Shown here piece after piece: positions 1-64,000 of a stretch of 64,000 bases of DNA. The stretch comes from an uncultured virus (IMG/VR IMGVR_UViG_3300024272_002111). Taxonomy: Duplodnaviria; Heunggongvirae; Uroviricota; Caudoviricetes. The notes beneath the pieces were generated by a model. That model was not told the origin of the DNA. It ran no database searches and saw nothing but the letters and a program-made list of their open reading frames with translations. The stretch is from IMG/VR virus record IMGVR_UViG_3300024272_002111; one strand, given 5' to 3'. The position numbers and the translations under genes were made by a program. Numbering within the stretch: the stretch's first letter is position 1; every line of letters begins with the position of its first letter.

Positions 1-1688
1 TCTTTAATTTCTTTAACAAGGTTCAATGTAGCAACACCAAGTAAGTCAAACTTTACAATACCAATATCTTCAATGTAATGCTTATCTACTTGAATAACAT
101 GTTCACCTTTGGTTCCAATCTTCATTGGCATATAATCATTAATGTTTGTATCAACGATTCCAATACCACCGGCATGAATAGATACAGTCTTTACACGACC
201 ACTTAAATGCTTGGCTATATCAAACAATTCTGCGTACTGAGGATTATCCATAATCAACTTAGGATTTGCTTTCATGCAGTCATCCCACTTGTCAAATGTA
301 AACTTCTGAGACAACTTCTGCATCTGATTATATTGGAACCCAAGAATTTTACCTACATCAGTAATTGCCACACATGGTGTTATATATGAATAGTTGATAA
401 TCTGACAAACTCTATCTTCTCCATACTTATCAACCAAGTAATCAATAATAACATCTCTGTCACCTACGTCAGTATCAATATCCGGAAGACCAACTCGTTC
501 TGGATTTAAGAATCTTTCAAAAATCAGTCTATACTTAATTGGGTCGATATCTGTGATATGACAACAATAACAAACCAATGAACCTGCGGCAGATCCTCGT
601 CCCTTACCAACCTCAATACCAAATCGTTCGGCTGCTTTAATGAAGTCCCATACGAATAAGAAGTATCCATCAAATCCCATGGAATGAATAACACCCATTT
701 CATATTCAAGACGGTCTCTTCTTTCTTTTTGTTCTTCCTTGCTTAACTTATCATAGCCTCTATCAACCCAGCCTTGTTCTACTAAATGCCAAAGAAATTC
801 ATTATTGTCTTTAAATCCTTCTGGTAATGGGAAAGTAGGTAACTGAGGTTTCTGAAATGGCATATCAACATCTTCGATTAAATCTGCAACCTTGTTTGTA
901 TTCTCCAACCCAAGACAAACATTGTCATACCCGATTTGTTCATCCATACATTCATGAATTTCTTCTTCTGATTGCATATAACAACCTTCGTAAACTTCAC
1001 TGTTTTCAATTGCAGTTTTATCATTGTTTGCGCTGTTTCTACCAATCTTAATTAATTTATCCTGATAGTATAAATCTTCTTTTGTCGGTGCATGACTATC
1101 TGTTGTAATAACGAATGGTACACCAGTGGTCTCTGATAATTTTAAAATCTTTCTATTGTATTCACATTGGTCTTGATGCTTATGTGACTGCATTTCAAGA
1201 AAGAAATACGGGAACACTTCTTTGTACTCATTTACATAATCAACACACTTTTGAAAATCTTCTTCTCGTGCAATCTTACTTGCCAAACAAGCAGATGAGA
1301 TAACAAAGTTTTCTGCATATGGTTTTAAATCATGAATGGTACATCTTGGCTTAGAATAGAATCCTTCAAAATTGCTCTTTGTAATAACCTTATTTAAATC
1401 TTTTCTCCCCTGTTCATTTCTAATAAGACAGATTAAATGGGAGTACTTATTATCTTTATCCTTAATTTCGATATCATCACATTCATATAATTCGCAGCCA
1501 TAAATCATTTTTACATCCGGATAATCCTTTTTGATCAAATCGAAGTAAATATGTGAATAAACATTTCCATGCTCTGTGACTGCGAATGCTTTTAATCCAA
1601 GTTTTTGTGCCTGTTCCATCATTTCTTTAGGACTTCCATATCCATCAAGTAATGAGTAATATGTATGATTATGTAATGAACTGTACAT
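1..1688 (-). CDS. dnaE: DNA polymerase III alpha subunit (DnaE-type), runs off window start
   Basis: Hand translation from ATG at 1688: MYSSLHNHTYYSLLDG (PHP domain), GRGSAAGSLVCY, FERFLNPER..PDIDTD catalytic motif; absent from ORF track, consistent with no stop in window. Confidence 0.95.
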   Translation of the reverse strand, partial: MYSSLHNHTYYSLLDGYGSPKEMMEQAQKLGLKAFAVTEHGNVYSHIYFDLIKKDYPDVKMIYGCELYECDDIEIKDKDNKYSHLICLIRNEQGRKDLNKVITKSNFEGFYSKPRCTIHDLKPYAENFVISSACLASKIAREEDFQKCVDYVNEYKEVFPYFFLEMQSHKHQDQCEYNRKILKLSETTGVPFVITTDSHAPTKEDLYYQDKLIKIGRNSANNDKTAIENSEVYEGCYMQSEEEIHECMDEQIGYDNVCLGLENTNKVADLIEDVDMPFQKPQLPTFPLPEGFKDNNEFLWHLVEQGWVDRGYDKLSKEEQKERRDRLEYEMGVIHSMGFDGYFLFVWDFIKAAERFGIEVGKGRGSAAGSLVCYCCHITDIDPIKYRLIFERFLNPERVGLPDIDTDVGDRDVIIDYLVDKYGEDRVCQIINYSYITPCVAITDVGKILGFQYNQMQKLSQKFTFDKWDDCMKANPKLIMDNPQYAELFDIAKHLSGRVKTVSIHAGGIGIVDTNINDYMPMKIGTKGEHVIQVDKHYIEDIGIVKFDLLGVATLNLVKEIK

Positions 1689-1703
1689 TGTTACCTCCTA
1701 AAA

Positions 1704-3503
1704 CTACCAAGCTTCATCTTCATCTGTAATTTCCTCATCCCATTCAGAGGAACTTGTATTTGTTGTAGAAATAACATTGATATCTTCAATGGTAATCTGA
1801 GGAGTTCTGATACCGTTATATTCATTAATTGATGGTTTACCAACAATAGTGAATGTAATACTATCATTCTCATCCCATGCGTCTTGAAGAAAATCATATA
1901 GTTTATTTCCTTCTTTACACTTGAACTGTATATATTTTATTTCGTTAAGTGTAAAACTAATTGTATCGGCATTACTGCCAAATATCTCAAAACAATCCTT
2001 TGTTAATGTAATATTTTCAACTGCAATCATCGGCTCATCAAGACCTTGCCCAATAACATCTTCAAGTCCACCCAATTCCATAATTAAGCCAACAGTTACG
2101 TCTTCTGGATATAGAATAAAATCCACTGTATATGTAGAGTCATATTCAACATCTTTTAGCATATGATTTAACTCATTAATAGCTTCGTCCTTTTTATCTA
2201 AGTCAAGATTAATGCCAAAGGCATTAGCATGACCTCTACCCCAATTGAAAGCTGTACAACTGTTAATCACATCCTTCAAACTTTCTACCGGGCTATGATC
2301 AACATTTCTTGCACTACCACCATAGGTTGTTTTTCCAGTCTTTTTATCAAAAAACTGATTGAGTAAAATACATGGTTTATTAAACATCTCTGCTACTTTA
2401 ATTGCAGTCACACCACTTAACCCGCTATCAAGTAGTTCAGTTGTATCAACAATAATAACCTTATCATCAAAAGGCATTTCATTTACAACTTCTGCAATTG
2501 CCGCTATACCTTTTTCTTTAGCTTTATCCTGTCTGCTCTTTGCATTTTTACAAAGTCTGGCAGCTCTATCATAAATGCTTTCCTGAATTACTTCCGCAGG
2601 CTTGTCTTTTGTTGCACGTTTCTTATATTCAAAAAATGCATCTTGTTCAATAAATGCTTTGAATAGCAATTCTTTTTCTTCACTAGAGCCAAAACGAATC
2701 ATACCGTTTAAGATTGTCGTAATATACCACTGTACACCATGAATGTTAACCTTGCTCTTCATACTATAATCTTGAGCTGTAACAAGTGCTTGAAAACATT
2801 TGTTCTGTACATTAGACAACCCCGTATCAACAAAATATCTTGTCTCAAAGGCTTTCATATCCATAACATCACTGATATTTGCCAAAGCACATAAATCTAA
2901 ATAATCATCTGCAAATTCGTTCCAGTTTTCTTCATCTAACGCTTGTAAGAAACGATATACAACACCGGCACCACATAAATTCTTATTAAAATAATTAGCA
3001 CTCATCTGGTTATTTACAATAAGAGCATAAGGATTATCTTCTTCTTTTTCATGATGGTCTAAAATTAAAATGTCTGTACCCTTCTCAGATAATTCTTTGC
3101 ACTGTTCTGTATCATTTGTTCCAGCATCTGGAATAATGAGTAACTTAATATCTTCTGGAATAATTACATCTTCCGAAAGACCATGCGCTTTTGCCTTACC
3201 ATGTAAAATATATTCTACCGGGTAATTCTCATCCATTCTTTTAACATACAAATACATCATCGCTGCGGAGCAAAAGCCATCAGGATCTTCGTCCACCAAG
3301 ATACCAATTTTATTTTGTTCAGTGTAATGCTTCATGAACAATTCTACTGCCTCTTTGATATTATCTAATTTCTGATATGGAATTACCACATCATCGGAGA
3401 GGTTTAAATACTGTTCGTAGTCGTCTATACCACGGCAATCAAAGAACGATTTTATTGCCTCTGTGGTATCATTTTTTGAGTTCTTATATAATCTATATTT
3501 CAT
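1704..3503 (-). CDS. RecJ-like DHH single-stranded DNA exonuclease
   Basis: DEDPDG, ILDHHE, GSAR, GHANAFG motifs; position like SPbeta yorK. Confidence 0.9.
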   Translation of the reverse strand: MKYRLYKNSKNDTTEAIKSFFDCRGIDDYEQYLNLSDDVVIPYQKLDNIKEAVELFMKHYTEQNKIGILVDEDPDGFCSAAMMYLYVKRMDENYPVEYILHGKAKAHGLSEDVIIPEDIKLLIIPDAGTNDTEQCKELSEKGTDILILDHHEKEEDNPYALIVNNQMSANYFNKNLCGAGVVYRFLQALDEENWNEFADDYLDLCALANISDVMDMKAFETRYFVDTGLSNVQNKCFQALVTAQDYSMKSKVNIHGVQWYITTILNGMIRFGSSEEKELLFKAFIEQDAFFEYKKRATKDKPAEVIQESIYDRAARLCKNAKSRQDKAKEKGIAAIAEVVNEMPFDDKVIIVDTTELLDSGLSGVTAIKVAEMFNKPCILLNQFFDKKTGKTTYGGSARNVDHSPVESLKDVINSCTAFNWGRGHANAFGINLDLDKKDEAINELNHMLKDVEYDSTYTVDFILYPEDVTVGLIMELGGLEDVIGQGLDEPMIAVENITLTKDCFEIFGSNADTISFTLNEIKYIQFKCKEGNKLYDFLQDAWDENDSITFTIVGKPSINEYNGIRTPQITIEDINVISTTNTSSSEWDEEITDEDEAW

Positions 3504-3506
3504 CTC

Positions 3507-4529
3507 TTACCTCAATTTATATATGTTATTATCAACTAATCGCTGCCATTTCATTGGATTATCAGAAGGAGATTCGTGGCCACTTAAAATATCATCTTCA
3601 TCAAACATATACAACAATGGAACTCCCTCTGGAAATTTCTCAGCAATCTCTTCAATCTCTTCTTTTGTTACATCCTTGTCAAAACACAACACAATTTCTA
3701 CTCCAAGACGAACTAACATATCAATTTGATGATGTGACAACTCCTTGCCGCCGGTACTACAACTATTCCGGTATCCATATCCCCAAAGCTGAAGTGGGAA
3801 TTTCTCAGATTCTCCAACGTAAACACGGCCAGTCGCTTTAATATAACTGATTGTTTTATATAGTCCGTATAAAATTCTTGACTTTGCACATCGTTCTAAA
3901 TAAATATATTTATTTTCTCCCTCTGGAACATCTCTGTGAAAATATCTTGCTTTGACACCAACTAAATCACCAAGTTCTGATCTAATTGGAATGGTATATC
4001 TATTTGTTTCTTCATCAAACCCTATCTCAAATTCTCTCTGTGTTGAATAGTCGATGTTATCTTCATAAAACAAATCGTTGACATATGGTTTGTAATAACT
4101 GAGAATCTGTTCACTAATTGGAATCAATGGTTTTTCTTTCTCTATATTAGAGTTACTATCCATGTCATCAAGTAGTTTCAAAATTTTAAAGCACTCAGGC
4201 ATATCTTCTTCAAAATCATGGTAATATGACAATCCGATTTCCTGGCATATATATTTCAACCCTTCCGGGAATAATAATTTCTTTGTATAACAAACTAAAT
4301 CAATTAAGTCTGTTGCTCTATTAGTTGAAACCATTTGTCTGGTATAATTTATTGCTGTAAGATATTCATTTTCATATACACAAATTGCAGTTGCATTATC
4401 TCCATCTGCATTGGCACATTGCCAAAATCCGCTTCTATGTTTTATATGATGACAACCAATACTAACTAAAATTTGTTCGATATAGTTGTTTTCATATATG
4501 TAGGTTTTAAATTCTCTAATATCAAGCAT
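3507..4529 (-). CDS. DNA primase (TOPRIM), phage type
   Basis: YTIPIR, LYGL, VYVGESEK, CFDKD TOPRIM motifs; next to helicase. Confidence 0.8.
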   Translation of the reverse strand: MLDIREFKTYIYENNYIEQILVSIGCHHIKHRSGFWQCANADGDNATAICVYENEYLTAINYTRQMVSTNRATDLIDLVCYTKKLLFPEGLKYICQEIGLSYYHDFEEDMPECFKILKLLDDMDSNSNIEKEKPLIPISEQILSYYKPYVNDLFYEDNIDYSTQREFEIGFDEETNRYTIPIRSELGDLVGVKARYFHRDVPEGENKYIYLERCAKSRILYGLYKTISYIKATGRVYVGESEKFPLQLWGYGYRNSCSTGGKELSHHQIDMLVRLGVEIVLCFDKDVTKEEIEEIAEKFPEGVPLLYMFDEDDILSGHESPSDNPMKWQRLVDNNIYKLR

Positions 4530-4557
4530 TTTCTACTACCTCTAGAGAAACAATAAA

Positions 4558-4610
4558 AGGTATGAAATTATTCACTATATAATTGTTCATAGTCATATAA
4601 CTTCATACCT
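4558..4610. repeat. Intergenic inverted repeat between helicase and primase
   Basis: AGGTATGAA...TTCATACCT arms with inner ACTAT/ATAGT pairing. Confidence 0.55.
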
Positions 4611-4617
4611 CCTCGCA

Positions 4618-6159
4618 TCAATCTTTTTCTTTCTGCTTTCGAATAATGTAACCAACATTAATCCATAAGTTGTAATTCAATTCAATTTCGAAAGCCATAA
4701 TCTTATCCTTATCGCCAGATCTATTTTTATCTGCTTTGATAGCAAAATACTGCTTATTATAATCCAAATCTTCTACAACTGGGTCTCCCCATGATTCGTT
4801 TTCAAGTACAATCTGGTATTTATGATATTCATCCTTGGATATCTTCTTACCAAGTGTAAGAGCATCTGTTACATGCTTCATACCTTTTGCACCGGCAATA
4901 TTATTACTACTTAAACTAAAAACATCTGTGAACACAGTATCATCTGTTAACTGGAATACAATAAACCCTGACATTCCAAGTTCCTTTGTCAACTCCTTTA
5001 GTCTTGTTGCAGACTGTTTAATGGTACTCCATTCTTCAGAACGATATCCTTTTAAGGTATCATATCCGTAATAGATAACATTTGATGTGGCTCTGTATTT
5101 TCGAAGTTCAAACTCCAATCTACTGTCACTATAGTCGTCACCAACATCTTTAAACAGTAACTTGCCATTATCATGTTCATCTATCCAATTACCAACTTTT
5201 ACAACATCCCAATACTCATCAGAATTATCTTGAATTCGCTGTAAGAACTGGTCTTTAGTTTCAATATAATTACCTTCTTCGTCAATCTTTCTACGAATTA
5301 ACTCTCCAGTCTTATCTCTGTATACGCCAAGAATAATTTCTTTTTCCGGTTTCATTAACGTGACACCATGTAACTCTTTGAACTCAGGATTATTTAATAC
5401 TGTCGTAATAAGACAACTCCGAAGCTTTTTCTCACTCATTTCGTTACTCATTAACAAGAAGCTCTTGTTCTGTACTAACGTTACATACGCCGCCAGCTTC
5501 ATAAGTTTACGAGTTTTACCTTCGTTACTTAAAAACCCTTCGAGAATAATATCTTCTTGAGTTAACCCTAAGAACATCTCGTTGTATAAATACCAAGGAG
5601 TTAACAATCCCATTAAAGGTACATCAATATATGAATTGATTGCATCCGAATTGTTTTTTGTAAGTTCTACCGCTTCATCACCTGCGTTAATAACAGTGTT
5701 AATCTTATCTGCTTTCACACGAATAATGCGATAAATATCATTTGCCGTTAATGAATCAAACTTCTTATGTTTCAGAATCTTGTCTACTGGGAATCCATTT
5801 CTTTCATACTCTCGTAACAAGGAATACTTTTTTATTAACTGAAAATAGTTCTCAACATCGCTTACATCTGCCAAGGAAATAAATCGCTGGATGGTCTTCC
5901 ATCCCTTATATTGCTTATATTCTTGCAAGCGTTCCTCATTCTGACTCATAAACACATTCATCTTCTTCTCATCAATTGTCTGAGAAAATGTGAGATAATA
6001 TGTTTCTAAGCTGTCATACAAAAATCTTGTAACAGGGTCTGCAAAGTCATATTTGCTTCGCATGAAATTGCCATAACTGATATACAAATCCGGTTCACTG
6101 TATAATGCACCAATAAAGCACATCTCGGCCTGTATATTATTTGTTTTAATATCTTCCAA
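4618..6159 (-). CDS. DnaB-like replicative helicase
   Basis: N-terminal AEMCFIGAL, Walker A variant GFLSNEGKT, QL and KNR motifs; position like SPbeta yorI. Confidence 0.85.
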   Translation of the reverse strand: MEDIKTNNIQAEMCFIGALYSEPDLYISYGNFMRSKYDFADPVTRFLYDSLETYYLTFSQTIDEKKMNVFMSQNEERLQEYKQYKGWKTIQRFISLADVSDVENYFQLIKKYSLLREYERNGFPVDKILKHKKFDSLTANDIYRIIRVKADKINTVINAGDEAVELTKNNSDAINSYIDVPLMGLLTPWYLYNEMFLGLTQEDIILEGFLSNEGKTRKLMKLAAYVTLVQNKSFLLMSNEMSEKKLRSCLITTVLNNPEFKELHGVTLMKPEKEIILGVYRDKTGELIRRKIDEEGNYIETKDQFLQRIQDNSDEYWDVVKVGNWIDEHDNGKLLFKDVGDDYSDSRLEFELRKYRATSNVIYYGYDTLKGYRSEEWSTIKQSATRLKELTKELGMSGFIVFQLTDDTVFTDVFSLSSNNIAGAKGMKHVTDALTLGKKISKDEYHKYQIVLENESWGDPVVEDLDYNKQYFAIKADKNRSGDKDKIMAFEIELNYNLWINVGYIIRKQKEKD

Positions 6160-6171
6160 TCTGATTCACTC

Positions 6172-6861
6172 CTAGTCTTCAAATATGTCATCAACCAAAT
6201 CAGACATATCATCATTCTTTTGTTGTAAGCTTCCCTCACTCGCTTTTACACTAATGACGCTTACGCTTATCTCGGTCTTTCTATCCTCGATGGCTTTTTT
6301 ATTTTCTGCTTCAATAATTTTCTGCTTCTCAAGCCATTTTAAATAACTGTCATATTTGTTAACCAAGATTGTTAAATCATAATTTAATCGTTGCTCTGCC
6401 GACATGGACTTTCCTCTAGTTCGATTCTTATCAGCAGTTGCATTCAACATATCAATTTTTCTTTCCCACATATCTAACAAATGATGTGGTGGAATACCCT
6501 CACTCATCCCTTTGAATGTACCGGCATAAATATTTCCTATTTTCTGCCACACTGTACTTGGAATAATTGTGATATCATATTCAACTTTAATAAATTCAAA
6601 AATCTCTTCTTTAACAATTGCTGTGTTAAAATGTTCGAAACTTTCTTGCTTAAGTGAATCTAAATTGTTTAAGATTCTAGTCCATCGTTGAGCAATATCC
6701 TTTCGATTACCATTTATTCGCTTTTCACATAAGCTGATAAAGCAACTACTATGATAGGTTTTTTTATCATAGTAGATTGCATTATCAATATTTTTTTTAC
6801 CTATGTAGAACTCATTCCCACAGCAACCACATTTTCTTTTAATCTGACTGCCATTCCTCAT
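6172..6861 (-). CDS. Hypothetical replication protein with N-terminal Cys/His zinc-binding motif
   Basis: CGCC...HSSC; between AAA ATPase and helicase. Confidence 0.6.
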   Translation of the reverse strand: MRNGSQIKRKCGCCGNEFYIGKKNIDNAIYYDKKTYHSSCFISLCEKRINGNRKDIAQRWTRILNNLDSLKQESFEHFNTAIVKEEIFEFIKVEYDITIIPSTVWQKIGNIYAGTFKGMSEGIPPHHLLDMWERKIDMLNATADKNRTRGKSMSAEQRLNYDLTILVNKYDSYLKWLEKQKIIEAENKKAIEDRKTEISVSVISVKASEGSLQQKNDDMSDLVDDIFED

Positions 6862-6876
6862 AGGTCACTCCTTATA

Positions 6877-8031
6877 TTAGGCGAACATATCTAATACTTG
6901 CTGAAGAATAGCTGCGTCAGTAACATTCTTGTAAGAGGTTGGTAAACCAGCGGATTCTAACTTTTCTTTCATATTCTTCTTATCAAGTGGAGATAAAGCG
7001 TTTCTCTTAGCTACAATTTCCTTCTTCATTTCCTCAATATCAGAAGTAGAATCAGTTGTTTCAGAAGATGTAGTAGTTGTTGTTTCAGACTTACCAAGAA
7101 TTTCCTTGCTGTAAATATCCTGTTCAATATCTACTGCCTTAGTTAAGTCGTTCTTAACTACAAACTGCTTCTTGTCAGCAGTCTTATCAATTACTGCCTG
7201 CCAATCAACCAACGTTGGATCTTCGAGAATTACATTATCCTCATGTACATGGGTTCTGTCCTTTTCAACATGGCCACATACAATACCGTCTTCATTTCTA
7301 AACATACGGATAACAGTCTTTGCATTATAAGACATACCCTTGAAACCATCCGGCTGCTTTCTACCAGTTACAACACTTGTTGTACTTCCATCGGCCTGTT
7401 TAACAGATACTTTTTCATCTGTTTCTCTTGCTGTTGCAATGTAATGAACACCAGATGCCATAAGGTCAAGAATTAAATCCTGTCCCTTAAAGTTGATTAC
7501 CTGATAGTCCTTAAGCTCTAATCCGGAGCCTTCAACCTTTACTAATCTTGCTTCACCAACAAGACCATCCTTATCTGCCTTAACCTTGTTTCTCTTCTTA
7601 GAGAACTCGATTAATCCCTGCTTAGTTGTCAGATTTAAAATACTTGTACCATCTACAACAATTGCATCTGCTCTAAATGGTTCGCCGTCTGCATCTAACA
7701 CAACATCTGTTGTTTCTTCACCATCTTCATCGAGTTCATAAAAATCTTCGTTATTCTTAACCTTTGCAATATACTGTCTTACTTCACCGAGAGACTGTGT
7801 ATAAACAATATAAATATTATTAAGATCAACTCCATTTGCTTCTAACTCTGGAAGATAATCATCAATGGAACCAGTTTCTGGGTCAATATATAATACTCTG
7901 AATGGCTTACCATCCGGTCTCTTAAAGTACGCCAACTGCATAGCCATAGTAGACTTACCAGTAAACTGTTCGCCATATAAAATCATTCCTAATTTACTCT
8001 GTGTAACTGAGGCTCTTCTTGCCTTTGCCAT
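6877..8031 (-). CDS. AAA ATPase (AAA_24/Sak4-like)
   Basis: LYGEQFTGKST Walker A, IVVDG Walker B. Confidence 0.8.
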   Translation of the reverse strand: MAKARRASVTQSKLGMILYGEQFTGKSTMAMQLAYFKRPDGKPFRVLYIDPETGSIDDYLPELEANGVDLNNIYIVYTQSLGEVRQYIAKVKNNEDFYELDEDGEETTDVVLDADGEPFRADAIVVDGTSILNLTTKQGLIEFSKKRNKVKADKDGLVGEARLVKVEGSGLELKDYQVINFKGQDLILDLMASGVHYIATARETDEKVSVKQADGSTTSVVTGRKQPDGFKGMSYNAKTVIRMFRNEDGIVCGHVEKDRTHVHEDNVILEDPTLVDWQAVIDKTADKKQFVVKNDLTKAVDIEQDIYSKEILGKSETTTTTSSETTDSTSDIEEMKKEIVAKRNALSPLDKKNMKEKLESAGLPTSYKNVTDAAILQQVLDMFA

Positions 8032-8056
8032 AATCTATTCCTCCGTCTCTATTGAA

Positions 8057-9133
8057 TTAATCCCATGCTTCATCGTCATCATCGTCGCCAGAAAGATCTG
8101 CATCGCCCCAACCACTGTCAGAGTCATTACCAAAATCATTTTCTGCCTTATTAGCCTTTGCAATCTGCATAAGAGCTGTTTCAATCTTTTCTTCTGTATA
8201 AACTTCCTTGTCAATAGAAGAACCTTTGGCTCCTGTGATGATAAACTCACGCTTTACTGGTGCAGATACTCTTTCCATAGCATCTTCTTCACCCCAGTTA
8301 TCATCATCGTCACTTGCTACAGTTTCAACCTGTGCGGAAGATACCATGTGACCATTAACCTTGATTGCATAATATGGCTTTAAGGACTTCTTAAACTTTG
8401 TTGCTAAATCCTTATTTTCAATAATGAATTCAACATCTTCAATTGTGCTATAAGTTACAATCTTTGCGGCAACAATGAATCTACCAGTTGGCTTATCATC
8501 AACCCTTTCCTGGTCAATGCCCATAAAGATGATTACCTGATTAAAATCATTCTGCTGAGTAAACTTTTCATCATCAAACTCAACGTCTGCACAAAGAGAT
8601 ACCTGATTAGGAATTAACTTTGTAGATGTTCTCTTATTACCCTTATCATCTGCAAAACTACTGTAATCAAGAGTTCCCTTGATAAATACGCTTGCTCCAT
8701 CCTTTAAGTTATCCTTAATTTCCTTACAAGCATCAAAGTCAGTTAATACCTTCTTATCGTTTACTGCCTTACCGGTTTCATCAATCTTCTTCTTAACACC
8801 GATGTTCTTACCAATAAGTCTGAAGCCTTCACGATTGTATGTGAATCTGTCAGCCCAAGGAACCTTAACTGTCTCACCCTTCTGTCCTTTTTCTTCTGCT
8901 CTCTTAGAGAAGTAAACACTTTCCTGTTCCATGCCCTGAAGATTTGCATAAAGAGTACCAGTACCATCGTAACAAACGCCAAAGTTTAAAATTCTCATGT
9001 CCTTGTTACTCTTAGTCTTAATTTCCTTAAGCGCACCTTCCTTTTCCATGCCACTTACGACACCCTTTAACTGGAAAGAACCCTTTGTTTCTGGTAAATC
9101 AAATAATCTACCCTTCTTCTTTGTTTCTGCCAT
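8057..9133 (-). CDS. Probable single-stranded DNA-binding protein
   Basis: Beta-rich sequence with a very acidic C-terminal tail ending DDDDEAWD; first gene of replication module. Confidence 0.6.
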   Translation of the reverse strand: MAETKKKGRLFDLPETKGSFQLKGVVSGMEKEGALKEIKTKSNKDMRILNFGVCYDGTGTLYANLQGMEQESVYFSKRAEEKGQKGETVKVPWADRFTYNREGFRLIGKNIGVKKKIDETGKAVNDKKVLTDFDACKEIKDNLKDGASVFIKGTLDYSSFADDKGNKRTSTKLIPNQVSLCADVEFDDEKFTQQNDFNQVIIFMGIDQERVDDKPTGRFIVAAKIVTYSTIEDVEFIIENKDLATKFKKSLKPYYAIKVNGHMVSSAQVETVASDDDDNWGEEDAMERVSAPVKREFIITGAKGSSIDKEVYTEEKIETALMQIAKANKAENDFGNDSDSGWGDADLSGDDDDDEAWD

Positions 9134-9208
9134 TTTATATATTCCTTTCTTTTAATAAAATATTGTTTTCATTTAATTATGCGTAGTTTGAATAATTAAA
9201 AAAATTAT

Positions 9209-9412
9209 TTACTCATAATATCTTGGATCAAAATTTACATTCTGTTCCGCTTCATACTTGACTGGCTGCCAACAACCACAATTTGGACACTGTGCTAACT
9301 TTGTTGGCGTGTATCCCTGATAATCCCATTTACATTCTTCGTTGAAGTATACAAAATTCACTCTGCAACGAAGACACTGACGGTTATGTTTCTTGTTCTC
9401 TTCCATCCACAC
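9209..9412 (-). CDS. Small zinc-ribbon protein
   Basis: CxxC...CPxC; AGAAAGGAG RBS. Confidence 0.6.
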   Translation of the reverse strand: MWMEENKKHNRQCLRCRVNFVYFNEECKWDYQGYTPTKLAQCPNCGCWQPVKYEAEQNVNFDPRYYE

Positions 9413-9450
9413 TTGTCACTCCTTTCTGCCACGATGCCACACTTATTAGT

Positions 9451-10656
9451 CTAGGAGTGCTTTAAAAGATACTGGCGAGAAACGTTTTTGAAACTTTGAG
9501 TTCCATCCTTGGAACGAAATACAAAACCTTCTCTTGGAACATCTGTTATAGCTGAAAGTCCGTCCGCCATCATTTTTAAAGTTTCCATGTCTTTTGGTAA
9601 ATAAAAGTTTGTATCAATAATTGCCACAAATGGGATATCATACTTAGCTAAAATAGCTCTTGCTTCCGTTGATCCTAATCTCTGACCATTGATAATTAAG
9701 TTAAATGCTGCAAAACGTCTTTCATTTAACTTATAAGGATTACCCTGTAAAGATTCGCCGTAAGTCTCGCCTTGTAATACTACTCTGTCTGCATTATGTG
9801 TCTTTGCAATATCTTGCAGAGCCGTTTCAATATTGTACTTGCCAGCCATCTCCCAGTACACATTGCCACAGGTATGATAACACTCTTGGTCTACATCCAA
9901 CTGTCTCACATTTCGTGAACAAACAATGAATTCTCCCTTTTTCGTTTTTGTAAAATCAAGAGCATATGTACTTGATGTACCATCCACCTTTTCAGTGACA
10001 ATCCATGGTTCTGTACTTTCCAGATACCAAGGAGCATTTTCAATCCGAGTTTCGTCTGTTTTGACAATCCAATCCGGAAATGCCTTTGGCTTATCTTTCT
10101 TTCTACCAAAGAAAAAGAATAATAATTTTCTTCCCCATGGTCGTTTCATTAACCATCTAAATGGTTTCTTCTTAAATAAATTCTTGTGTCTTGCTGCCAT
10201 AGAATTATACTTCGCATTAGGATCTCCGTTATTAGATTTACGGATATTATCCTCTGCCACATAGTAAGTGACACCAAGTAAATCAGTTACATCTGTGCCA
10301 ATTTCCCATTCCTTACTTTGAAGTTCCGGAATAACTGATACCGGCAATGCTAATCCCTGGCTGATGCAATTAAATTTTCCTAGCTTCATTGTTTTTACCT
10401 TGAAGCTCTTTGGTCTCATAAATTCTGACCATTCTTTTTCAGGCAGCTTTGAATCAATTTCGAAATAAACTGCGGGTTCTCCTACTTTAAACTCACCTTT
10501 CTTGGCAATACACACCCAACCAAGAACTCCTATGAGTTCAATATTATCCGCGCCTTCAATCGGCTTGATCCAAGCTATCTGTTCAATGTGAGCTAATGCT
10601 CTTTCGCTTGTCCCTCGGACGGTGTTTTGTGTAACTTTATTTTCTTTCTTCATCAT
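9451..10656 (-). CDS. ATP-dependent RNA ligase (Rnl2/DRB0094-like)
   Basis: N-terminal IEGADNIE domain, EKVDGTS, QGETYG, FAAF, REGFVF, FKNVS nucleotidyltransferase motifs. Confidence 0.85.
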   Translation of the reverse strand: MMKKENKVTQNTVRGTSERALAHIEQIAWIKPIEGADNIELIGVLGWVCIAKKGEFKVGEPAVYFEIDSKLPEKEWSEFMRPKSFKVKTMKLGKFNCISQGLALPVSVIPELQSKEWEIGTDVTDLLGVTYYVAEDNIRKSNNGDPNAKYNSMAARHKNLFKKKPFRWLMKRPWGRKLLFFFFGRKKDKPKAFPDWIVKTDETRIENAPWYLESTEPWIVTEKVDGTSSTYALDFTKTKKGEFIVCSRNVRQLDVDQECYHTCGNVYWEMAGKYNIETALQDIAKTHNADRVVLQGETYGESLQGNPYKLNERRFAAFNLIINGQRLGSTEARAILAKYDIPFVAIIDTNFYLPKDMETLKMMADGLSAITDVPREGFVFRSKDGTQSFKNVSRQYLLKHS

Positions 10657-10701
10657 AATTTTTTATAAGAAGTCATGCACTGCGCATATGCACGACTTAA
10701 T

Positions 10702-10767
10702 TGGCATGCATGAGACTCGAACTCACATTTCCGATATCATAGTTACTCCATTCACTACTACCATGCC
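10702..10767 (-). ncRNA. tRNA-like element lacking an anticodon arm
   Basis: Acceptor GGCATG/CATGCC, D-arm GTAGT/ACTAT with GG in loop, T-arm GTGAG-TTCGAGT-CTCAT, only 12 nt between D and T arms. Confidence 0.55.
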
Positions 10768-10792
10768 AAGAGAACTCAATCAAAATTCTCTT

Positions 10793-12478
10793 TTATTTTC
10801 TAAATGTAAACTGATTTGTCAGTTCACTTAAAGATACAGATTGTGCTGATAACTCTTCACTTACTGCGGAAGTTTCCTCTGCTGTAGCAGAATTGCTCTC
10901 TACTACTGCTGAAATCTGTTCAACATTTGTTTCAATTTCTTTAATCATATCTGTCTGCGTCATAAATGCTTTCGCCATATTACTAGCAGTTACTTCAAAA
11001 TGTTCCATGTCTGCAATGGTCTGTTCCATAATCTTAGTTGTATTCTCTACAATCTTATTACCATTCTGAATTTCCTGAAGCGACTTATTGATTAAGTCTT
11101 TTGTCTTTACTGCTGACTTTGCACTATCTGCGGCAAGCTTACCAATCTGATCAGCTACAACAGCAAATCCACGTCCAGCTTCACCAGCTCTTGCTGCTTC
11201 AATCGAAGCGTTTAAGGATAAGAGGTTCGTCTGAGAAGCAATGTCTTCAATGTCTGCGATAATATCTTCAATTTCTTTAGAAGTATCAGTAATTCGTGTC
11301 ATCGCATTAGTTAACTCAGATGCTTCAACCTTACCTTGTTCTGCCGCAAGTACCGCTGTCTTTACATTATTAACTGTATCTGTTGCTCTGTTTGTACTTT
11401 CTACAGAAATATTTGTAATATTTTCAATCGTTGTAGATAAGCCCTTAATGGCATTTGCCTGCTCAGTAGCACCTTCAGCAATTTCTTGTGCTCCATGTGC
11501 CAACTGCTCTGCACCGGTAGATACCTGATGCACTACCCGATTAATATTATTTAATGTCTCACTCTGATTTTCTGCCGTTACTTTTACATCATTGATAATC
11601 TTCTTAAATGCACCAACATATAATGCTTCATTCTTAGAATTTACATTAAAGTTGCCATTCTTCAATTCATCAAGAACATAAGATAAATCAACAATAATTG
11701 CCTTTAACATATCACATGTTCTTCGGAAAGAATTTGCTAAATCTCCAAGTTCGTCAACAGCTTCGTATTTAATCTCAACATCTAAGTTGCCTAATGTTAA
11801 TTGTTCTGCAACACCTTTAATCTCTTCTACTGGATTTTTTACCATTTCAATTAAGATGTTCACAGCTCTAACAGTAATAATGATACAGGAAATCAACATG
11901 GCAAATAAGAATAACGTACTTGCAATAGTTGTATTACGTGCCATTCTATATTCGTTTGCCGCATCTGCTTCTGCTTCATGGCCAATATCATCTAATAATG
12001 TTTGTAATTCATTAACAACGACTTCATAATCACCTACATATAACATAATTCCGCCAACTTTATCACCGGCATCTACATAATTAATAATTTGTTGATGCAT
12101 AGTTAAGAAGCTTTCCCATAATTTATCAAGCTCTTTAAGCTGACTTTTGTTATGATATTTTTCATTTAACTTCACAATATTCTCTTCGATGTTTTCAATT
12201 GCTGTCGCAACCATTCTCATATGTTCTTCAATCTGAACTGGGTCACTTACAGATACCGCCCATAACATATGCTTACCTGCGTACTGTAAGTCTTTTCTCA
12301 TTTCCAACTGAATAACCGAACTGGTATACGATTCGTTGTAGAATGTTTTAAATTGTTTTGCTGAAATTGTAGAACCTAAAACATTCATAAAAAGAGCAAA
12401 AGTAAATACGAAAATAATAATGTTCATTACTGTTTTAATTTTCTTACCAACCGTTAGCTTTTGTAAATGCTTTTTCAT
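10793..12478 (-). CDS. Methyl-accepting chemotaxis protein (2 TM, four-helix sensor, HAMP, signalling domain)
   Basis: [37 protein letters not shown] hairpin tip; DELGDLA HAMP motif. Confidence 0.95.
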
Positions 12479-12516
12479 TTGTATTTTTCCTTTCTTTAGT
12501 ATGAAATTATTTGATA

Positions 12517-12700
12517 CCGTTACTGAAAACTTATAAAAAATTATAAACTTTTATGTTTCATTCCTACTTCAATGTGTATGCTTTCGACGATATAAATATC
12601 AGTCTACTCACAAGTTCTTGTACACTCCATAGGCGTAAATTCCTGGCTAACGCATCAGTACATATCTGCATTAACTTGAAAGTGTTATGCTACAGATTTT
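12517..12700 (-). ncRNA. Putative TnpB omegaRNA scaffold / right end
   Basis: Non-coding tail directly after tnpB, typical of omegaRNA position. Confidence 0.55.
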
Positions 12701-13875
12701 TCTAAAAACATTTCTCCATATCTTTTCAGATTTAAACTTGCTTGATAATCTCTGTCAATTACGTTGCCACATTCACACTTGTAAATGCGGTCACTAAGTT
12801 TTAAATCCTTTTTGATATTTCCACAACAACTACACAATTTAGAACTTGGAAAGAATCTATCTGCAATAATTACAGGAATATTATTCCATGCAGATTTATA
12901 TTCAATTTGTCTCCTAAATTCTCCAAAACACTGTTGTTGTACTGCCTTAGATAAATGTTTATTCTTCATCATCCCTTTGACATTCAAATCTTCTAACACT
13001 ATATAAGATGGTTTGGTTTTCACTATCTCAGTAGTTGTTTGATGTAAATGATTCTGACGAATATTCGTTAGTCTGTGATTTAATTTTAAAAGTTCTTTTT
13101 CTCTTTTTATAATGTTACTTGTTTTGCAGTAACCTCCTCCTTTCTTATTCTTTTCATATCTTCTTGATATGGAACGCTGTAACCTGCGTTTTCTTTTTTC
13201 TAATTTCTTTACTTTTTGAGTTTTATTGATATTTTTATAAGTTATTTTGTCTGAGCATATTGCTAAATCTTTAATTCCTAAATCAATTCCAATACCATCA
13301 TTAGATGGGCGAGAAGCAGAGTCTTCATACTCAATACCAACTGTAATCCACCAATTAATTCCATCATACTTAATACGAGGATTCATGTATTTTGCATTTG
13401 CACTTGGTATACGACCATGTTCAGCAAGTTTAATCCAATTCAATTTTTGCTTATTCTTTTTCTTAGAAGTAGCAAATCCTTCAACTTTTACATGTGTATC
13501 TGTAAATTGTATTTTTACATTGTCTTGATAGAATTTTGGTACTGAATGTTTTCTACTTTTGAATCGTGGAAACTTTGTATATCCTTTGAAGAAATCTCTA
13601 TATGCTTCGCAAGCGTCTTTTATAGCTTGTTTTGTTACATTATTTGAAATGTTATTTAACCATGCATAGCCAGATGTTTTCTTTAACTGCGTAAACTCTT
13701 TTCTTAAATCTCCATCAGATATAAATTTTCCACCATTTTTGTAATTTTCTTGTTCTCTTGCTAATGCCCAGTTATAAGCAAATCTTGCAGTATTAGCATA
13801 TTGAAATAGTTTAGTTTTTTGTTTGTTATTTGGTAATAGCATTACTCTTATTGTTTTTATCATCATCTTCACCAC
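12685..13875 (-). CDS. tnpB: RNA-guided endonuclease TnpB
   Basis: N-terminal HTH (ARFAYNWAL), RuvC D (GIDLG), E (VLEDL), D (IDRD), zinc finger CSCCG/CECG; catalytic triad intact. Confidence 0.95.
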   Translation of the reverse strand: MVKMMIKTIRVMLLPNNKQKTKLFQYANTARFAYNWALAREQENYKNGGKFISDGDLRKEFTQLKKTSGYAWLNNISNNVTKQAIKDACEAYRDFFKGYTKFPRFKSRKHSVPKFYQDNVKIQFTDTHVKVEGFATSKKKNKQKLNWIKLAEHGRIPSANAKYMNPRIKYDGINWWITVGIEYEDSASRPSNDGIGIDLGIKDLAICSDKITYKNINKTQKVKKLEKRKRRLQRSISRRYEKNKKGGGYCKTSNIIKREKELLKLNHRLTNIRQNHLHQTTTEIVKTKPSYIVLEDLNVKGMMKNKHLSKAVQQQCFGEFRRQIEYKSAWNNIPVIIADRFFPSSKLCSCCGNIKKDLKLSDRIYKCECGNVIDRDYQASLNLKRYGEMFLEKSVA

Positions 13876-13896
13876 CTCTCATCCTTTTATGAGAAA

Positions 13897-13967
13897 TCAC
13901 CCAGGGCGAAGTCGAATCGCCATCTCCTCCCGTGTGGAGGTATTCTACCAATTATTACTACCGGGCA
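13897..13967 (-). ncRNA. Atypical/pseudo tRNA with 5-nt anticodon loop
   Basis: Acceptor TGCCCGG/CTGGGTG, stem CCTCC-ACACG-GGAGG, T-arm GGCGA-TTCGACT-TCGCC. Confidence 0.55.
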
Positions 13968-14347
13968 ACCTTTGCTAAAAATGAAATACCTTGTTCAGTT
14001 AACAATTTCTTATTTGATGGTTTAACGTTTCACCAACAACGGACGCTCACCCTACTGCTCACAGGGAACAGTTTTATCATACCACTGACAAGATAATATT
14101 GAAAAAATACACGCGTGACCTATGTATTCGCGACTACATAGGATTATACTTCCCACGTTTTACGTCCCGTTAAAGTATTAAACGCCAGACGTTTCTTCCT
14201 TTCTCCCTTTCGGCAAAAGAAGATAATGCTCCAAACGCTTAGTCGTTACCTCCGTTGTTCACCTCCATCCACGGTAGGGGTATGTTCTTTTTGAACTTGC
14301 CTCAAAAGTCAGACTATACATTAGTCAATTTTGGCTTCATCAGCCAA

Positions 14348-14432
14348 CGACTGTTGAGCGATTCGAACGCTCGGAGCTGTTAAGCTCACTGGTTTTCAAG
14401 ACCAGCTCCTTAAACCACTCGGACAAACAGCC
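14348..14432 (-). tRNA. tRNA-Ser(UGA)
   Basis: Cloverleaf, anticodon arm CTGGT-CTTGAAA-ACCAG, long variable arm, TTCGAAT loop. Confidence 0.9.
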
Positions 14433-14435
14433 AGA

Positions 14436-14508
14436 TGCGAGATATTGGAGTTGAACCAATCGCAACAGCTTTATAAGAACTGCCCCATAACCGCTTGGGT
14501 AATCTCGC
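14436..14508 (-). tRNA. tRNA-Ile(UAU)
   Basis: GCGAGAT/ATCTCGC acceptor, anticodon arm CAGTT-CTTATAA-AGCTG, T-arm ATTGG-TTCAACT-CCAAT. Confidence 0.85.
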
Positions 14509-14696
14509 TTATTTTGCCGGAATATACCGTCCGGCACGGTTGAAAGAGGAGGAGAATCAAACTTCGATTTTATTTAATTATGTCTAGTTTGATTGTTACG
14601 TATTTGTGCGTTTTTGTTTAGGTGACGCACCCCACCGCCTTACAAAAGAGGTTCAAAAATGAAACAACTATCAACCAATGTGTCTTTCGACACAAG

Positions 14697-14769
14697 CTGG
14701 GCATACTGGATTTGAACCAGTGAAATGCAGCAGTCAAAGTGCTGTGCCTTACCGCTTGGCGAATGCCCA
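14697..14769 (-). tRNA. tRNA-Gln(UUG)
   Basis: TGGGCAT/ATGCCCA acceptor, CAGCA-CTTTGAC-TGCTG anticodon arm. Confidence 0.9.
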
Positions 14770-14940
14770 ATGTAATGTGCAGTAGCAATATTATTTTGAT
14801 TTGAGAGGAGGTACGTTGCTACTGCACCTTAACTAAGAAAGGAGGCTTCTTCAATGTACAAAAGAGAAGAACCATTACGAATCTTAGATGTAAGCTTTTT
14901 CATCACTACTATTTAATTATGCGTAGTTTAGAGATTTTTT

Positions 14941-15121
14941 TAAGTTCCTTATTGGAACATCTTTATGATAACACATTCAAACTCATTTGTCAATACTTAT
15001 TTTAAATATTTTAATTTTATCTAGTTTGAAGTGTTTTTAAAGTGTTCCTCTTTGGAACAACTTAATGATATCATATTAAAAAGGATTTGTCAACACCTTT
15101 TTATTTAATTTTACGAAGTTT
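14941..15121 (-). promoter_or_regulatory. Two tandem sigmaA-type promoters upstream of tRNA cluster
   Basis: Twice TTGACA-17bp-TATCAT on minus strand, each preceded by motif B and followed by a GTTCC..GGAAC palindrome. Confidence 0.75.
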
Positions 15122-15124
15122 ATT

Positions 15125-16042
15125 TTAATGGGCTGCGAGATCACAAGCATGAATTTGAAATACCTCCTCAACTGTCTTCTGTCCAAATAATTTAGTATCC
15201 TTCTCCAGCTTCTGCTCGTTATTCTTCCATTCTAAATAAGGTCGCATATGCAACTCAATTAATAAAGCAACATACTGTTTATCAATCCAAGGCCAATTAT
15301 CCATATCAAAGAATAAAGAAGCGTAGCAACCGCTGTTATGGTGGCTAAAGTAGTGAACTTCACCATCATCTTCTCCTTTTCTGTTTTGCGAAGAACGTGT
15401 GACCGGCTTACCAATATCATGCATAAATGCAGCCATGGTTACATCATCAAACTGACCTGTATTTTCTAAACACACTTGACCTGCTTTTTCCATATGATTT
15501 CCTAGAGACAAACCATGATGACTATTACCTTGGTCATAATTCTTTAACTCTTCTATATAATCAAATGGATTACCATAATAACATTCATATTCTGGTTTAG
15601 TATATGCTACTTCTACTTCATTCCAACCTTCTGCCCTAGATGGCATCTGAAAATTGAAATACATACGGAATAATATATCTTCCGGAACCTGACGTTCTCT
15701 TGCAGCATTATTACAAATGCACTCCTCAAAAGGAGTTGCGACAATAACACATTTCTTATAACAGTTTACTCTTTTAAGGGTATAAAGCAAATGGATGCGA
15801 TTACGTCTTCTAAGGTTGGTAGCGTCAATAACCACATTCTTTCCCACTAACAAATCCTCTTTAACTCTTTTATACAAAATGTCAAACACTTCTGTATTAT
15901 GGGATTGATCTGTTTCATCTCCCATTTCCGCACGAATCCTATCTGAAGCATGAACCACATAACCTTCAGATTCATATTTTTCGACATATGTACTTTTACC
16001 TGCACCCGGCAAACCACAGATTAAAATTAATTTACTTTTCAT
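15125..16042 (-). CDS. Polynucleotide kinase (P-loop) fused to HD phosphohydrolase
   Basis: CGLPGAGKST, DATN..R, then HH..H..HDIGK..D HD motifs. Confidence 0.85.
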   Translation of the reverse strand: MKSKLILICGLPGAGKSTYVEKYESEGYVVHASDRIRAEMGDETDQSHNTEVFDILYKRVKEDLLVGKNVVIDATNLRRRNRIHLLYTLKRVNCYKKCVIVATPFEECICNNAARERQVPEDILFRMYFNFQMPSRAEGWNEVEVAYTKPEYECYYGNPFDYIEELKNYDQGNSHHGLSLGNHMEKAGQVCLENTGQFDDVTMAAFMHDIGKPVTRSSQNRKGEDDGEVHYFSHHNSGCYASLFFDMDNWPWIDKQYVALLIELHMRPYLEWKNNEQKLEKDTKLFGQKTVEEVFQIHACDLAAH

Positions 16043-16136
16043 ATCAAATCACCTTCCAATCTTTTACAAATATATCTTGCAATTTTTTCCAATTTGTTGT
16101 ATATTAATGTCATAAAATATAAGGAGGACATCACAT

Positions 16137-16457
16137 ATGGATGATGACGTACCACTCTTACAAACGAGAACCTCTCAGCGTATATTTACTTATGTAATTA
16201 CTGAGAATCTAAACACTACTTATGAAGAAGCCCGTGTTTTTGAATTTGGGATCGAATGCACAGTAACTAACTCTAAAGGGATAGTCATATCTTATAAACA
16301 TGTAAGATGTATATCTCCTGACTTTGATAAAGTATACGGCATTGCCATCCTATTTCAAAAACATAAAGTATATCCGGAACACATGTTGGATATTATTGAT
16401 GATTTGCTTGCTATGAACGAGCTTCCAGAAGCAATTTACTATCCAAAATGCGCCTAA
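16137..16457 (+). CDS. Small opposite-strand protein, DUF6514-like; moron with own promoter and terminator
   Basis: TTGCAA-17-TATATT at 16077-16105, AAGGAGG RBS, hairpin 16466-16495; family resemblance by eye. Confidence 0.6.
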   Translation: MDDDVPLLQTRTSQRIFTYVITENLNTTYEEARVFEFGIECTVTNSKGIVISYKHVRCISPDFDKVYGIAILFQKHKVYPEHMLDIIDDLLAMNELPEAIYYPKCA

Positions 16458-16515
16458 AATAAACCAGGGTGGGGTTAACTCACCCTATTTTTTATACAAT
16501 AAAAAGCATCTTTTA

Positions 16516-16818
16516 TTACTCGTTATCCCGCATTAATTTCTGCCCACACTCCGGACAATATTTATCTATTCCGGGTACAACTGTACCTAAACACGCAGGA
16601 CAGGAATTATTATATACTCCTACTGCTTTTTTAGGTATCTGTTTCTCAATCATGGCCTTTAAATTTGCACCATTGATTTCTATTCGTTGATGATACCCTC
16701 TTTCTGTGTAATATTCTTGAATTACTCCTAAGATAAAGTCATCTGTTTGCTTTATGTTATCATTTACATAAGCCTCAATACTTCCCATATAACCTAAACT
16801 AATCCGTTGATCTGTCAC
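16516..16818 (-). CDS. Hypothetical protein with C-terminal double CxxC
   Basis: KQIPKK..CPAC..YCPECGQ. Confidence 0.65.
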   Translation of the reverse strand: MTDQRISLGYMGSIEAYVNDNIKQTDDFILGVIQEYYTERGYHQRIEINGANLKAMIEKQIPKKAVGVYNNSCPACLGTVVPGIDKYCPECGQKLMRDNE

Positions 16819-16935
16819 GCTGCTACTCCCTTATTTCTTTTGTTTTCTTCTTGCCATTCTTTCAAGGCTTCTATACTCTTTTTGATTTCTAACATGAGAT
16901 TATATATGACCTCTGCTAATTCTCTGTTTGTCATA

Positions 16936-17304
16936 CTACTCTCCCTTCTGATATGGTGCAATCGGCAAAGGCATCCATTCAATTACGCAATTATCAACCT
17001 CAAAACTTGAACGATAACCCATATCAATAAGTACATGCATTTTCATTGTTCTAAAACACTGTCCGTAAATATCATAAGTGCTTTGATACACTCTGTTTCC
17101 ATCAGTGACAATGAATCTACCATCATTCTGAAAAAATTCTTCTTTGCTCGGCAATCTCTCATTGCAAGGAATCCAACCATATTCCTTTGCTACTTCTTGC
17201 TTTTCCATTGCTTCGATTGCCATATCCAATGCCATCTGCTCCCTAAAGTCTAAACAATTTACTGGAAATGATTTTAATTCTGCCAATGCTTCCGCTTCCG
17301 TCAT
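16936..17304 (-). CDS. DUF551-like phage protein
   Basis: WIPCNERLP...WMPLP. Confidence 0.7.
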   Translation of the reverse strand: MTEAEALAELKSFPVNCLDFREQMALDMAIEAMEKQEVAKEYGWIPCNERLPSKEEFFQNDGRFIVTDGNRVYQSTYDIYGQCFRTMKMHVLIDMGYRSSFEVDNCVIEWMPLPIAPYQKGE

Positions 17305-17307
17305 TCC

Positions 17308-17583
17308 TTACCCCTCCTTTAACTCCTCTGCCACTTCATTGATTTTTCTAGCACAATACCAATCTCTGCCATCAACATCTAATTTGCTTAGAATCAACTC
17401 CGCAAATTCATCAATAGCCGATGCCCTTATCTCTGCTTCGGTTGTGGTTTCCATGAACTTGGCGTGTTCCATTGCATCGTGAATTGCTTCCATGTAACCC
17501 TTGCCCCAATCAGTAATGCCATTCATGTCTAATTCTCGTTCAAGTAAAAACATCAGCTTACTTCTATCAATTAACTCTGCCAT
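17308..17583 (-). CDS. Hypothetical phage protein
   Basis: GGAGG RBS before MAELIDR. Confidence 0.6.
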   Translation of the reverse strand: MAELIDRSKLMFLLERELDMNGITDWGKGYMEAIHDAMEHAKFMETTTEAEIRASAIDEFAELILSKLDVDGRDWYCARKINEVAEELKEG

Positions 17584-17771
17584 CACTCCACCTCCGAAAT
17601 CTAATAAGACCAATTACCATAAGCAAAATGTCCTAAATAACTTCCACATTCTTTGCAATGCAAATCATATTCTACAAGAATTGCATCTTCAAAATGTTCA
17701 TTTCGAACCTCTTTTTCCACACACCCACAATCACATTCGATTGGTGGATAATCTCTTTTATCGTAACTCAT

Positions 17772-18047
17772 CTACTCCACCCCACCTTTCCGAACAATTT
17801 CAAATATCCTGCTCCATGCGCAAATCTTACAGCCTTGTCCTTGTGCAAATTCTTCACTGCATTTACTGTTGCAACCCATGTAGCGTTTTAACTCTTCAAT
17901 AACTGCTTCTACATCATAAGCTGTCTTTGCATTGCTGATTTTTGCTGCGCATTGATAGAATGCTTGATGCTTTGCCCTATCGTATTCATAGTCTGCATCG
18001 TTCTCTATTTCCTGTATCAAAGGCTCTGCATATACTAACCGTGCCAT
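17772..18047 (-). CDS. Hypothetical phage protein
   Basis: MARLVYAE..TAYDVEAVIEEL; RBS upstream. Confidence 0.6.
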   Translation of the reverse strand: MARLVYAEPLIQEIENDADYEYDRAKHQAFYQCAAKISNAKTAYDVEAVIEELKRYMGCNSKCSEEFAQGQGCKICAWSRIFEIVRKGGVE

Positions 18048-18364
18048 CACTCTTCCTCCGAAATCTTTATAGGCTTTCCACAGTATGGGCATATACAATC
18101 AAAATCTTCCAAAACAATTCGTAAATTCTTAATATATGAACTGTTATAGGTTGAACATTTTTCATCTGCACAATGCCACGCAATTCCAGTGTTTTCTTCA
18201 AGTTTCCACTCACAACAATCCGATTCCCACTTTGCTTCGGCTTCGTTAATGATGCGATTGACTCTTTTAATGCCTGTGTACTCTTCTCCGAATAACTCCA
18301 CACCTATTGTTGCGTTTATCTCCTCACGCATCCAATCAAATATCTGTTTTATCGTCATTTTCAC
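18047..18364 (-). CDS. Hypothetical protein with CPYCG zinc motif
   Basis: ORF with AGAAAGGAA RBS. Confidence 0.6.
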   Translation of the reverse strand: MKMTIKQIFDWMREEINATIGVELFGEEYTGIKRVNRIINEAEAKWESDCCEWKLEENTGIAWHCADEKCSTYNSSYIKNLRIVLEDFDCICPYCGKPIKISEEE

Positions 18365-18462
18365 TTTCCTTTCTAAACGACGAAAAAATCCCTTTATTTA
18401 TAAGGGTTTTCAAGGGATTTTCGCCATTATTCTCATAAAAACTACCCAATAAAAAACATTTT

Positions 18463-19158
18463 TTATTCACTCTTTTGGTTTAATTTTGTCCAGTTATACC
18501 ATCCATACAGACAGTTGATTGTCCATGCAATATACATCGCAACCATAGACCAGTTGCCATCAACAAACCACATCTTCAAACATAAAATATCAATTGCTAA
18601 CCACCAAATCCACTGCTCTCTATAACCCTTAATCATTAAAAGCTGTGCTACAATTGCAAATACATTTGTTGCTGCATCTGTATATGCCTGCTGACTATTA
18701 ATAAGAGTTAATGCATATCCAGTACCCATTGTTAATGCACCGGTTACAGCTCCGGATAAAAGCCACTGTTTAACTGTAAATTTCTTCGCCTTAACCTGAG
18801 TAGAACCATCGTCATTCTTATTCATGTTCTTTTTCCAAATGAAAATACCCCAAATCATAGTTACAAGATAAAAGATATTCTCTAAGAACTCACCGTAAAA
18901 CCTTGCTTCCCATGTAAGCCATAAACAAATACCAGTCTGCACAAATCCAATAAAGTAAAAACTCAACTTTCCCTTTGCACAAAGTACTACAGAAATTGTT
19001 CCTGCAACACCTGCAATCATACTTAACCAAGAGTCCGGAGCAACTACAAATACTGCAATCTGTAATACAACCATAGAAATCATAAATAACTTTTCAAATA
19101 CGTTATATCCTACCCAAAATTCATTCAATAACCAATTCTTAATTCTTTCCATTTTCAA
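18463..19158 (-). CDS. pnuC: Nicotinamide riboside transporter PnuC
   Basis: Multi-TM protein, YTDA..TN...AQLLM..YREQWIWW motif; overlaps nadR stop. Confidence 0.9.
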   Translation of the reverse strand: MKMERIKNWLLNEFWVGYNVFEKLFMISMVVLQIAVFVVAPDSWLSMIAGVAGTISVVLCAKGKLSFYFIGFVQTGICLWLTWEARFYGEFLENIFYLVTMIWGIFIWKKNMNKNDDGSTQVKAKKFTVKQWLLSGAVTGALTMGTGYALTLINSQQAYTDAATNVFAIVAQLLMIKGYREQWIWWLAIDILCLKMWFVDGNWSMVAMYIAWTINCLYGWYNWTKLNQKSE

Positions 19159-20260
19159 TAATCTCCCTTACATAATTTACTACCGCCATAAAGTTCTCAT
19201 AATATGTACCGTCAAGGATAGTAACCTTATCCCAATCCCCAACATCAATTAAACTCTGTTTTAAGATTTCGAATAATTCCTTACGTTCTTCTAAGCCAGA
19301 ATGATTCATAAATCTTACACCATCATCTACAAATACACCATGTGGCACTACGCAGAAAATCTTATCCCAACGACTTTTCTTTGCATATTCATATGCCACA
19401 GGTTTAATTTTTGTTTCATAATCTTCAACTGTAAGTAAGCACGTAGGATCTTTTGCATAGTACTGTGCATACATATTTGTTACCAAAGAATCTGTATCTG
19501 CAAAGAATACACCATGATTCCCTGGGGAATTAATTTCCTGACGATTATGATTAAACTGTCCATCCAAGAATGCCAAGAAATCCGCTGCATCTAATTCCCA
19601 ATCTGCTACGCAGCTCTCTTTCATATAATCTCTTGCCCATTCATGGCTATGTGGCGCATTGAAATATTTACCAAGGTCAATTACCATAGTAGATTTACCT
19701 TCGGATGCGGTACCGGTAATTAAAATATTTGTACTGAAAACTCTTCTAAATGGAAAGGTTATCTTATCCCAATTCTTAATTGGATTCTGTCTAATCATTG
19801 TTGCACAGATTGGATTGTCTGCAACCCGGTCAACAAGAACTGCGTCTTCATTCCACATATTAACTAGGTCTGTATAGTAATTCTCATCTCCTACATACCA
19901 GGTTCTTTTATTTGGCCAACTCATATCAACTGCTGTTTCATAAATTCTTTCAAATTCTTTCATCCAGCCTGGCCATCCATCTGGATAATTACTGATACCA
20001 AGTTCAGAATCATTAATTGCATACACAGATACTAAATCATCATCTGCAAAGAATTCTCTTACATAACGATATCTCTTGGCATGTGGCATAAGAGGCTCCC
20101 CTTTATCACCCTCAAATCCACAAACAATAACTAATGCTCCGCCGGCATTTTCTTTTTTAGCTCTCATAATCAAATCAAGATGCCCCTGATGTAACGGAGC
20201 AAAGGAACCAAATACGACTCCAACCTTCCCTTTTAATGGTTTCTGATAAGCGTGTAACAT
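19139..20260 (-). CDS. nadR: NadR-type bifunctional NMN adenylyltransferase / ribosylnicotinamide kinase (no HTH)
   Basis: FGSFAPLHQGH (HxGH), ATMIR, GTASEGKST Walker A, EWAR, DTD, DDGVR. Confidence 0.9.
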   Translation of the reverse strand: MLHAYQKPLKGKVGVVFGSFAPLHQGHLDLIMRAKKENAGGALVIVCGFEGDKGEPLMPHAKRYRYVREFFADDDLVSVYAINDSELGISNYPDGWPGWMKEFERIYETAVDMSWPNKRTWYVGDENYYTDLVNMWNEDAVLVDRVADNPICATMIRQNPIKNWDKITFPFRRVFSTNILITGTASEGKSTMVIDLGKYFNAPHSHEWARDYMKESCVADWELDAADFLAFLDGQFNHNRQEINSPGNHGVFFADTDSLVTNMYAQYYAKDPTCLLTVEDYETKIKPVAYEYAKKSRWDKIFCVVPHGVFVDDGVRFMNHSGLEERKELFEILKQSLIDVGDWDKVTILDGTYYENFMAVVNYVREIIENGKN

Positions 20261-20281
20261 TATTTATACTCTCCTTATAAA

Positions 20282-22252
20282 CTAATTAATCATTTCTAAA
20301 TAATCCTGCTCGGATATAATCTTGCAGCCCACTTGCTTTGCCTTGGTGTTTTTGGAAGAACTACTGTTTACGTCATTATTTATGAGATAATTGGTCTTAG
20401 ATGTTACAGAACTCACATACTTTCCACCATGTTCCTCAATATCACTAATTAAAGCATCACGGTTCTTAAATCTTTCTAATGAACCGGTAATGCAGAAAGT
20501 GGCATTATTTAAACTCTTACCATTATTTTTATTATGCGTAGTTTCAACAATAAAATTAAATTCCTGCTTCAGTGCTAGGAATTCAATCCAATGTTTGTTC
20601 ATCCAACTAACTAATGATTCATACATTGCCTGACCAAAACCTTCAATCTTGGTAAACTGCTTTGCCTTACCGGTACTCATAATTTCACAGAACTTTTCAA
20701 TATCTCCGTTACAGAACTTTGCAATATCTTTACTTACTGTACGGCCAATAAGTGGAATGGATTGTGCGCAAATGAAACGCTCGGCCGTAGTTGTTCTAGA
20801 CTTTTCAATTGCTTCTCTTATTTTATCAACAGACTTTTTCCCAAAGCCCGGAGTTGCAACCCATTTCTGGTATACTTCTTTATAGAATGGAATCCTATAC
20901 AAATCCTTAATGGACTTCACTTCTAGCTCTTCAATCATATATTCAAGTGTTGCTTCCGAGAGTCCGTCGATATCCAGTGCATTCTTACTTACCGCATTAC
21001 ACAACTTACCAAGCAACTTACCCTGACAGTCTTCGTTGCTGCACATCAGAACTTTAGTATCATTGTCCTTTACAATCTTGGTTAATCCACCACAAATCGG
21101 ACATACATCTGGAAATGTAATTGTATTACTTCTTGTAAGATTATCTGCAATTTGTGGAATTATCATATTTGCCTTATATACAGTAATTGTATCTCCAATA
21201 CCTAATTCAAGTTCCTGACAAAGACTCCAGTTGTGCACGGAAGCTCTTTCTACAGTTGTGCCTTCAATTTCAACCGGATTGAAAATCGCTACCGGACAAA
21301 GACAACCTGTTTTACCCATGCTCCACTGGATTTCCTTTAAAGTAGTTTCATAAACATCATCCTTAAACTTAAATGCTATCTGGGATCTTACGTGATGCCC
21401 CGTCATTCCCAAAGACTCTCCATAGGCCACATCCGAGTATCCGAAAACGACTCCATCTATTGGATATCCCTTTCCTTCAGCAGCTCTTACCAAATCATTG
21501 ATAATATTCTGAATCTCATCTCTGGAAGAACCTTTTCCCACCTTGAGATAAGGAACCACTTCAAATCCAAGAGCGTTTAACTTGAATAGTCTTGTGCAGA
21601 AATCATTATCTTCCATTCCCTTAATAACTTTCCATGCGACAAACTTAAGACCTCTCTGCTTTGCAATCTTACTATCGAGCTGGCGAATTGAGCCGCTTGC
21701 TAAGTTACGTGGGTTCTTATATTTTTCATCTGCCGGTAAACATGCGTTAATTTTCTCAAAAGTTGGATAGTCAATAATCATTTCTCCGTCCACAATCAAG
21801 TCATCATAAGAAACTCTCAAAGGAATATTGGTAACTACCTTGGCATTATGCAGAATATCCTCACCAATTTCACCCGTCCCGCGTGTCTCTGCGCCAATCA
21901 AATCTCCATTATATTGGAGTGAGCAGGTTAGGCCATCCATCTTTAACATCGCTATTCCATCATGGTTTTTAAAGAAATTAACAATATCATCTACACTCTT
22001 TGTCTTATCAAGTGATAACATCGGATGATTATGTTTAATTTTATTCAGTTCAGACTTTACTTCATAACCAACAGTTTGCGTTGGACTATTACTCATGTAA
22101 ACACCGGTTTCTTTTTCCAACTCTACCAGTCTATCAAACAATCTGTCATATTCCTGATCGCTTACACTCGGATTAGATTTATTATAATACTCGTCCCGGT
22201 AAATATTTAACTGCTCCACTAACCGCTTCATTTCATTGATTTTTTCATTCAT
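20282..22252 (-). CDS. ligA: NAD-dependent DNA ligase
   Basis: KMDG adenylation motif, IDGVV, AFKF, zinc finger, HhH, BRCT (FCITGSL); start re-assigned to 22252 on RBS. Confidence 0.95.
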   Translation of the reverse strand: MNEKINEMKRLVEQLNIYRDEYYNKSNPSVSDQEYDRLFDRLVELEKETGVYMSNSPTQTVGYEVKSELNKIKHNHPMLSLDKTKSVDDIVNFFKNHDGIAMLKMDGLTCSLQYNGDLIGAETRGTGEIGEDILHNAKVVTNIPLRVSYDDLIVDGEMIIDYPTFEKINACLPADEKYKNPRNLASGSIRQLDSKIAKQRGLKFVAWKVIKGMEDNDFCTRLFKLNALGFEVVPYLKVGKGSSRDEIQNIINDLVRAAEGKGYPIDGVVFGYSDVAYGESLGMTGHHVRSQIAFKFKDDVYETTLKEIQWSMGKTGCLCPVAIFNPVEIEGTTVERASVHNWSLCQELELGIGDTITVYKANMIIPQIADNLTRSNTITFPDVCPICGGLTKIVKDNDTKVLMCSNEDCQGKLLGKLCNAVSKNALDIDGLSEATLEYMIEELEVKSIKDLYRIPFYKEVYQKWVATPGFGKKSVDKIREAIEKSRTTTAERFICAQSIPLIGRTVSKDIAKFCNGDIEKFCEIMSTGKAKQFTKIEGFGQAMYESLVSWMNKHWIEFLALKQEFNFIVETTHNKNNGKSLNNATFCITGSLERFKNRDALISDIEEHGGKYVSSVTSKTNYLINNDVNSSSSKNTKAKQVGCKIISEQDYLEMIN

Positions 22253-22393
22253 AATCTTTTCCCTTTCTTGCAATTTTTCAGCTATGCAAAAGTTTTTTTC
22301 ACATAGCTGAAAAGTTTTTTCACTCATTGAAAATTTGTATGTAGTTTGTTTCGTTATCTTTTTCAGATACTTCCATTTTAATTATATCTAGTT

Positions 22394-22690
22394 TTAAAGC
22401 TTTGTAATATAAATGTTTTCGTTCTTTAGATGAATCTGATATTCGTTCTCAATTTCATCGTAAAAAATCTCAATTCCGTCAATTTCCCGGATGTTTAAGA
22501 TACAACCCTCTCCCTCAATATAAATTTTTTCATCAAAATTGTACTCATACGGTATAAAAGAATAAACTGATACACTACTGTTATTCTCTTGACATACACT
22601 AATCTGATTTTCTCCCTCTACCGCATTCATAATCATGTTAATAAACTGCTGCATTTCTTCTATACCTCCATTATTATTATTCATACTCAT
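22394..22690 (-). CDS. Hypothetical protein
   Basis: Internal GGAGG RBS suggests later start (MQQF); sigmaA promoter TTGACA-17-TACAAT at 22689-22717. Confidence 0.55.
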   Translation of the reverse strand: MSMNNNNGGIEEMQQFINMIMNAVEGENQISVCQENNSSVSVYSFIPYEYNFDEKIYIEGEGCILNIREIDGIEIFYDEIENEYQIHLKNENIYITKL

Positions 22691-22813
22691 TGTAAAATAT
22701 TATTCCCTTTTTGTCAACTATTTTATTTAATTTCATCTAGTTACTGCTATTTTTCACCAAACTGACATACATTTTTCACTACTTGAAAATTAATTGAGAA
22801 AAATACCTAGCTA

Positions 22814-23758
22814 TTATGCCAGGTATTTTTCATATTTTTCATAGAACGCACCTTTACTTGGAATCCTACATCCAAATTGCTGCGTAATCTCTTTTGTATG
22901 TTCGAAAATAAATTCTTTGCAACTTATACCAAGTTCTTCACTCCTCTTCTTAATAAAAGCAATTCTTCCACTTTCATAAAAAGCATTTCCTTTTATATAA
23001 TCAGAAATTCCAATAGCTGACGCACATCGTACAATTCGATTATATAATCTCCGGCCTGCACGATATTCATCATCACTACGAAGTGTATTTGGATAATTCT
23101 TTATTATTAAATCTTCTTTTTGTAAATTTATCGGAGGTTTTGTGTCTCCATAAGGATAATAAAATAATTCTTCATCAGACTGTATAGCAAGGTTATATAA
23201 CTCTTCACTTACTTGAATTGTTCTGCCAGTACATAAAGTAACTTTGCCATCATGAAAATCTGAGAGTTTTAAATTTGTCAATTCCTTATATTGTTCTCCT
23301 TTAATTCCCTCAAATAAAGCCAAAAACATAAATCCGTCACTTGGATTATTAAGCTGTCTAGCCCAAGCAAGCACTTGTTCTCTGGTAACAATTTTCTTAT
23401 CGTTCACTATATTGTTTATACAAGACATAAAAATGTCTTTATTAATTTCTATAAAATGATTCTGTGCATCTGCTACTAAATTCTGTTCCAAACACCATTG
23501 AGTGTATAATGATAAATGACTATTACTAACCTGTAATACTTCATAGGAAGATTCATTCCATGTTTTATACATATTCACGATTTCATAATACGTAAAACTA
23601 CTTACATCTTTCCCTAATTCAGTTTCAAACTTTTCTGTTTTACTAAACAGTCGTTCTAAATAACCATTTGCCATAATTGTAGAGTCTATTTTAAATTCTA
23701 TATATCTCGATTTTATATCATTATTATACATTTCAGCCATATTATTGTACCTCCTCAA
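22814..23758 (-). CDS. MrpR/YopR-like repressor with inactive tyrosine-recombinase fold
   Basis: MYNNDIKSRY..LFSKTEKFE..LGKD N-terminus; ALFEGIK and FYESGRI in place of catalytic TGxR / HxxR. Confidence 0.7.
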   Translation of the reverse strand: MRRYNNMAEMYNNDIKSRYIEFKIDSTIMANGYLERLFSKTEKFETELGKDVSSFTYYEIVNMYKTWNESSYEVLQVSNSHLSLYTQWCLEQNLVADAQNHFIEINKDIFMSCINNIVNDKKIVTREQVLAWARQLNNPSDGFMFLALFEGIKGEQYKELTNLKLSDFHDGKVTLCTGRTIQVSEELYNLAIQSDEELFYYPYGDTKPPINLQKEDLIIKNYPNTLRSDDEYRAGRRLYNRIVRCASAIGISDYIKGNAFYESGRIAFIKKRSEELGISCKEFIFEHTKEITQQFGCRIPSKGAFYEKYEKYLA

Positions 23759-25022
23759 ACAATTTATCTAAATCGTTAGTTAATGTTTTACCAAGTTTCT
23801 TAGCTGGCTGTAACTTTGCTTTATTAATTCTATCAATTCTAGTAGTTATACCGGATATATATTTCTCAAATTTATTTGCATCATCAATACGAGAAAATAC
23901 ATATAATGTAATCAACATATCTACATAAGAATACTTTTTCATTCCATAATCAATATTTGACATAATTAAAGAGTTAAACTTATTTTTAACTTTCTGCATT
24001 ACTTCAAAGTACAATTGATTTTCATTTGTTCCTTCGGAGCCTTGACAGAAGAAATAATCTAACACCTTAATAAATTCTGATCTAGATAACTTACCGCCGG
24101 TATTATTGATTTCTCCAAAAAGTCTAAAAGATGTATCCTTATTTAAATCTTGGGCAACTCTATTTGCTACACCATAAGAATACATCGCCTTTTCATCAAT
24201 TTTCTTCATTTCTGTCTTCTGGGATTCTTGATAAACAAAGTATTTCGCTTTGTCCTCAGAGAATTTTACAATTCGTAACTCCCATGGATAGTTTACATCT
24301 GGATTCATATCTTTTTCACGACACATAGACACGTATCTGTGATAACCATCAGAAATATCAAAATACTTTAACGAACCTATTACAAGTGCGCGTTGTTCTT
24401 TGTCATAATAAAAATCAAATTCTTCCGGAGGAATATTTAATGTAATAGCTGTAGGAATATACTCTTCTTTCTGTAAGCTTTTTCTAATTCCCGTAATTGT
24501 CTTTTCATTTTGAGTAATTTTCCATTGTTCACCATTTCGTGTCATTACTCGTGTTAACGCTCTCTGAGCATTGATATTGTAATTTATCATCTGCGCTCTT
24601 CTTAAGTCCATAAAGAAATTTGTATCCGTAGCACCAATCCATTGATCATCAGCTACCTGAATACATGGGATAACAAGAGGAAATTTTATTTCATCCTTTG
24701 GAAGCTTCATCTTTGAAAAATTTTCAATTTCAATTTCAGTAAAGAAACTCTCCAAGACATTCTTATCATTAGTAATTTGTATAATTCCGTCTAGTAAACA
24801 AAATAAAACATATTCGGTCTGCTCTGCAAGTTTAGCTCTAGCAATCATATCTGTTGCTGTGCCAGTCGGAATTTCGTACTTCTCATACATGTAATCAACA
24901 ACTTCGCTTGTTTTCTTTGCATTTAATGCAATCTTTTCACATTCATGTAACAAATACTTTTCTAATACTTCTCTATCTTTCTTCATAACGCAGAACCTCC
25001 TTCTCTTGTTTAATATTACCAT
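23742..25022 (-). CDS. DGQHR/DndB/ParB-like domain protein (YopQ-like)
   Basis: YNINAQR, PTAITLN, FDISDGYHR motifs; likely start MKKDRE. Confidence 0.7.
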   Translation of the reverse strand: MVILNKRRRFCVMKKDREVLEKYLLHECEKIALNAKKTSEVVDYMYEKYEIPTGTATDMIARAKLAEQTEYVLFCLLDGIIQITNDKNVLESFFTEIEIENFSKMKLPKDEIKFPLVIPCIQVADDQWIGATDTNFFMDLRRAQMINYNINAQRALTRVMTRNGEQWKITQNEKTITGIRKSLQKEEYIPTAITLNIPPEEFDFYYDKEQRALVIGSLKYFDISDGYHRYVSMCREKDMNPDVNYPWELRIVKFSEDKAKYFVYQESQKTEMKKIDEKAMYSYGVANRVAQDLNKDTSFRLFGEINNTGGKLSRSEFIKVLDYFFCQGSEGTNENQLYFEVMQKVKNKFNSLIMSNIDYGMKKYSYVDMLITLYVFSRIDDANKFEKYISGITTRIDRINKAKLQPAKKLGKTLTNDLDKLFEEVQ

Positions 25023-25064
25023 ATACTTTTAATTTTGTCTAGTGTTAGTTTAAACAAAAATATA

Positions 25065-26078
25065 TTATGATTTTCTTATTGTAATTTTTGACATAATATT
25101 TGCCGCCTTTTGGCTGTTAACATCTTCTTGGCCTCGAATATAATTCTCAGTTACTTTTGGGCTACTATGTCCCATCATTTTTTGTACAAAATATACATCT
25201 TTTGTACTATCATATAACGCTGTTCCATAACTAGCTCTAAGTTTATGAGGAGTAATGTTCTTACCCTTAATGCCTTCTGCATATTTTTTTACAACTTTAG
25301 CAACGGCACCGGAACACATTCTTTCTCTTCGATTAGCTATAAATAATGCGCTTTCTTGTTTTCCTTTTAAAAGGATATCTCTTTTTTCAAGCCATTCATA
25401 AATATAAACCATTAATTCATCAGACAAATCGAAGGTTTTAATGTGGTCGCCTTTATCAATTACTAATAATTTTTGATTTTTAAAATCAATATTTTCTAAA
25501 TCTAATTTGCATAACGCAGTACATCTAATTCCAGTATTAAGAAACAATAAAACAATAAGCAAATCTCGCTCTTTCCATTCCTTTTGTCTGTTTTTAGATC
25601 TTTCTGACCCGCTTCCCTTTTCAACCGCAGCAATGTACTTTTTAATTTCTTTAGTGTCCATCCAGCCTTTGTTTCTCTTTTCAATAGTTTCAGTACTTTC
25701 TTTAAACTGTGGTCGTTGTACATGTGCCATTGGGTTCGATTTATTTTTTTCACTAGCATACAAATATTCAGAGAATTTTTTCAATGCAGAATACATGGCA
25801 ATCTGATAAGAGACAACGTTGTTTTCGTAATTATTCAGGAAGGAAGTATAATCATCAAGATTGACATCGGAAACATCTTTTTTATTCCAATCCATGAACT
25901 TAACAACAAAACGGATGTAATCGTATTTCGTATTTAAGGATGTACGAGTACCCATAAAATTCTTAAAACCAATCAAATATGGCTTATCAGTGTTTTTGTT
26001 TATTAGATTATTAATTTTCTCATTCTTTTTTCTTTCAACAATTTCATTCCCGTTCATCTTACTTTCCCTCCTTGTCAA
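25065..26078 (-). CDS. Tyrosine recombinase/integrase (XerC/D-like)
   Basis: NTGIR, DKG, TPHKLRAS, MGHSS, TENY: R-K-H-R-H-Y all present. Confidence 0.92.
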   Translation of the reverse strand: MTRRESKMNGNEIVERKKNEKINNLINKNTDKPYLIGFKNFMGTRTSLNTKYDYIRFVVKFMDWNKKDVSDVNLDDYTSFLNNYENNVVSYQIAMYSALKKFSEYLYASEKNKSNPMAHVQRPQFKESTETIEKRNKGWMDTKEIKKYIAAVEKGSGSERSKNRQKEWKERDLLIVLLFLNTGIRCTALCKLDLENIDFKNQKLLVIDKGDHIKTFDLSDELMVYIYEWLEKRDILLKGKQESALFIANRRERMCSGAVAKVVKKYAEGIKGKNITPHKLRASYGTALYDSTKDVYFVQKMMGHSSPKVTENYIRGQEDVNSQKAANIMSKITIRKS

Positions 26079-26084
26079 TTAATA

Positions 26085-26318
26085 TTAAACAATTTCGTTT
26101 AATAATTCAAGTATATCATCTGTTTTTTCAATAACATCTTCCATATTATTAATTGCACTTTCAGAATTATAAGCCCTTTCAGAATTCTGTAAGTTCTCAG
26201 GGATACAATCAAAATATGTCTGCTCATCATCTAAGATTTGTTGTAATTGGTCTCTTATTTTGTCAAATTTAGATATAACTTCTTCTATTTGTTTTCTTCT
26301 TTCTTTATTCATCAACAT
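26085..26318 (-). CDS. Small conserved phage protein
   Basis: MNKERRKQI..PENLQNSER. Confidence 0.65.
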   Translation of the reverse strand: MLMNKERRKQIEEVISKFDKIRDQLQQILDDEQTYFDCIPENLQNSERAYNSESAINNMEDVIEKTDDILELLNEIV

Positions 26319-27019
26319 CTTCCACCTTTTACAAATATTGCGCCAATATTCTTTGCATACTGGAACAATTCATCTTTTGTCATTCCACTATTCCCTTCAT
26401 TGGCAAGATAATCACAACGCCAACGATTATATTTATCATCAGCTTCTAAATACTTTAAATTCTTTCTTGCATCTATACCGCATTCATATAGCCGAAATTT
26501 ATATTTCGCATCTACATATACACTTCTATTATGTCTAATATCATTGCGAGGTACACTATAGTCTATAACGTTTTTATCAACTTCAAGCAGCAAATTATCA
26601 CTTACTCTTCTTTGAAAGTATTCCCATGGAAGAATACCAATTGTCGGATCTTTTCTTTTTTCTTTTGAAGAATAAGCATACCTGCCTTCTTTAATGGCTT
26701 TTTCCTTTTCCTTTTTATTATCTTCAGCCCAACTTAGCTCTTCCTGTTGTCGCTTCAATCGTTCTTCTTGACTATAGTTCCGGAGAATTTCGTTTGTCTT
26801 CATGTCTAAATCAACTTTATCTCCAGTTCGATAGTCTGTTACATGTTCTAAAATTCTATGATTGTTATCAATGCGACGTTGTTTTCCATGCCAATCTAAA
26901 TAATATTTTTGATTTGCGTTCTTTGCATTTTGTTTACTTCTATTGTCTTCTATACCATTCTTACATGAATGAACAAATGCCCCGATCAAAAAAATAATAA
27001 TCACAAATAGTCCCCACAT
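26312..27019 (-). CDS. Membrane-anchored hypothetical protein
   Basis: N-terminal hydrophobic helix; AAGGAGG RBS. Confidence 0.65.
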   Translation of the reverse strand: MWGLFVIIIFLIGAFVHSCKNGIEDNRSKQNAKNANQKYYLDWHGKQRRIDNNHRILEHVTDYRTGDKVDLDMKTNEILRNYSQEERLKRQQEELSWAEDNKKEKEKAIKEGRYAYSSKEKRKDPTIGILPWEYFQRRVSDNLLLEVDKNVIDYSVPRNDIRHNRSVYVDAKYKFRLYECGIDARKNLKYLEADDKYNRWRCDYLANEGNSGMTKDELFQYAKNIGAIFVKGGRC

Positions 27020-27081
27020 TTATTAAATTATCCTCCTTATAAACAAAATTATCTTGCATCAAAGTAGCAACACTCCTTTCA

Positions 27082-27114
27082 TTTAATTATATCTAGTTTA
27101 CCAACAAATGTCAA
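27082..27114 (-). promoter_or_regulatory. Consensus sigmaA promoter with -10 box inside motif B
   Basis: TTGACA (27109-27114), 17 bp, TATAAT (27086-27091). Confidence 0.8.
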
Positions 27115-27122
27115 CTATAATT

Positions 27123-27842
27123 TTAATGTGCAGGGAAAATAACAGATTCATGTTCCTTCAGCTTAAAACAGCCTTCCTCGTTATAATGACAATGAGCACA
27201 ATTACCCTTGCAGTAATAGCTACCATAATCAGGTGCCGTAGTAAAACCGTCTGTATACAACACATGACTTGTAGGAAGATTATGTCTATTTTCCATCGGT
27301 GTATTTTTCCAAGCACTCATAATACAATGAACATTAGGTTCAAACTTATTTGTATCTAAGAAATCATTAACTGCTTCATAAGTTTTAGTAAAAAATAAGA
27401 TATCACATTTCGGATTTTCCCTTGCCACCTTGTTAATGAAAGGTAAATCTTCTGCTGTGATATCTCCACCAACGTTCAATCTTAATGCTTGAACACAATG
27501 ATATTTAATTCCACAATTTACTTCTTCCCAAAATCTACTAATATCCAACCGATGAACCGCAGAGTTTCTTGCACGATCATTCTGTACTGCTGGCTGGAAA
27601 CATACATTGATTACATCATAACATTCTTTTTTGCATTCTTTGCAATTATGGCCACAATCTGCGATAGGAATTAAACTTACTGTATAAACATTTTTTCCGG
27701 TTTTAGAATTACCTTGCTGTAATTTAACATGTACATTTTCAATATCTTTTTCATACTCTTTACGTAATTCAACCATCTTCTGTACTCTACCCATAATTGT
27801 TTCTGTGCTAACATTCTTAATTTTCTTAGGTTCTAATCCCAT
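27123..27842 (-). CDS. GP88-like phage protein (Cys-rich)
   Basis: GNSKTG, C..C...CY, RLNVGGD, FTK, C...C..C motifs. Confidence 0.65.
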   Translation of the reverse strand: MGLEPKKIKNVSTETIMGRVQKMVELRKEYEKDIENVHVKLQQGNSKTGKNVYTVSLIPIADCGHNCKECKKECYDVINVCFQPAVQNDRARNSAVHRLDISRFWEEVNCGIKYHCVQALRLNVGGDITAEDLPFINKVARENPKCDILFFTKTYEAVNDFLDTNKFEPNVHCIMSAWKNTPMENRHNLPTSHVLYTDGFTTAPDYGSYYCKGNCAHCHYNEEGCFKLKEHESVIFPAH

Positions 27843-27871
27843 TTTCCTCTACCTCTTTTCTTAAATTTGCG

Positions 27872-27908
27872 CATAAAAAAGAGACATCAGATTTCTCTAA
27901 TGTCTCTC
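27872..27908 (-). terminator. Intrinsic terminator at the end of the small-gene array
   Basis: AGAGACATTAGA..TCTGATGTCTCT followed by T-tract on minus strand. Confidence 0.7.
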
Positions 27909-28003
27909 GGTGATCAAAGAATACTTTTATTCACATACGATAAACTTGTTTGTAAACCAGTTTACAAACAACTTCCTGTTGAATCAAATTTCACTTTTAT
28001 TGG

Positions 28004-28762
28004 CTACGCTGCATTATAATTTTTATCATTTCTAATATCAACTTTATACTTGTATAATGCATTATACACTTGCTCAGGAATTATTTCCTTATATTCATCT
28101 GCAACTTGCTTTATGTACTCTTCTTTTGCTTGGGCATATACTTCATAAGCATCCATAACTGTATCATAAACACCAAGCTCCCTTGTGTTGTATTTTGCCA
28201 AATAGCCATTCCCTTGCTGAACAATACCATTTGGTAATCCTCTGTTGTTTGATTTGTTCATGAAAATCATACTAATTCTTTGTGGTATTACTAAGCACCT
28301 ATTAGGAGCATATACTTTGTTACCAGGATACAGAATGTCTTTATCTACATGAAGTCTCTCATTAACATCATATTTATGAGCTTCATACCAATCTGCAAAA
28401 GTGTGAAAACATTGCCATTCACTACATACGGTTGAAGTTCCATAGTATGCTGGATATTTTTCTTTTTCCTTTTCGCCATAGCAACGAGCAATAATTTCAT
28501 GCCATATATTATATGTCCTTGATGTTTTATCATCTACTTTTGTTGGATGATCTCCAAGACCAATATAACCAACACCATGTACAATCCTATCATAAGGATT
28601 TTTTACTACGCCTCTTTTAAAGTTTTGATATGTTTGATGCTCTTTGATGTAATGGAATTCGTCTAAAAATTCAACATCAATATCTGCACTATTTTCATAT
28701 CTAATAATTCTCATTGGCGTTCCTCTTGTGTTTCTATTTATTTCATATAATCTTTCGTTCAA
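28004..28762 (-). CDS. HNH-like/AP2-type phage endonuclease-like protein, paralog 1
   Basis: W..I..RCY, VCSEW..F..F..W, HVDKDIL..GNKVYAP..CL. Confidence 0.65.
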   Translation of the reverse strand: MNERLYEINRNTRGTPMRIIRYENSADIDVEFLDEFHYIKEHQTYQNFKRGVVKNPYDRIVHGVGYIGLGDHPTKVDDKTSRTYNIWHEIIARCYGEKEKEKYPAYYGTSTVCSEWQCFHTFADWYEAHKYDVNERLHVDKDILYPGNKVYAPNRCLVIPQRISMIFMNKSNNRGLPNGIVQQGNGYLAKYNTRELGVYDTVMDAYEVYAQAKEEYIKQVADEYKEIIPEQVYNALYKYKVDIRNDKNYNAA

Positions 28763-28807
28763 TACTTACTCCTTTCATAAAAGTCAATAACACTAGAATT
28801 TGGTAGA

Positions 28808-29557
28808 CTATGCTGCCATCAAATTCTTATCATTTCTAATATCTACTTTGTATCTAAGCATAGCTTCATAAACATGTTCTGGTATCATATCTTTGTATTC
28901 TTCAGCTACTTGCTTAATATGATTCTCTTTTGCATTAGCATATGCTGAGTATGCACCTTCTAAAGAATCAAATATACCAAGTTCTACAAGATTGTATCTC
29001 GAAGAATATCCATCTCCCACCTGCATAACTCCATTCGGCAATCCTCTTTTATTCTCTTTATTGGTAAAGAGCATATTAATTCTCTGAGGAACTAATAAAC
29101 AAGTGTATGGAGAATAGATTTTATTTCCCGGATAAAGAATATCCTTGTCCAAATGCAATCTGCCTTCGCATTCATACTTATTTGCATCAAACCAATCAGC
29201 AAATGTCTGATAACATTTCCAATCTTCACAAACGGTACAAACATCATAATAAGCTTCGTAAATGTCTGAACGTCCTTCTTCGTAGCATCTGCCAATCATA
29301 TCGTGCCATGCATTATATGTACGCACTCTTTTATTATTAATCTTTGTTTGGTGTTTTCCTACGCCTAAATACCCGATCCCGTATACAGACTTATCATATG
29401 GATTTTTCATATTGCCCTTTTTAAAATTCTGATATACTGCATGTCTTACGACATAATTATGATCATCCATGAACATAACATCAATATCAGAACTACTTCC
29501 ATAACGGATAATTTTCATTGGCGTACCATATCTATTGTAATTTATTTCTCCTAACAA
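28808..29557 (-). CDS. HNH-like/AP2-type phage endonuclease-like protein, paralog 2
   Basis: Same motifs (HLDKDILYPGNKIYSP); colinear with 28004-28762. Confidence 0.65.
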   Translation of the reverse strand: MLGEINYNRYGTPMKIIRYGSSSDIDVMFMDDHNYVVRHAVYQNFKKGNMKNPYDKSVYGIGYLGVGKHQTKINNKRVRTYNAWHDMIGRCYEEGRSDIYEAYYDVCTVCEDWKCYQTFADWFDANKYECEGRLHLDKDILYPGNKIYSPYTCLLVPQRINMLFTNKENKRGLPNGVMQVGDGYSSRYNLVELGIFDSLEGAYSAYANAKENHIKQVAEEYKDMIPEHVYEAMLRYKVDIRNDKNLMAA

Positions 29558-29601
29558 TACAAACTCCTTTCATAAAATTAAAAGTGAAGGAAATCAGCCT
29601 T

Positions 29602-29988
29602 CTATCTTACCTCGTTTAATACCTCTTGATAGTATCCATAAGAATCATTTTTCCACAACTTCTCTGCTTCTTTAACTTTCTCCATAGTTTCCGGTGTAGG
29701 ATAGCCAAGAATTTCTCCAGCTAAAAATCCCTTACAATAATCGTCCCACATATGATCGCTGACAGAAATAGTTTCATCACAAATTCCATCTACTGTTTCA
29801 TCCATAATTTCATAGAATGCAAAATTAATATCACAACCATTATCTTCTGCGTAATCAACTATGATTTTAGCAAATGTTGCACAATCTTCACTGCCAGTCC
29901 ATTCACTAACTCTGTCATCATCTCTCTCATTTAATTCCATATCAAAGTAATAACCTACTTCCATTGCCTTTTTAAAAATATTATTCAT
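29602..29988 (-). CDS. Hypothetical acidic protein
   Basis: ORF with AGGAGG RBS directly after a motif A copy. Confidence 0.65.
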   Translation of the reverse strand: MNNIFKKAMEVGYYFDMELNERDDDRVSEWTGSEDCATFAKIIVDYAEDNGCDINFAFYEIMDETVDGICDETISVSDHMWDDYCKGFLAGEILGYPTPETMEKVKEAEKLWKNDSYGYYQEVLNEVR

Positions 29989-30017
29989 ATCATATACCTC
30001 CTAATCAAACCATTCTT

Positions 30018-30173
30018 CTATTTCATTCTACTAAGAATTTCTGTCTTCAATTTATCTACCTTAATCTGTAATTTATCAACTTCATCGAGTTTATTCTGTT
30101 CTGTTTTAATACTCATCCAGATTAAAGCCTTTTCTAATTCATTCAATAATTCTTCGTTTGATTTGTCTTTCAT
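30018..30173 (-). CDS. Small hypothetical protein (51 aa, below ORF-track cutoff)
   Basis: GGAGG RBS, MKDKSNEE..., TAG stop inside motif A. Confidence 0.55.
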   Translation of the reverse strand: MKDKSNEELLNELEKALIWMSIKTEQNKLDEVDKLQIKVDKLKTEILSRMK

Positions 30174-30205
30174 TACTACCTCCAACTTACGTACTAACTT
30201 GCGTA

Positions 30206-30436
30206 TTATCTTACTTTTACTAATTTGTAAAACTTTGTTTCGTCACCGCCACTAGAAAGCAATCTGTAAAACAACTGTTCTGCCGGAACCAAACTATTAA
30301 ATTCATAAGTCGCTGGCATCTTCCACATTGTTTTCATTCTGTTGGTAATATACACCTTATCACCATTGCAATATAATTCTTTTGCTTCTTCTTCTGAAAT
30401 CTCTATGTATTTATCCATATCATTCACCTCTACCAA
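30206..30436 (-). CDS. Hypothetical protein
   Basis: Likely start MDKYIE after GAGGTG. Confidence 0.6.
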   Translation of the reverse strand: MVEVNDMDKYIEISEEEAKELYCNGDKVYITNRMKTMWKMPATYEFNSLVPAEQLFYRLLSSGGDETKFYKLVKVR

Positions 30437-30445
30437 ATTAATCTT

Positions 30446-30682
30446 TTATTCAACCTCAATAACAATTTTAACACCATATCCAGTATCTTTAGGCATAGCA
30501 TATATATATGTAATTTCCATGTCTAAAATATCTTCAATATCAGAATGGTTCGCTTCTTCGAATTCATCACCTTCGGCATGAATTTGATATTCTTCAATAA
30601 TATCATCATACTCCTTAATTTGATACCCACCTTGAATTCTAATTCCCTGGTCTAATAAATCTCTAATACTCATATTTACCAC
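30446..30682 (-). CDS. Hypothetical acidic protein
   Basis: ORF track; stop inside motif A. Confidence 0.6.
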   Translation of the reverse strand: MVNMSIRDLLDQGIRIQGGYQIKEYDDIIEEYQIHAEGDEFEEANHSDIEDILDMEITYIYAMPKDTGYGVKIVIEVE

Positions 30683-30747
30683 CTCTCATCATATCACATT
30701 TTTCGAGCTATTTCCATATTTTTCTGGAAAGCAAATCCGTATTTTAT

Positions 30748-30951
30748 TTACACTAAATTGTGTTCCTTGCACAATCTACGCCAAACCATCGGGTTTAACT
30801 TACCATTAGTGTTAATGATAACTCTATCACCATTACTATTAACATAATGCCTATGGGAACTTGCTGTCTTTCTGTTCTTATCCCACTGATAACCATTCTT
30901 CCGTAAAATCTTTTCTGCATTTCGCCAATCAATCTGCTTGTAACTACACAT
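30748..30951 (-). CDS. HicA-like mRNA interferase domain protein
   Basis: AEKILRKNGY...SSH..Y pattern, 67 aa. Confidence 0.6.
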   Translation of the reverse strand: MCSYKQIDWRNAEKILRKNGYQWDKNRKTASSHRHYVNSNGDRVIINTNGKLNPMVWRRLCKEHNLV

Positions 30952-31138
30952 ACATACCTCCTATTTATCTTTCTGTAACAATTACTTCATCAATAAAATA
31001 ATTACATCCAAACTTATCTCGTGCGATCTTCTCCGCTTCTTCTGGACTGCTTGCCTCAATAAAATATTCATCACTCATTAAAAGTTTTACATCATATGTT
31101 TTCTTTTCAATATTTTGATTCGACATAATCTCAACCTC

Positions 31139-31558
31139 CTACCAAAACTTAAATTCTTCATTTGCTTTTTCAATAAGATCTACGTGAATTGCCTTAAAAT
31201 CTGTTGTATATTCCTTACATGCATTGATATGATTTTCTATATACTCTCCAAGTTCCTTCATGAAATCATCAATACTCATATTCTGTACCGGCTTATCCCA
31301 GCAGAAGCTGCATGAATCAGCATAATCGTATGGATATTCTTCATAATTCTTTTTATAACTATACCCATATCCACTATCAACACCGCCAACATATAAATCA
31401 AACCACAATCTGTTTCCCCAATTCAAGATATCAAAGCAAAGATTGCCAACTCTTGCAGATCCTATGTATTCAGCTTCACCATCTTCATCAGTGTACTCAT
31501 GCTGATGTTTCTTATAATCTTCAAATTCTTTTTCCATTAAGAACCATTTAATTTCCAT
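31139..31558 (-). CDS. Hypothetical protein
   Basis: ORF with GGAG RBS. Confidence 0.65.
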   Translation of the reverse strand: MEIKWFLMEKEFEDYKKHQHEYTDEDGEAEYIGSARVGNLCFDILNWGNRLWFDLYVGGVDSGYGYSYKKNYEEYPYDYADSCSFCWDKPVQNMSIDDFMKELGEYIENHINACKEYTTDFKAIHVDLIEKANEEFKFW

Positions 31559-31569
31559 CTAATCATCTC

Positions 31570-32094
31570 CTATTCCATATCTAAAATTGCATTATACTTG
31601 TTAGCATATTCATAGAAATCTTCCGTATCATCTGCCGTATAGTTACCCATAAAATCCTCATATGTCTTCCATTCACAATCGGAATCTTTAACACACTCAT
31701 CAAAATACTGCCTGGTAAAATCTACTGTTACCTCAATATCAGTCAGATTACTATCGTCATCATGTTCCTTAATTGTATCTTTGTAAACAGTAACCCATAC
31801 TGTGTCAAGATTATGTAACTCTTCCAATGTATCACACATCGCGGCCTTCAGCTTGTCCTGCCAGTCGGCCTTGTCAAAATCAATTTCATAATGAACAAAT
31901 GAGTTGTAATCGGTTTCCATGTGATCGGTTTCAGGATTAATTTCTGTTTTGTATATTGCGCAACAATTTTCACCGGAGTCAATACAGAAGTTATACTCAA
32001 CACCAATGTCGTTCAGCCAAACAAATGCTGCGCCCCACTCGTCGGTTTCAATATCTTTATAAGATTCATCTATATTACATTCAAATTCATACAT
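31570..32094 (-). CDS. Hypothetical acidic protein
   Basis: ORF with AGGAGG RBS. Confidence 0.65.
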   Translation of the reverse strand: MYEFECNIDESYKDIETDEWGAAFVWLNDIGVEYNFCIDSGENCCAIYKTEINPETDHMETDYNSFVHYEIDFDKADWQDKLKAAMCDTLEELHNLDTVWVTVYKDTIKEHDDDSNLTDIEVTVDFTRQYFDECVKDSDCEWKTYEDFMGNYTADDTEDFYEYANKYNAILDME

Positions 32095-32106
32095 AATATC
32101 TACCTC

Positions 32107-32391
32107 CTATCTATTTACGCCAAGTGTTTTCAAAACCTCATCTGCTTTATCATCTTCAAAATTTTCAATATGATTTACTAAATCATTTAATAACTCAATC
32201 GCCTTTTCGCAGCACATAATATCCTGAATCCAAGGATCTTCAGATTCATCTGTATAAGCCCCATCATACTCTTTATCAAGCTTTCCTTCATACGACTCTT
32301 TACCATATTCAATCAGACTTTCTAAATTAGAAATAACAGCCTCCAGCTTTACATTCTTTTTCTCTTCATTAATCCATTCTCTAACGGTCAT
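32107..32391 (-). CDS. Hypothetical protein
   Basis: ORF with GAGG RBS. Confidence 0.6.
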   Translation of the reverse strand: MTVREWINEEKKNVKLEAVISNLESLIEYGKESYEGKLDKEYDGAYTDESEDPWIQDIMCCEKAIELLNDLVNHIENFEDDKADEVLKTLGVNR

Positions 32392-32458
32392 ATTAACTAC
32401 CTCGCTTTTATCTTTATTTGTGCTTTATGTTATTCATCACCCAACAATTTAATTTTAT

Positions 32459-32941
32459 TTAGTTTTCAGTAGTCTTTGGAGTAATAAAACCTGTCCATCT
32501 CTTTCTTAAGAAATTTAAATAACCTTCAATACTTCCATCTTCATATGCATAAAAAGCATCTTCGTCATAACACCACCAAATAATTACTTCGTGGCCACTT
32601 GTTACATGACTAAACGTTGTATTGATATTATCTTTCACGGTCTTTTCTCCAGCACCGTTCTTAATTGCTTTTAAGTACAGATATCTTTGAAGATTTTCTA
32701 AATCTCGATCTGTCTGAACATCAAAAATCTCAACTGGACTATCATCACAACCTTCATCTAACATAGCATAAACACTAAGATAATTGGTATGCAACTTTTT
32801 AAGCTGCTTGCTTACTGCAAATAAAGCAGACTCTTCATATTTCTTACATTCTTCTTCATTTCGGAATACTGTTCCATCCTCTGCAATATATTCAACTCTT
32901 ACCACCTGCTCAACTGTTTTCTTAATTTCGTTTGTTCTCAT
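32459..32941 (-). CDS. Hypothetical phage protein
   Basis: YIAEDGTVF..EEEC..YE motif. Confidence 0.65.
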   Translation of the reverse strand: MRTNEIKKTVEQVVRVEYIAEDGTVFRNEEECKKYEESALFAVSKQLKKLHTNYLSVYAMLDEGCDDSPVEIFDVQTDRDLENLQRYLYLKAIKNGAGEKTVKDNINTTFSHVTSGHEVIIWWCYDEDAFYAYEDGSIEGYLNFLRKRWTGFITPKTTEN

Positions 32942-33171
32942 AATTTAAATCCTCACTTTCTTTTAATATTAGTTCTGTTCGTTTCTATTATAATGTTCTA
33001 TATCCTTCCAAGATGCAGTAACAGTTGCACCCAATACCGGATAATCATATGTTCTCTCAATTGTATCTGCAAATGCCTCTACTATTGTATCATCGTAATT
33101 ATCTTCCACCTCAATATCCATTGAAACCTGTATGATCATACTTTTTACCTCCATTCAAACGTCTCTTTGGG

Positions 33172-33570
33172 TTACACATAATATCCAACCGGTGTATCCA
33201 TTGTTAATTCATCTTCCATTTTGGTGATTTTGACAAATCTACCATACCAATTATTTGCTATTTCAAACGCCTCTTCTTCTGTAACGTCACCAATATAATC
33301 GTTACCTCGAACATCATATGCACCATCAAAATCTTCTTCACTCATAGCTAAATATTCTTCTAATGAAAAGTCCATGCCATCGGAATACTCTACAACTCGG
33401 TAAGTCAGAGTTTTATCTTCTTCGCCATGTTCGTTATATCCAGGGTCTCCGTTGGTATAAATATACCCACTAAAAGCAATTCGTTTTTTCCCATCCTGTT
33501 CATATATAGAGTAAAAATCACCTGCATTAAGCACTTCATCAATTGTTTTAAACAACATAATCATTTCCAC
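33172..33570 (-). CDS. Hypothetical acidic protein
   Basis: Bounded by motif A on both sides. Confidence 0.65.
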   Translation of the reverse strand: MEMIMLFKTIDEVLNAGDFYSIYEQDGKKRIAFSGYIYTNGDPGYNEHGEEDKTLTYRVVEYSDGMDFSLEEYLAMSEEDFDGAYDVRGNDYIGDVTEEEAFEIANNWYGRFVKITKMEDELTMDTPVGYYV

Positions 33571-33589
33571 CTTTCATCAAACGTCCATT

Positions 33590-33910
33590 TTATTCCAAAG
33601 GTATCCAACTAGAACATTCATCATTTCCATTTGTGATACCTGCATATTTCATGCAAACACCCTTGTTCTTATAAGAATAATCTCTTTCCCAACGGTTGCA
33701 TGTTTCACATCTCTGTTCACAAGGTTCCTCTTCTTCCCAAGCATCATCATTTACACACTCAACCTCGTACTCTACTTCTACTGGTAACTCCTTTAATGCA
33801 TTTTGAATTGTTGCCCAAGCTTTATCATAAGCTTCGTCAACACTTTCAGCTTCCTCATAAAAGGTTCCCTCTGTTAAATGAAATGTGACCGCAAATTCAT
33901 ATTCTTTCAT
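33590..33910 (-). CDS. Hypothetical protein with C-terminal Cys cluster
   Basis: CETC..C..C. Confidence 0.6.
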   Translation of the reverse strand: MKEYEFAVTFHLTEGTFYEEAESVDEAYDKAWATIQNALKELPVEVEYEVECVNDDAWEEEEPCEQRCETCNRWERDYSYKNKGVCMKYAGITNGNDECSSWIPLE

Positions 33911-33919
33911 AATTACCTC

Positions 33920-34189
33920 CTAGTCAACATCTACAATATAAAATTCTGTTGTATCTTCATCAGCCCAAGTAATAAGAGCAATATCTTCTTCACACCAACA
34001 GTTTTCTTCATCCAACGGATCGTCTATTTCTCCATTTAAATTATCAGCAATAATATCGTTATAAAAATCTTCCCACGCTTTTCTTAAAGCATCTTCAGAT
34101 GTTTCATTTTCTTTCACTCTAATAACTTCAGGCATTGCTTCACCCATTTCCATATCATGATACTTTTTGTAAATCAAAATTACTTTCAT
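33920..34189 (-). CDS. Hypothetical acidic protein
   Basis: AGGAGG RBS after motif A. Confidence 0.6.
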   Translation of the reverse strand: MKVILIYKKYHDMEMGEAMPEVIRVKENETSEDALRKAWEDFYNDIIADNLNGEIDDPLDEENCWCEEDIALITWADEDTTEFYIVDVD

Positions 34190-34230
34190 AATCCTCTACC
34201 TCCTAATCAAATGTGAGTTTGATTTAGTTG

Positions 34231-34473
34231 CTATCTAATACTCAACTCATCTTCGAAAACATCATTTTCAGTTCCATCATTAAATCTGCACTTGTACATA
34301 TATCCAACATCGTCAATATCACATTCCAAGTTTGTTAACGGTCTGATGATTTCAACTTCTGTTCCGTTGTACTGTAATAAATCTGTATCTGTTGTAGTAA
34401 ATATAAATTTCATTCCGTTTTCTAACATAATAATTACCTGCCTTTCATCAAATACGAGTTTGATTAACACCAA
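34231..34473 (-). CDS. Hypothetical protein
   Basis: Likely start MLENG downstream of motif A at 34447. Confidence 0.6.
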   Translation of the reverse strand: MVLIKLVFDERQVIIMLENGMKFIFTTTDTDLLQYNGTEVEIIRPLTNLECDIDDVGYMYKCRFNDGTENDVFEDELSIR

Positions 34474-34820
34474 CTAAACGGTTTCTGTTGTCCATTTGCT
34501 ACATAATCTTCATTGCTTGTCTTACAAATATGTAACCAATCATTAACCATTGCTTCGGCGGATTCATATTCATAATGTCTAAGTTCTCCATCTGCTGTTT
34601 CTCTTTCAATATTCTTACCGAAGAACTTGTAATACTTCTGATGCCAGTCTTGATAATAACCATTGTTAATTACAATGTTACCTTTCTTGTTCCATGCAAA
34701 TCCATAACCATAAAAGCTACAGATTTCTGCCATCTGTTCTTCTGTTTCGCTCCACTGCTTACCGGTTTCTCTTTCATAATCTTCTCTTACATCTAAATCA
34801 ATAATGCTATCCATATTCAT
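34464..34820 (-). CDS. Hypothetical protein
   Basis: Bounded by motif A on both sides. Confidence 0.65.
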   Translation of the reverse strand: MNMDSIIDLDVREDYERETGKQWSETEEQMAEICSFYGYGFAWNKKGNIVINNGYYQDWHQKYYKFFGKNIERETADGELRHYEYESAEAMVNDWLHICKTSNEDYVANGQQKPFSWC

Positions 34821-34851
34821 TCTCCTTTCATGGACAAAATTCCGATTTGAT

Positions 34852-35244
34852 TTACTTTACTACCTTTACATTCTTCCCTAATACCTTACAAATCTCTTCT
34901 ACGGTCATTTCAACTGTATCATTGTTTTGATTATCCCTATCATAAATCAGCTCTGCAAATCTATCAGTCCATGAAAACTCTTCATTCTCTAACATTGATG
35001 CTAAATTTGTCATATGCTTTTGTGTCCAAATTTTCATAACATCGTACTTGGAGCAATACTTATTTATTGCACTATCTGTCTGTAACGTATGTTCGTCTTG
35101 ATAGTCAGTTGAATAAGTTAAATTCTCATTATAACTACTCAAACACATGTGCCCCAAATAACCAATTAAATAACCATCAACAACAAGGTATTTAACGCCA
35201 CTTCTTAACTCCACAATCATTCCACTTTTTAAAATACTTTTCAT
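34852..35244 (-). CDS. Hypothetical phage protein
   Basis: LKSGMIVELR...EMTVEEICKVLG pattern; bounded by motif A. Confidence 0.65.
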   Translation of the reverse strand: MKSILKSGMIVELRSGVKYLVVDGYLIGYLGHMCLSSYNENLTYSTDYQDEHTLQTDSAINKYCSKYDVMKIWTQKHMTNLASMLENEEFSWTDRFAELIYDRDNQNNDTVEMTVEEICKVLGKNVKVVK

Positions 35245-35282
35245 ACTAATTCCTCCTAATCAAATCCCAATTTGACTGCCAC

Positions 35283-35930
35283 TTAAATGTGACAGTCAAC
35301 AGCAGTTACAACAACATCTTCTTCTAAACTGCTAATGAAGTTTTTAAATTCTATTTCCCAACTATCTTTATCTTTTTCATTGGACACGCAAGCCCACCAT
35401 CCCATTTCGCCACGCTCATGCCATCTTCCATCAGGTGAAATAAATGCAAATGGTACAGTTTCTGTCCAATCAATTTCTGAAGCATAATCTTCATTTGTGG
35501 GTTCTCCAGAAAGTGTCTTAAGATAACCATTCCATCTTCCACCAATTGAATACCAATCCCATTTTGAATTTGGGTTATATGTAGAATAAAGATTACCTTC
35601 TTCATCCTTATCATCGTCTTCATACCAACTAGCTACATCTTCATAACACTCATCATCTGTCCAATTCATCTTCTTTGGGAATTCTTCACGAAGATAGTGC
35701 AAATGTTTTTCATTAGAACAATCTTCTGCATACTTTTCCGGGTTCTCTAAATACCTTGCATAAGTTCCATTCTTGTATTCTTCGATTTCCTTTCTGGTTT
35801 TTGCAATTGCCTGTTCTCTCGTGTACTTAATATATGGTGCAACTACAATATTCTCATCATAAGGTGCGAGTAATTCCTCAACTGTTCTTCCTTCTTCTTT
35901 TGTAAATACTAAAGTAATAAAATGTGACAT
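35283..35930 (-). CDS. Conserved hypothetical phage protein
   Basis: MSHF..., YNPNSKWDWYSIGGRW, VDCH C-terminus. Confidence 0.7.
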   Translation of the reverse strand: MSHFITLVFTKEEGRTVEELLAPYDENIVVAPYIKYTREQAIAKTRKEIEEYKNGTYARYLENPEKYAEDCSNEKHLHYLREEFPKKMNWTDDECYEDVASWYEDDDKDEEGNLYSTYNPNSKWDWYSIGGRWNGYLKTLSGEPTNEDYASEIDWTETVPFAFISPDGRWHERGEMGWWACVSNEKDKDSWEIEFKNFISSLEEDVVVTAVDCHI

Positions 35931-35968
35931 AATTCATTCTCCTTTCATCTAATCAAATCTTGCTTTGG

Positions 35969-36142
35969 TTAACACCAAATCCCTAATCTGTACATTAAAT
36001 CATACAGACCATGGTAAAAATCTGTTTCATGATATTCACTATCTTCATCACAAACGCTTTCTAAAACATCATCTGCTTTAGTTAATGCGTTAACTAATTC
36101 TCTTTTCTGTTCCTCAGATAATCTGTTTACCAATTCTTCCAT
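35969..36142 (-). CDS. Small hypothetical protein (57 aa)
   Basis: AAGGAGG RBS, MEELVNRL...; bounded by motif A on both sides. Confidence 0.55.
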   Translation of the reverse strand: MEELVNRLSEEQKRELVNALTKADDVLESVCDEDSEYHETDFYHGLYDLMYRLGIWC

Positions 36143-36170
36143 ATCAACGCCTCCTTATAGAATCATTATT

Positions 36171-36605
36171 CTATTCATCCTCATTTGGCCAGTATCCAAG
36201 TAAATTTGCATTCAGTTCAATCATCTCAATCTGCTCATAATTCTCTTCATAATCAAGATTAAATTTATCCATAAGCCGATTCCAATTGTAACCAGTAACA
36301 TCACTCTTATAAATTTCAATACTCTGTGTTGACGCATTTGGAACATGTAAGTAATTGATAATGTATGGTAAGAAATCATCAATCTGATTTGTTTCATTAC
36401 AAATCTTAACTGCTGTTCTTATCAATGCCTGAACAAATGCATCAGACATGAATGCACTACCAGTAACTTCCTTAATCTCCTCTTCAGTAATCTCTTTTAC
36501 ATTTTCCCAACCCTTATCCATGATGTATGTAACCACTGTCATTGCTACATGTTCATCAAAGTACTTCCGAATAATATCTCTTACGTTGTCTCCTGCTAAT
36601 TTCAT
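36171..36605 (-). CDS. Hypothetical protein
   Basis: ORF with GAGGAGG RBS. Confidence 0.65.
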   Translation of the reverse strand: MKLAGDNVRDIIRKYFDEHVAMTVVTYIMDKGWENVKEITEEEIKEVTGSAFMSDAFVQALIRTAVKICNETNQIDDFLPYIINYLHVPNASTQSIEIYKSDVTGYNWNRLMDKFNLDYEENYEQIEMIELNANLLGYWPNEDE

Positions 36606-36620
36606 ATCTTTTTCCTCCTC

Positions 36621-37142
36621 TTAGCTCACTCTTTTCTGTGGCTCAATTCCATGTTCCCAACAAATCCTATCTATCTCTTCATTTGTGAGAATTTTTAGTA
36701 CCTTAATGGCTCCGGCTATTATCCAGTCTTCATACATAAGTGGACTGGTTTTATATCTGTAATAACCATTCACTGGAATTTCTTTTAAGTAACTCTTTAC
36801 CGGAATTACCTTGCCATCCTTATTAGTTCCATTCTTATTAGCGACAGGTTGATAATCAACCTCATCACTATATTCAACCTCACACCATACAGTGTCTGGT
36901 TTCATCAGTAAGTTGCCCTCTCCATCCTTCTGTCCAATGTGAGCAGCATAAGGAATATCTGCCAAGTGAAACCCTGGCCTGAAGCATAACTGGCCAAGTT
37001 TTGATTTAACCTTTCCATTATCTAACAACTCACCAGTCTCAGCTTCGATCCATTCGCCCATTGGAATTTCCTTATCTGCAAGTATGTACAATGGATAAAG
37101 CTTTCCGCTTTTAATTTTGAATAGTTTATAAGCTGTTTTCAT
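36621..37142 (-). CDS. Conserved hypothetical phage protein
   Basis: AYKLF..LYPL..RPGFH..VWCEVEY..W.IAGAIKV. Confidence 0.7.
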   Translation of the reverse strand: MKTAYKLFKIKSGKLYPLYILADKEIPMGEWIEAETGELLDNGKVKSKLGQLCFRPGFHLADIPYAAHIGQKDGEGNLLMKPDTVWCEVEYSDEVDYQPVANKNGTNKDGKVIPVKSYLKEIPVNGYYRYKTSPLMYEDWIIAGAIKVLKILTNEEIDRICWEHGIEPQKRVS

Positions 37143-37151
37143 GGTTCCTCC

Positions 37152-37469
37152 TTAAATCATCTTGTAAACTGCTTTCATAATGTCATTGATAATAGATACA
37201 CCACTATCACCTTCAACACTCTGGTATGTAGCGAAGATATCACTTTGCTTACCCCAGCTTAACTGAACTTCTTCACGAGGATCATCACGCTTATTTAGCT
37301 CTCTGTCAGATTCATGGAATGTAATGCTAATTATTTGTCTTTTTCCATATTCATCCGGTTCTGTATAAGTCCGTTCTGCCCAACCATACTTAATATTGAT
37401 ACCCTCACAAGCTCTTGTTGTTCTTAACAATGCTTCTAAATCCTTAATAATCTGTAATCTGTTTTCCAT
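37152..37469 (-). CDS. Hypothetical protein
   Basis: VEGDSG motif; RBS. Confidence 0.6.
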   Translation of the reverse strand: MENRLQIIKDLEALLRTTRACEGINIKYGWAERTYTEPDEYGKRQIISITFHESDRELNKRDDPREEVQLSWGKQSDIFATYQSVEGDSGVSIINDIMKAVYKMI

Positions 37470-37481
37470 AGTTAATCCTCC

Positions 37482-38042
37482 TTATTGCAACGCAGCAAAG
37501 TTTTTTGAAGCCACTCTAAATCCGTTTTCTTTCAATAACTTTATTGCCTTTTCAGTATCTCTTTTTACTTTATTATTATGACTGTCAATTAACTTGTGCA
37601 TTTTGTCATAATCTTCAGATTCATAATATGCATGCTTAAATTCAAATCGTAATTTTGCAGTTTCTTTCGCATGTTCTAAACCTTTATTAGTCCATACTTG
37701 TGAGAAGTGATAGTAAGCCGGGTCTTTTACTAAGAAAACATAACATTTATCTTCAATTGGCTTTAAAATATCTCTTACTGATTTTGCAAAATCACTATCA
37801 TAAGATGCAATTTTATGTAATTCACTATAAGAATTTATATAATCAACATCTATATTTTCAGAAAATATCAAATATCCAATTCTGTTTGCCCATGTAAATC
37901 CTTTATTAAAATAGCTTCCGCCGCTATCACACTCTGTAAATACACACCAACCATTTTCTTTAATTGCTTTTGCCTGGTCGTTATTTAATTCTGATATTGA
38001 CATATACTTAATCATAATTTTTCCTCCATTTCTGTGAACCAA
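37482..38042 (-). CDS. Hypothetical protein
   Basis: Likely start MIKYM after GGAGG. Confidence 0.6.
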   Translation of the reverse strand: MVHRNGGKIMIKYMSISELNNDQAKAIKENGWCVFTECDSGGSYFNKGFTWANRIGYLIFSENIDVDYINSYSELHKIASYDSDFAKSVRDILKPIEDKCYVFLVKDPAYYHFSQVWTNKGLEHAKETAKLRFEFKHAYYESEDYDKMHKLIDSHNNKVKRDTEKAIKLLKENGFRVASKNFAALQ

Positions 38043-38051
38043 ACTTTCATT

Positions 38052-38507
38052 TTATTCACCCTCTCTCTTTAACAACTCAAGCATATCTATTCTGTACTGC
38101 TCGATCTGTTCTGCTGTTATCCATTCAGGCTTATCCTCATTGGAAAATGATTCATATAACTTCTTCATTTCGTCACAATGTTTGTTCACTTCCTTAAAGT
38201 ACAGATGTCCTTCATAGCCATTTCCGTATCCTAAGAAATACTTACAATCACTCTGATATCTACTAAGCATCATGTAATCAAATTCTCTTACATGTCTCAC
38301 AAACGGCTCATCACATTCAACCGGTTCCTCAATATGTCTATTCGGTTCGCCACAAATATCTCCATCTTCCGGATGTCTGTAAGCACCTGTATGAAGATAT
38401 AAACCACCTCTACCATCATTCAAATCGAAATAAATCTTTCCGTTTTCATCTTCGTAACAAGGATATTCCATATATCCACCGCCAAAACCTATATACTTAA
38501 CCTTCAT
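38052..38507 (-). CDS. Protein with C-terminal LPD11-like domain
   Basis: YMMLSRYQSDCKYFLG...KPEWIT.EQI; start MKVKY after GAGGAGG. Confidence 0.65.
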   Translation of the reverse strand: MKVKYIGFGGGYMEYPCYEDENGKIYFDLNDGRGGLYLHTGAYRHPEDGDICGEPNRHIEEPVECDEPFVRHVREFDYMMLSRYQSDCKYFLGYGNGYEGHLYFKEVNKHCDEMKKLYESFSNEDKPEWITAEQIEQYRIDMLELLKREGE

Positions 38508-38508
38508 C

Positions 38509-38955
38509 TTAATATTCCTCCTTATAAAATCTGATTGTACGTTCCTTTTCAGCTTCATAATCTTCTCTGTTACTATAAGGACATAATGTGATATCTCCTT
38601 CACAATATGTAAATACTGCCATCTGCTCATCAGAGTAAGCATAAGAAGAATAACCATCAATCTGATGTAATACAAAGTCACACTTGGCAGCGAACGCATA
38701 ACACAAATCATCCAACCAATGACCACTTAACATATAATCGCCTTCTCTGTTTGTGGTTTCCTCGGTGAAATTAATGTTTACAATTCTCTGTGTGGTTTCA
38801 TTCAAGTGATAAGCAGAGAAATCAATCGGTAAAATCTCATATTCATCATCCTTTGGGATTCTTCCAGTTTCTCTAATCATGTTATAATAATCATTCCGTT
38901 TAATTTTCTGTGCTGCCATCTTATTTACCTCCATGTAATCTAAACCATAATGCAC
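38509..38955 (-). CDS. Hypothetical protein
   Basis: Likely start MAAQK; YCEGD motif. Confidence 0.6.
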   Translation of the reverse strand: MHYGLDYMEVNKMAAQKIKRNDYYNMIRETGRIPKDDEYEILPIDFSAYHLNETTQRIVNINFTEETTNREGDYMLSGHWLDDLCYAFAAKCDFVLHQIDGYSSYAYSDEQMAVFTYCEGDITLCPYSNREDYEAEKERTIRFYKEEY

Positions 38956-39157
38956 CCTGCATAAACTGTATCAAGCCTTCTACACTCTGCGAATGACAAA
39001 TCATATCTTCCATCATGTGCTTCGTGTTTGCTTTGTAGATGTAATATCCGTCGCTTCCCTTATAGAAATCAACTGGTGTTACACAATTTTCAAAACCAAT
39101 TAAAGCACCCTTACCATAAGAATCTGTGCTAATCTTCTCTCTAATCTTATCTGCCAT
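38921..39157 (-). CDS. Hypothetical protein
   Basis: ORF with AAGGAG RBS. Confidence 0.55.
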   Translation of the reverse strand: MADKIREKISTDSYGKGALIGFENCVTPVDFYKGSDGYYIYKANTKHMMEDMICHSQSVEGLIQFMQGALWFRLHGGK

Positions 39158-39159
39158 AA

Positions 39160-39429
39160 TTATCTCTCCTTTATCTCTGCTAACATATTGTCAATGCACA
39201 ACATTAAGTTCTCTTCCATGTTTTCCTTAGCCATTTCTAAATGCTCTTTAATCTGCTGACGAATTTCTTTCTTAGTTACGTTATGTCCGTAGTTTGCAAC
39301 CACTTCATCAATGATTTCCTTGTAGGTAAATCCAAGAAGTAAATCATCATTCATATGAATTGGCAAATCATAAGTAAATTCCTTACCATTTCTTTCATCT
39401 ATTTCCGGGTCATACATCCATCTACTCAT
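39160..39429 (-). CDS. Hypothetical protein
   Basis: ATGA overlap with upstream gene. Confidence 0.6.
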   Translation of the reverse strand: MSRWMYDPEIDERNGKEFTYDLPIHMNDDLLLGFTYKEIIDEVVANYGHNVTKKEIRQQIKEHLEMAKENMEENLMLCIDNMLAEIKER

Positions 39430-39878
39430 ACTCTAACCGCCTTTCTATTTTCATATCTCTCTTGCATTCTGTTTAAGAACTCTTGATATTCCTCTGTAAA
39501 TTCTATTTTCTTTCCTGTCTCAAAAACATAATTCTTATTACGTCCATATATCCAACACTTGTCTATTGGATTCCAACTCATATAACAATGCCAATACCAA
39601 TTTGAAAGACATATAATCAAGCTCTGTCTCTGTGTGCATGTCAATCTTTTTATTCCTGAGAAGTCGCTTCCCATATACATTTCTTTAGGAATGACACCAT
39701 TATGGTGATCCTCAATCAAAAGGTTTTGCATTTCTGGAGTTATAATGTTATGCCAAAAGTTATCATCTTTATCTCTATTGCCTTGTTTGTCTTCAAGCCA
39801 ACTATGATATACATCTCCATCAATTGCCCAAACTCTCATACTTTGATTACAAACCTCATACTTACCTAAGATTTCCAT
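39426..39878 (-). CDS. Hypothetical protein
   Basis: ORF track, RBS. Confidence 0.6.
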   Translation of the reverse strand: MEILGKYEVCNQSMRVWAIDGDVYHSWLEDKQGNRDKDDNFWHNIITPEMQNLLIEDHHNGVIPKEMYMGSDFSGIKRLTCTQRQSLIICLSNWYWHCYMSWNPIDKCWIYGRNKNYVFETGKKIEFTEEYQEFLNRMQERYENRKAVRV

Positions 39879-39945
39879 CTTATTTTCCGCCTTTCGTTTT
39901 AATTATGTTTAGTTTCGTGACTAAACCAAATTTAAGATTTATTAC

Positions 39946-40482
39946 CTATGCTGCTTCAATTCTTTTTAACAAGTCGTCTGTTTCTAACTCATAAAATTCG
40001 CCAATGCTATCTTGTTTTTCTGTATCATATACATCATACCCTTCTCTAAATAGGTTTATATCTGCTACATATCTATCATTTATGTCTTTCATTTGTGTCA
40101 TGGATTCCAAGTAGAATAAATCATCAAAATGATCAAACTTGACTGCAAAATAATCTGAATAACCACCACGAATATCACCGAAAAGATGAACCATGAATAA
40201 CATTACTCCACAATTCTTTTTGTAATTCATGTTCAAGTCATTACAAATATTCGCTCCCCAATTATATGTATTATCTCCCTCGGAATCTTCTCTGAATTTT
40301 TCAATCCATTCGTCAGATACATTAATTTCGTATTCTTTCAATTCTTCAAGAAGTGGAAGAATATCCCCACAGATAACATCATTTCTAATATTCCCATCGT
40401 CATCAAAAATCCAAGCTCTATGATTTTTATCTACCAAACGAATGGATTTCACTTGTTCAATTACTCTATCTAATCTACTCAT
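39946..40482 (-). CDS. Hypothetical phage protein
   Basis: NTYNW, H..GDIRGGY motif. Confidence 0.65.
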   Translation of the reverse strand: MSRLDRVIEQVKSIRLVDKNHRAWIFDDDGNIRNDVICGDILPLLEELKEYEINVSDEWIEKFREDSEGDNTYNWGANICNDLNMNYKKNCGVMLFMVHLFGDIRGGYSDYFAVKFDHFDDLFYLESMTQMKDINDRYVADINLFREGYDVYDTEKQDSIGEFYELETDDLLKRIEAA

Positions 40483-40656
40483 TTGCGTTCCCTCCGTTTC
40501 TTATCTGTTCCGCCTACATCTTCAGGCTTAATCTTACATCCGTACTTTGCAGATACTAGACCGGCTATATCTGCCTTTGTAAGTCTGACATGTAATTCTC
40601 TTTTTGTGTTCGTTCCATACAACGTCATGTTATATCCTCCTTTTAATTAAGTGCAG

Positions 40657-41526
40657 TTAGGCTATGGCTTCTAAACTATCAAACACCTTGTCAAAACCTG
40701 CTTCTAATGCAATTTCTTCAATCAAATCATCGCCCCATTTACTAGAATAGAATCCCCAACAAGAATCCGTGTTTTCATTCCACTCATCATCTTCTGCGTC
40801 AATAAGCTCATCAATGATATAACCATAACATTCTCCCTGTAGATACATGTCATATTCTTTGACTTCGCTTTTAAGCCACTTGTAAGCAGCATCTTTCCAA
40901 TTCTTATCAGTAACTTTAATCCAATTACCTTTCTTTGATTGTATTTTCCCACCACACTTAAAAATTTCTTCTTTTGTGGTATAAATCCAACCGGCCTGAC
41001 CACTATCCCATGGACATGAAAAACCACCAATATTCATTGTAATTCCACTATGTTCATAGATATATAATGGCAAACTATAAAACCCTTCGCTCTCAAGCAA
41101 CTTCCATTTATCCTCAAAGTTCATAGCATCAATGATATCATCAACAAGATAGTCAATTGGATAGTTACTTTCAATTACACCATGATGTACTTCGTTACCA
41201 GTCCACCAATATCTATAATAACCCCAAAGTTCCCATAAGTTTTCGCTTCGGTTATACTTCAGTTCTAATCCATTAGATGTCTTACCGGACTTCACAAAGT
41301 TAATAATTTTCTTTTCGGAAACGTGATATCTTACCAAGTGATTCAAGAAATCTTCAGGCTCCTTAAATTCATTTTTATCTCCAAGATCATATCTATTCCA
41401 CCAACACATCATGTGACCAATATTACCATCCCAATCAACTCTAGGATTAAGTGGCTCACTATCTTGTTCGACGTGGATTCTATAAATTTTACCTTGATAA
41501 TCCTTTGCGTATTTATATTCTCTCAT
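40657..41526 (-). CDS. Conserved hypothetical phage protein
   Basis: LPLYIYEHSG..M...WDSGQAGWIY..DSCWGFY; start MREYK after GGAGG. Confidence 0.7.
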   Translation of the reverse strand: MREYKYAKDYQGKIYRIHVEQDSEPLNPRVDWDGNIGHMMCWWNRYDLGDKNEFKEPEDFLNHLVRYHVSEKKIINFVKSGKTSNGLELKYNRSENLWELWGYYRYWWTGNEVHHGVIESNYPIDYLVDDIIDAMNFEDKWKLLESEGFYSLPLYIYEHSGITMNIGGFSCPWDSGQAGWIYTTKEEIFKCGGKIQSKKGNWIKVTDKNWKDAAYKWLKSEVKEYDMYLQGECYGYIIDELIDAEDDEWNENTDSCWGFYSSKWGDDLIEEIALEAGFDKVFDSLEAIA

Positions 41527-41527
41527 C

Positions 41528-41734
41528 TCAACAACCTCCTGCTGTACACATAAAATCATCCGGTACAAATGTAATATCTTTAAACAGTTTCTTAATAAGC
41601 TCGTTGGATATCTCATCCGGAGCTTCTGCAACTTCACTCATATAAGGATATCTTCCTTCGCTATGAGCTAAAGCACATACATAATTTACTTTTAATTCAT
41701 CAAGCTGATCCTGATTTAAATCGTTTACGCTCAT
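41528..41734 (-). CDS. Hypothetical protein
   Basis: ORF with AGGAGG RBS. Confidence 0.6.
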   Translation of the reverse strand: MSVNDLNQDQLDELKVNYVCALAHSEGRYPYMSEVAEAPDEISNELIKKLFKDITFVPDDFMCTAGGC

Positions 41735-41743
41735 GTTGACCTC

Positions 41744-41980
41744 CTATAATGGCTTTAACTTTACCTGTCCTTTGTATATGGACAATCTACTTGTTACATA
41801 CATATCCTGTGAAAAGTCATAATCATAAACATGCCAGATTTCATCATCATTTTCGAGTCTGAATTTCACATCATTCATAATCTTACAAATCTTATTTGCA
41901 CTTGAATCAGGAACAAAGAATGCATTCTGTTTAGAGTGAAAGAATTCCGTTCCCTTTCGTGTCTTAGCTATCAGTTTCAT
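41744..41980 (-). CDS. Hypothetical protein
   Basis: AAAGGAG RBS after motif A. Confidence 0.6.
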   Translation of the reverse strand: MKLIAKTRKGTEFFHSKQNAFFVPDSSANKICKIMNDVKFRLENDDEIWHVYDYDFSQDMYVTSRLSIYKGQVKLKPL

Positions 41981-42017
41981 TTAATCACTCCTTTCAGTGA
42001 ATAGAAGTAGAATTTTA

Positions 42018-42383
42018 TTACCAGTCTTCTTCATCTTCGTCCGGTTTGCTAAACCAATCTGTTTCTTTAAGTTTCTTTGATTTATATAAAGACTTTCTCG
42101 AAACATCAACTTTTTTCAAATGACTCTGTTCAATTGCACCAACTGTAAAATGATAATCATTGTACTGTACAGTTGCCTGATACACTGGATATGCAAAAGT
42201 ATCCCAACCACAACTAATATATTCGTAGTCTGTATCTGTATCACTAGCAAAGTCTAAAGCCATTGCTCTGACTTTCTCTTTCATTTGTTCTTCTGTTCCG
42301 TTGAATGTGTGTAAATCCAATCCATCAGAATCAGTTGCGATTCCGTAAATGTAATACTTCATAACCATTTTCCTCCTAACCAA
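42018..42383 (-). CDS. Hypothetical protein
   Basis: Bounded by motif A; likely start MVMKYY. Confidence 0.6.
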   Translation of the reverse strand: MVRRKMVMKYYIYGIATDSDGLDLHTFNGTEEQMKEKVRAMALDFASDTDTDYEYISCGWDTFAYPVYQATVQYNDYHFTVGAIEQSHLKKVDVSRKSLYKSKKLKETDWFSKPDEDEEDW

Positions 42384-42392
42384 ATGAAACTT

Positions 42393-42842
42393 TTATTCAT
42401 AATACTCTGTTTCAAATTCAAAACGAATTTCATAATCATTTTCGCCATCGTAAAGTTCACATATGCCAATACAATCACTAAAAGTATCCTCATTGCATAA
42501 TTTCAAATTCTCTTCACTATCATTTACCGGATAAATACCAACTATAAATTCTGTTCCCATTTGTAGCAGCTCGGCTATTCTCTTAATAGGGAACATCTCA
42601 TCAACTTCTTCTTCGGATAAATCGTACAAGTCAATTTCACTTCCATTTGTATTGTTATATAAAACCCACGGAATTAAATCACCCTTACATCGACAATCTA
42701 AACTGTTTGGATCATAGTCAATGTCTCCATGAATGTCTAATGTCAATTCAAAGTTTTGTCTATCTTCCACATAAGATACCTTTAACCAGTCGGGTGTATA
42801 TCCTATATTGTTTTTACTTTTTGCGTTTAGATATAATCTCAT
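42393..42842 (-). CDS. Hypothetical acidic protein
   Basis: Bounded by motif A on both sides. Confidence 0.65.
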   Translation of the reverse strand: MRLYLNAKSKNNIGYTPDWLKVSYVEDRQNFELTLDIHGDIDYDPNSLDCRCKGDLIPWVLYNNTNGSEIDLYDLSEEEVDEMFPIKRIAELLQMGTEFIVGIYPVNDSEENLKLCNEDTFSDCIGICELYDGENDYEIRFEFETEYYE

Positions 42843-43213
42843 ATCTCTTACCTCCGTTTAATCAAATATAATTTCTATTTCCATCCATTGTCCTTTTTCA
42901 TTTCCTCTGCATACTGCATAAGTGCTTCAACCACTTCTGCAACGTTTGTGTCATTGTCGTCTGCAATCTTTTCAAGTTCCTTTGCTTCAATGTCATATAC
43001 AGTAATATTTGTCATATGTTATACCTCCGTTTCTTTAACCGGAATCAACTTTCCGCTGTCAATCAACTCATTCAAGCGTTTTTCACTTATATACTCTTCG
43101 ATTGAGAACAACGTAGAATTGTCATTTCCATAACCAGTTCCTTCAACGGTAATAATAAATTTCTGTCCCTTTTCAATTTTCATAATTCTATACCTCCTAA
43201 TAAAATGCGGGTT

Positions 43214-43687
43214 CTATTTGCTCATTTCGTAACACATTGCTTCAAAATATTTCCCAACTTCATCAAATTTTTCCTTGTTAATATTCCAAGGCATAACAAT
43301 CATAACTATTGAATCGGTTGAGCCATCACTCCACTTCTCTGTTTCTTCTCCAAGGATAACATCGTACTCTGGATACTTATTTGAGCAATCAACGGCTTTT
43401 TCTTTGGCAATCTGAATAAGGTTCTCATACGTCATTTCTAAATCTTCTGCATATCCCTTATCATATCCTGCCTCAAAAGCAATCCCGTATCTGCCATTAA
43501 ACTCTACGAGATAGCATCTAAGACCGTAAACGCCCTCACACCACAGCTCGTTATATGCATGTTGCAATTCCTTCGGCAAATCCTCAACCTTATCGATGTC
43601 GTACTCCCCGTTGTGGTGTAAGTCTCCACAACTATTACTCCAGTATAAAAAGTTTCCGCCTAACTCATTTTTAAATTCATATAACAT
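43214..43687 (-). CDS. Hypothetical acidic protein
   Basis: Bounded by motif A on both sides. Confidence 0.65.
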   Translation of the reverse strand: MLYEFKNELGGNFLYWSNSCGDLHHNGEYDIDKVEDLPKELQHAYNELWCEGVYGLRCYLVEFNGRYGIAFEAGYDKGYAEDLEMTYENLIQIAKEKAVDCSNKYPEYDVILGEETEKWSDGSTDSIVMIVMPWNINKEKFDEVGKYFEAMCYEMSK

Positions 43688-43721
43688 ATCTTTTTCCTCC
43701 TAATAAAATGTTGGTTTGGTC

Positions 43722-43982
43722 TTACCATCCATTAGAATCAAAACCATAATTGTTATTGATATCAAAATCTTTATGCATAATGATTTCACTTTCCTCAATA
43801 TGCAATTCTCCTGCCCATAACTCTGTATACGGCTTATCATAAACATGAGGATTACTATACTTTTCTACATAAGCTTCCGCATCTACTTTACTTTCGAAGA
43901 TTGCTACCAAATCGGTACAACTAACTGCATCTCCGAATCCACCATCTACATCATAATTGTGAAATACACTATAAGTTTTCAT
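43722..43982 (-). CDS. Hypothetical protein
   Basis: Bounded by motif A on both sides. Confidence 0.6.
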   Translation of the reverse strand: MKTYSVFHNYDVDGGFGDAVSCTDLVAIFESKVDAEAYVEKYSNPHVYDKPYTELWAGELHIEESEIIMHKDFDINNNYGFDSNGW

Positions 43983-44011
43983 TTTCTCTTTCCTCCAATC
44001 AAATAAGGTTT

Positions 44012-44227
44012 TTATAATCCTTTTTTCTGTTGCTTTCTCAACTGTTCAATACTTGATACACATAAATAATTAAGTCCTTTTGCTTTAAGTTCCGCATTGA
44101 GAGTGTCAATGTTTTTAAATTCAGAAAACTTGATACACATTTCGCATCGTTTACTTCCGGTTCTCCATCGTGTACAGTTATAACATCCTACCTCGTCAGG
44201 CTTTAAATGCTCCCTTCCTTTTACCAT
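44012..44227 (-). CDS. Small Cys-containing protein
   Basis: Start MVKGRE after AGGAGG; CxxC..C..C; bounded by motif A. Confidence 0.55.
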   Translation of the reverse strand: MVKGREHLKPDEVGCYNCTRWRTGSKRCEMCIKFSEFKNIDTLNAELKAKGLNYLCVSSIEQLRKQQKKGL

Positions 44228-44266
44228 CGCTATTCCTCCTATACAATCAAACAATGTTTTGATCAT

Positions 44267-44476
44267 CTAGTCACTAAACGCATATCTATAACCATGTACC
44301 ATGTTTACTAGTGTTCTCACGCCGACAAACGCTTCCATACTTTCATATATTGGAACACGTCTATCTATATAATCTCCGTTCTCAAATATGTTCCATACAG
44401 ATGTTCTCTTTACAAGAACACTATGCTTCAATGAATCGGCATTTTTGTAATAATACTCCTTTCCAGTTTCTATCAT
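44267..44476 (-). CDS. Hypothetical protein
   Basis: AGGAGG RBS. Confidence 0.55.
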   Translation of the reverse strand: MIETGKEYYYKNADSLKHSVLVKRTSVWNIFENGDYIDRRVPIYESMEAFVGVRTLVNMVHGYRYAFSD

Positions 44477-44487
44477 TTCACTTCCTC

Positions 44488-44844
44488 CTATATAAAATCA
44501 CTTATACTCATTCCGGGCGCATCCCATGGATTACTCGGTGAATAATCTCCATTGGTTGATGACGAACAATATTCATCTTCATCAAAACCTTCATAAAAAT
44601 TAAACCAGTCCCACGCTTCCGTTTCACTATCACATTGCCAGTCAAAATCTTCAGTTTCCGGTAGATAAACATCTTTATCCCCAAAAACAAATACATATTC
44701 TTCATTCTCTGTATCAAAATACATGGTATAATCAGTATAAAATCCGTCTGCATCTTGTACTGATTTACTTGCTTTCTCAATAAATCTCATTTCTATTACC
44801 TCCTTTAGTTTAGTTACTAAACTAATAATCATATCCTTCATCAT
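44488..44844 (-). CDS. Hypothetical protein
   Basis: SSTNGDYSPSNPWDAPGMSISDFI C-terminus; likely start MRFIE. Confidence 0.6.
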   Translation of the reverse strand: MMKDMIISLVTKLKEVIEMRFIEKASKSVQDADGFYTDYTMYFDTENEEYVFVFGDKDVYLPETEDFDWQCDSETEAWDWFNFYEGFDEDEYCSSSTNGDYSPSNPWDAPGMSISDFI

Positions 44845-45220
44845 ACCAATATTTTGGGTCTCTTAATGATTGCCCAAATGCGTTATACCATTGTCCACAA
44901 TCACACATTTGGTCGCCTTCTAAATAGATCTCTCTTCCACAACTACACTTTGCCAATGCTGGTTCTGTATAGTTCCAACTACGTTCTTCTACACCTCTAT
45001 CCTCATACTTCTCAGGATGTGCAAGACAATACTCATAATTCTTTCCCCAACACTCATAACTCTCATCTTTAATAAGAGTTCCGTCTGCTTCACATGGGAA
45101 AGAATATCCGTTGCCTGGATAATCTCCAATTAATTGGAATTCCCTTCTATACTCTACATGCCGTTTGCGTTCACGCTCAGATATAATCTTTACAATATGA
45201 CTCATTTCTATTACCTCCAC
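44822..45220 (-). CDS. Hypothetical zinc-binding protein
   Basis: CSCG..CDCGQWYNAFGQ. Confidence 0.6.
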   Translation of the reverse strand: MEVIEMSHIVKIISERERKRHVEYRREFQLIGDYPGNGYSFPCEADGTLIKDESYECWGKNYEYCLAHPEKYEDRGVEERSWNYTEPALAKCSCGREIYLEGDQMCDCGQWYNAFGQSLRDPKYWYDEGYDY

Positions 45221-45237
45221 TTTTAATTATGCCTAGT

Positions 45238-45672
45238 TTAGCAACTAAATTCTTCAATTTTGGCACATAATTCTACGAATGCGTACTTAATATACTTATT
45301 ATCATTCGCAGATAGTTCTCCAAGTAATCTATTTACCGTTACCTTCCTATATTCTTCATCATCATACCCATCTGATATACAATCGAATATTCGATTCGCT
45401 AACTTTGGATCGTCCGTGAAAACAAGCTCTTTCGTGATTTGAGTCCACCAATATTTAGCATCCTCATTATCTGGCTCATACGCAAAATCTTCCATAAGAT
45501 TCTCACATAAGGTTTTAATATTACTTGCTACTCTTCCATTTACTTTTGACCATTGCATATCTGCATAATAATCATATGCATATCCGGCTACCTCTTTGGA
45601 AGTGAAATTCCGTTTGTTCCACTTTTCATTTGCATAGCATGCAATGTCATAAAAATCTCGATACTCTAACAT
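45238..45672 (-). CDS. Hypothetical protein
   Basis: ORF track. Confidence 0.6.
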   Translation of the reverse strand: MLEYRDFYDIACYANEKWNKRNFTSKEVAGYAYDYYADMQWSKVNGRVASNIKTLCENLMEDFAYEPDNEDAKYWWTQITKELVFTDDPKLANRIFDCISDGYDDEEYRKVTVNRLLGELSANDNKYIKYAFVELCAKIEEFSC

Positions 45673-45879
45673 ATCTTTCCCACCATCCTTTCTCTGCTAT
45701 TAAAGCATACATGAACACCTATATTTGAAAGGCGGTGTGAGTCTGAGTTTCAACTCACTACATAGATGCTCATGTATGCTCACGAACTTTCGCTCGTAAG
45801 CATTTTAATTTAATCTAGTTACACTCTAGCATTAATGTTTTCGCTTTGTCAATAACTATTTTATTTTATTTTACGCAGT

Positions 45880-46821
45880 TTAGGCAATCTTCGCAAGTAC
45901 TGCCTGTAAATATCCTCCGTTATATGTACGTGTAATTCCTAACTCTTCACATACCCAATCTTCTACATACATCAGTAAACGTTCGGCATTCTTACGTAAT
46001 GGGTATTTTGTATGAGCTTCTGCAAATAACTGCTGTGGAGTAATATTCATATACTTATTGATAAGCAATTCTGTAATCTCCTTTTTATATTCCGGATGTA
46101 AACGCATAATATTATTTGTGGTTCTTAACACATCTCTACCAAGTCCATTTACAGCTACATTCCAACGAGATTCGCAGATAATATATAATGTATTATCCAA
46201 TGCTTCTTCTCCGCAAACCTTTGCAATTGCTAATGCCTCCTGGAACCCAGTTAAAATACCCGTTGCATTCTTAATTCCTCGTGCAGCTAGATTTGGTTTA
46301 AGCTCAATATTATACTTCTTAACTAATTTCTCTACTGCAATATTTTCAGGAATACCACGTAATACATTTGCGTTATGCTTATGCGGTGGTGTAAGGTTTG
46401 ATACTCCATCTCTTTGTGTCGCAAAAATTGTAGCTTCAGCAATAAGCCGTTTTTCTGGTTCTTCCGGTAATCCAGTAACAAATTCAACTTCTGCACCTGT
46501 AAATCCAAGCATCTTCATAGCAAGCAAACGATGACCTCCATCAAGAACACTACACCGTTTCTCTTCTGGATGCATATTTACCTTTAATACATCCATTTGG
46601 TTCTTATCCCAATTCTTAACAAGCCAGTTTACCTTATTCATATTCTGTTCACGCTGGATGAATGGATCTAAATATAACGAATCTAATGCTGCATAACCAA
46701 ACTGTTTCCCACCAATAGTCTGAATATTATGTAACATCATATCCCATAACATATCCCTTTCTGCTGTTACCTTGATTACCTTGTTGTCTGTTACTTCCTT
46801 TAAATTTGTTCTCTTCGCCAT
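45880..46821 (-). CDS. ParB/Srx-like N-terminal domain protein (DUF6551-like)
   Basis: IQR, VLDGGHRLLA, EA.IF..Q motifs. Confidence 0.7.
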   Translation of the reverse strand: MAKRTNLKEVTDNKVIKVTAERDMLWDMMLHNIQTIGGKQFGYAALDSLYLDPFIQREQNMNKVNWLVKNWDKNQMDVLKVNMHPEEKRCSVLDGGHRLLAMKMLGFTGAEVEFVTGLPEEPEKRLIAEATIFATQRDGVSNLTPPHKHNANVLRGIPENIAVEKLVKKYNIELKPNLAARGIKNATGILTGFQEALAIAKVCGEEALDNTLYIICESRWNVAVNGLGRDVLRTTNNIMRLHPEYKKEITELLINKYMNITPQQLFAEAHTKYPLRKNAERLLMYVEDWVCEELGITRTYNGGYLQAVLAKIA

Positions 46822-46875
46822 TTTTGTTTACCTTACCCTTTCTTAATTAAATATTTTTCCTCTCATTTTTTGTTT

Positions 46876-47097
46876 TTATCCTAAAAGCACGTTTCGTGCT
46901 CTTTGGTCTACTTGTATCTCACTTGTACATCCCTCAAAGAAATCCGTTTCAATTTCATACCCGAACTGATTCATGAGTCTTACCTTCTTCCTTATATATG
47001 CAGGCAGAAGACCAATTCCGTTTCTTGGGTATCTATACTTCTTTCCATTTGCACCTGTTACAACTCTATCTCCTCTTGTGCTTACTCTTCGAGCCAT
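46876..47097 (-). CDS. Hypothetical protein
   Basis: GAGGAGG RBS. Confidence 0.55.
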   Translation of the reverse strand: MARRVSTRGDRVVTGANGKKYRYPRNGIGLLPAYIRKKVRLMNQFGYEIETDFFEGCTSEIQVDQRARNVLLG

Positions 47098-47459
47098 GCT
47101 TCTCTATCCTCCTCTTTTGCCGCGAATCCTATAACACTAAATAATCCACATAAAATACTATATCCAATGCCTTCTATTCCAAATACTACTAACGCAAGTA
47201 TTGCTAAAATTAACATACATGTGCCGGAAATTTTATGTGTCCTCTCATATACACTTAATCTCTTTTGATTTGCCTTCCGTTTCGCTTTTCGTTCTGCTTC
47301 CATACGTGCCTTTAATACACGTTGCTTCTCTTCTTCTGTTACATACATAATGTTTAAATCCATTTCGCTTCCCGCCTTTCCATTAAAATAAGTCCGTACT
47401 TGTGCAATACGGACTTGCGTTTGTATGAGTTCTGTTATATAATACAGATAAAAGCACAA
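47082..47459 (-). CDS. Hypothetical membrane protein (2 TM)
   Basis: Likely start MDLNIM; two hydrophobic segments. Confidence 0.55.
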   Translation of the reverse strand: MCFYLYYITELIQTQVRIAQVRTYFNGKAGSEMDLNIMYVTEEEKQRVLKARMEAERKAKRKANQKRLSVYERTHKISGTCMLILAILALVVFGIEGIGYSILCGLFSVIGFAAKEEDREAWLEE

Positions 47460-47606
47460 CTCAGTTAGGTTTAAAGGTCGTGCGATTCAATGTATGCCCA
47501 TGCTTCATCGTCACTCTCAAATCGAATGTCGCATTTTGGTACATACCAATAGCCATATTTATAATATGGTTGCGGTTTCATAAGTTTCACTTCCTTTCGC
47601 TTATAT

Positions 47607-47647
47607 AAAAACACACCCAGCAGCAGCTTCTAGGTGTGTTTTTTTTA
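47607..47647. terminator. Bidirectional intrinsic terminator
   Basis: AAAAACACACC...GGTGTGTTTTTT. Confidence 0.65.
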
Positions 47648-47776
47648 CTTCCGTTTCGCTTTCTTCTTTTTCTCTTCCTCTGCTTTCTCTTTTGCCTTTT
47701 CCTGTCGCATACGTCCAAATGCAGACCACCTGTATTCATATTCACGTACAAATGTCATACTTATCAACCTCCTTCC

Positions 47777-47977
47777 CTAGTTATTTTCAACTAATGTTAC
47801 TGTTCCACCATCTACCCACTGTTTCCAATTCCGGTATACTCCATTTGTATCCCTAAATTCTACATAGTACCCATCATCTTCCCAGTATTCCTGAAATGTG
47901 ATTTCTTTAATTATCGCACGTATCCTTTGACATGTTATAATATCCCCTGGCTTTAATTCTGTACGCATAAAATCCAC
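47777..47977 (-). CDS. Hypothetical protein
   Basis: ORF track. Confidence 0.55.
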   Translation of the reverse strand: MDFMRTELKPGDIITCQRIRAIIKEITFQEYWEDDGYYVEFRDTNGVYRNWKQWVDGGTVTLVENN

Positions 47978-48131
47978 CTCTTTCCCTAGTTATAGCATAA
48001 TACATTCTTATAATCTGCGTAGGCATCGCCTACTAATTCCATAGTATCTGCGTCTTCTTTTTCATATGCAGAACATTCCTCTAAATTGCGCACTCTGCCC
48101 ATGATGATGCTAATTTCCCTATCAGACATAC

Positions 48132-48536
48132 TTATTCCTCCTCTCCTAAAATTCTTGCAAGAATTGCGTTTTCTAATTCTTCTGTATCTACTAAAAAATA
48201 GATATCTGTTCCATTTTTCCAAAATAATTCCACTTTTTCTGTGTTCATTATTTCCTCTATAATTGCATCTGCTTCTTCTGCGGTATCACAATATACACCC
48301 GTAGCCCAGTACTCTTTTCTATCTAATTCTACCGTTGGGAAAGTATGCAATTCATGGGCATGATAGTCCTCTATTGCTTGTACGTAGTCCCTTGCTAATT
48401 CCTTAAAAGATGTATAGACAGAACTATCCTCTAATAATGGTCTGCCGTAATAAGTCCCACTATATCTGTTATTGATTCGCATGATAAATTTCCTCCTAGT
48501 TATTGCGTAGATTTTTTTAGTGTAAAACATATACAC
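48132..48536 (-). CDS. Hypothetical protein
   Basis: Likely start MRINN after AGGAGG. Confidence 0.6.
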   Translation of the reverse strand: MYMFYTKKIYAITRRKFIMRINNRYSGTYYGRPLLEDSSVYTSFKELARDYVQAIEDYHAHELHTFPTVELDRKEYWATGVYCDTAEEADAIIEEIMNTEKVELFWKNGTDIYFLVDTEELENAILARILGEEE

Positions 48537-48606
48537 TATAAAAAGGGCAGACTTTTAGCCTACCCTTTCAAACTATACATGTTTTAATTATATGCAGTTT
48601 GCAGTA

Positions 48607-49413
48607 TTACTTTGTGGACTTCTTCTCTTTTTTCTTCTGTGCAGTCTTTTCACGTCTTGCCTGACGCTTTGCTTCTAATTCTGCCTGTACTTCTTCTTCT
48701 GTCATACATGCACGAACTTCTATCATATCTGCAAGATAATCCTCTAATCCCTTATAAAAAGCACTTGCGTTAGACTTTGCAAACTCTTTATACTGATTTC
48801 CGGAAATAGCTTTTAATTCTTCAATTTGCGCGTCAAAACCTTCAATATCTGCTTTGACTTTTTCGATAGTTTCAGCGCATGCCCCGTTTGTATTCTCTAA
48901 TTCGCGCAAGTACTTTGCAGAATTAGCCTTCTGACTATAAACATACTGTAAATCGGCAGACTTCTTCACGGCGTGACGGCTGGCATATACTACCAAAGTA
49001 TTTACCACGTTTTCATCGTTCCGTAACTTTGCACCTTTTACTTCTCCAATGTAAGCATATAAAGCAGATAATGCGCTATAGATAGGGCTTTCGTCAATAG
49101 TTTCAACATTGTTATATCTTGCACTTGCTACCGCATAACATGCGCTATGGATAGCGTCATAATGCTTATGTAAATCTTTTACCATTTCAGCGTCGAATTC
49201 TTTAGCGTTAAGTTTTGCACCACTAAAACCGCGGTTTACAATGATAGCATCTGCAATTTTGTTTCCAGTAACCTTTGTGTTGAATGTGTTAATAGTTGCG
49301 TTTGTTGTTGTGTTAGTTGTTGTCATGATTTTTTCCTCTTCTTTCCGCCACTTTGGGCTATAAAATAATATGATATAGTTGTACTCTGCTTTATTCGGAC
49401 TTGTAACCGTCAA
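48607..49413 (-). CDS. Hypothetical helical protein, first gene of leftward array
   Basis: Likely start MTTTNT (49326) after GAGG. Confidence 0.65.
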   Translation of the reverse strand: MTVTSPNKAEYNYIILFYSPKWRKEEEKIMTTTNTTTNATINTFNTKVTGNKIADAIIVNRGFSGAKLNAKEFDAEMVKDLHKHYDAIHSACYAVASARYNNVETIDESPIYSALSALYAYIGEVKGAKLRNDENVVNTLVVYASRHAVKKSADLQYVYSQKANSAKYLRELENTNGACAETIEKVKADIEGFDAQIEELKAISGNQYKEFAKSNASAFYKGLEDYLADMIEVRACMTEEEVQAELEAKRQARREKTAQKKKEKKSTK

Positions 49414-50451
49414 CTAGGACTTATTCTGTATTGCCTAGTGGTAGCATTACAACTTTATCTTAAAAGAATACGGTTCAAATGCTATGATTACCTATCTGTC
49501 ATTCGCTTTATTCGCTAATTGTACGACTTTCACGTACTTATACAGAAGTATTTCCCAATATAAGTGACTCTTTTATTATCATGATTTTTCGTGTATTTTT
49601 ATACATTACCATTTCAAGTTTTCAAGTCATTATCTGCTTATATTTTGTATAGTTTGCATCAACCGACTTATTTAGTTGTCAATGTGTACGACTTCCAAAA
49701 TAACTAGCTTTTTCAAGCGTTACATTCTTAAAGACTTTGTGAAACTGTTATGACTTTTTCAAGTCCTGATATAGTCTTTTAAGAATGTTTCAAGTCTATC
49801 AATAAAACCGATAACTTGAAGTGATTATTTTGTTGTTCGTTCCTTACAAGTACATTAAACCATAGAATAATAATTTTATCAACTAATTTTATAAGAATTG
49901 TAGTTCTTTTTACTTTAAATAGGGGGTATATAAAACCATTCAAACCCGCATAAATACTGGGTTTTACCATAGCTACTTCACCCACACATCACGTTAAAAA
50001 TCCATCCAATAATATCAATTTATTCTCTTCTTATTCTCCTCGTCTCTCATATCGTAGATCCCATAATAAATAAGCTAATTTTCATCAAATTATAGTTTAA
50101 ATCATCAGATATCCAACCATCTAATATTTCAATTACGTACCAAATACTCAATAAATATAGTAGAAATACAACGATACAAAAGAAAACCGGTAAAATACAT
50201 ATCAATAGGCCAAAACCTATTAAATAAATAATGCCTATATACAATAATGCTCTATATACGTAGCAAAAAATAAGTTTTTAGCATCAAAAATGAATTATCA
50301 TCTCTACCCTACCAGCACAACCAATTAAGTACTAAAGAGGCAGAATGATTCTAATAATGAAGATAAAGTCTCGTAACAGGGGGTATAAAAGAACTAATAT
50401 AGGAGCAGGTATATAATATATAAATGGTATATAATAATAAAAATAATCAAT

Positions 50452-50533
50452 TAACTAGATATAATTAAAATATATACTTGACAAAATCAGGAACATATGA
50501 TATTGTGCCAATAGGGAACTAGACATAATTAAA
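50452..50533 (+). promoter_or_regulatory. sigmaA promoter bracketed by two motif B copies
   Basis: Motif B 50452, TTGACA 50478, 17 bp ending TGA, TATTGT, motif B 50516. Confidence 0.75.
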
Positions 50534-50764
50534 AGATATGAATTATAACAAAATGTTATCTTATTAAGATATAGATTCAATTGTCTTTGTCTCCGACGGT
50601 ATATACTCTTCGTCTAGGAACAGACGCTACGCTTACTGTTCTACTAGACTCAGAGTTCTTTTCGCATACCTGTTCCGGTTCTTACGAACCGTTCACAGAG
50701 CATGCTCAAAGGAAAAAGATTTAATTTTTAAGTTTTTTAGACCAATCTCTGAAAAGCCTTATAA

Positions 50765-50855
50765 TTACTGGGAAAATCACTTGTCTAAATGCTCCCTATT
50801 ATATATTAAATTATTATTACATAGGGAGCAAATAGACAAGTCAAAAACCCAGTAA
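50765..50855. repeat. Long imperfect inverted repeat with AT-rich centre
   Basis: ACTTGTCTAAATGCTCCCTAT / ATAGGGAGCAAATAGACAAGT (19 of 21 match) plus outer TTACTGGG/CCCAGTAA. Confidence 0.8.
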
Positions 50856-50917
50856 AAATAGCGTATACAAGAGATGGAATTAAATGGAAATTATTTTAAT
50901 GAAAGGAATGATAGAAA

Positions 50918-51907
50918 ATGGAATTAGACACAAGTAAATTAACAGAGGGGCAGATATTTAATACATATCCTGAATTATGTCGGACACTAGGATGTGAGGT
51001 ATACGGGGGGTATCAAAAAACTAAGCAATTAAAAGATTTCGGCCGGTATTTCAATTATGAAAAGGATGGAAAGAAAATTATCATCACAGAGATATATCCG
51101 GAGCCAATGAATGAAGAGTATAGGGTTGCTGCGAATGCAAAATATGTTACCTTTGTACAGAATATACTACTCTCCTATTTATCCCAGCAGGAAGAAGAGA
51201 TTATATATATAACACCGCAGCGATTATGGTTATTACTTGGGATGGTAAATAATAAGTATTTGGTTATGAAGCAACATTACCGGCGACAGGAGTTATTAAC
51301 TTTATCTGAAGATATGGATATGTTTGATATTAATCATTTCTTTGTCCGGAGTAATATGAAGATCAGAGATATATTAAAAAGTGGATTAGGAAGTTTAAAG
51401 CGTAGAAAATTATTAATATGTGAAGAAGTGTACCGTATAGGGATCTTAGAATCAGACTCAGCATATTTCAGATCAGGGATAGTATATAGGGATGCAACTG
51501 ACAACGAGAAGAAGTACATATTACGCACTGAACGAAAGTTGTTAAAGGAATTTGGTTTTGAAACAGATTACCAGATGCTTTGTAGTGATAAGCGTACAGA
51601 TTATTATAATGAGCTTGGTAAGATATTTAAGAAAGAAAAAGATTGGGAGAATATATATCATTGTTATAAATTTATATATGACAAAGGTAATATAATCGAA
51701 GCAATTAATGAAGATGAAGAGACCAAGCAAATGAATCAGTTAGTAATAGATGCATTAAATGAACAGGCTGAGAAAAATTATAATAAGAAAGGGTTTACAG
51801 CGGATAATGCAGCCATCAGAATATTTGATGAAGATAATCCATTTTTTTATAATAAAGGGTATCAGCAGCGGCAAAGACTATTAACAGAAGCATTAATAAG
51901 GAGATAG
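50918..51907 (+). CDS. Hypothetical phage protein, possibly DNA-binding
   Basis: 329-aa ORF with GAAAGGA RBS. Confidence 0.7.
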   Translation: MELDTSKLTEGQIFNTYPELCRTLGCEVYGGYQKTKQLKDFGRYFNYEKDGKKIIITEIYPEPMNEEYRVAANAKYVTFVQNILLSYLSQQEEEIIYITPQRLWLLLGMVNNKYLVMKQHYRRQELLTLSEDMDMFDINHFFVRSNMKIRDILKSGLGSLKRRKLLICEEVYRIGILESDSAYFRSGIVYRDATDNEKKYILRTERKLLKEFGFETDYQMLCSDKRTDYYNELGKIFKKEKDWENIYHCYKFIYDKGNIIEAINEDEETKQMNQLVIDALNEQAEKNYNKKGFTADNAAIRIFDEDNPFFYNKGYQQRQRLLTEALIRR

Positions 51908-51925
51908 TAAGAATATGAATAAATC

Positions 51926-52006
51926 GAACTACGCAAAATTAAAACCAAGTATTGACATTTCAAAAAACATATGATATATTAAAGATACGAACTAGATATA
52001 ATTAAA
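51926..52006 (+). promoter_or_regulatory. sigmaA promoter bracketed by two motif B copies
   Basis: Motif B 51926, TTGACA 51952, 17 bp ending TGA, TATATT, motif B 51989. Confidence 0.8.
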
Positions 52007-52023
52007 ACATAAGGAGATATTTT

Positions 52024-52293
52024 ATGAGATATAAGATTGTCAATGTAACAGACCGGGCAGGTAATGTTAAAAAGGAATTTATGGCAGAGTTACAGGAAGC
52101 ACATCCCGCAATGAGTGGTGTACTACTCTATCCTATTAGTAAGAAATCCATAGAGAGGATTCCATTATGTTTAATATGGACAGATCAGAGTGATAAAATG
52201 TTACGTACTTCTACTATTATGGGATATGAAGAAAATAATAATATAATTACAGTTACTACACGTAACAGTGTTTATACATTAGAAGCAAACTAG
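52024..52293 (+). CDS. Hypothetical protein
   Basis: LRTS..VTTRNSVY motif; AAGGAG RBS. Confidence 0.65.
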   Translation: MRYKIVNVTDRAGNVKKEFMAELQEAHPAMSGVLLYPISKKSIERIPLCLIWTDQSDKMLRTSTIMGYEENNNIITVTTRNSVYTLEAN

Positions 52294-52314
52294 ACTAAAT
52301 TAAAACGGAGGGTA

Positions 52315-52704
52315 ATGAATATGAGAAATATTATTGTTTTAGAAATCAATGGTAAGCACGGTGTAATTTGGAATCATGAAGTTCCGACACCAAAGGAATT
52401 TTTATTAATCCCGGAAACTACTACTGCTATTGTAGAAAATCGAATTTTTGAAGATTTTATTGATGAGACATTTATGTTTGTTACAGAAGTCTTATCAAAG
52501 AAATTTAAAGAAAAAATTGACAATGTATATGTAACGTTTATGAATAGTGAGAATGTATTCATCTGTTCTGCTGTCATTGATAAAATTAATAAAAAGAATG
52601 GTACATATAGATTGGGCATTCAGGACTGGCAGGCAACTGGTTATACATTTAAATATGCGGATGATTGTGACGAAGATGAAATCGAGAAAGGCGAAGAATG
52701 TTAA
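52315..52704 (+). CDS. Hypothetical protein
   Basis: GGAGGG RBS. Confidence 0.6.
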   Translation: MNMRNIIVLEINGKHGVIWNHEVPTPKEFLLIPETTTAIVENRIFEDFIDETFMFVTEVLSKKFKEKIDNVYVTFMNSENVFICSAVIDKINKKNGTYRLGIQDWQATGYTFKYADDCDEDEIEKGEEC

Positions 52705-53900
52705 GTTGTTTGTTAAATAACCAAAGAATTAATTGTATAGATGGGCAACATACTAGAGACCAGCTTAAAACATGGGCAAAGAAGAAAATACTACTCTGCC
52801 CGGCTTGTGGAAAACCGTATGAATATTGTCATGGTCAAGTTAAGATGCCTTATTTTAGACATATGGATAAGATTGAGTGCGAAGATAAATATTCCGAACC
52901 GGAAACAGAAGAACATCTCGCCGGGAAGAAGGATTTATATGAATGGTTAAAGAAGCAACCCGGTATAACAGATTGCGAACTTGAAGGTTGGATTCCCGGA
53001 ACCAAGCAACGTCCGGATATTATGTTTAAATTTAATGGACAACAGTATGTATTAGAATACCAGTGCTCTCCTATTGCTACCGAATATTTAGAGAGACATG
53101 AGTTATATCAGGTGGCAGGAATTAAGGATATTTGGATTGCCGGATATGAAAAATATTTCAAAAAAAATAGTAGGCATAAATTTTTAGAAAATTATGTTAA
53201 TGGATATTATAATCCAATAGATAAAAAATTCTATTTAAATAATTGGGAACAAGAAGATGTAATTTATATGTTTGGGAAAATTGCAAATAGATATAGGAAT
53301 GATAATTATCTAAATAATTTTATATTCCAAAACGGTGAAATACTATTTTATTATTTTAAAAAACAAAATTACCGATTAGCACCTGAGAAACATTATAATA
53401 GAAAAAATATAAAAGAATCTATAAAAAAATCTGATCGAACTAAATTTATTAAAAAAATAGAATTTATAAAAAAGAATTTTAATAAATATTTTGTTACAGT
53501 TCATTATCCTAATTATTGGGACAGGGATTTGTTTGTGCGTTTTAACAGGAATTCTAACAATACAATTAAATTTGAAGATCATGAACATATATATTTAAAA
53601 ATTAATAATTTTATTAGGGTCGAAGAAATAAATAAAAAGTTAAAACATTATAATAAAAAAACAAGTACATGGAGTTTTTATTTATTTCCAAATACAAATG
53701 TTTTACAAGTTGATATATATGACAATAGAGGGTATCATCTTCACGGAGAAGAAAGATATTTAATGCAAGCCGAGTTAATAGATATTCAAAAAGAAAAAAT
53801 AAAACTTGAAGATATCTTATTAGAAATAATGATAAAGTGTAAGGATTATGTGATAAAATCTCGGAACAATTATTGGAAAGTAATAAATAATGGAGGATAA
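52698..53900 (+). CDS. CoiA-like PD-(D/E)xK nuclease domain protein
   Basis: CPACG..PYFRH..EPETEEH..GK..QRPDI..EYQCS. Confidence 0.8.
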   Translation: MLSCLLNNQRINCIDGQHTRDQLKTWAKKKILLCPACGKPYEYCHGQVKMPYFRHMDKIECEDKYSEPETEEHLAGKKDLYEWLKKQPGITDCELEGWIPGTKQRPDIMFKFNGQQYVLEYQCSPIATEYLERHELYQVAGIKDIWIAGYEKYFKKNSRHKFLENYVNGYYNPIDKKFYLNNWEQEDVIYMFGKIANRYRNDNYLNNFIFQNGEILFYYFKKQNYRLAPEKHYNRKNIKESIKKSDRTKFIKKIEFIKKNFNKYFVTVHYPNYWDRDLFVRFNRNSNNTIKFEDHEHIYLKINNFIRVEEINKKLKHYNKKTSTWSFYLFPNTNVLQVDIYDNRGYHLHGEERYLMQAELIDIQKEKIKLEDILLEIMIKCKDYVIKSRNNYWKVINNGG

Positions 53901-56859
53901 ATTAATGGCTTACGGAGACGGAAAATCAATCATAGAAATTTTAAACATTGGCTTTGAGCCATTATTAACTCCAAAGGAGTATAAGATTCATACAGAACGT
54001 AGAGAATTGTCGAATAAACAATATAAACTTAACGGCACTCTTCGATTTATTGAAAATAAATTATTATACCTTGATGAAACTGAAGCATGTTATTACTGGT
54101 TGTCTCAACGAAGATCCGAAATTTTAAAGCAATTAGATAAAATTAAAAAATGGGATAATATGAAAGAGAAAGTCCTAAAAAGCATGTTAGAAAGAAACAT
54201 CTCTTCGACCCGGCAATTATATTCGGATAGACAGTGGGGACATGAAGATCAGTTTAGAAATATTAACATCTTTGAAAGTGATTTAACACGAGCATTTGGT
54301 TGTGAGGATATGCAACATTCAGATGATATTATTAGTGTGGTTACATATTATACTGAAATTTTTGATTCTATTATGCATAATGGATTTATGTATAAAGGCA
54401 AGAAATTTGTATTCTTTACTGCGGGTGCTGGCCAAACAAGAAATAAAAAAAGTACATTTACTTCTGAAGATAAATTGAATGAGCATTTTAATAGATTTTT
54501 CTGTGGCTTAAGTCGAGAACGTATTAACGAGCTTGGTGGTATGAATACCAATAAGTTCTTAGCTTATACAAGTTTATGTCAATCTAATACTTCTATTTGG
54601 GAAGAATTTGATATTGATAGAGCAATTGTTGTGCCGGATATTGAGTTTATTATTCCAAAGCAAAAGGTGCGACATATTTACACTGAGACACCAGAAGATA
54701 AAACAGAAATTGAAACATTGAAACAAGAGATTAAAAATATTTCTACTCAGCTATCTGTCTTAAAAAAGCAAAAATCCGAGTTACAATCTGGCCAAAAACG
54801 TCCTAAAGAAGTTGTAGCTGCCGAAAAAGAATTAATCGCAAGAAGAAAAGAGTTAAATAAACAGATAAAATCTGTACAAGAAAAATATCATAAAACAGAA
54901 ACGAAGGTAATGGATGTTGTTATTCCTTTTACAGATGGTTTTGGAGTTACGTTTAAAAAAGAGCCAAATGCAATGGTAAGAATGCCATTTATGAAAGGAT
55001 TATTATCCCATATTTCGAAGAATCGTTTTAAAACATGGTGTAGGGAAAATAATATTACAATTTATAATGTCACTGATATTTATGGTAAAGAATACAATAT
55101 TGATGACGTGGATTATCTTTTTACTGCAAGCCAGTTTAAGATGTATAAATACTATCAGAATGAATATGATGAAGATGGAAGCCTGATTAAGACTGGTTGG
55201 GAAGTTTACAAAGAACACTTTAAAAAGTATGGTTGTACCGCAAATCGTTGCAATATTGAAAAGAAGAATTTAAAATTGAATGCAAAAACAAACTACCAGG
55301 TTCTTCAGACACTTACAACTGAAATGACTAATAAACATATTTTTCAACTTGCTGAATATGATATAACCAATTTAAATAACATTGGTCGAGATCTTCAGAG
55401 TATGTTGAATATTTTAGGAGCAGATCCGGAGCGAAATGATAAGTTAAATTATTTTCAGAAATCACTATTGCTCTATCCTGAAATGTTTAAGGATTATTAT
55501 GTAAAGACACTTCTAAAAAACACCAAGAGTAGTATGTTAAAAAAGCTATATAGTGGCAAATTTAACATTAACGGCCAGTATACATTTATCGTCCCGGAAC
55601 CATTGGCATGTTTACAATGGTGGTTTACCGGCGAAAGGGATTTAAATAAACTTGGCTTAATTAAGAAAGGCCAAGTACATTGTAGTTTATTTGGAGACGG
55701 GGTTGAATTGGACTGCTTACGTTCTCCTCATTTAGACCATGCACATTGTATACGTAGAAATGTAAGTAATACTGATATTAATTTATGGTATAGAACTAAG
55801 GCATTATATGTTGGTGTTAATGATATTATGAGCAAGCTGCTTATGTATGATAATGATGGAGATATTAGTCTTGTCCATGACAATAAAGTAATTATTGACT
55901 GTGCGAAGAGTTTCCAAAAGAAATATGGTATGATTCCGAATTATTATGATATGCCAAAAGCAAATCCGGAACAGTTAAATAATGATACCTTGTTTGATGG
56001 TATTGTAATGGCATACCATCATGGTAACATTGGAACTCCTAGTAATGAAATTACAAAGATTTTTGACACTCTTTCGCCTGATAGTACTAGAGAAGAAATT
56101 GAGCAGGCAATTGAAATTGTAGCTCTAAGATGTTGTGATGTGAATTATGTTATTGACTATGCAAAAACGTTGTATAAACCTACAATCCCAAAGGATATTA
56201 GAGATATTTACAAACAATACAGTAACCGAAAAGTGCCGCACTTTTTCTTATATGCTAAAGATAAGAAACATCATCAGGTGGAGAAACCTACAAATAATAA
56301 TATTAACCGCATAGAAAAACTCGTAAAGAGTAATAAAATTGTGTTTAACGATGATAAGGTTCTTGGAAAGTCAAAGTATAATTATAAAATGTTGATGACA
56401 GATCCGGAAGTATCTTATACAAAAGAGGACGAAGAAAAGATTCTTAATTTGTATAGAGAATTAGAAACATGTAAGTTGCGCCAGTTAAAACGTATGGATT
56501 TTGATACTTGTGATGTTAGAGATAAGCAAAAAGTTTTAATGTTTCTTGAGAAGGATGCGTTAGTGCAGCGTGAGCAGTTTTCAAAGATGCTAGGATATTC
56601 CAAGGAATATATTTGCGATGTGCTTATTAAACTTTTACAGGGCGATGCTAATAAGGATACTCTTTGGAAATTATACGGAGATGTGATTTACAAGAATCTT
56701 GAAAAACGACTTACTGGTACAAAAAGATGTAGAGTGTGTGGCGAAAGATTTACTTACAACGAAAAAGCTAGAAAAACATCTAATTATTGTAACATCTGCG
56801 CGTCAGAAATTCATAGAAAACAAAAAACATTAAGTGAACGTTTTAGAAGAAAAAAATAA
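53890..56859 (+). CDS. YonO-like single-subunit RNA polymerase
   Basis: TDGFG, R.PF.KG, SQFKM, RSPH, catalytic YDNDGD, IDYAK, C-terminal CxxC..CxxC; upstream of HU as in SPbeta. Confidence 0.85.
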   Translation: MEDKLMAYGDGKSIIEILNIGFEPLLTPKEYKIHTERRELSNKQYKLNGTLRFIENKLLYLDETEACYYWLSQRRSEILKQLDKIKKWDNMKEKVLKSMLERNISSTRQLYSDRQWGHEDQFRNINIFESDLTRAFGCEDMQHSDDIISVVTYYTEIFDSIMHNGFMYKGKKFVFFTAGAGQTRNKKSTFTSEDKLNEHFNRFFCGLSRERINELGGMNTNKFLAYTSLCQSNTSIWEEFDIDRAIVVPDIEFIIPKQKVRHIYTETPEDKTEIETLKQEIKNISTQLSVLKKQKSELQSGQKRPKEVVAAEKELIARRKELNKQIKSVQEKYHKTETKVMDVVIPFTDGFGVTFKKEPNAMVRMPFMKGLLSHISKNRFKTWCRENNITIYNVTDIYGKEYNIDDVDYLFTASQFKMYKYYQNEYDEDGSLIKTGWEVYKEHFKKYGCTANRCNIEKKNLKLNAKTNYQVLQTLTTEMTNKHIFQLAEYDITNLNNIGRDLQSMLNILGADPERNDKLNYFQKSLLLYPEMFKDYYVKTLLKNTKSSMLKKLYSGKFNINGQYTFIVPEPLACLQWWFTGERDLNKLGLIKKGQVHCSLFGDGVELDCLRSPHLDHAHCIRRNVSNTDINLWYRTKALYVGVNDIMSKLLMYDNDGDISLVHDNKVIIDCAKSFQKKYGMIPNYYDMPKANPEQLNNDTLFDGIVMAYHHGNIGTPSNEITKIFDTLSPDSTREEIEQAIEIVALRCCDVNYVIDYAKTLYKPTIPKDIRDIYKQYSNRKVPHFFLYAKDKKHHQVEKPTNNNINRIEKLVKSNKIVFNDDKVLGKSKYNYKMLMTDPEVSYTKEDEEKILNLYRELETCKLRQLKRMDFDTCDVRDKQKVLMFLEKDALVQREQFSKMLGYSKEYICDVLIKLLQGDANKDTLWKLYGDVIYKNLEKRLTGTKRCRVCGERFTYNEKARKTSNYCNICASEIHRKQKTLSERFRRKK

Positions 56860-57078
56860 GAAATGTCCACGGTGTATTTTTATTTATCTTTTAAAATCCC
56901 TTATTTTCTAGGCATTTTTAAAGATTGAGAAATCCCCTTAAAAATCTTCAAAAAAACAATAAGGGGAAGCACCAAAATGTAAAGTTATTATAGGGAGAAC
57001 ATGATTAATGTCTTGCCCCATTTTATTTTTAGGACATACTAGATTAAATTAAATAATCATATTAAGGAGAACAAGGAT

Positions 57079-57420
57079 ATGAAGGAATATAGAAAAGCAA
57101 AAGACGTAAAAGAACAGTATAATTCTTTAGAAGATCTGCGTAAAAGCTGGGGTTGCAAGGAACTTGGCAAGCGTCGTACCAAAGATGAAAATAAACTTCA
57201 GGCACAACGTGAAGCTTTTTGTAATCGTCATAAATGCGAGGCATGCGGCCAGCCTATGAGTTATGTAGGAGCCGGTGTAATGGCATGTAAAAATCCAAGT
57301 TGCAAAGGGATTAAGGTAGAAAGAACCGGTAAAGATGGCGTTACTATTACTGCTTATGAAGTATCCTACGACTTATTGGATGCACTTGGCACAGAGATTG
57401 CAGAAAATATTTTTGATTAA
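57079..57420 (+). CDS. Zinc-finger hypothetical protein
   Basis: CEACG..CKNPSC. Confidence 0.65.
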   Translation: MKEYRKAKDVKEQYNSLEDLRKSWGCKELGKRRTKDENKLQAQREAFCNRHKCEACGQPMSYVGAGVMACKNPSCKGIKVERTGKDGVTITAYEVSYDLLDALGTEIAENIFD

Positions 57421-57526
57421 TATTTTTTTAGCAAACTACGCATAATTAAATATAATATATGCACCAAACCCTAATTGTAGGGTTGAAATAAAAAAAATAA
57501 AGGAATTAAAAGGAGAAAAAGAAATT

Positions 57527-57808
57527 ATGAACAGAACAGAATTTGTAAAGGCAGTAGCTACAGCAACAGGTTTCACACAGAAGGATGTAAAGGCAGTTTT
57601 AGATGCTGCTCAGACAGTAGCTTATGGCGCAATGGCAAAGGAAGAAGAAGTAGCTGTTTTCGATGGTCTTAAGCTTAGTGGTATCAGAAAGCCTGCTTGT
57701 GTAAAGAGAAATCCATTAACTGGCCAGGATGTGCAGGTAGCTGAGAAGGTAGCTCCAAAGGCTAAGTTTGGTGCGGTTGCAAAGCGTGTAGTTAACGGCG
57801 AAGAATAA
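57527..57808 (+). CDS. HU family DNA-binding protein
   Basis: MNRTEFVKAVA..RNPLTG..PKAKF. Confidence 0.9.
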   Translation: MNRTEFVKAVATATGFTQKDVKAVLDAAQTVAYGAMAKEEEVAVFDGLKLSGIRKPACVKRNPLTGQDVQVAEKVAPKAKFGAVAKRVVNGEE

Positions 57809-57938
57809 TTAAATATAACAGCGTATAAACACATAATGGTGTTTCTGCCGGTTCATTACCGGCATACGTTTTTACCAGTAGTCTCCTACTGCTCATATAT
57901 ATATAAATATGTTATTCTAATAAAAATTTATATATAGG

Positions 57939-58238
57939 GTGGGTTACGTGGACGATTTAAAAAAATTATTTAATAATAGTGGATTAACATTTCATGAGTT
58001 ATCAAAATTATCTGGTGTTTCATTATCTACAACACATAGATATGTTAATAATAAAACGAAAGAAATGGATGATGAACATTACTCTTCTATTTATGAAATA
58101 TTAAAAGAATATAAGAGTCATGAAATTGTTCATGATGACTATGAATTAGATTATATTGTTTTGCAAGCAGAAAGAGCTATGTATAAGACATTTCATGATC
58201 AGTTTATGGAGATGTATAAAAAATACAAAAGCGAATAA
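57939..58238 (+). CDS. XRE-type helix-turn-helix protein
   Basis: GLTFHELSKLSGVSLSTTHRYVN. Confidence 0.65.
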   Translation: MGYVDDLKKLFNNSGLTFHELSKLSGVSLSTTHRYVNNKTKEMDDEHYSSIYEILKEYKSHEIVHDDYELDYIVLQAERAMYKTFHDQFMEMYKKYKSE

Positions 58239-58384
58239 AATTGAGGTTTGGCAGTTGGTTAAGCTGACGTTTACTTGGGTGGAGTAATTACCATACTGGG
58301 TATTCAGTGAGAAACCTATCGGGTGCACACGAGGTCTCTACGGAGCACTGCTTTAAGGCAAGGAGGAGTCCTTGTCTTATATAT

Positions 58385-58448
58385 GGGCTTTCATATGGAT
58401 GGTAGTTGTGGCATGACAACTAGGTAGGATCATTCCCTACGGAGTCCA
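58385..58448 (+). ncRNA. Short degenerate tRNA-like element
   Basis: GGGCTTT/GGAGTCC acceptor, TAGTTGT-GGCATG-ACAACTA arm, GTAGG-ATCATTC-CCTAC T-like arm. Confidence 0.4.
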
Positions 58449-58614
58449 CTTACCTATTGAGGGGTTAGAATACTCAAATCACGTCTATGACAAAGAAACG
58501 GACATAGCATTTGCTCGTTAGTGAATTAGCTATCAAGATGGATAGCGTGGCTCTGTGGATAGCAGAATTCCATTGGTTATAGTATACCAGCAAACGAGAC
58601 CGAAATACTATTTT

Positions 58615-58687
58615 GCACATGAGGACAAACAGCAGAGTCGTCACCCTGTCACGGTGAAGATAGCGGGGTCAGCACCCGTCTTGTGCG
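58615..58687 (+). tRNA. tRNA-Asp(GUC), non-canonical T-loop
   Basis: TCACC-CTGTCAC-GGTGA anticodon arm; GCGGG-GTCAGCA-CCCGT T-arm. Confidence 0.75.
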
Positions 58688-58777
58688 TTATTAAAAACTT
58701 ATATACGCAGAGTTTAAGAGCAGATACTACTGCTCTATTTTTATGCGTAAATATTATGAAAATCGAGGAAAAGGAAA

Positions 58778-58954
58778 TTGATTAACATTAGTAAGGATGT
58801 AGCACATCGTTTAAACAAGGAGTTTGGTATTCCATTTAGTTGTTATGAAGGGATTTCACGTTCAAAATCTCGTCATGGTAAGCATTCTAAGTACTATCTT
58901 GCGGAGAGTAAGTATAATCTGAATTCTTTAAGAAAGGTTCAGAATAACAAGTAG
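58778..58954 (+). CDS. Small basic protein (58 aa, TTG start)
   Basis: AAAGGA RBS; MINISKDVAHRLNKEFG... Confidence 0.5.
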   Translation: MINISKDVAHRLNKEFGIPFSCYEGISRSKSRHGKHSKYYLAESKYNLNSLRKVQNNK

Positions 58955-58978
58955 ACTAAATAGGAAGGACTGAAGAAT

Positions 58979-60418
58979 TTGAGTAAGAAGAAGGATAAAA
59001 TAACGGTACGATGTGTAGGTATGTCGTCTTCTGAGGTTACTGGATCTGGATATCTTGTGGAGTGCCCTACAGGTGAAAAAATTATTTTAGATTTAGGATT
59101 ATACCAGTCTTCGAAGCCGTATGAAGATTGGAAAATTAATAAAAGAAAATTTGATTTTAAACCTTCTGAAATAAATGCAGTAATTATCTCACATTCAAAT
59201 GCAGATCATTTTGCCTTATTACCAAAGGCGGTTCGAGATGGGTTGAGCTGTGATATTTTTATTGCGGCTGAAAATGTTGATTTCATGAAACCAATGCTGG
59301 AGGATTCGGCCAGAATCATGGAGAGAGATGTCCAATCTTTTAATAGAAAGTTAAAAAAAGAACACTCTCCTGTATACGACTTGGATGATGTAGCTGCTAC
59401 TCTTTCATTATTTAGAGGGTGTACAAAAAACGAAGACCATTATATTTCTGAAAATGTGTGGTTTAGACTTGTGAATGCAGGTCACATTTTTGGATCTTGT
59501 CAGATTGAATTATTTGTAAAAATGCCTTCTGGAGTGATAAAAAAGCTTGGTTATTCAGGTGATCTCGGAAATGTGATTTTCGAACAGCCTTTTGTAGAAC
59601 CATTAGAACCAATTACAAAATGTGCAATGTATATTGGAGAAACTACATATAATGATCCTAAACGTTCTGTAAAAAAAGGACAGCGTGAAAAAGATTTAGA
59701 GATGATGAAGAACGTTATTGAGCAGACTTGTATTGATAAAAAGGGGATTGTGCTTATCCCTACTTTTGCTTTACAGAGGACTGAAACAATGCTTTATATG
59801 CTTTGGAAGCTCTTTAAAGATGATGAAAAGTTTAATATTCCAATTGTAGTAGACTCTCCTCTTGCAGTTACTTTGCTTGATTGTTTTAGAAATAATCTTC
59901 AGGGCGAATGGCTTGATACATTTGATGAAATGATGACATGGAAGAATATTAAAGTTATTCGCACTGTTGAAGAAAGTATGGCATGTGTAGCAGATGATTC
60001 TCCGAAGATTGTATGTTCATCTTCCGGAATGCTCACACAAGGACGCAGTATTCTTTATTTAAAGAAGATTTTACCTAGAAGTAATTGTGCAATTTTAACA
60101 TGTGGTTATATGGCTGAGGGTGGAATTGGCTGGAAGATAAAGAATAATCCAAGCCAAAGAACAATTACAATTGACCAGAAAGCATATCCAAATCGTTGTG
60201 ATATCAAGTGTTTGGATTCGTTCTCAAGTCACATGCAGTATGAGCAGCTTATGAATTATTATACCAATCTTGCGAACAATGGTTGTGAGGTTATCTGGTT
60301 GGTTCATGGTGATAAGGGCAAGTTAAAGTTCAAGGAAGAATTGGAAAAGCGAATTAGCAAGATTTTAAAAACAACAAAAATCGTAGCTACCAATAGAGAT
60401 ACGGTGGCAAGAATTTAA
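58979..60418 (+). CDS. Metallo-beta-lactamase / beta-CASP nuclease
   Basis: EVTGS, DLG, SHSNADH, AGHIFGS, SGDLG, ETTY, FSSH, LVHG. Confidence 0.9.
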   Translation: MSKKKDKITVRCVGMSSSEVTGSGYLVECPTGEKIILDLGLYQSSKPYEDWKINKRKFDFKPSEINAVIISHSNADHFALLPKAVRDGLSCDIFIAAENVDFMKPMLEDSARIMERDVQSFNRKLKKEHSPVYDLDDVAATLSLFRGCTKNEDHYISENVWFRLVNAGHIFGSCQIELFVKMPSGVIKKLGYSGDLGNVIFEQPFVEPLEPITKCAMYIGETTYNDPKRSVKKGQREKDLEMMKNVIEQTCIDKKGIVLIPTFALQRTETMLYMLWKLFKDDEKFNIPIVVDSPLAVTLLDCFRNNLQGEWLDTFDEMMTWKNIKVIRTVEESMACVADDSPKIVCSSSGMLTQGRSILYLKKILPRSNCAILTCGYMAEGGIGWKIKNNPSQRTITIDQKAYPNRCDIKCLDSFSSHMQYEQLMNYYTNLANNGCEVIWLVHGDKGKLKFKEELEKRISKILKTTKIVATNRDTVARI

Positions 60419-60447
60419 AATATAAGGATTAAAAGGAGAACTAATAT

Positions 60448-61074
60448 ATGGAATTATTAGAATTTGAATTACCAGCTATATTAGGTAACGCCCAGAGTGA
60501 TAAGTTTTTATCACCGGAAGAATATACATATTGGAAGGCTAGAGAAAATCGAACCTTTTATATTGATTATGAGATTGATGAAGATTATCGTCTTGTAGAA
60601 CTTGGTAAGATTATTATTCAGATGAATATTGAGGAAAAGGATATCCCAAAGGAAGAATTAAAACCAATTTATTTATGGATTTATTCCTACGGAGGAGACC
60701 TTGATCAGTGTAATAGCTTATTAGATATTATTGCAGCAAGTCGTATTCCAATCATTACTATTTCTATGGGTGTATGTATGTCTGCCGGATTTATGTTGTT
60801 TTTAGCAGGACATCGTCGGTATGCGTTTTGCCATGCAAATATGATGGTTCACGAGGGTTCTGCTGCTTTTTCTGGAACCGCAGAACAGATTGAAGAAGCA
60901 CAGAAAAATTATAAAAAGCAGATTGCATCTATGAAAGAATATATTCTGTCAAGAACAGAAATGGACGAAAAAACTTTCAATAAAAACAAGTTAAAGGACT
61001 GGTATCTTACTGTAGACGAACTTGAAAAGTTTAAAGTGGCTACTATCGTTGATAGTTTTGATTCTATTATTTAA
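60448..61074 (+). CDS. ClpP-like protease
   Basis: SYGG, CMSAG (Ser), MVHE (His), KDWY (Asp). Confidence 0.85.
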   Translation: MELLEFELPAILGNAQSDKFLSPEEYTYWKARENRTFYIDYEIDEDYRLVELGKIIIQMNIEEKDIPKEELKPIYLWIYSYGGDLDQCNSLLDIIAASRIPIITISMGVCMSAGFMLFLAGHRRYAFCHANMMVHEGSAAFSGTAEQIEEAQKNYKKQIASMKEYILSRTEMDEKTFNKNKLKDWYLTVDELEKFKVATIVDSFDSII

Positions 61075-61177
61075 TTTTTAAACGCGAAATAGCGTATATT
61101 TTTACAAATAACATATTATCACAACCACCCTGCTATGTCAAGGGTAAATATAAGGATTAAAAGGAGTATAAAGAATT

Positions 61178-61393
61178 ATGGCAAAGCAGTTAAGTTATAA
61201 GAGAACAACAAGTGAGGCACTGACAGTAAAAGGTATTATGAATGCCGAAGCAACAGAGATTACTTATTTGAACGAGGACAAAGAAGAGGTTACTGTTGCG
61301 GTTCAGACATTATTAGATAAGTTTGCATCTCAGGGCGTGTCTTTAACCATTAAGACACAGACAGATGAGGAACTTGAGTTAGACGAAGAATAA
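61178..61393 (+). CDS. Small protein, YonK-like
   Basis: Size and position directly before phosphoesterase as in SPbeta. Confidence 0.55.
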   Translation: MAKQLSYKRTTSEALTVKGIMNAEATEITYLNEDKEEVTVAVQTLLDKFASQGVSLTIKTQTDEELELDEE

Positions 61394-61456
61394 AGTGCAA
61401 ATATTTAAGGAGGGTGCAAATTTTGCACTCTCCTATTTTATTGGAGGAAAAGGAAT

Positions 61457-62641
61457 TTGAATTATAAAAGATTTGAAAATGAATCCGACGAAGAGCTTAT
61501 CTACCGGATTACAGGTGAAAAGGAACAAATTGGATCTTGGCAAGATGTGGCTGACATATTAAATGAATTGTTGGGTACAGAATATACAGAATCAAAATTC
61601 CGTAAGCAGAGACAAGCGTTTGATAAGATGCTTGCTGCAAACCAGTCCAAATTTGTAAGTAATGATTCCCAGTTACAAGAATTGGTAGCACAGCGTCAGG
61701 AACTGGAAAAAGAAAAGGTAAAGCTTCGTGACGAACGCAACGAATTGCTTAGAGTCATTCGTGAAGAAGCTCGAAAAGAAAGTTATAAAGACCAGGTGCT
61801 TCGCAGTATTGAAGAATATCAGAATAAACCGTTAGATTATGATGAAAATAAACGTTTTACTGGTATTTTAAAGACTGATAATGACTTGATTATCTCTTGT
61901 ACTGATATTCATGCGGGCATTGAGATTAACAGTCATTTTAATAAGTATAATACTGATATTTTAAGAGACAGATTTAATCAGTATTTAGATAAGATTTTTG
62001 AAGTTCAGCTTAGACATGGTTCTGAAAACGCACATGTAATCTTATCTGAACTCGTGTCAGGAATTATACATAACACTCTTAGAATTGAAAACAATCAGAA
62101 TCTCATTGAGCAGTTTTTGACTGTTACAGATTATCTTTCTCAGTTCTTATCTGAAATGAGTTATCATTTTAACGAAGTAAATGTATATATTTGCCCAGGT
62201 AATCATTCGAGAATTAGTGCTAAGAAGGAAGATTCGTTAAAGGGAGAAAATATTGATCATCTTGCATTACCATATTTAAAGGCAAAATTGCAGAATTTTA
62301 GAAATATCGTATTTAATGAAAATGACATTGAGGAGTCTATTGCTATCTTTAAAGTTCGAGATAACTTAATTATGAGTTCTCATGGGGATAAGGATTCGCC
62401 ATCTAATGTGGTTCAAAAATTTACACTTTTATTTGGTGTAAAACCAGCCATCGTATATCTTGGCCATAGACATACTAATGGTTTAACAACGGTATATGAC
62501 ACAAAGGTTATTGAGAGTGGATGTCTGTCAGGGACTGATAATTATGCATTAGATTTGAGAGTACGAAACAAACCGGAACAAACTATTTCTGTTATTACTA
62601 CAAATGGTTTAGATTGTTTGTATGATGTTAAGTTTAACTAA
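61457..62641 (+). CDS. Coiled-coil plus calcineurin-like metallophosphoesterase (YonJ-like)
   Basis: TDIHAG, PGNH, SHGD, LGHRH motifs. Confidence 0.8.
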   Translation: MNYKRFENESDEELIYRITGEKEQIGSWQDVADILNELLGTEYTESKFRKQRQAFDKMLAANQSKFVSNDSQLQELVAQRQELEKEKVKLRDERNELLRVIREEARKESYKDQVLRSIEEYQNKPLDYDENKRFTGILKTDNDLIISCTDIHAGIEINSHFNKYNTDILRDRFNQYLDKIFEVQLRHGSENAHVILSELVSGIIHNTLRIENNQNLIEQFLTVTDYLSQFLSEMSYHFNEVNVYICPGNHSRISAKKEDSLKGENIDHLALPYLKAKLQNFRNIVFNENDIEESIAIFKVRDNLIMSSHGDKDSPSNVVQKFTLLFGVKPAIVYLGHRHTNGLTTVYDTKVIESGCLSGTDNYALDLRVRNKPEQTISVITTNGLDCLYDVKFN

Positions 62642-62690
62642 ATTTCTTGGAGGGTATCATGCCCTCCTATTTTCTTAAGGAGGGTAAAAT

Positions 62691-62915
62691 ATGTATAGAA
62701 TTATGTTGGTTGTAAAAGAGGGCAAAACTATTCAGGATACGCTCTACAAGTATTTGACTGTAACTAATACTAATGGCGAGATAATTCCTTTTGAGGTAGA
62801 TAATCTTCAAGCATTAGATGCACAGATTGAGACTATGCTCAAGGGTGATTATAGAAAAAAGGATTTTATTATTGTTTCTGAGACTACTTATGACATTGAT
62901 GCCAATTTAATGTAG
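62691..62915 (+). CDS. Hypothetical protein
   Basis: AGGAGG RBS. Confidence 0.6.
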   Translation: MYRIMLVVKEGKTIQDTLYKYLTVTNTNGEIIPFEVDNLQALDAQIETMLKGDYRKKDFIIVSETTYDIDANLM

Positions 62916-62934
62916 TAATACAAGGAGTAAAAGG

Positions 62935-63528
62935 ATGGAAAGAATTGTTATTGAAGATATTTTTGATGTAGCAGATATGATGTATGATTTGGCAATAGAC
63001 GATGGGTTACATTCAACATTTGTGGGTAAATACGAAGATGTCGTAGCTTTAATCAAGGATTTGGCAGTATTTGAGGAGATTAATTTCGAAATCATTGAAG
63101 TAAATCCATATTGTGATTATGACAAGGAATATTATGTGACTCTTGGTGCAGAAGATATGAGCCTTGCTGTTGAAAAGGCTTATTATAATAATGCGTATTT
63201 AATTCATGAGACAGATGTTTTACTAATTGCAGATGATTGTAATTCTAAGATTTTAGAACGTATTGATTATGATACTGTTTTCGAAATTGGCTATGAGGTT
63301 GATGAGCCAGAATGTGATGGTGATTGTGAAAATTGTCATTTAAGTGAGCCAGATACACATGAAGTTATTACTCGTGTTGCCACTGATGATAATGGTAAGT
63401 TAAGAGGTTTTGAAAAGTCTTGGGAAACCAAGGAAGACGGAATGACTTACCACAGTACATATCAGTTTTATTCAAGTGATGAGAAGATGCTTAAGGATAT
63501 GTTGGAGAATTTTAAGATTAAATATTAG
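62935..63528 (+). CDS. Hypothetical acidic protein
   Basis: CDGDCENC motif; ORF track. Confidence 0.65.
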   Translation: MERIVIEDIFDVADMMYDLAIDDGLHSTFVGKYEDVVALIKDLAVFEEINFEIIEVNPYCDYDKEYYVTLGAEDMSLAVEKAYYNNAYLIHETDVLLIADDCNSKILERIDYDTVFEIGYEVDEPECDGDCENCHLSEPDTHEVITRVATDDNGKLRGFEKSWETKEDGMTYHSTYQFYSSDEKMLKDMLENFKIKY

Positions 63529-63565
63529 TTATTAAGGAGAGTGGTTGCCCACTCTCCTATTATAT

Positions 63566-63639
63566 TGGGATGTAATTCAGTTTGGCAGAATGCGTGATTT
63601 GGGATCACGATGTCGTCGGTTCGAACCCGGCCATTCCAA
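63566..63639 (+). tRNA. tRNA-Pro(UGG)
   Basis: CGTGA-TTTGGGA-TCACG anticodon arm, TTCGAAC T-loop. Confidence 0.9.
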
Positions 63640-63811
63640 TTTTGGTCAGATGGAAAATCTGATAAGGAGTTAAAGTAGGACGGTTTATACTGTCCTATCT
63701 CCACCTTCTATGTGTAGACGAATGTTTGGGTATGCTCCAAACGGCACAGAATATTAGAAGGGCGTGGCGAAATGCTGCGCTCTATTTTATTGCACAAAGG
63801 AGGAAATAATT

Positions 63812-64000
63812 ATGGGTAAAAGATTTAGTCCAAAAAAATATAATATTATTTGTGGGGTTTATGCTATTACAAATAAGATTAACGGGAAAAAGTATATTGG
63901 GAAATCGGAAAATATTTATGTTAGATGGGACGAACATAGAAAAGAATTAAATAAAAATATACATAACAATAAACATTTACAAAGAGCATGGAATAAATAT
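63812..64000 (+). CDS. GIY-YIG endonuclease, runs off window end
   Basis: Hand translation: CGVYAITNKINGKKYIGKS..RWDEH..HNNKHLQRAWNKY; AGGAGG RBS. Confidence 0.85.
   Translation, partial: MGKRFSPKKYNIICGVYAITNKINGKKYIGKSENIYVRWDEHRKELNKNIHNNKHLQRAWNKY

Follow-up and report, generated by a model that had tools for sequence, protein, structure and literature searches.

Conserved 18-bp sites at phage gene junctions suggested as points of single-gene swapping

Many small genes of an SPbeta-like phage from faecal metagenomes (contig G000, 83,601 bases, of which the 64,000-nt window analysed here forms part) are separated by 18-bp sites, each consisting of two 6-bp arms around a 6-bp spacer. In related phages these spacers recur in an unchanged order, yet the intervening genes are unrelated, a comparative result that is a new fact. 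These gene junction sites are suggested as points of single-gene swapping; we give an even chance to the explanation that they are recombination linkers for the exchange of single-gene cassettes, with the spacer as a label of position.

On the minus (gene) strand, the order of elements is a stop codon, AYMRAA-N6-TTYKRT, 0-10 nt, GGAGG and a start codon. With a strict pattern for the spacing test (left arm A[TC][CA][AG]AA, right arm TT[TC][GT][AG]T), the window contains 25 copies with a gap of 6 (18 between 27,900 and 44,300), compared with 0-3 copies at each of the gaps 0-5 and 7-14 (0-1 per gap in 27,900-44,300), which bears out the fixed 6-bp gap described in the initial annotation. The entire contig contains 43 copies at gap 6 versus 1-4 at each of the other gaps from 2 to 10, a narrower pattern gives 32 copies versus 3 for the same pattern reversed as a control, and 80 bacterial loci (2.6-22 kb each) have 16 motif matches in total. 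Conservation does not extend beyond 6 bp per arm. The repeated element noticed initially is real: all seven copies quoted (33576, 34206, 34447, 36157, 42379, 43200 and 44246) are present at those coordinates, and the proposed total of 22 is approached when the clear loose copies at 33154, 35259 and 29588 are added to the 18 strict sites. The proposed extent of the array, 27913-44263, holds for these 18 strict sites, but 25 of the 43 lie elsewhere on the contig (7 in other parts of the window and 18 beyond it).

Each site is located within the ~30 nt that separate one gene's stop codon from the next ribosome-binding site. In the region, the stop codon of the upstream gene is within the left arm or directly before it; a Shine-Dalgarno (SD) core follows within 18 nt on the minus strand for 15/18 strict sites, in agreement with the placement first described; across the contig, an SD follows 31/43 sites on the gene strand and 1/43 on the opposite strand. 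That the sites bound promoterless, co-oriented units of one or a few genes is likewise supported. The spacer of each of the 43 strict sites is unique, which extends to the whole contig the earlier remark that no spacer is repeated.

The comparison covers about three related phages, with one sample number in the names of contigs G001, G004 and G005; G004 and G005 are 29-kb fragments. A peak of the motif at gap 6 was also found in other contigs (G001, 17; G004, 17; G005, 14; G009, 26; G011, 13; G008, 11), where reversed-pattern controls gave 0-1 matches. The numbers of spacers in common, with shuffled-spacer means in parentheses, are 10 (1.13) for G000-G001, 7 (0.54) for G000-G005, 7 (0.35) for G001-G004, 3 (0.35) for G000-G004 and 3 (0.14) for G001-G005. 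As the base composition of the spacers is near random, this sharing is not due to a small spacer repertoire. The common spacers are collinear between phages (7/7 in one order for G001-G004), and 12/18 strict sites of the region have a same-spacer junction in a related phage. The term hypervariable, used initially for the spacers, is misleading: they are unique inside one genome, yet position-specific and conserved between phages. The sites of array B and its neighbour (42-44 kb) and of array C and its neighbours (33-38 kb) are as follows.

44246..44263 (-), junction site, spacer acattg, palindromic arms perfect; no counterpart found
43998..44015 (-), junction site, array B, spacer acctta, also at G001 and G005 junctions; stop codon of gene 44012-44227 in the left arm, SD 1 nt past the right arm
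43703..43720 (-), junction site, array B, spacer ccaaca; 18/18 bases the same in G001, spacer also in G005
43200..43217 (-), junction site, array B, spacer cccgca; 17/18 bases the same in G001, flanks matching at 30/60 and 14/60
42861..42878 (-), junction site, array B, spacer attata; spacer in G005, order kept
42379..42396 (-), junction site, array B, spacer gtttca; spacer also in G005
42001..42018 (-), junction site, array B, spacer ttctac; spacer also in G005
38038..38055 (-), junction site, spacer tgaaag; spacer also in G005
36157..36174 (-), junction site, array C, spacer taatga; spacer also in G001
35952..35969 (-), junction site, spacer gcaaga; strict pattern match
35259..35276 (-), loose junction site, spacer ttggga; left arm starts with G
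34834..34851 (-), junction site, array C, spacer tcggaa; spacer also in G001
34447..34464 (-), junction site, array C, spacer ctcgta; spacer also in G001
34206..34223 (-), junction site, spacer ctcaca, arms perfect; collinear place in G001 reads ttcaca
33576..33593 (-), junction site, spacer tggacg; strict pattern match
33154..33171 (-), loose junction site, spacer gagacg

In 12 G000-G001 site pairs, 14-18 of the 18 bases are identical, compared with 13-30/60 and 12-24/60 in the two 60-nt flanks. Over 28 pairs, identity per position is 5-15/28 across -30 to -1 and 5-14/28 across +18 to +47, with a single exception of 17/28; outside the 18-mer it is thus at background level from the first flanking base on. 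These shared junctions were chosen by identical spacer, so that the selection itself accounts for part of the conservation of spacers relative to arms. At them, the fourth base of the right arm is identical in only 10/28 pairs and the variable positions of the arms show no co-inheritance, which would follow if each arm moves together with the gene next to it. Among the proteins encoded on either side of 30 site pairs (30-250 aa, a size at which blastp may miss very remote homology), no pair, upstream or downstream, reached E <0.1. Protein lengths at matched slots differ, for example 128, 104 and 68 aa, and only 13/154 ORFs of G000 have any relative in G001. One cassette gene is not bound to its slot: a 106-aa gene flanked by two sites in G005 and its relative at a site-free location in G001 are 47.6% identical. 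Since the same sites have unrelated genes between them, the sites outlive the genes, and comparison of relatives, the check proposed in the initial annotation, places the replacement breakpoints inside the sites, because likeness ends at the 18-mer edges. The left arm often contains the stop codon of the gene before it and the right arm is followed after 0-10 nt by the SD of the gene after it; as both genes are unrelated between the phages, this confines the breakpoints to the site.

Array A is an example of sites with unrelated genes between them in different phages. Its two HNH endonuclease genes occupy the slots from ggctga to ttctag and from ttctag to gtgaaa, where G001 and G004 have small unrelated genes; one such slot holds a phrog_14479 protein in G004. 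The features at 28-30 kb and the strict sites in the window outside 27913-44263 are as follows.

30432..30449 (-), junction site, spacer gattaa; strict pattern match
30004..30021 (-), junction site, array A, spacer gaatgg; spacer also in G001 and G004
29588..29605 (-), array A site, spacer ggctga (also in G001 and G004), right arm degenerate; lies upstream of the first HNH gene
28004..29557 (-), two paralogous HNH endonuclease genes (28004-28762 and 28808-29557)
28786..28803 (-), degenerate array A site, spacer ttctag, between the HNH genes, coordinates deduced from a listing; intact collinear sites with this spacer in G001 and G004
27983..28000 (-), array A site, spacer gtgaaa (also in G001 and G004); lies downstream of the second HNH gene
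27913..27930 (-), site, spacer gtattc, without a following SD
3438..18466 (-), six more strict sites (3438, 10779, 14556, 16499, 18335 and 18449), 5/6 without an SD core inside 18 nt
49862..49879 (-), strict site in a strand-switch region, without a following SD

If the sites are recombination linkers, then when related phages meet, DNA would be swapped inside a site, in register, and a unit running from the right arm through the SD and one gene, stop codon included, to the following left arm would be replaced as a whole, with the neighbouring genes keeping their expression. The two 6-bp arms would be the common recognition part, while the 6-bp spacer, different at each junction, would act as a label restricting exchange to same-spacer junctions, which would preserve site order and avoid deletions between sites within a genome. 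Exchange would need matching spacers and may be performed by a dedicated breakage-and-rejoining enzyme, for which the leading candidate is a putative tyrosine recombinase with a 6-bp overlap. Known tyrosine recombinase sites have arms of 9-13 bp, and 6-bp arms are short for such a site. A tyrosine recombinase is encoded in the window.

25065..26078 (-), Xer-like tyrosine recombinase; candidate only, no link to the sites

The initial annotation had made this protein its candidate enzyme. Its relatives, however, are present in the motif-poor contigs G010, G002 and G006 and were not found in the motif-rich G009, G008, G011, G012 and G001, or in SPbeta; among the protein families searched for co-occurrence with the motif, none tracks it. 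The description integron-like is also not supported, as the 18-bp sites are not attC-like, their order is conserved and the recombinase scores 46.5 bits on the integron integrase model (cut-off 265). The initial interpretation is supported in its bounded units, non-hairpin arms and breakpoints, and not supported in its integron-like system, recombinase link and hypervariable spacers.

The Bacillus phages SPbeta, SPR and phi3T have a sparser version of the sites, and some homology breakpoints coincide with them. There are 16-17 sites each in SPbeta, phi3T, SPR and Goe14 versus 1-2 in controls. In the blastn comparison of SPbeta with SPR, an alignment starts or stops at 5/16 sites (P about 0.001; 0.74 expected if gene-junction zones receive endpoints at random), and 5/71 alignment endpoints are at sites. 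Of six directed comparisons, four are without a significant endpoint excess at sites; summed, the comparisons, which are not independent, give 12 endpoints at sites versus 4.2 expected. At some boundaries one of the phages has a degenerate left arm, and neither end of the fragment replaced between phi3T and phi3Ts was located at sites. In laboratory hybrids of phi3Ts and SPbeta, 15/16 recombination sites are in regions of homology, according to the part of bioRxiv 10.1101/2020.05.06.055103 drawn on here.

These data bear on a rather doubtful alternative, that the sites have another primary job, possibly binding a phage protein on DNA or providing a suitable sequence context ahead of the ribosome-binding site, after the stop codon, and act as short identity patches for general recombination or template switching, with the spacer unread. 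The sites would persist because each replacement using them retains them and gene turnover exceeds the rate of point mutation. The comparative facts agree equally with this and with recombination linkers, the co-occurrence searches found no dedicated enzyme, the degenerate left arms resemble the result of imprecise joining, the 5/71 endpoints imply that most exchange occurs elsewhere, and the joints of the hybrids mostly lie in homology. However, the shared arms and SD provide non-allelic identity at all junctions, so scrambling of the order or deletion of genes would be expected, yet order is kept; the inverted pair with its strict 6-nt gap is left unexplained; and 18 identical bases are very short for efficient homologous exchange.

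The initial annotation's own alternative, that a dimeric DNA-binding regulator uses the sites as operators and that they have no role in recombination, we consider unlikely. Inverted half-sites that vary independently around a fixed gap would suit such a regulator, which could be an MrpR-like or YopP-like protein encoded in 22814-26078, and a protein with the MrpR N-terminal domain is encoded in the window. Operators need no specific spacer, yet the spacers are kept in order despite unrelated flanking genes, and the 43 sites are between stop codon and SD within operons, not at promoters. MrpR, the SPbeta repressor, has a recombinase fold and binds a repeated element, SPBRE, at about ten promoter regions (PMC10516654, in the part drawn on here), but of 5 of the 16 SPbeta sites, compared with the annotation around them, only one has a listed target of MrpR next to it, yorE, which it precedes. 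Promoters and terminators were rejected as candidates, with 81 promoter-like sites in the region versus 82.3 in shuffles, and 2 terminator-like sites versus 3.6. It is highly improbable that the sites are mRNA elements, whether small hairpins or A-rich/U-rich contexts, tuning translational coupling or mRNA processing. Their position is always stop codon to SD on the coding strand and a few copies form perfect 6-7 bp stems (34206 and 44246), but the central arm pair forms in 71/170 sites versus 72.8 with shuffled partners, in accordance with the initial argument against an mRNA hairpin. The 18-mers fold with a mean energy of -0.34 kcal/mol, at least 4 pairs form in only 45/170, and position-wise conservation of a loop between phages would have no reason.

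Among known systems, the promoter-early stem-loop (PeSL) cassettes of T4-type phages (Arbiol et al. 2010, PMC2839356; also Comeau et al. 2014, PMC4122927; in the parts of these sources drawn on here) are similar in that short repeated intergenic elements surround small non-essential genes in variable regions of a large phage genome, and insertion, deletion or replacement of genes between relatives maps to the elements. PeSLs are promoter-plus-terminator units, whereas the 18-bp sites are neither (81 versus 82.3; 2 versus 3.6). PeSL copies are near-identical and recombine within one genome to give mini-circles, while the 18-bp sites carry individual spacers in an order kept between genomes. Like the cassettes of integrons (attC x attI, IntI), the phage units are promoterless, mostly single-gene and bounded by imperfect inverted repeats, with a tyrosine recombinase gene nearby. 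However, attC sites are far longer than 18 bp and are recombined as folded single strands, and insertion of integron cassettes at attI leaves no conserved order, unlike that of the phage sites; the local recombinase is also far below the integron integrase cut-off.

The dif-like sites of pdif modules in Acinetobacter plasmids (XerC/XerD) also have inverted arms and a 6-bp centre and bound small gene modules, which move between replicons, and the recombinase of the window is Xer-like. The arms of Xer sites are 11 bp long and defined in sequence, whereas conservation of the phage sites stops at 6 bp per arm, and pdif modules are scattered among plasmids, not in an ordered array with position-specific centres. 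Engineered recombinase-mediated cassette exchange (RMCE) uses heterospecific lox/FRT spacer variants, a design giving ordered replacement without deletion. The phage sites resemble its logic, with common arms, different spacers on each side of a cassette and spacers that would have to match; RMCE, however, is a laboratory design, whereas for the phage sites the need for matching spacers and the action of a recombinase are putative.

SPBRE of SPbeta, a 15-bp motif, is bound by a protein of tyrosine-recombinase fold (PMC10516654, in the same part). It is likewise a repeated short element from this family of phages, and an MrpR-like protein is encoded in the window; compared by its description, SPBRE is in promoter regions, unlike the 18-bp sites between stop codon and SD. 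In Botstein's modular theory of phage evolution, short conserved 'linker' sequences are predicted between exchangeable modules, where related phages recombine. The 18-bp sites are similarly short conserved sequences between units proposed to be exchangeable, but where those linkers are homology patches between multi-gene functional modules, the units here are single genes and the linkers are of defined palindromic form with individual centres.

The site is an 18-bp element, AYMRAA-N6-TTYKRT, composed of two 6-bp arms and a central spacer of six bases, and all seven copies quoted in the initial annotation were found where they had been placed. With a gap of 6 the window has 25 copies, 18 of which fall in 27,900-44,300, compared with 0-3 copies at each of the gaps 0-5 and 7-14. 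In the whole contig (G000) 43 copies are present at gap 6 against 1-4 at the other gaps within 2-10, and a narrower pattern gave 32 copies against 3 for its reversed form; 80 bacterial loci of 2.6-22 kb contained 16 pattern matches in total. The limits originally drawn around the array (27913-44263, the region) are too narrow, with 18 sites on the contig beyond the window and seven in the window beyond the region.

Read on the gene strand, the unit consists of a stop codon, AYMRAA, N6, TTYKRT, 0-10 nt, GGAGG, about 8 nt and a start codon. The stop codon is a TAA or TAG within the left arm in about half of the junction copies, and in the others directly precedes an ATCAAA or ACCAAA arm. All genes of the region are on the minus strand, and a Shine-Dalgarno (SD) core follows 31 of the 43 contig sites on that strand, compared with a single one of the 43 on the plus strand. 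The region contains 18 strict sites (A[TC][CA][AG]AA / TT[TC][GT][AG]T at gap 6), 15 of which have an SD within 18 nt. Across 170 junction sites from six contigs, the information content amounts to six bases per arm, with little at -8 to -2 and from +18 onward, and the composition of the spacer is near random except for a purine preference at its last base. No spacer is repeated among the 43 contig sites. Site density is high among small genes of unknown function and low in the replication genes, and there are no strict sites in the plus-strand gene cluster at 50.9-64 kb.

The window corresponds to bases 18022-82021 of an 83,601-base IMG/VR viral contig with a completeness rating of about 55%. 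Domain matches include DNA polymerase III alpha, a RecJ-like protein, a primase/DnaB-like protein, an NAD-dependent ligase and PnuC/NadR-like proteins, together with a trio of a tyrosine recombinase, a protein of unknown function and a protein with an MrpR N-terminal domain. A 989-aa protein shares 33-38% identity with the YonO RNA polymerase of SPbeta, phi3T, SPR, Perkons and others, on the basis of which the contig is a distant member of the SPbeta-like phages. Eight faecal or gut metagenome runs contain the stretch in whole or in part, and no RNA run is listed among them. The closest bacterial relatives of the ligase are the host ligA of Lachnospiraceae and other Clostridia (42-50% identity), a weak hint that the host may belong to these groups; the ligase search in bacterial genomes revealed no prophage with the motif. 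Features of the window are as follows.

10793-12478, minus strand: phage-borne methyl-accepting chemotaxis protein (4HB_MCP, HAMP and MCPsignal domains), the stop codon of which is overlapped by one copy of the motif
12685-13875, minus strand: TnpB/IS605 OrfB-type gene (HTH_OrfB_IS605, OrfB_IS605 and Cas12f1-like TNB domains) within the minus-strand gene block
18463-22327, minus strand: NAD-related block of adjoining genes for a PnuC-like transporter, a NadR-like protein (cytidylyltransferase and AAA_28) and an NAD-dependent DNA ligase
22814-26318, minus strand: row of a 77-aa gene, the Xer-like recombinase, a 426-aa protein of unknown function (phrog_5732) and an MrpR-like protein
28004-29557, minus strand: tandem paralogous HNH endonuclease genes; contigs from other organisms in faecal runs join across the pair (depth 15-27)
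52698-53900 and 58979-61074, plus strand: CoiA-like nuclease, beta-CASP/RMMBL (RNase J or CPSF-like) protein and ClpP-like protease, in the plus-strand cluster without a strict site
53890-56859, plus strand: YonO-type single-subunit RNA polymerase homologue (phrog_8308, E 5.5e-165); in several Bacillus relatives the gene is interrupted by an inserted gene

The related phage contig G001 has only 13 of 154 ORFs in common with G000 (blastp E <=1e-3), and the replication proteins of the two are 21-29% identical; 12 of the G000 junction sites nevertheless reappear in G001 with an identical 6-base spacer. At these shared junctions 14-18 of the 18 site bases are identical, while the 60-nt flanks match at 13-30 and 12-24 of 60 positions. 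Extending the comparison to eight sequence sets (144 junction sites) gave 118 distinct spacers, 22 of them present in at least two phages. G000 and G001 shared 10 spacers compared with 1.13 (maximum 5) in shuffled-spacer controls, and the corresponding values were 7 against 0.54 for G000 and G005, 7 against 0.35 for G001 and G004, 3 against 0.35 for G000 and G004, and 3 against 0.14 for G001 and G005. Pairs that included contigs G009 or G011, or SPbeta, had 0-1 shared spacers. The shared spacers are collinear between phages and form three ordered arrays. The clade comprises about three phages; the names of G001, G004 and G005 carry one sample number, and G004 and G005 are 29-kb fragments.

Order of the shared spacers in arrays A, B and C.
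Array A (G001 and G004; G000 from gaatgg on): gacggg, gaatgg, ggctga, ttctag, gtgaaa
Array B (G000, G001 and G005): acctta, ccaaca, cccgca, tccatg ... attata, gtttca, ttctac ... tgaaag
Array C (G000 and G001): taatga, tcggaa, ctcgta, then c/ttcaca

For a positional identity profile, two spacers were excluded (one the same site shifted by one base, the other an SD-like chance match) and 28 pairs were kept. Identity was at background beyond both edges of the 18-mer, with 5-15 of 28 pairs agreeing at each position from -30 to -1 and 5-14 of 28 from +18 to +47 (17 at one position). The shared junctions were selected by spacer identity, and at their variable arm positions agreement was no better than in the motif family generally; the fourth base of the right arm was identical in 10 of the 28. 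On the reverse strand of G005 (index 19693-19991, locus L156) two adjoining junction sites have spacers one base apart (tccatg and tccata), which may represent a duplicated slot, a slot being the gene place between two successive sites.

Each slot of arrays A and B contains a single gene, and the occupants differ between phages. At 30 site pairs, neither the proteins upstream nor those downstream gave a pair with a blastp E below 0.1 (the best was 0.13), a result compatible with very remote homology of small proteins. Occupant lengths in three successive slots of array A are 128/104/68, 249/81/117 and 252/67/59 aa. In the slot from ggctga to ttctag, G000 has an HNH endonuclease (phrog_953, E 7e-50), G004 has a phrog_14479 protein (E 6e-10) and the G001 protein belongs to no family; 11 of the 16 slot occupants scanned had no PHROG family match. 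One gene between two G005 sites has a relative in G001 (47.6% identical) at a place where the sites are absent, indicating that genes are not bound to slots.

Since the stop codon of one unrelated gene lies in or against the left arm, and the SD of another lies 0-10 nt past the right arm, the replacement breakpoints must fall inside the 18-mer or a few bases from it. They are in register, because an intact site remains, and their confinement to the sites implies that the sites are older than the genes they separate. The proposal that breakpoints between related phages coincide with the sites is thus upheld for the G000 clade, where flanks and proteins beside shared sites are unrelated. Some joints in Logan contigs (depth 2-5) abut sites (43720 to 43992, 35244 to 43990 and 27934 to 27983), but their shorter sides are only 20-27 letters, so that they may stem from other phages that share the site, and no conclusion is based on them.

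In the Bacillus phages the association is partial. Alignments of SPbeta with SPR (blastn, at least 200 nt and at least 75% identity) begin or end at five of 16 sites, in all cases with the likeness starting or stopping no more than three bases from an edge of the 18-mer.

SPbeta sites at which alignments with SPR begin or end.
12495: yokL/yolA
57147: yonH/yonI
99497: yorD/yorE
113663: yorT stop/mtbP
128076: yosU/yosV

Random endpoints gave 0.21 sites (maximum 2 in 500 trials), and endpoints restricted to gene-junction zones gave an expectation of 0.74 against the five observed (P about 0.001). For phi3T and SPR three sites were found against 0.82 expected (P 0.05), and the remaining four directed comparisons gave 0-2 sites each, which was not significant; the sum is 12 against 4.2 expected, over comparisons that are not independent. 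Only five of the 71 SPbeta-SPR endpoints are at sites, the left arm is degenerate at some Bacillus boundaries, and the fragment by which phi3Ts differs from phi3T, as given in the accessible part of bioRxiv 10.1101/2020.05.06.055103, does not have its ends at sites. In these phages the sites are therefore one class of boundary among several. Two SPbeta sites (NC_001884.1 113663 and 132746; loci L411 and L412) are followed by nearly identical AT-rich stretches of about 18 nt before the SD, which suggests a longer conserved unit in Bacillus phages.

The motif is enriched in further phage contigs and in SPbeta, phi3T, SPR and Goe14, and the gap-6 peak was seen in every motif-bearing sequence for which gaps were scanned.

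Matches to the motif, with matches to the reversed-pattern control in brackets.
G001: 17 (1)
G004: 17 (1)
G005: 14 (0)
G008: 11 (0)
G009: 26 (1)
G011: 13 (0)
G012: 6 (0)
SPbeta: 16 (2)
phi3T: 16 (2)
SPR: 17 (1)
Goe14: 16 (1)

There was no enrichment in contigs G002 (7 against 4) and G003 (3 against 3), and counts were marginal in G006, G010 and Perkons. Counting perfect 6-bp inverted repeats of any sequence near ribosome-binding sites lacked the sensitivity to tell motif-rich phages from motif-poor ones. No matches came from nucleotide searches of the phage collection with 33000-37000, a protein search with 36621-37142 gave one distant Roseobacter phage, and collection searches with two cassette proteins gave no relatives; the relatives of a 215-aa protein (80 loci) were mostly without the motif. 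The record IMGVR_UViG_3300018878_000194, with 1 mismatch in 20 kb, represents the same phage and is therefore uninformative on variation. The exact 18-mer of junction 43703 occurs at five loci in the collection (this twin contig, G001 and three chance matches), and the matches listed in a scan with the gaatgg-site pattern include chance matches in metagenome and viral contigs. A metagenome contig of 2974 bases (Ga0172381_10069236, locus L224) has 10 pattern matches in 3 kb; an SD follows none of them, and the contig may carry a different repeat family.

Inverted arms at gene junctions could serve as an operator or as an RNA element. That the arms do not form an RNA hairpin had been suggested from their mismatches, and the larger set agrees: the central pair (L3/R4) is complementary in 71 of 170 sites compared with 72.8 when partners are shuffled (1318 of 2000 shuffles reach the observed value), the mean folding energy of the 18-mer is -0.34 kcal/mol and only 45 of 170 form at least four pairs. 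The region has no excess of promoter-like sites (81 against 82.3 ± 8.0 in shuffles), and two terminator-like sites against 3.6 ± 1.9. The SPbeta repressor MrpR binds a repeated element, SPBRE, which the accessible part of PMC10516654 maps to about ten promoter regions. The 43 sites do not seem to be SPBRE, as they are at stop/SD junctions and not in promoter regions; of five SPbeta sites inspected with annotation, only the one preceding yorE is next to a gene listed as an MrpR target. If the sites served purely as operators or RNA elements, moreover, there would be no reason why a given spacer should stay at a given place, which argues against such a role.

We think instead that the sites are recombination linkers in which the spacer is a position label. 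Exchange at such linkers could take two forms. In one, a breakage-and-rejoining enzyme would require matched spacers; tyrosine recombinases require matching overlap regions. This form better accounts for the strict inverted-arm structure, for spacers that are unique within a genome and for their kept order. In the other, general recombination machinery may exploit the 18 identical bases, which is a better fit to the degenerate left arms at some Bacillus boundaries and to the absence of an identified enzyme.

The candidate enzyme put forward initially, the recombinase at 25065-26057, is an intact-looking Xer-like protein in which the Arg, His-x-x-Arg, His and Tyr motifs are present by eye. Its best models are XerA, XerS and XerD, each below its own cut-off, and it scores 46.5 and 27.3 bits against the integron integrase models TIGR02249 (cut-off 265) and NF011946 (cut-off 435), respectively. 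Its distribution does not favour this assignment, with relatives in the motif-poor G010, G002 and G006 and none found in the motif-rich G009, G008, G011, G012, G001 and SPbeta; several contigs being incomplete, the comparison is weak either way. G001 and G011 encode a different tyrosine recombinase. No protein family tracked the motif among 13 phage sequences, several of which are incomplete and only G002 of which is a clean negative. The row of genes at 22814-26318 looks like a counterpart of yopP-yopQ-mrpR of SPbeta by position and domain matches only; SPbeta gave no match to the recombinase. According to the accessible part of PMC10516654, yopP-yopQ-mrpR are core genes of the SPbeta family. 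The recombinase, phrog_5732 and MrpR-like genes recur in G004, while the 77-aa gene recurs in G001 beside the different recombinase.

The enzymatic form of the linker reading can be stated as a tentative proposal, which we consider less likely than not: SPbeta-like phages would carry a natural counterpart of recombinase-mediated cassette exchange, in which a phage or host enzyme cuts and rejoins within the 6-bp spacer of AYMRAA-N6-TTYKRT only if the partner spacers match. If so, dozens of heterospecific sites would split the accessory regions into numbered single-gene slots, and co-infecting relatives could swap genes slot by slot with gene order and expression kept.

Phage genomes are mosaics, and a long-standing debate concerns whether exchange is tied to special linkers or occurs anywhere and is afterwards purged of failures by selection. 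In the present phages an 18-bp element of defined form lies at gene junctions, and its position-specific centre is kept in order between phages with almost no intervening genes in common. If the sites are exchange points, they provide a linker mechanism that is concrete and can be tested, account for the way in which large temperate phages renew small accessory genes, likely those for host takeover and counter-defence, with operons intact, and offer a criterion by which exchangeable slots can be recognised in phages from metagenomes. SPbeta, phi3T and SPR carry the motif more sparsely, which makes the idea testable in Bacillus subtilis with existing genetics.

Several known systems have single features in common with the sites, among them integron attC sites, Xer/pdif modules and the engineered heterospecific spacers of lox/FRT. 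The attC sites contain paired core sites and are imperfect palindromes about 55-140 bp long. Conservation here is limited to 18 bp, with background identity at both edges; the integron-like interpretation holds for the promoterless, co-oriented and mostly single-gene cassettes (each slot of arrays A and B has one gene) but not for attC-type sites or an IntI-type integrase. Xer/dif-like sites, including pdif modules, share a 6-bp centre between inverted arms, here with a peak strictly at gap 6. The arms bound by XerC and XerD, however, are 11 bp of conserved sequence, compared with information limited to six bases per arm, and the Xer-like protein encoded near the sites does not co-occur with the motif and is only a candidate for acting on them. 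Of the systems described so far, the PeSL cassette of T4-type phages comes closest; in it, according to the accessible part of PMC2839356, small genes are flanked by repeated promoter-terminator units, through which shuffling and mini-circles arise. The sigma-70-type promoter and terminator stem-loop of PeSL are absent from the sites, while replacement or indel breakpoints at the elements are common to both, for the G000 clade and partly for the Bacillus phages. The open-access literature searched, including the accessible parts of PMC8270828, PMC10516654 and bioRxiv 10.1101/2020.05.06.055103, contained no account of junction sites of this kind in SPbeta-like phages. The initial annotation thus described a genuine element that extends further than it supposed, and its interpretation is supported only in part. 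What distinguishes the sites from the known systems is that their spacers are position-specific, keep their order between phages and outlive the genes between them.
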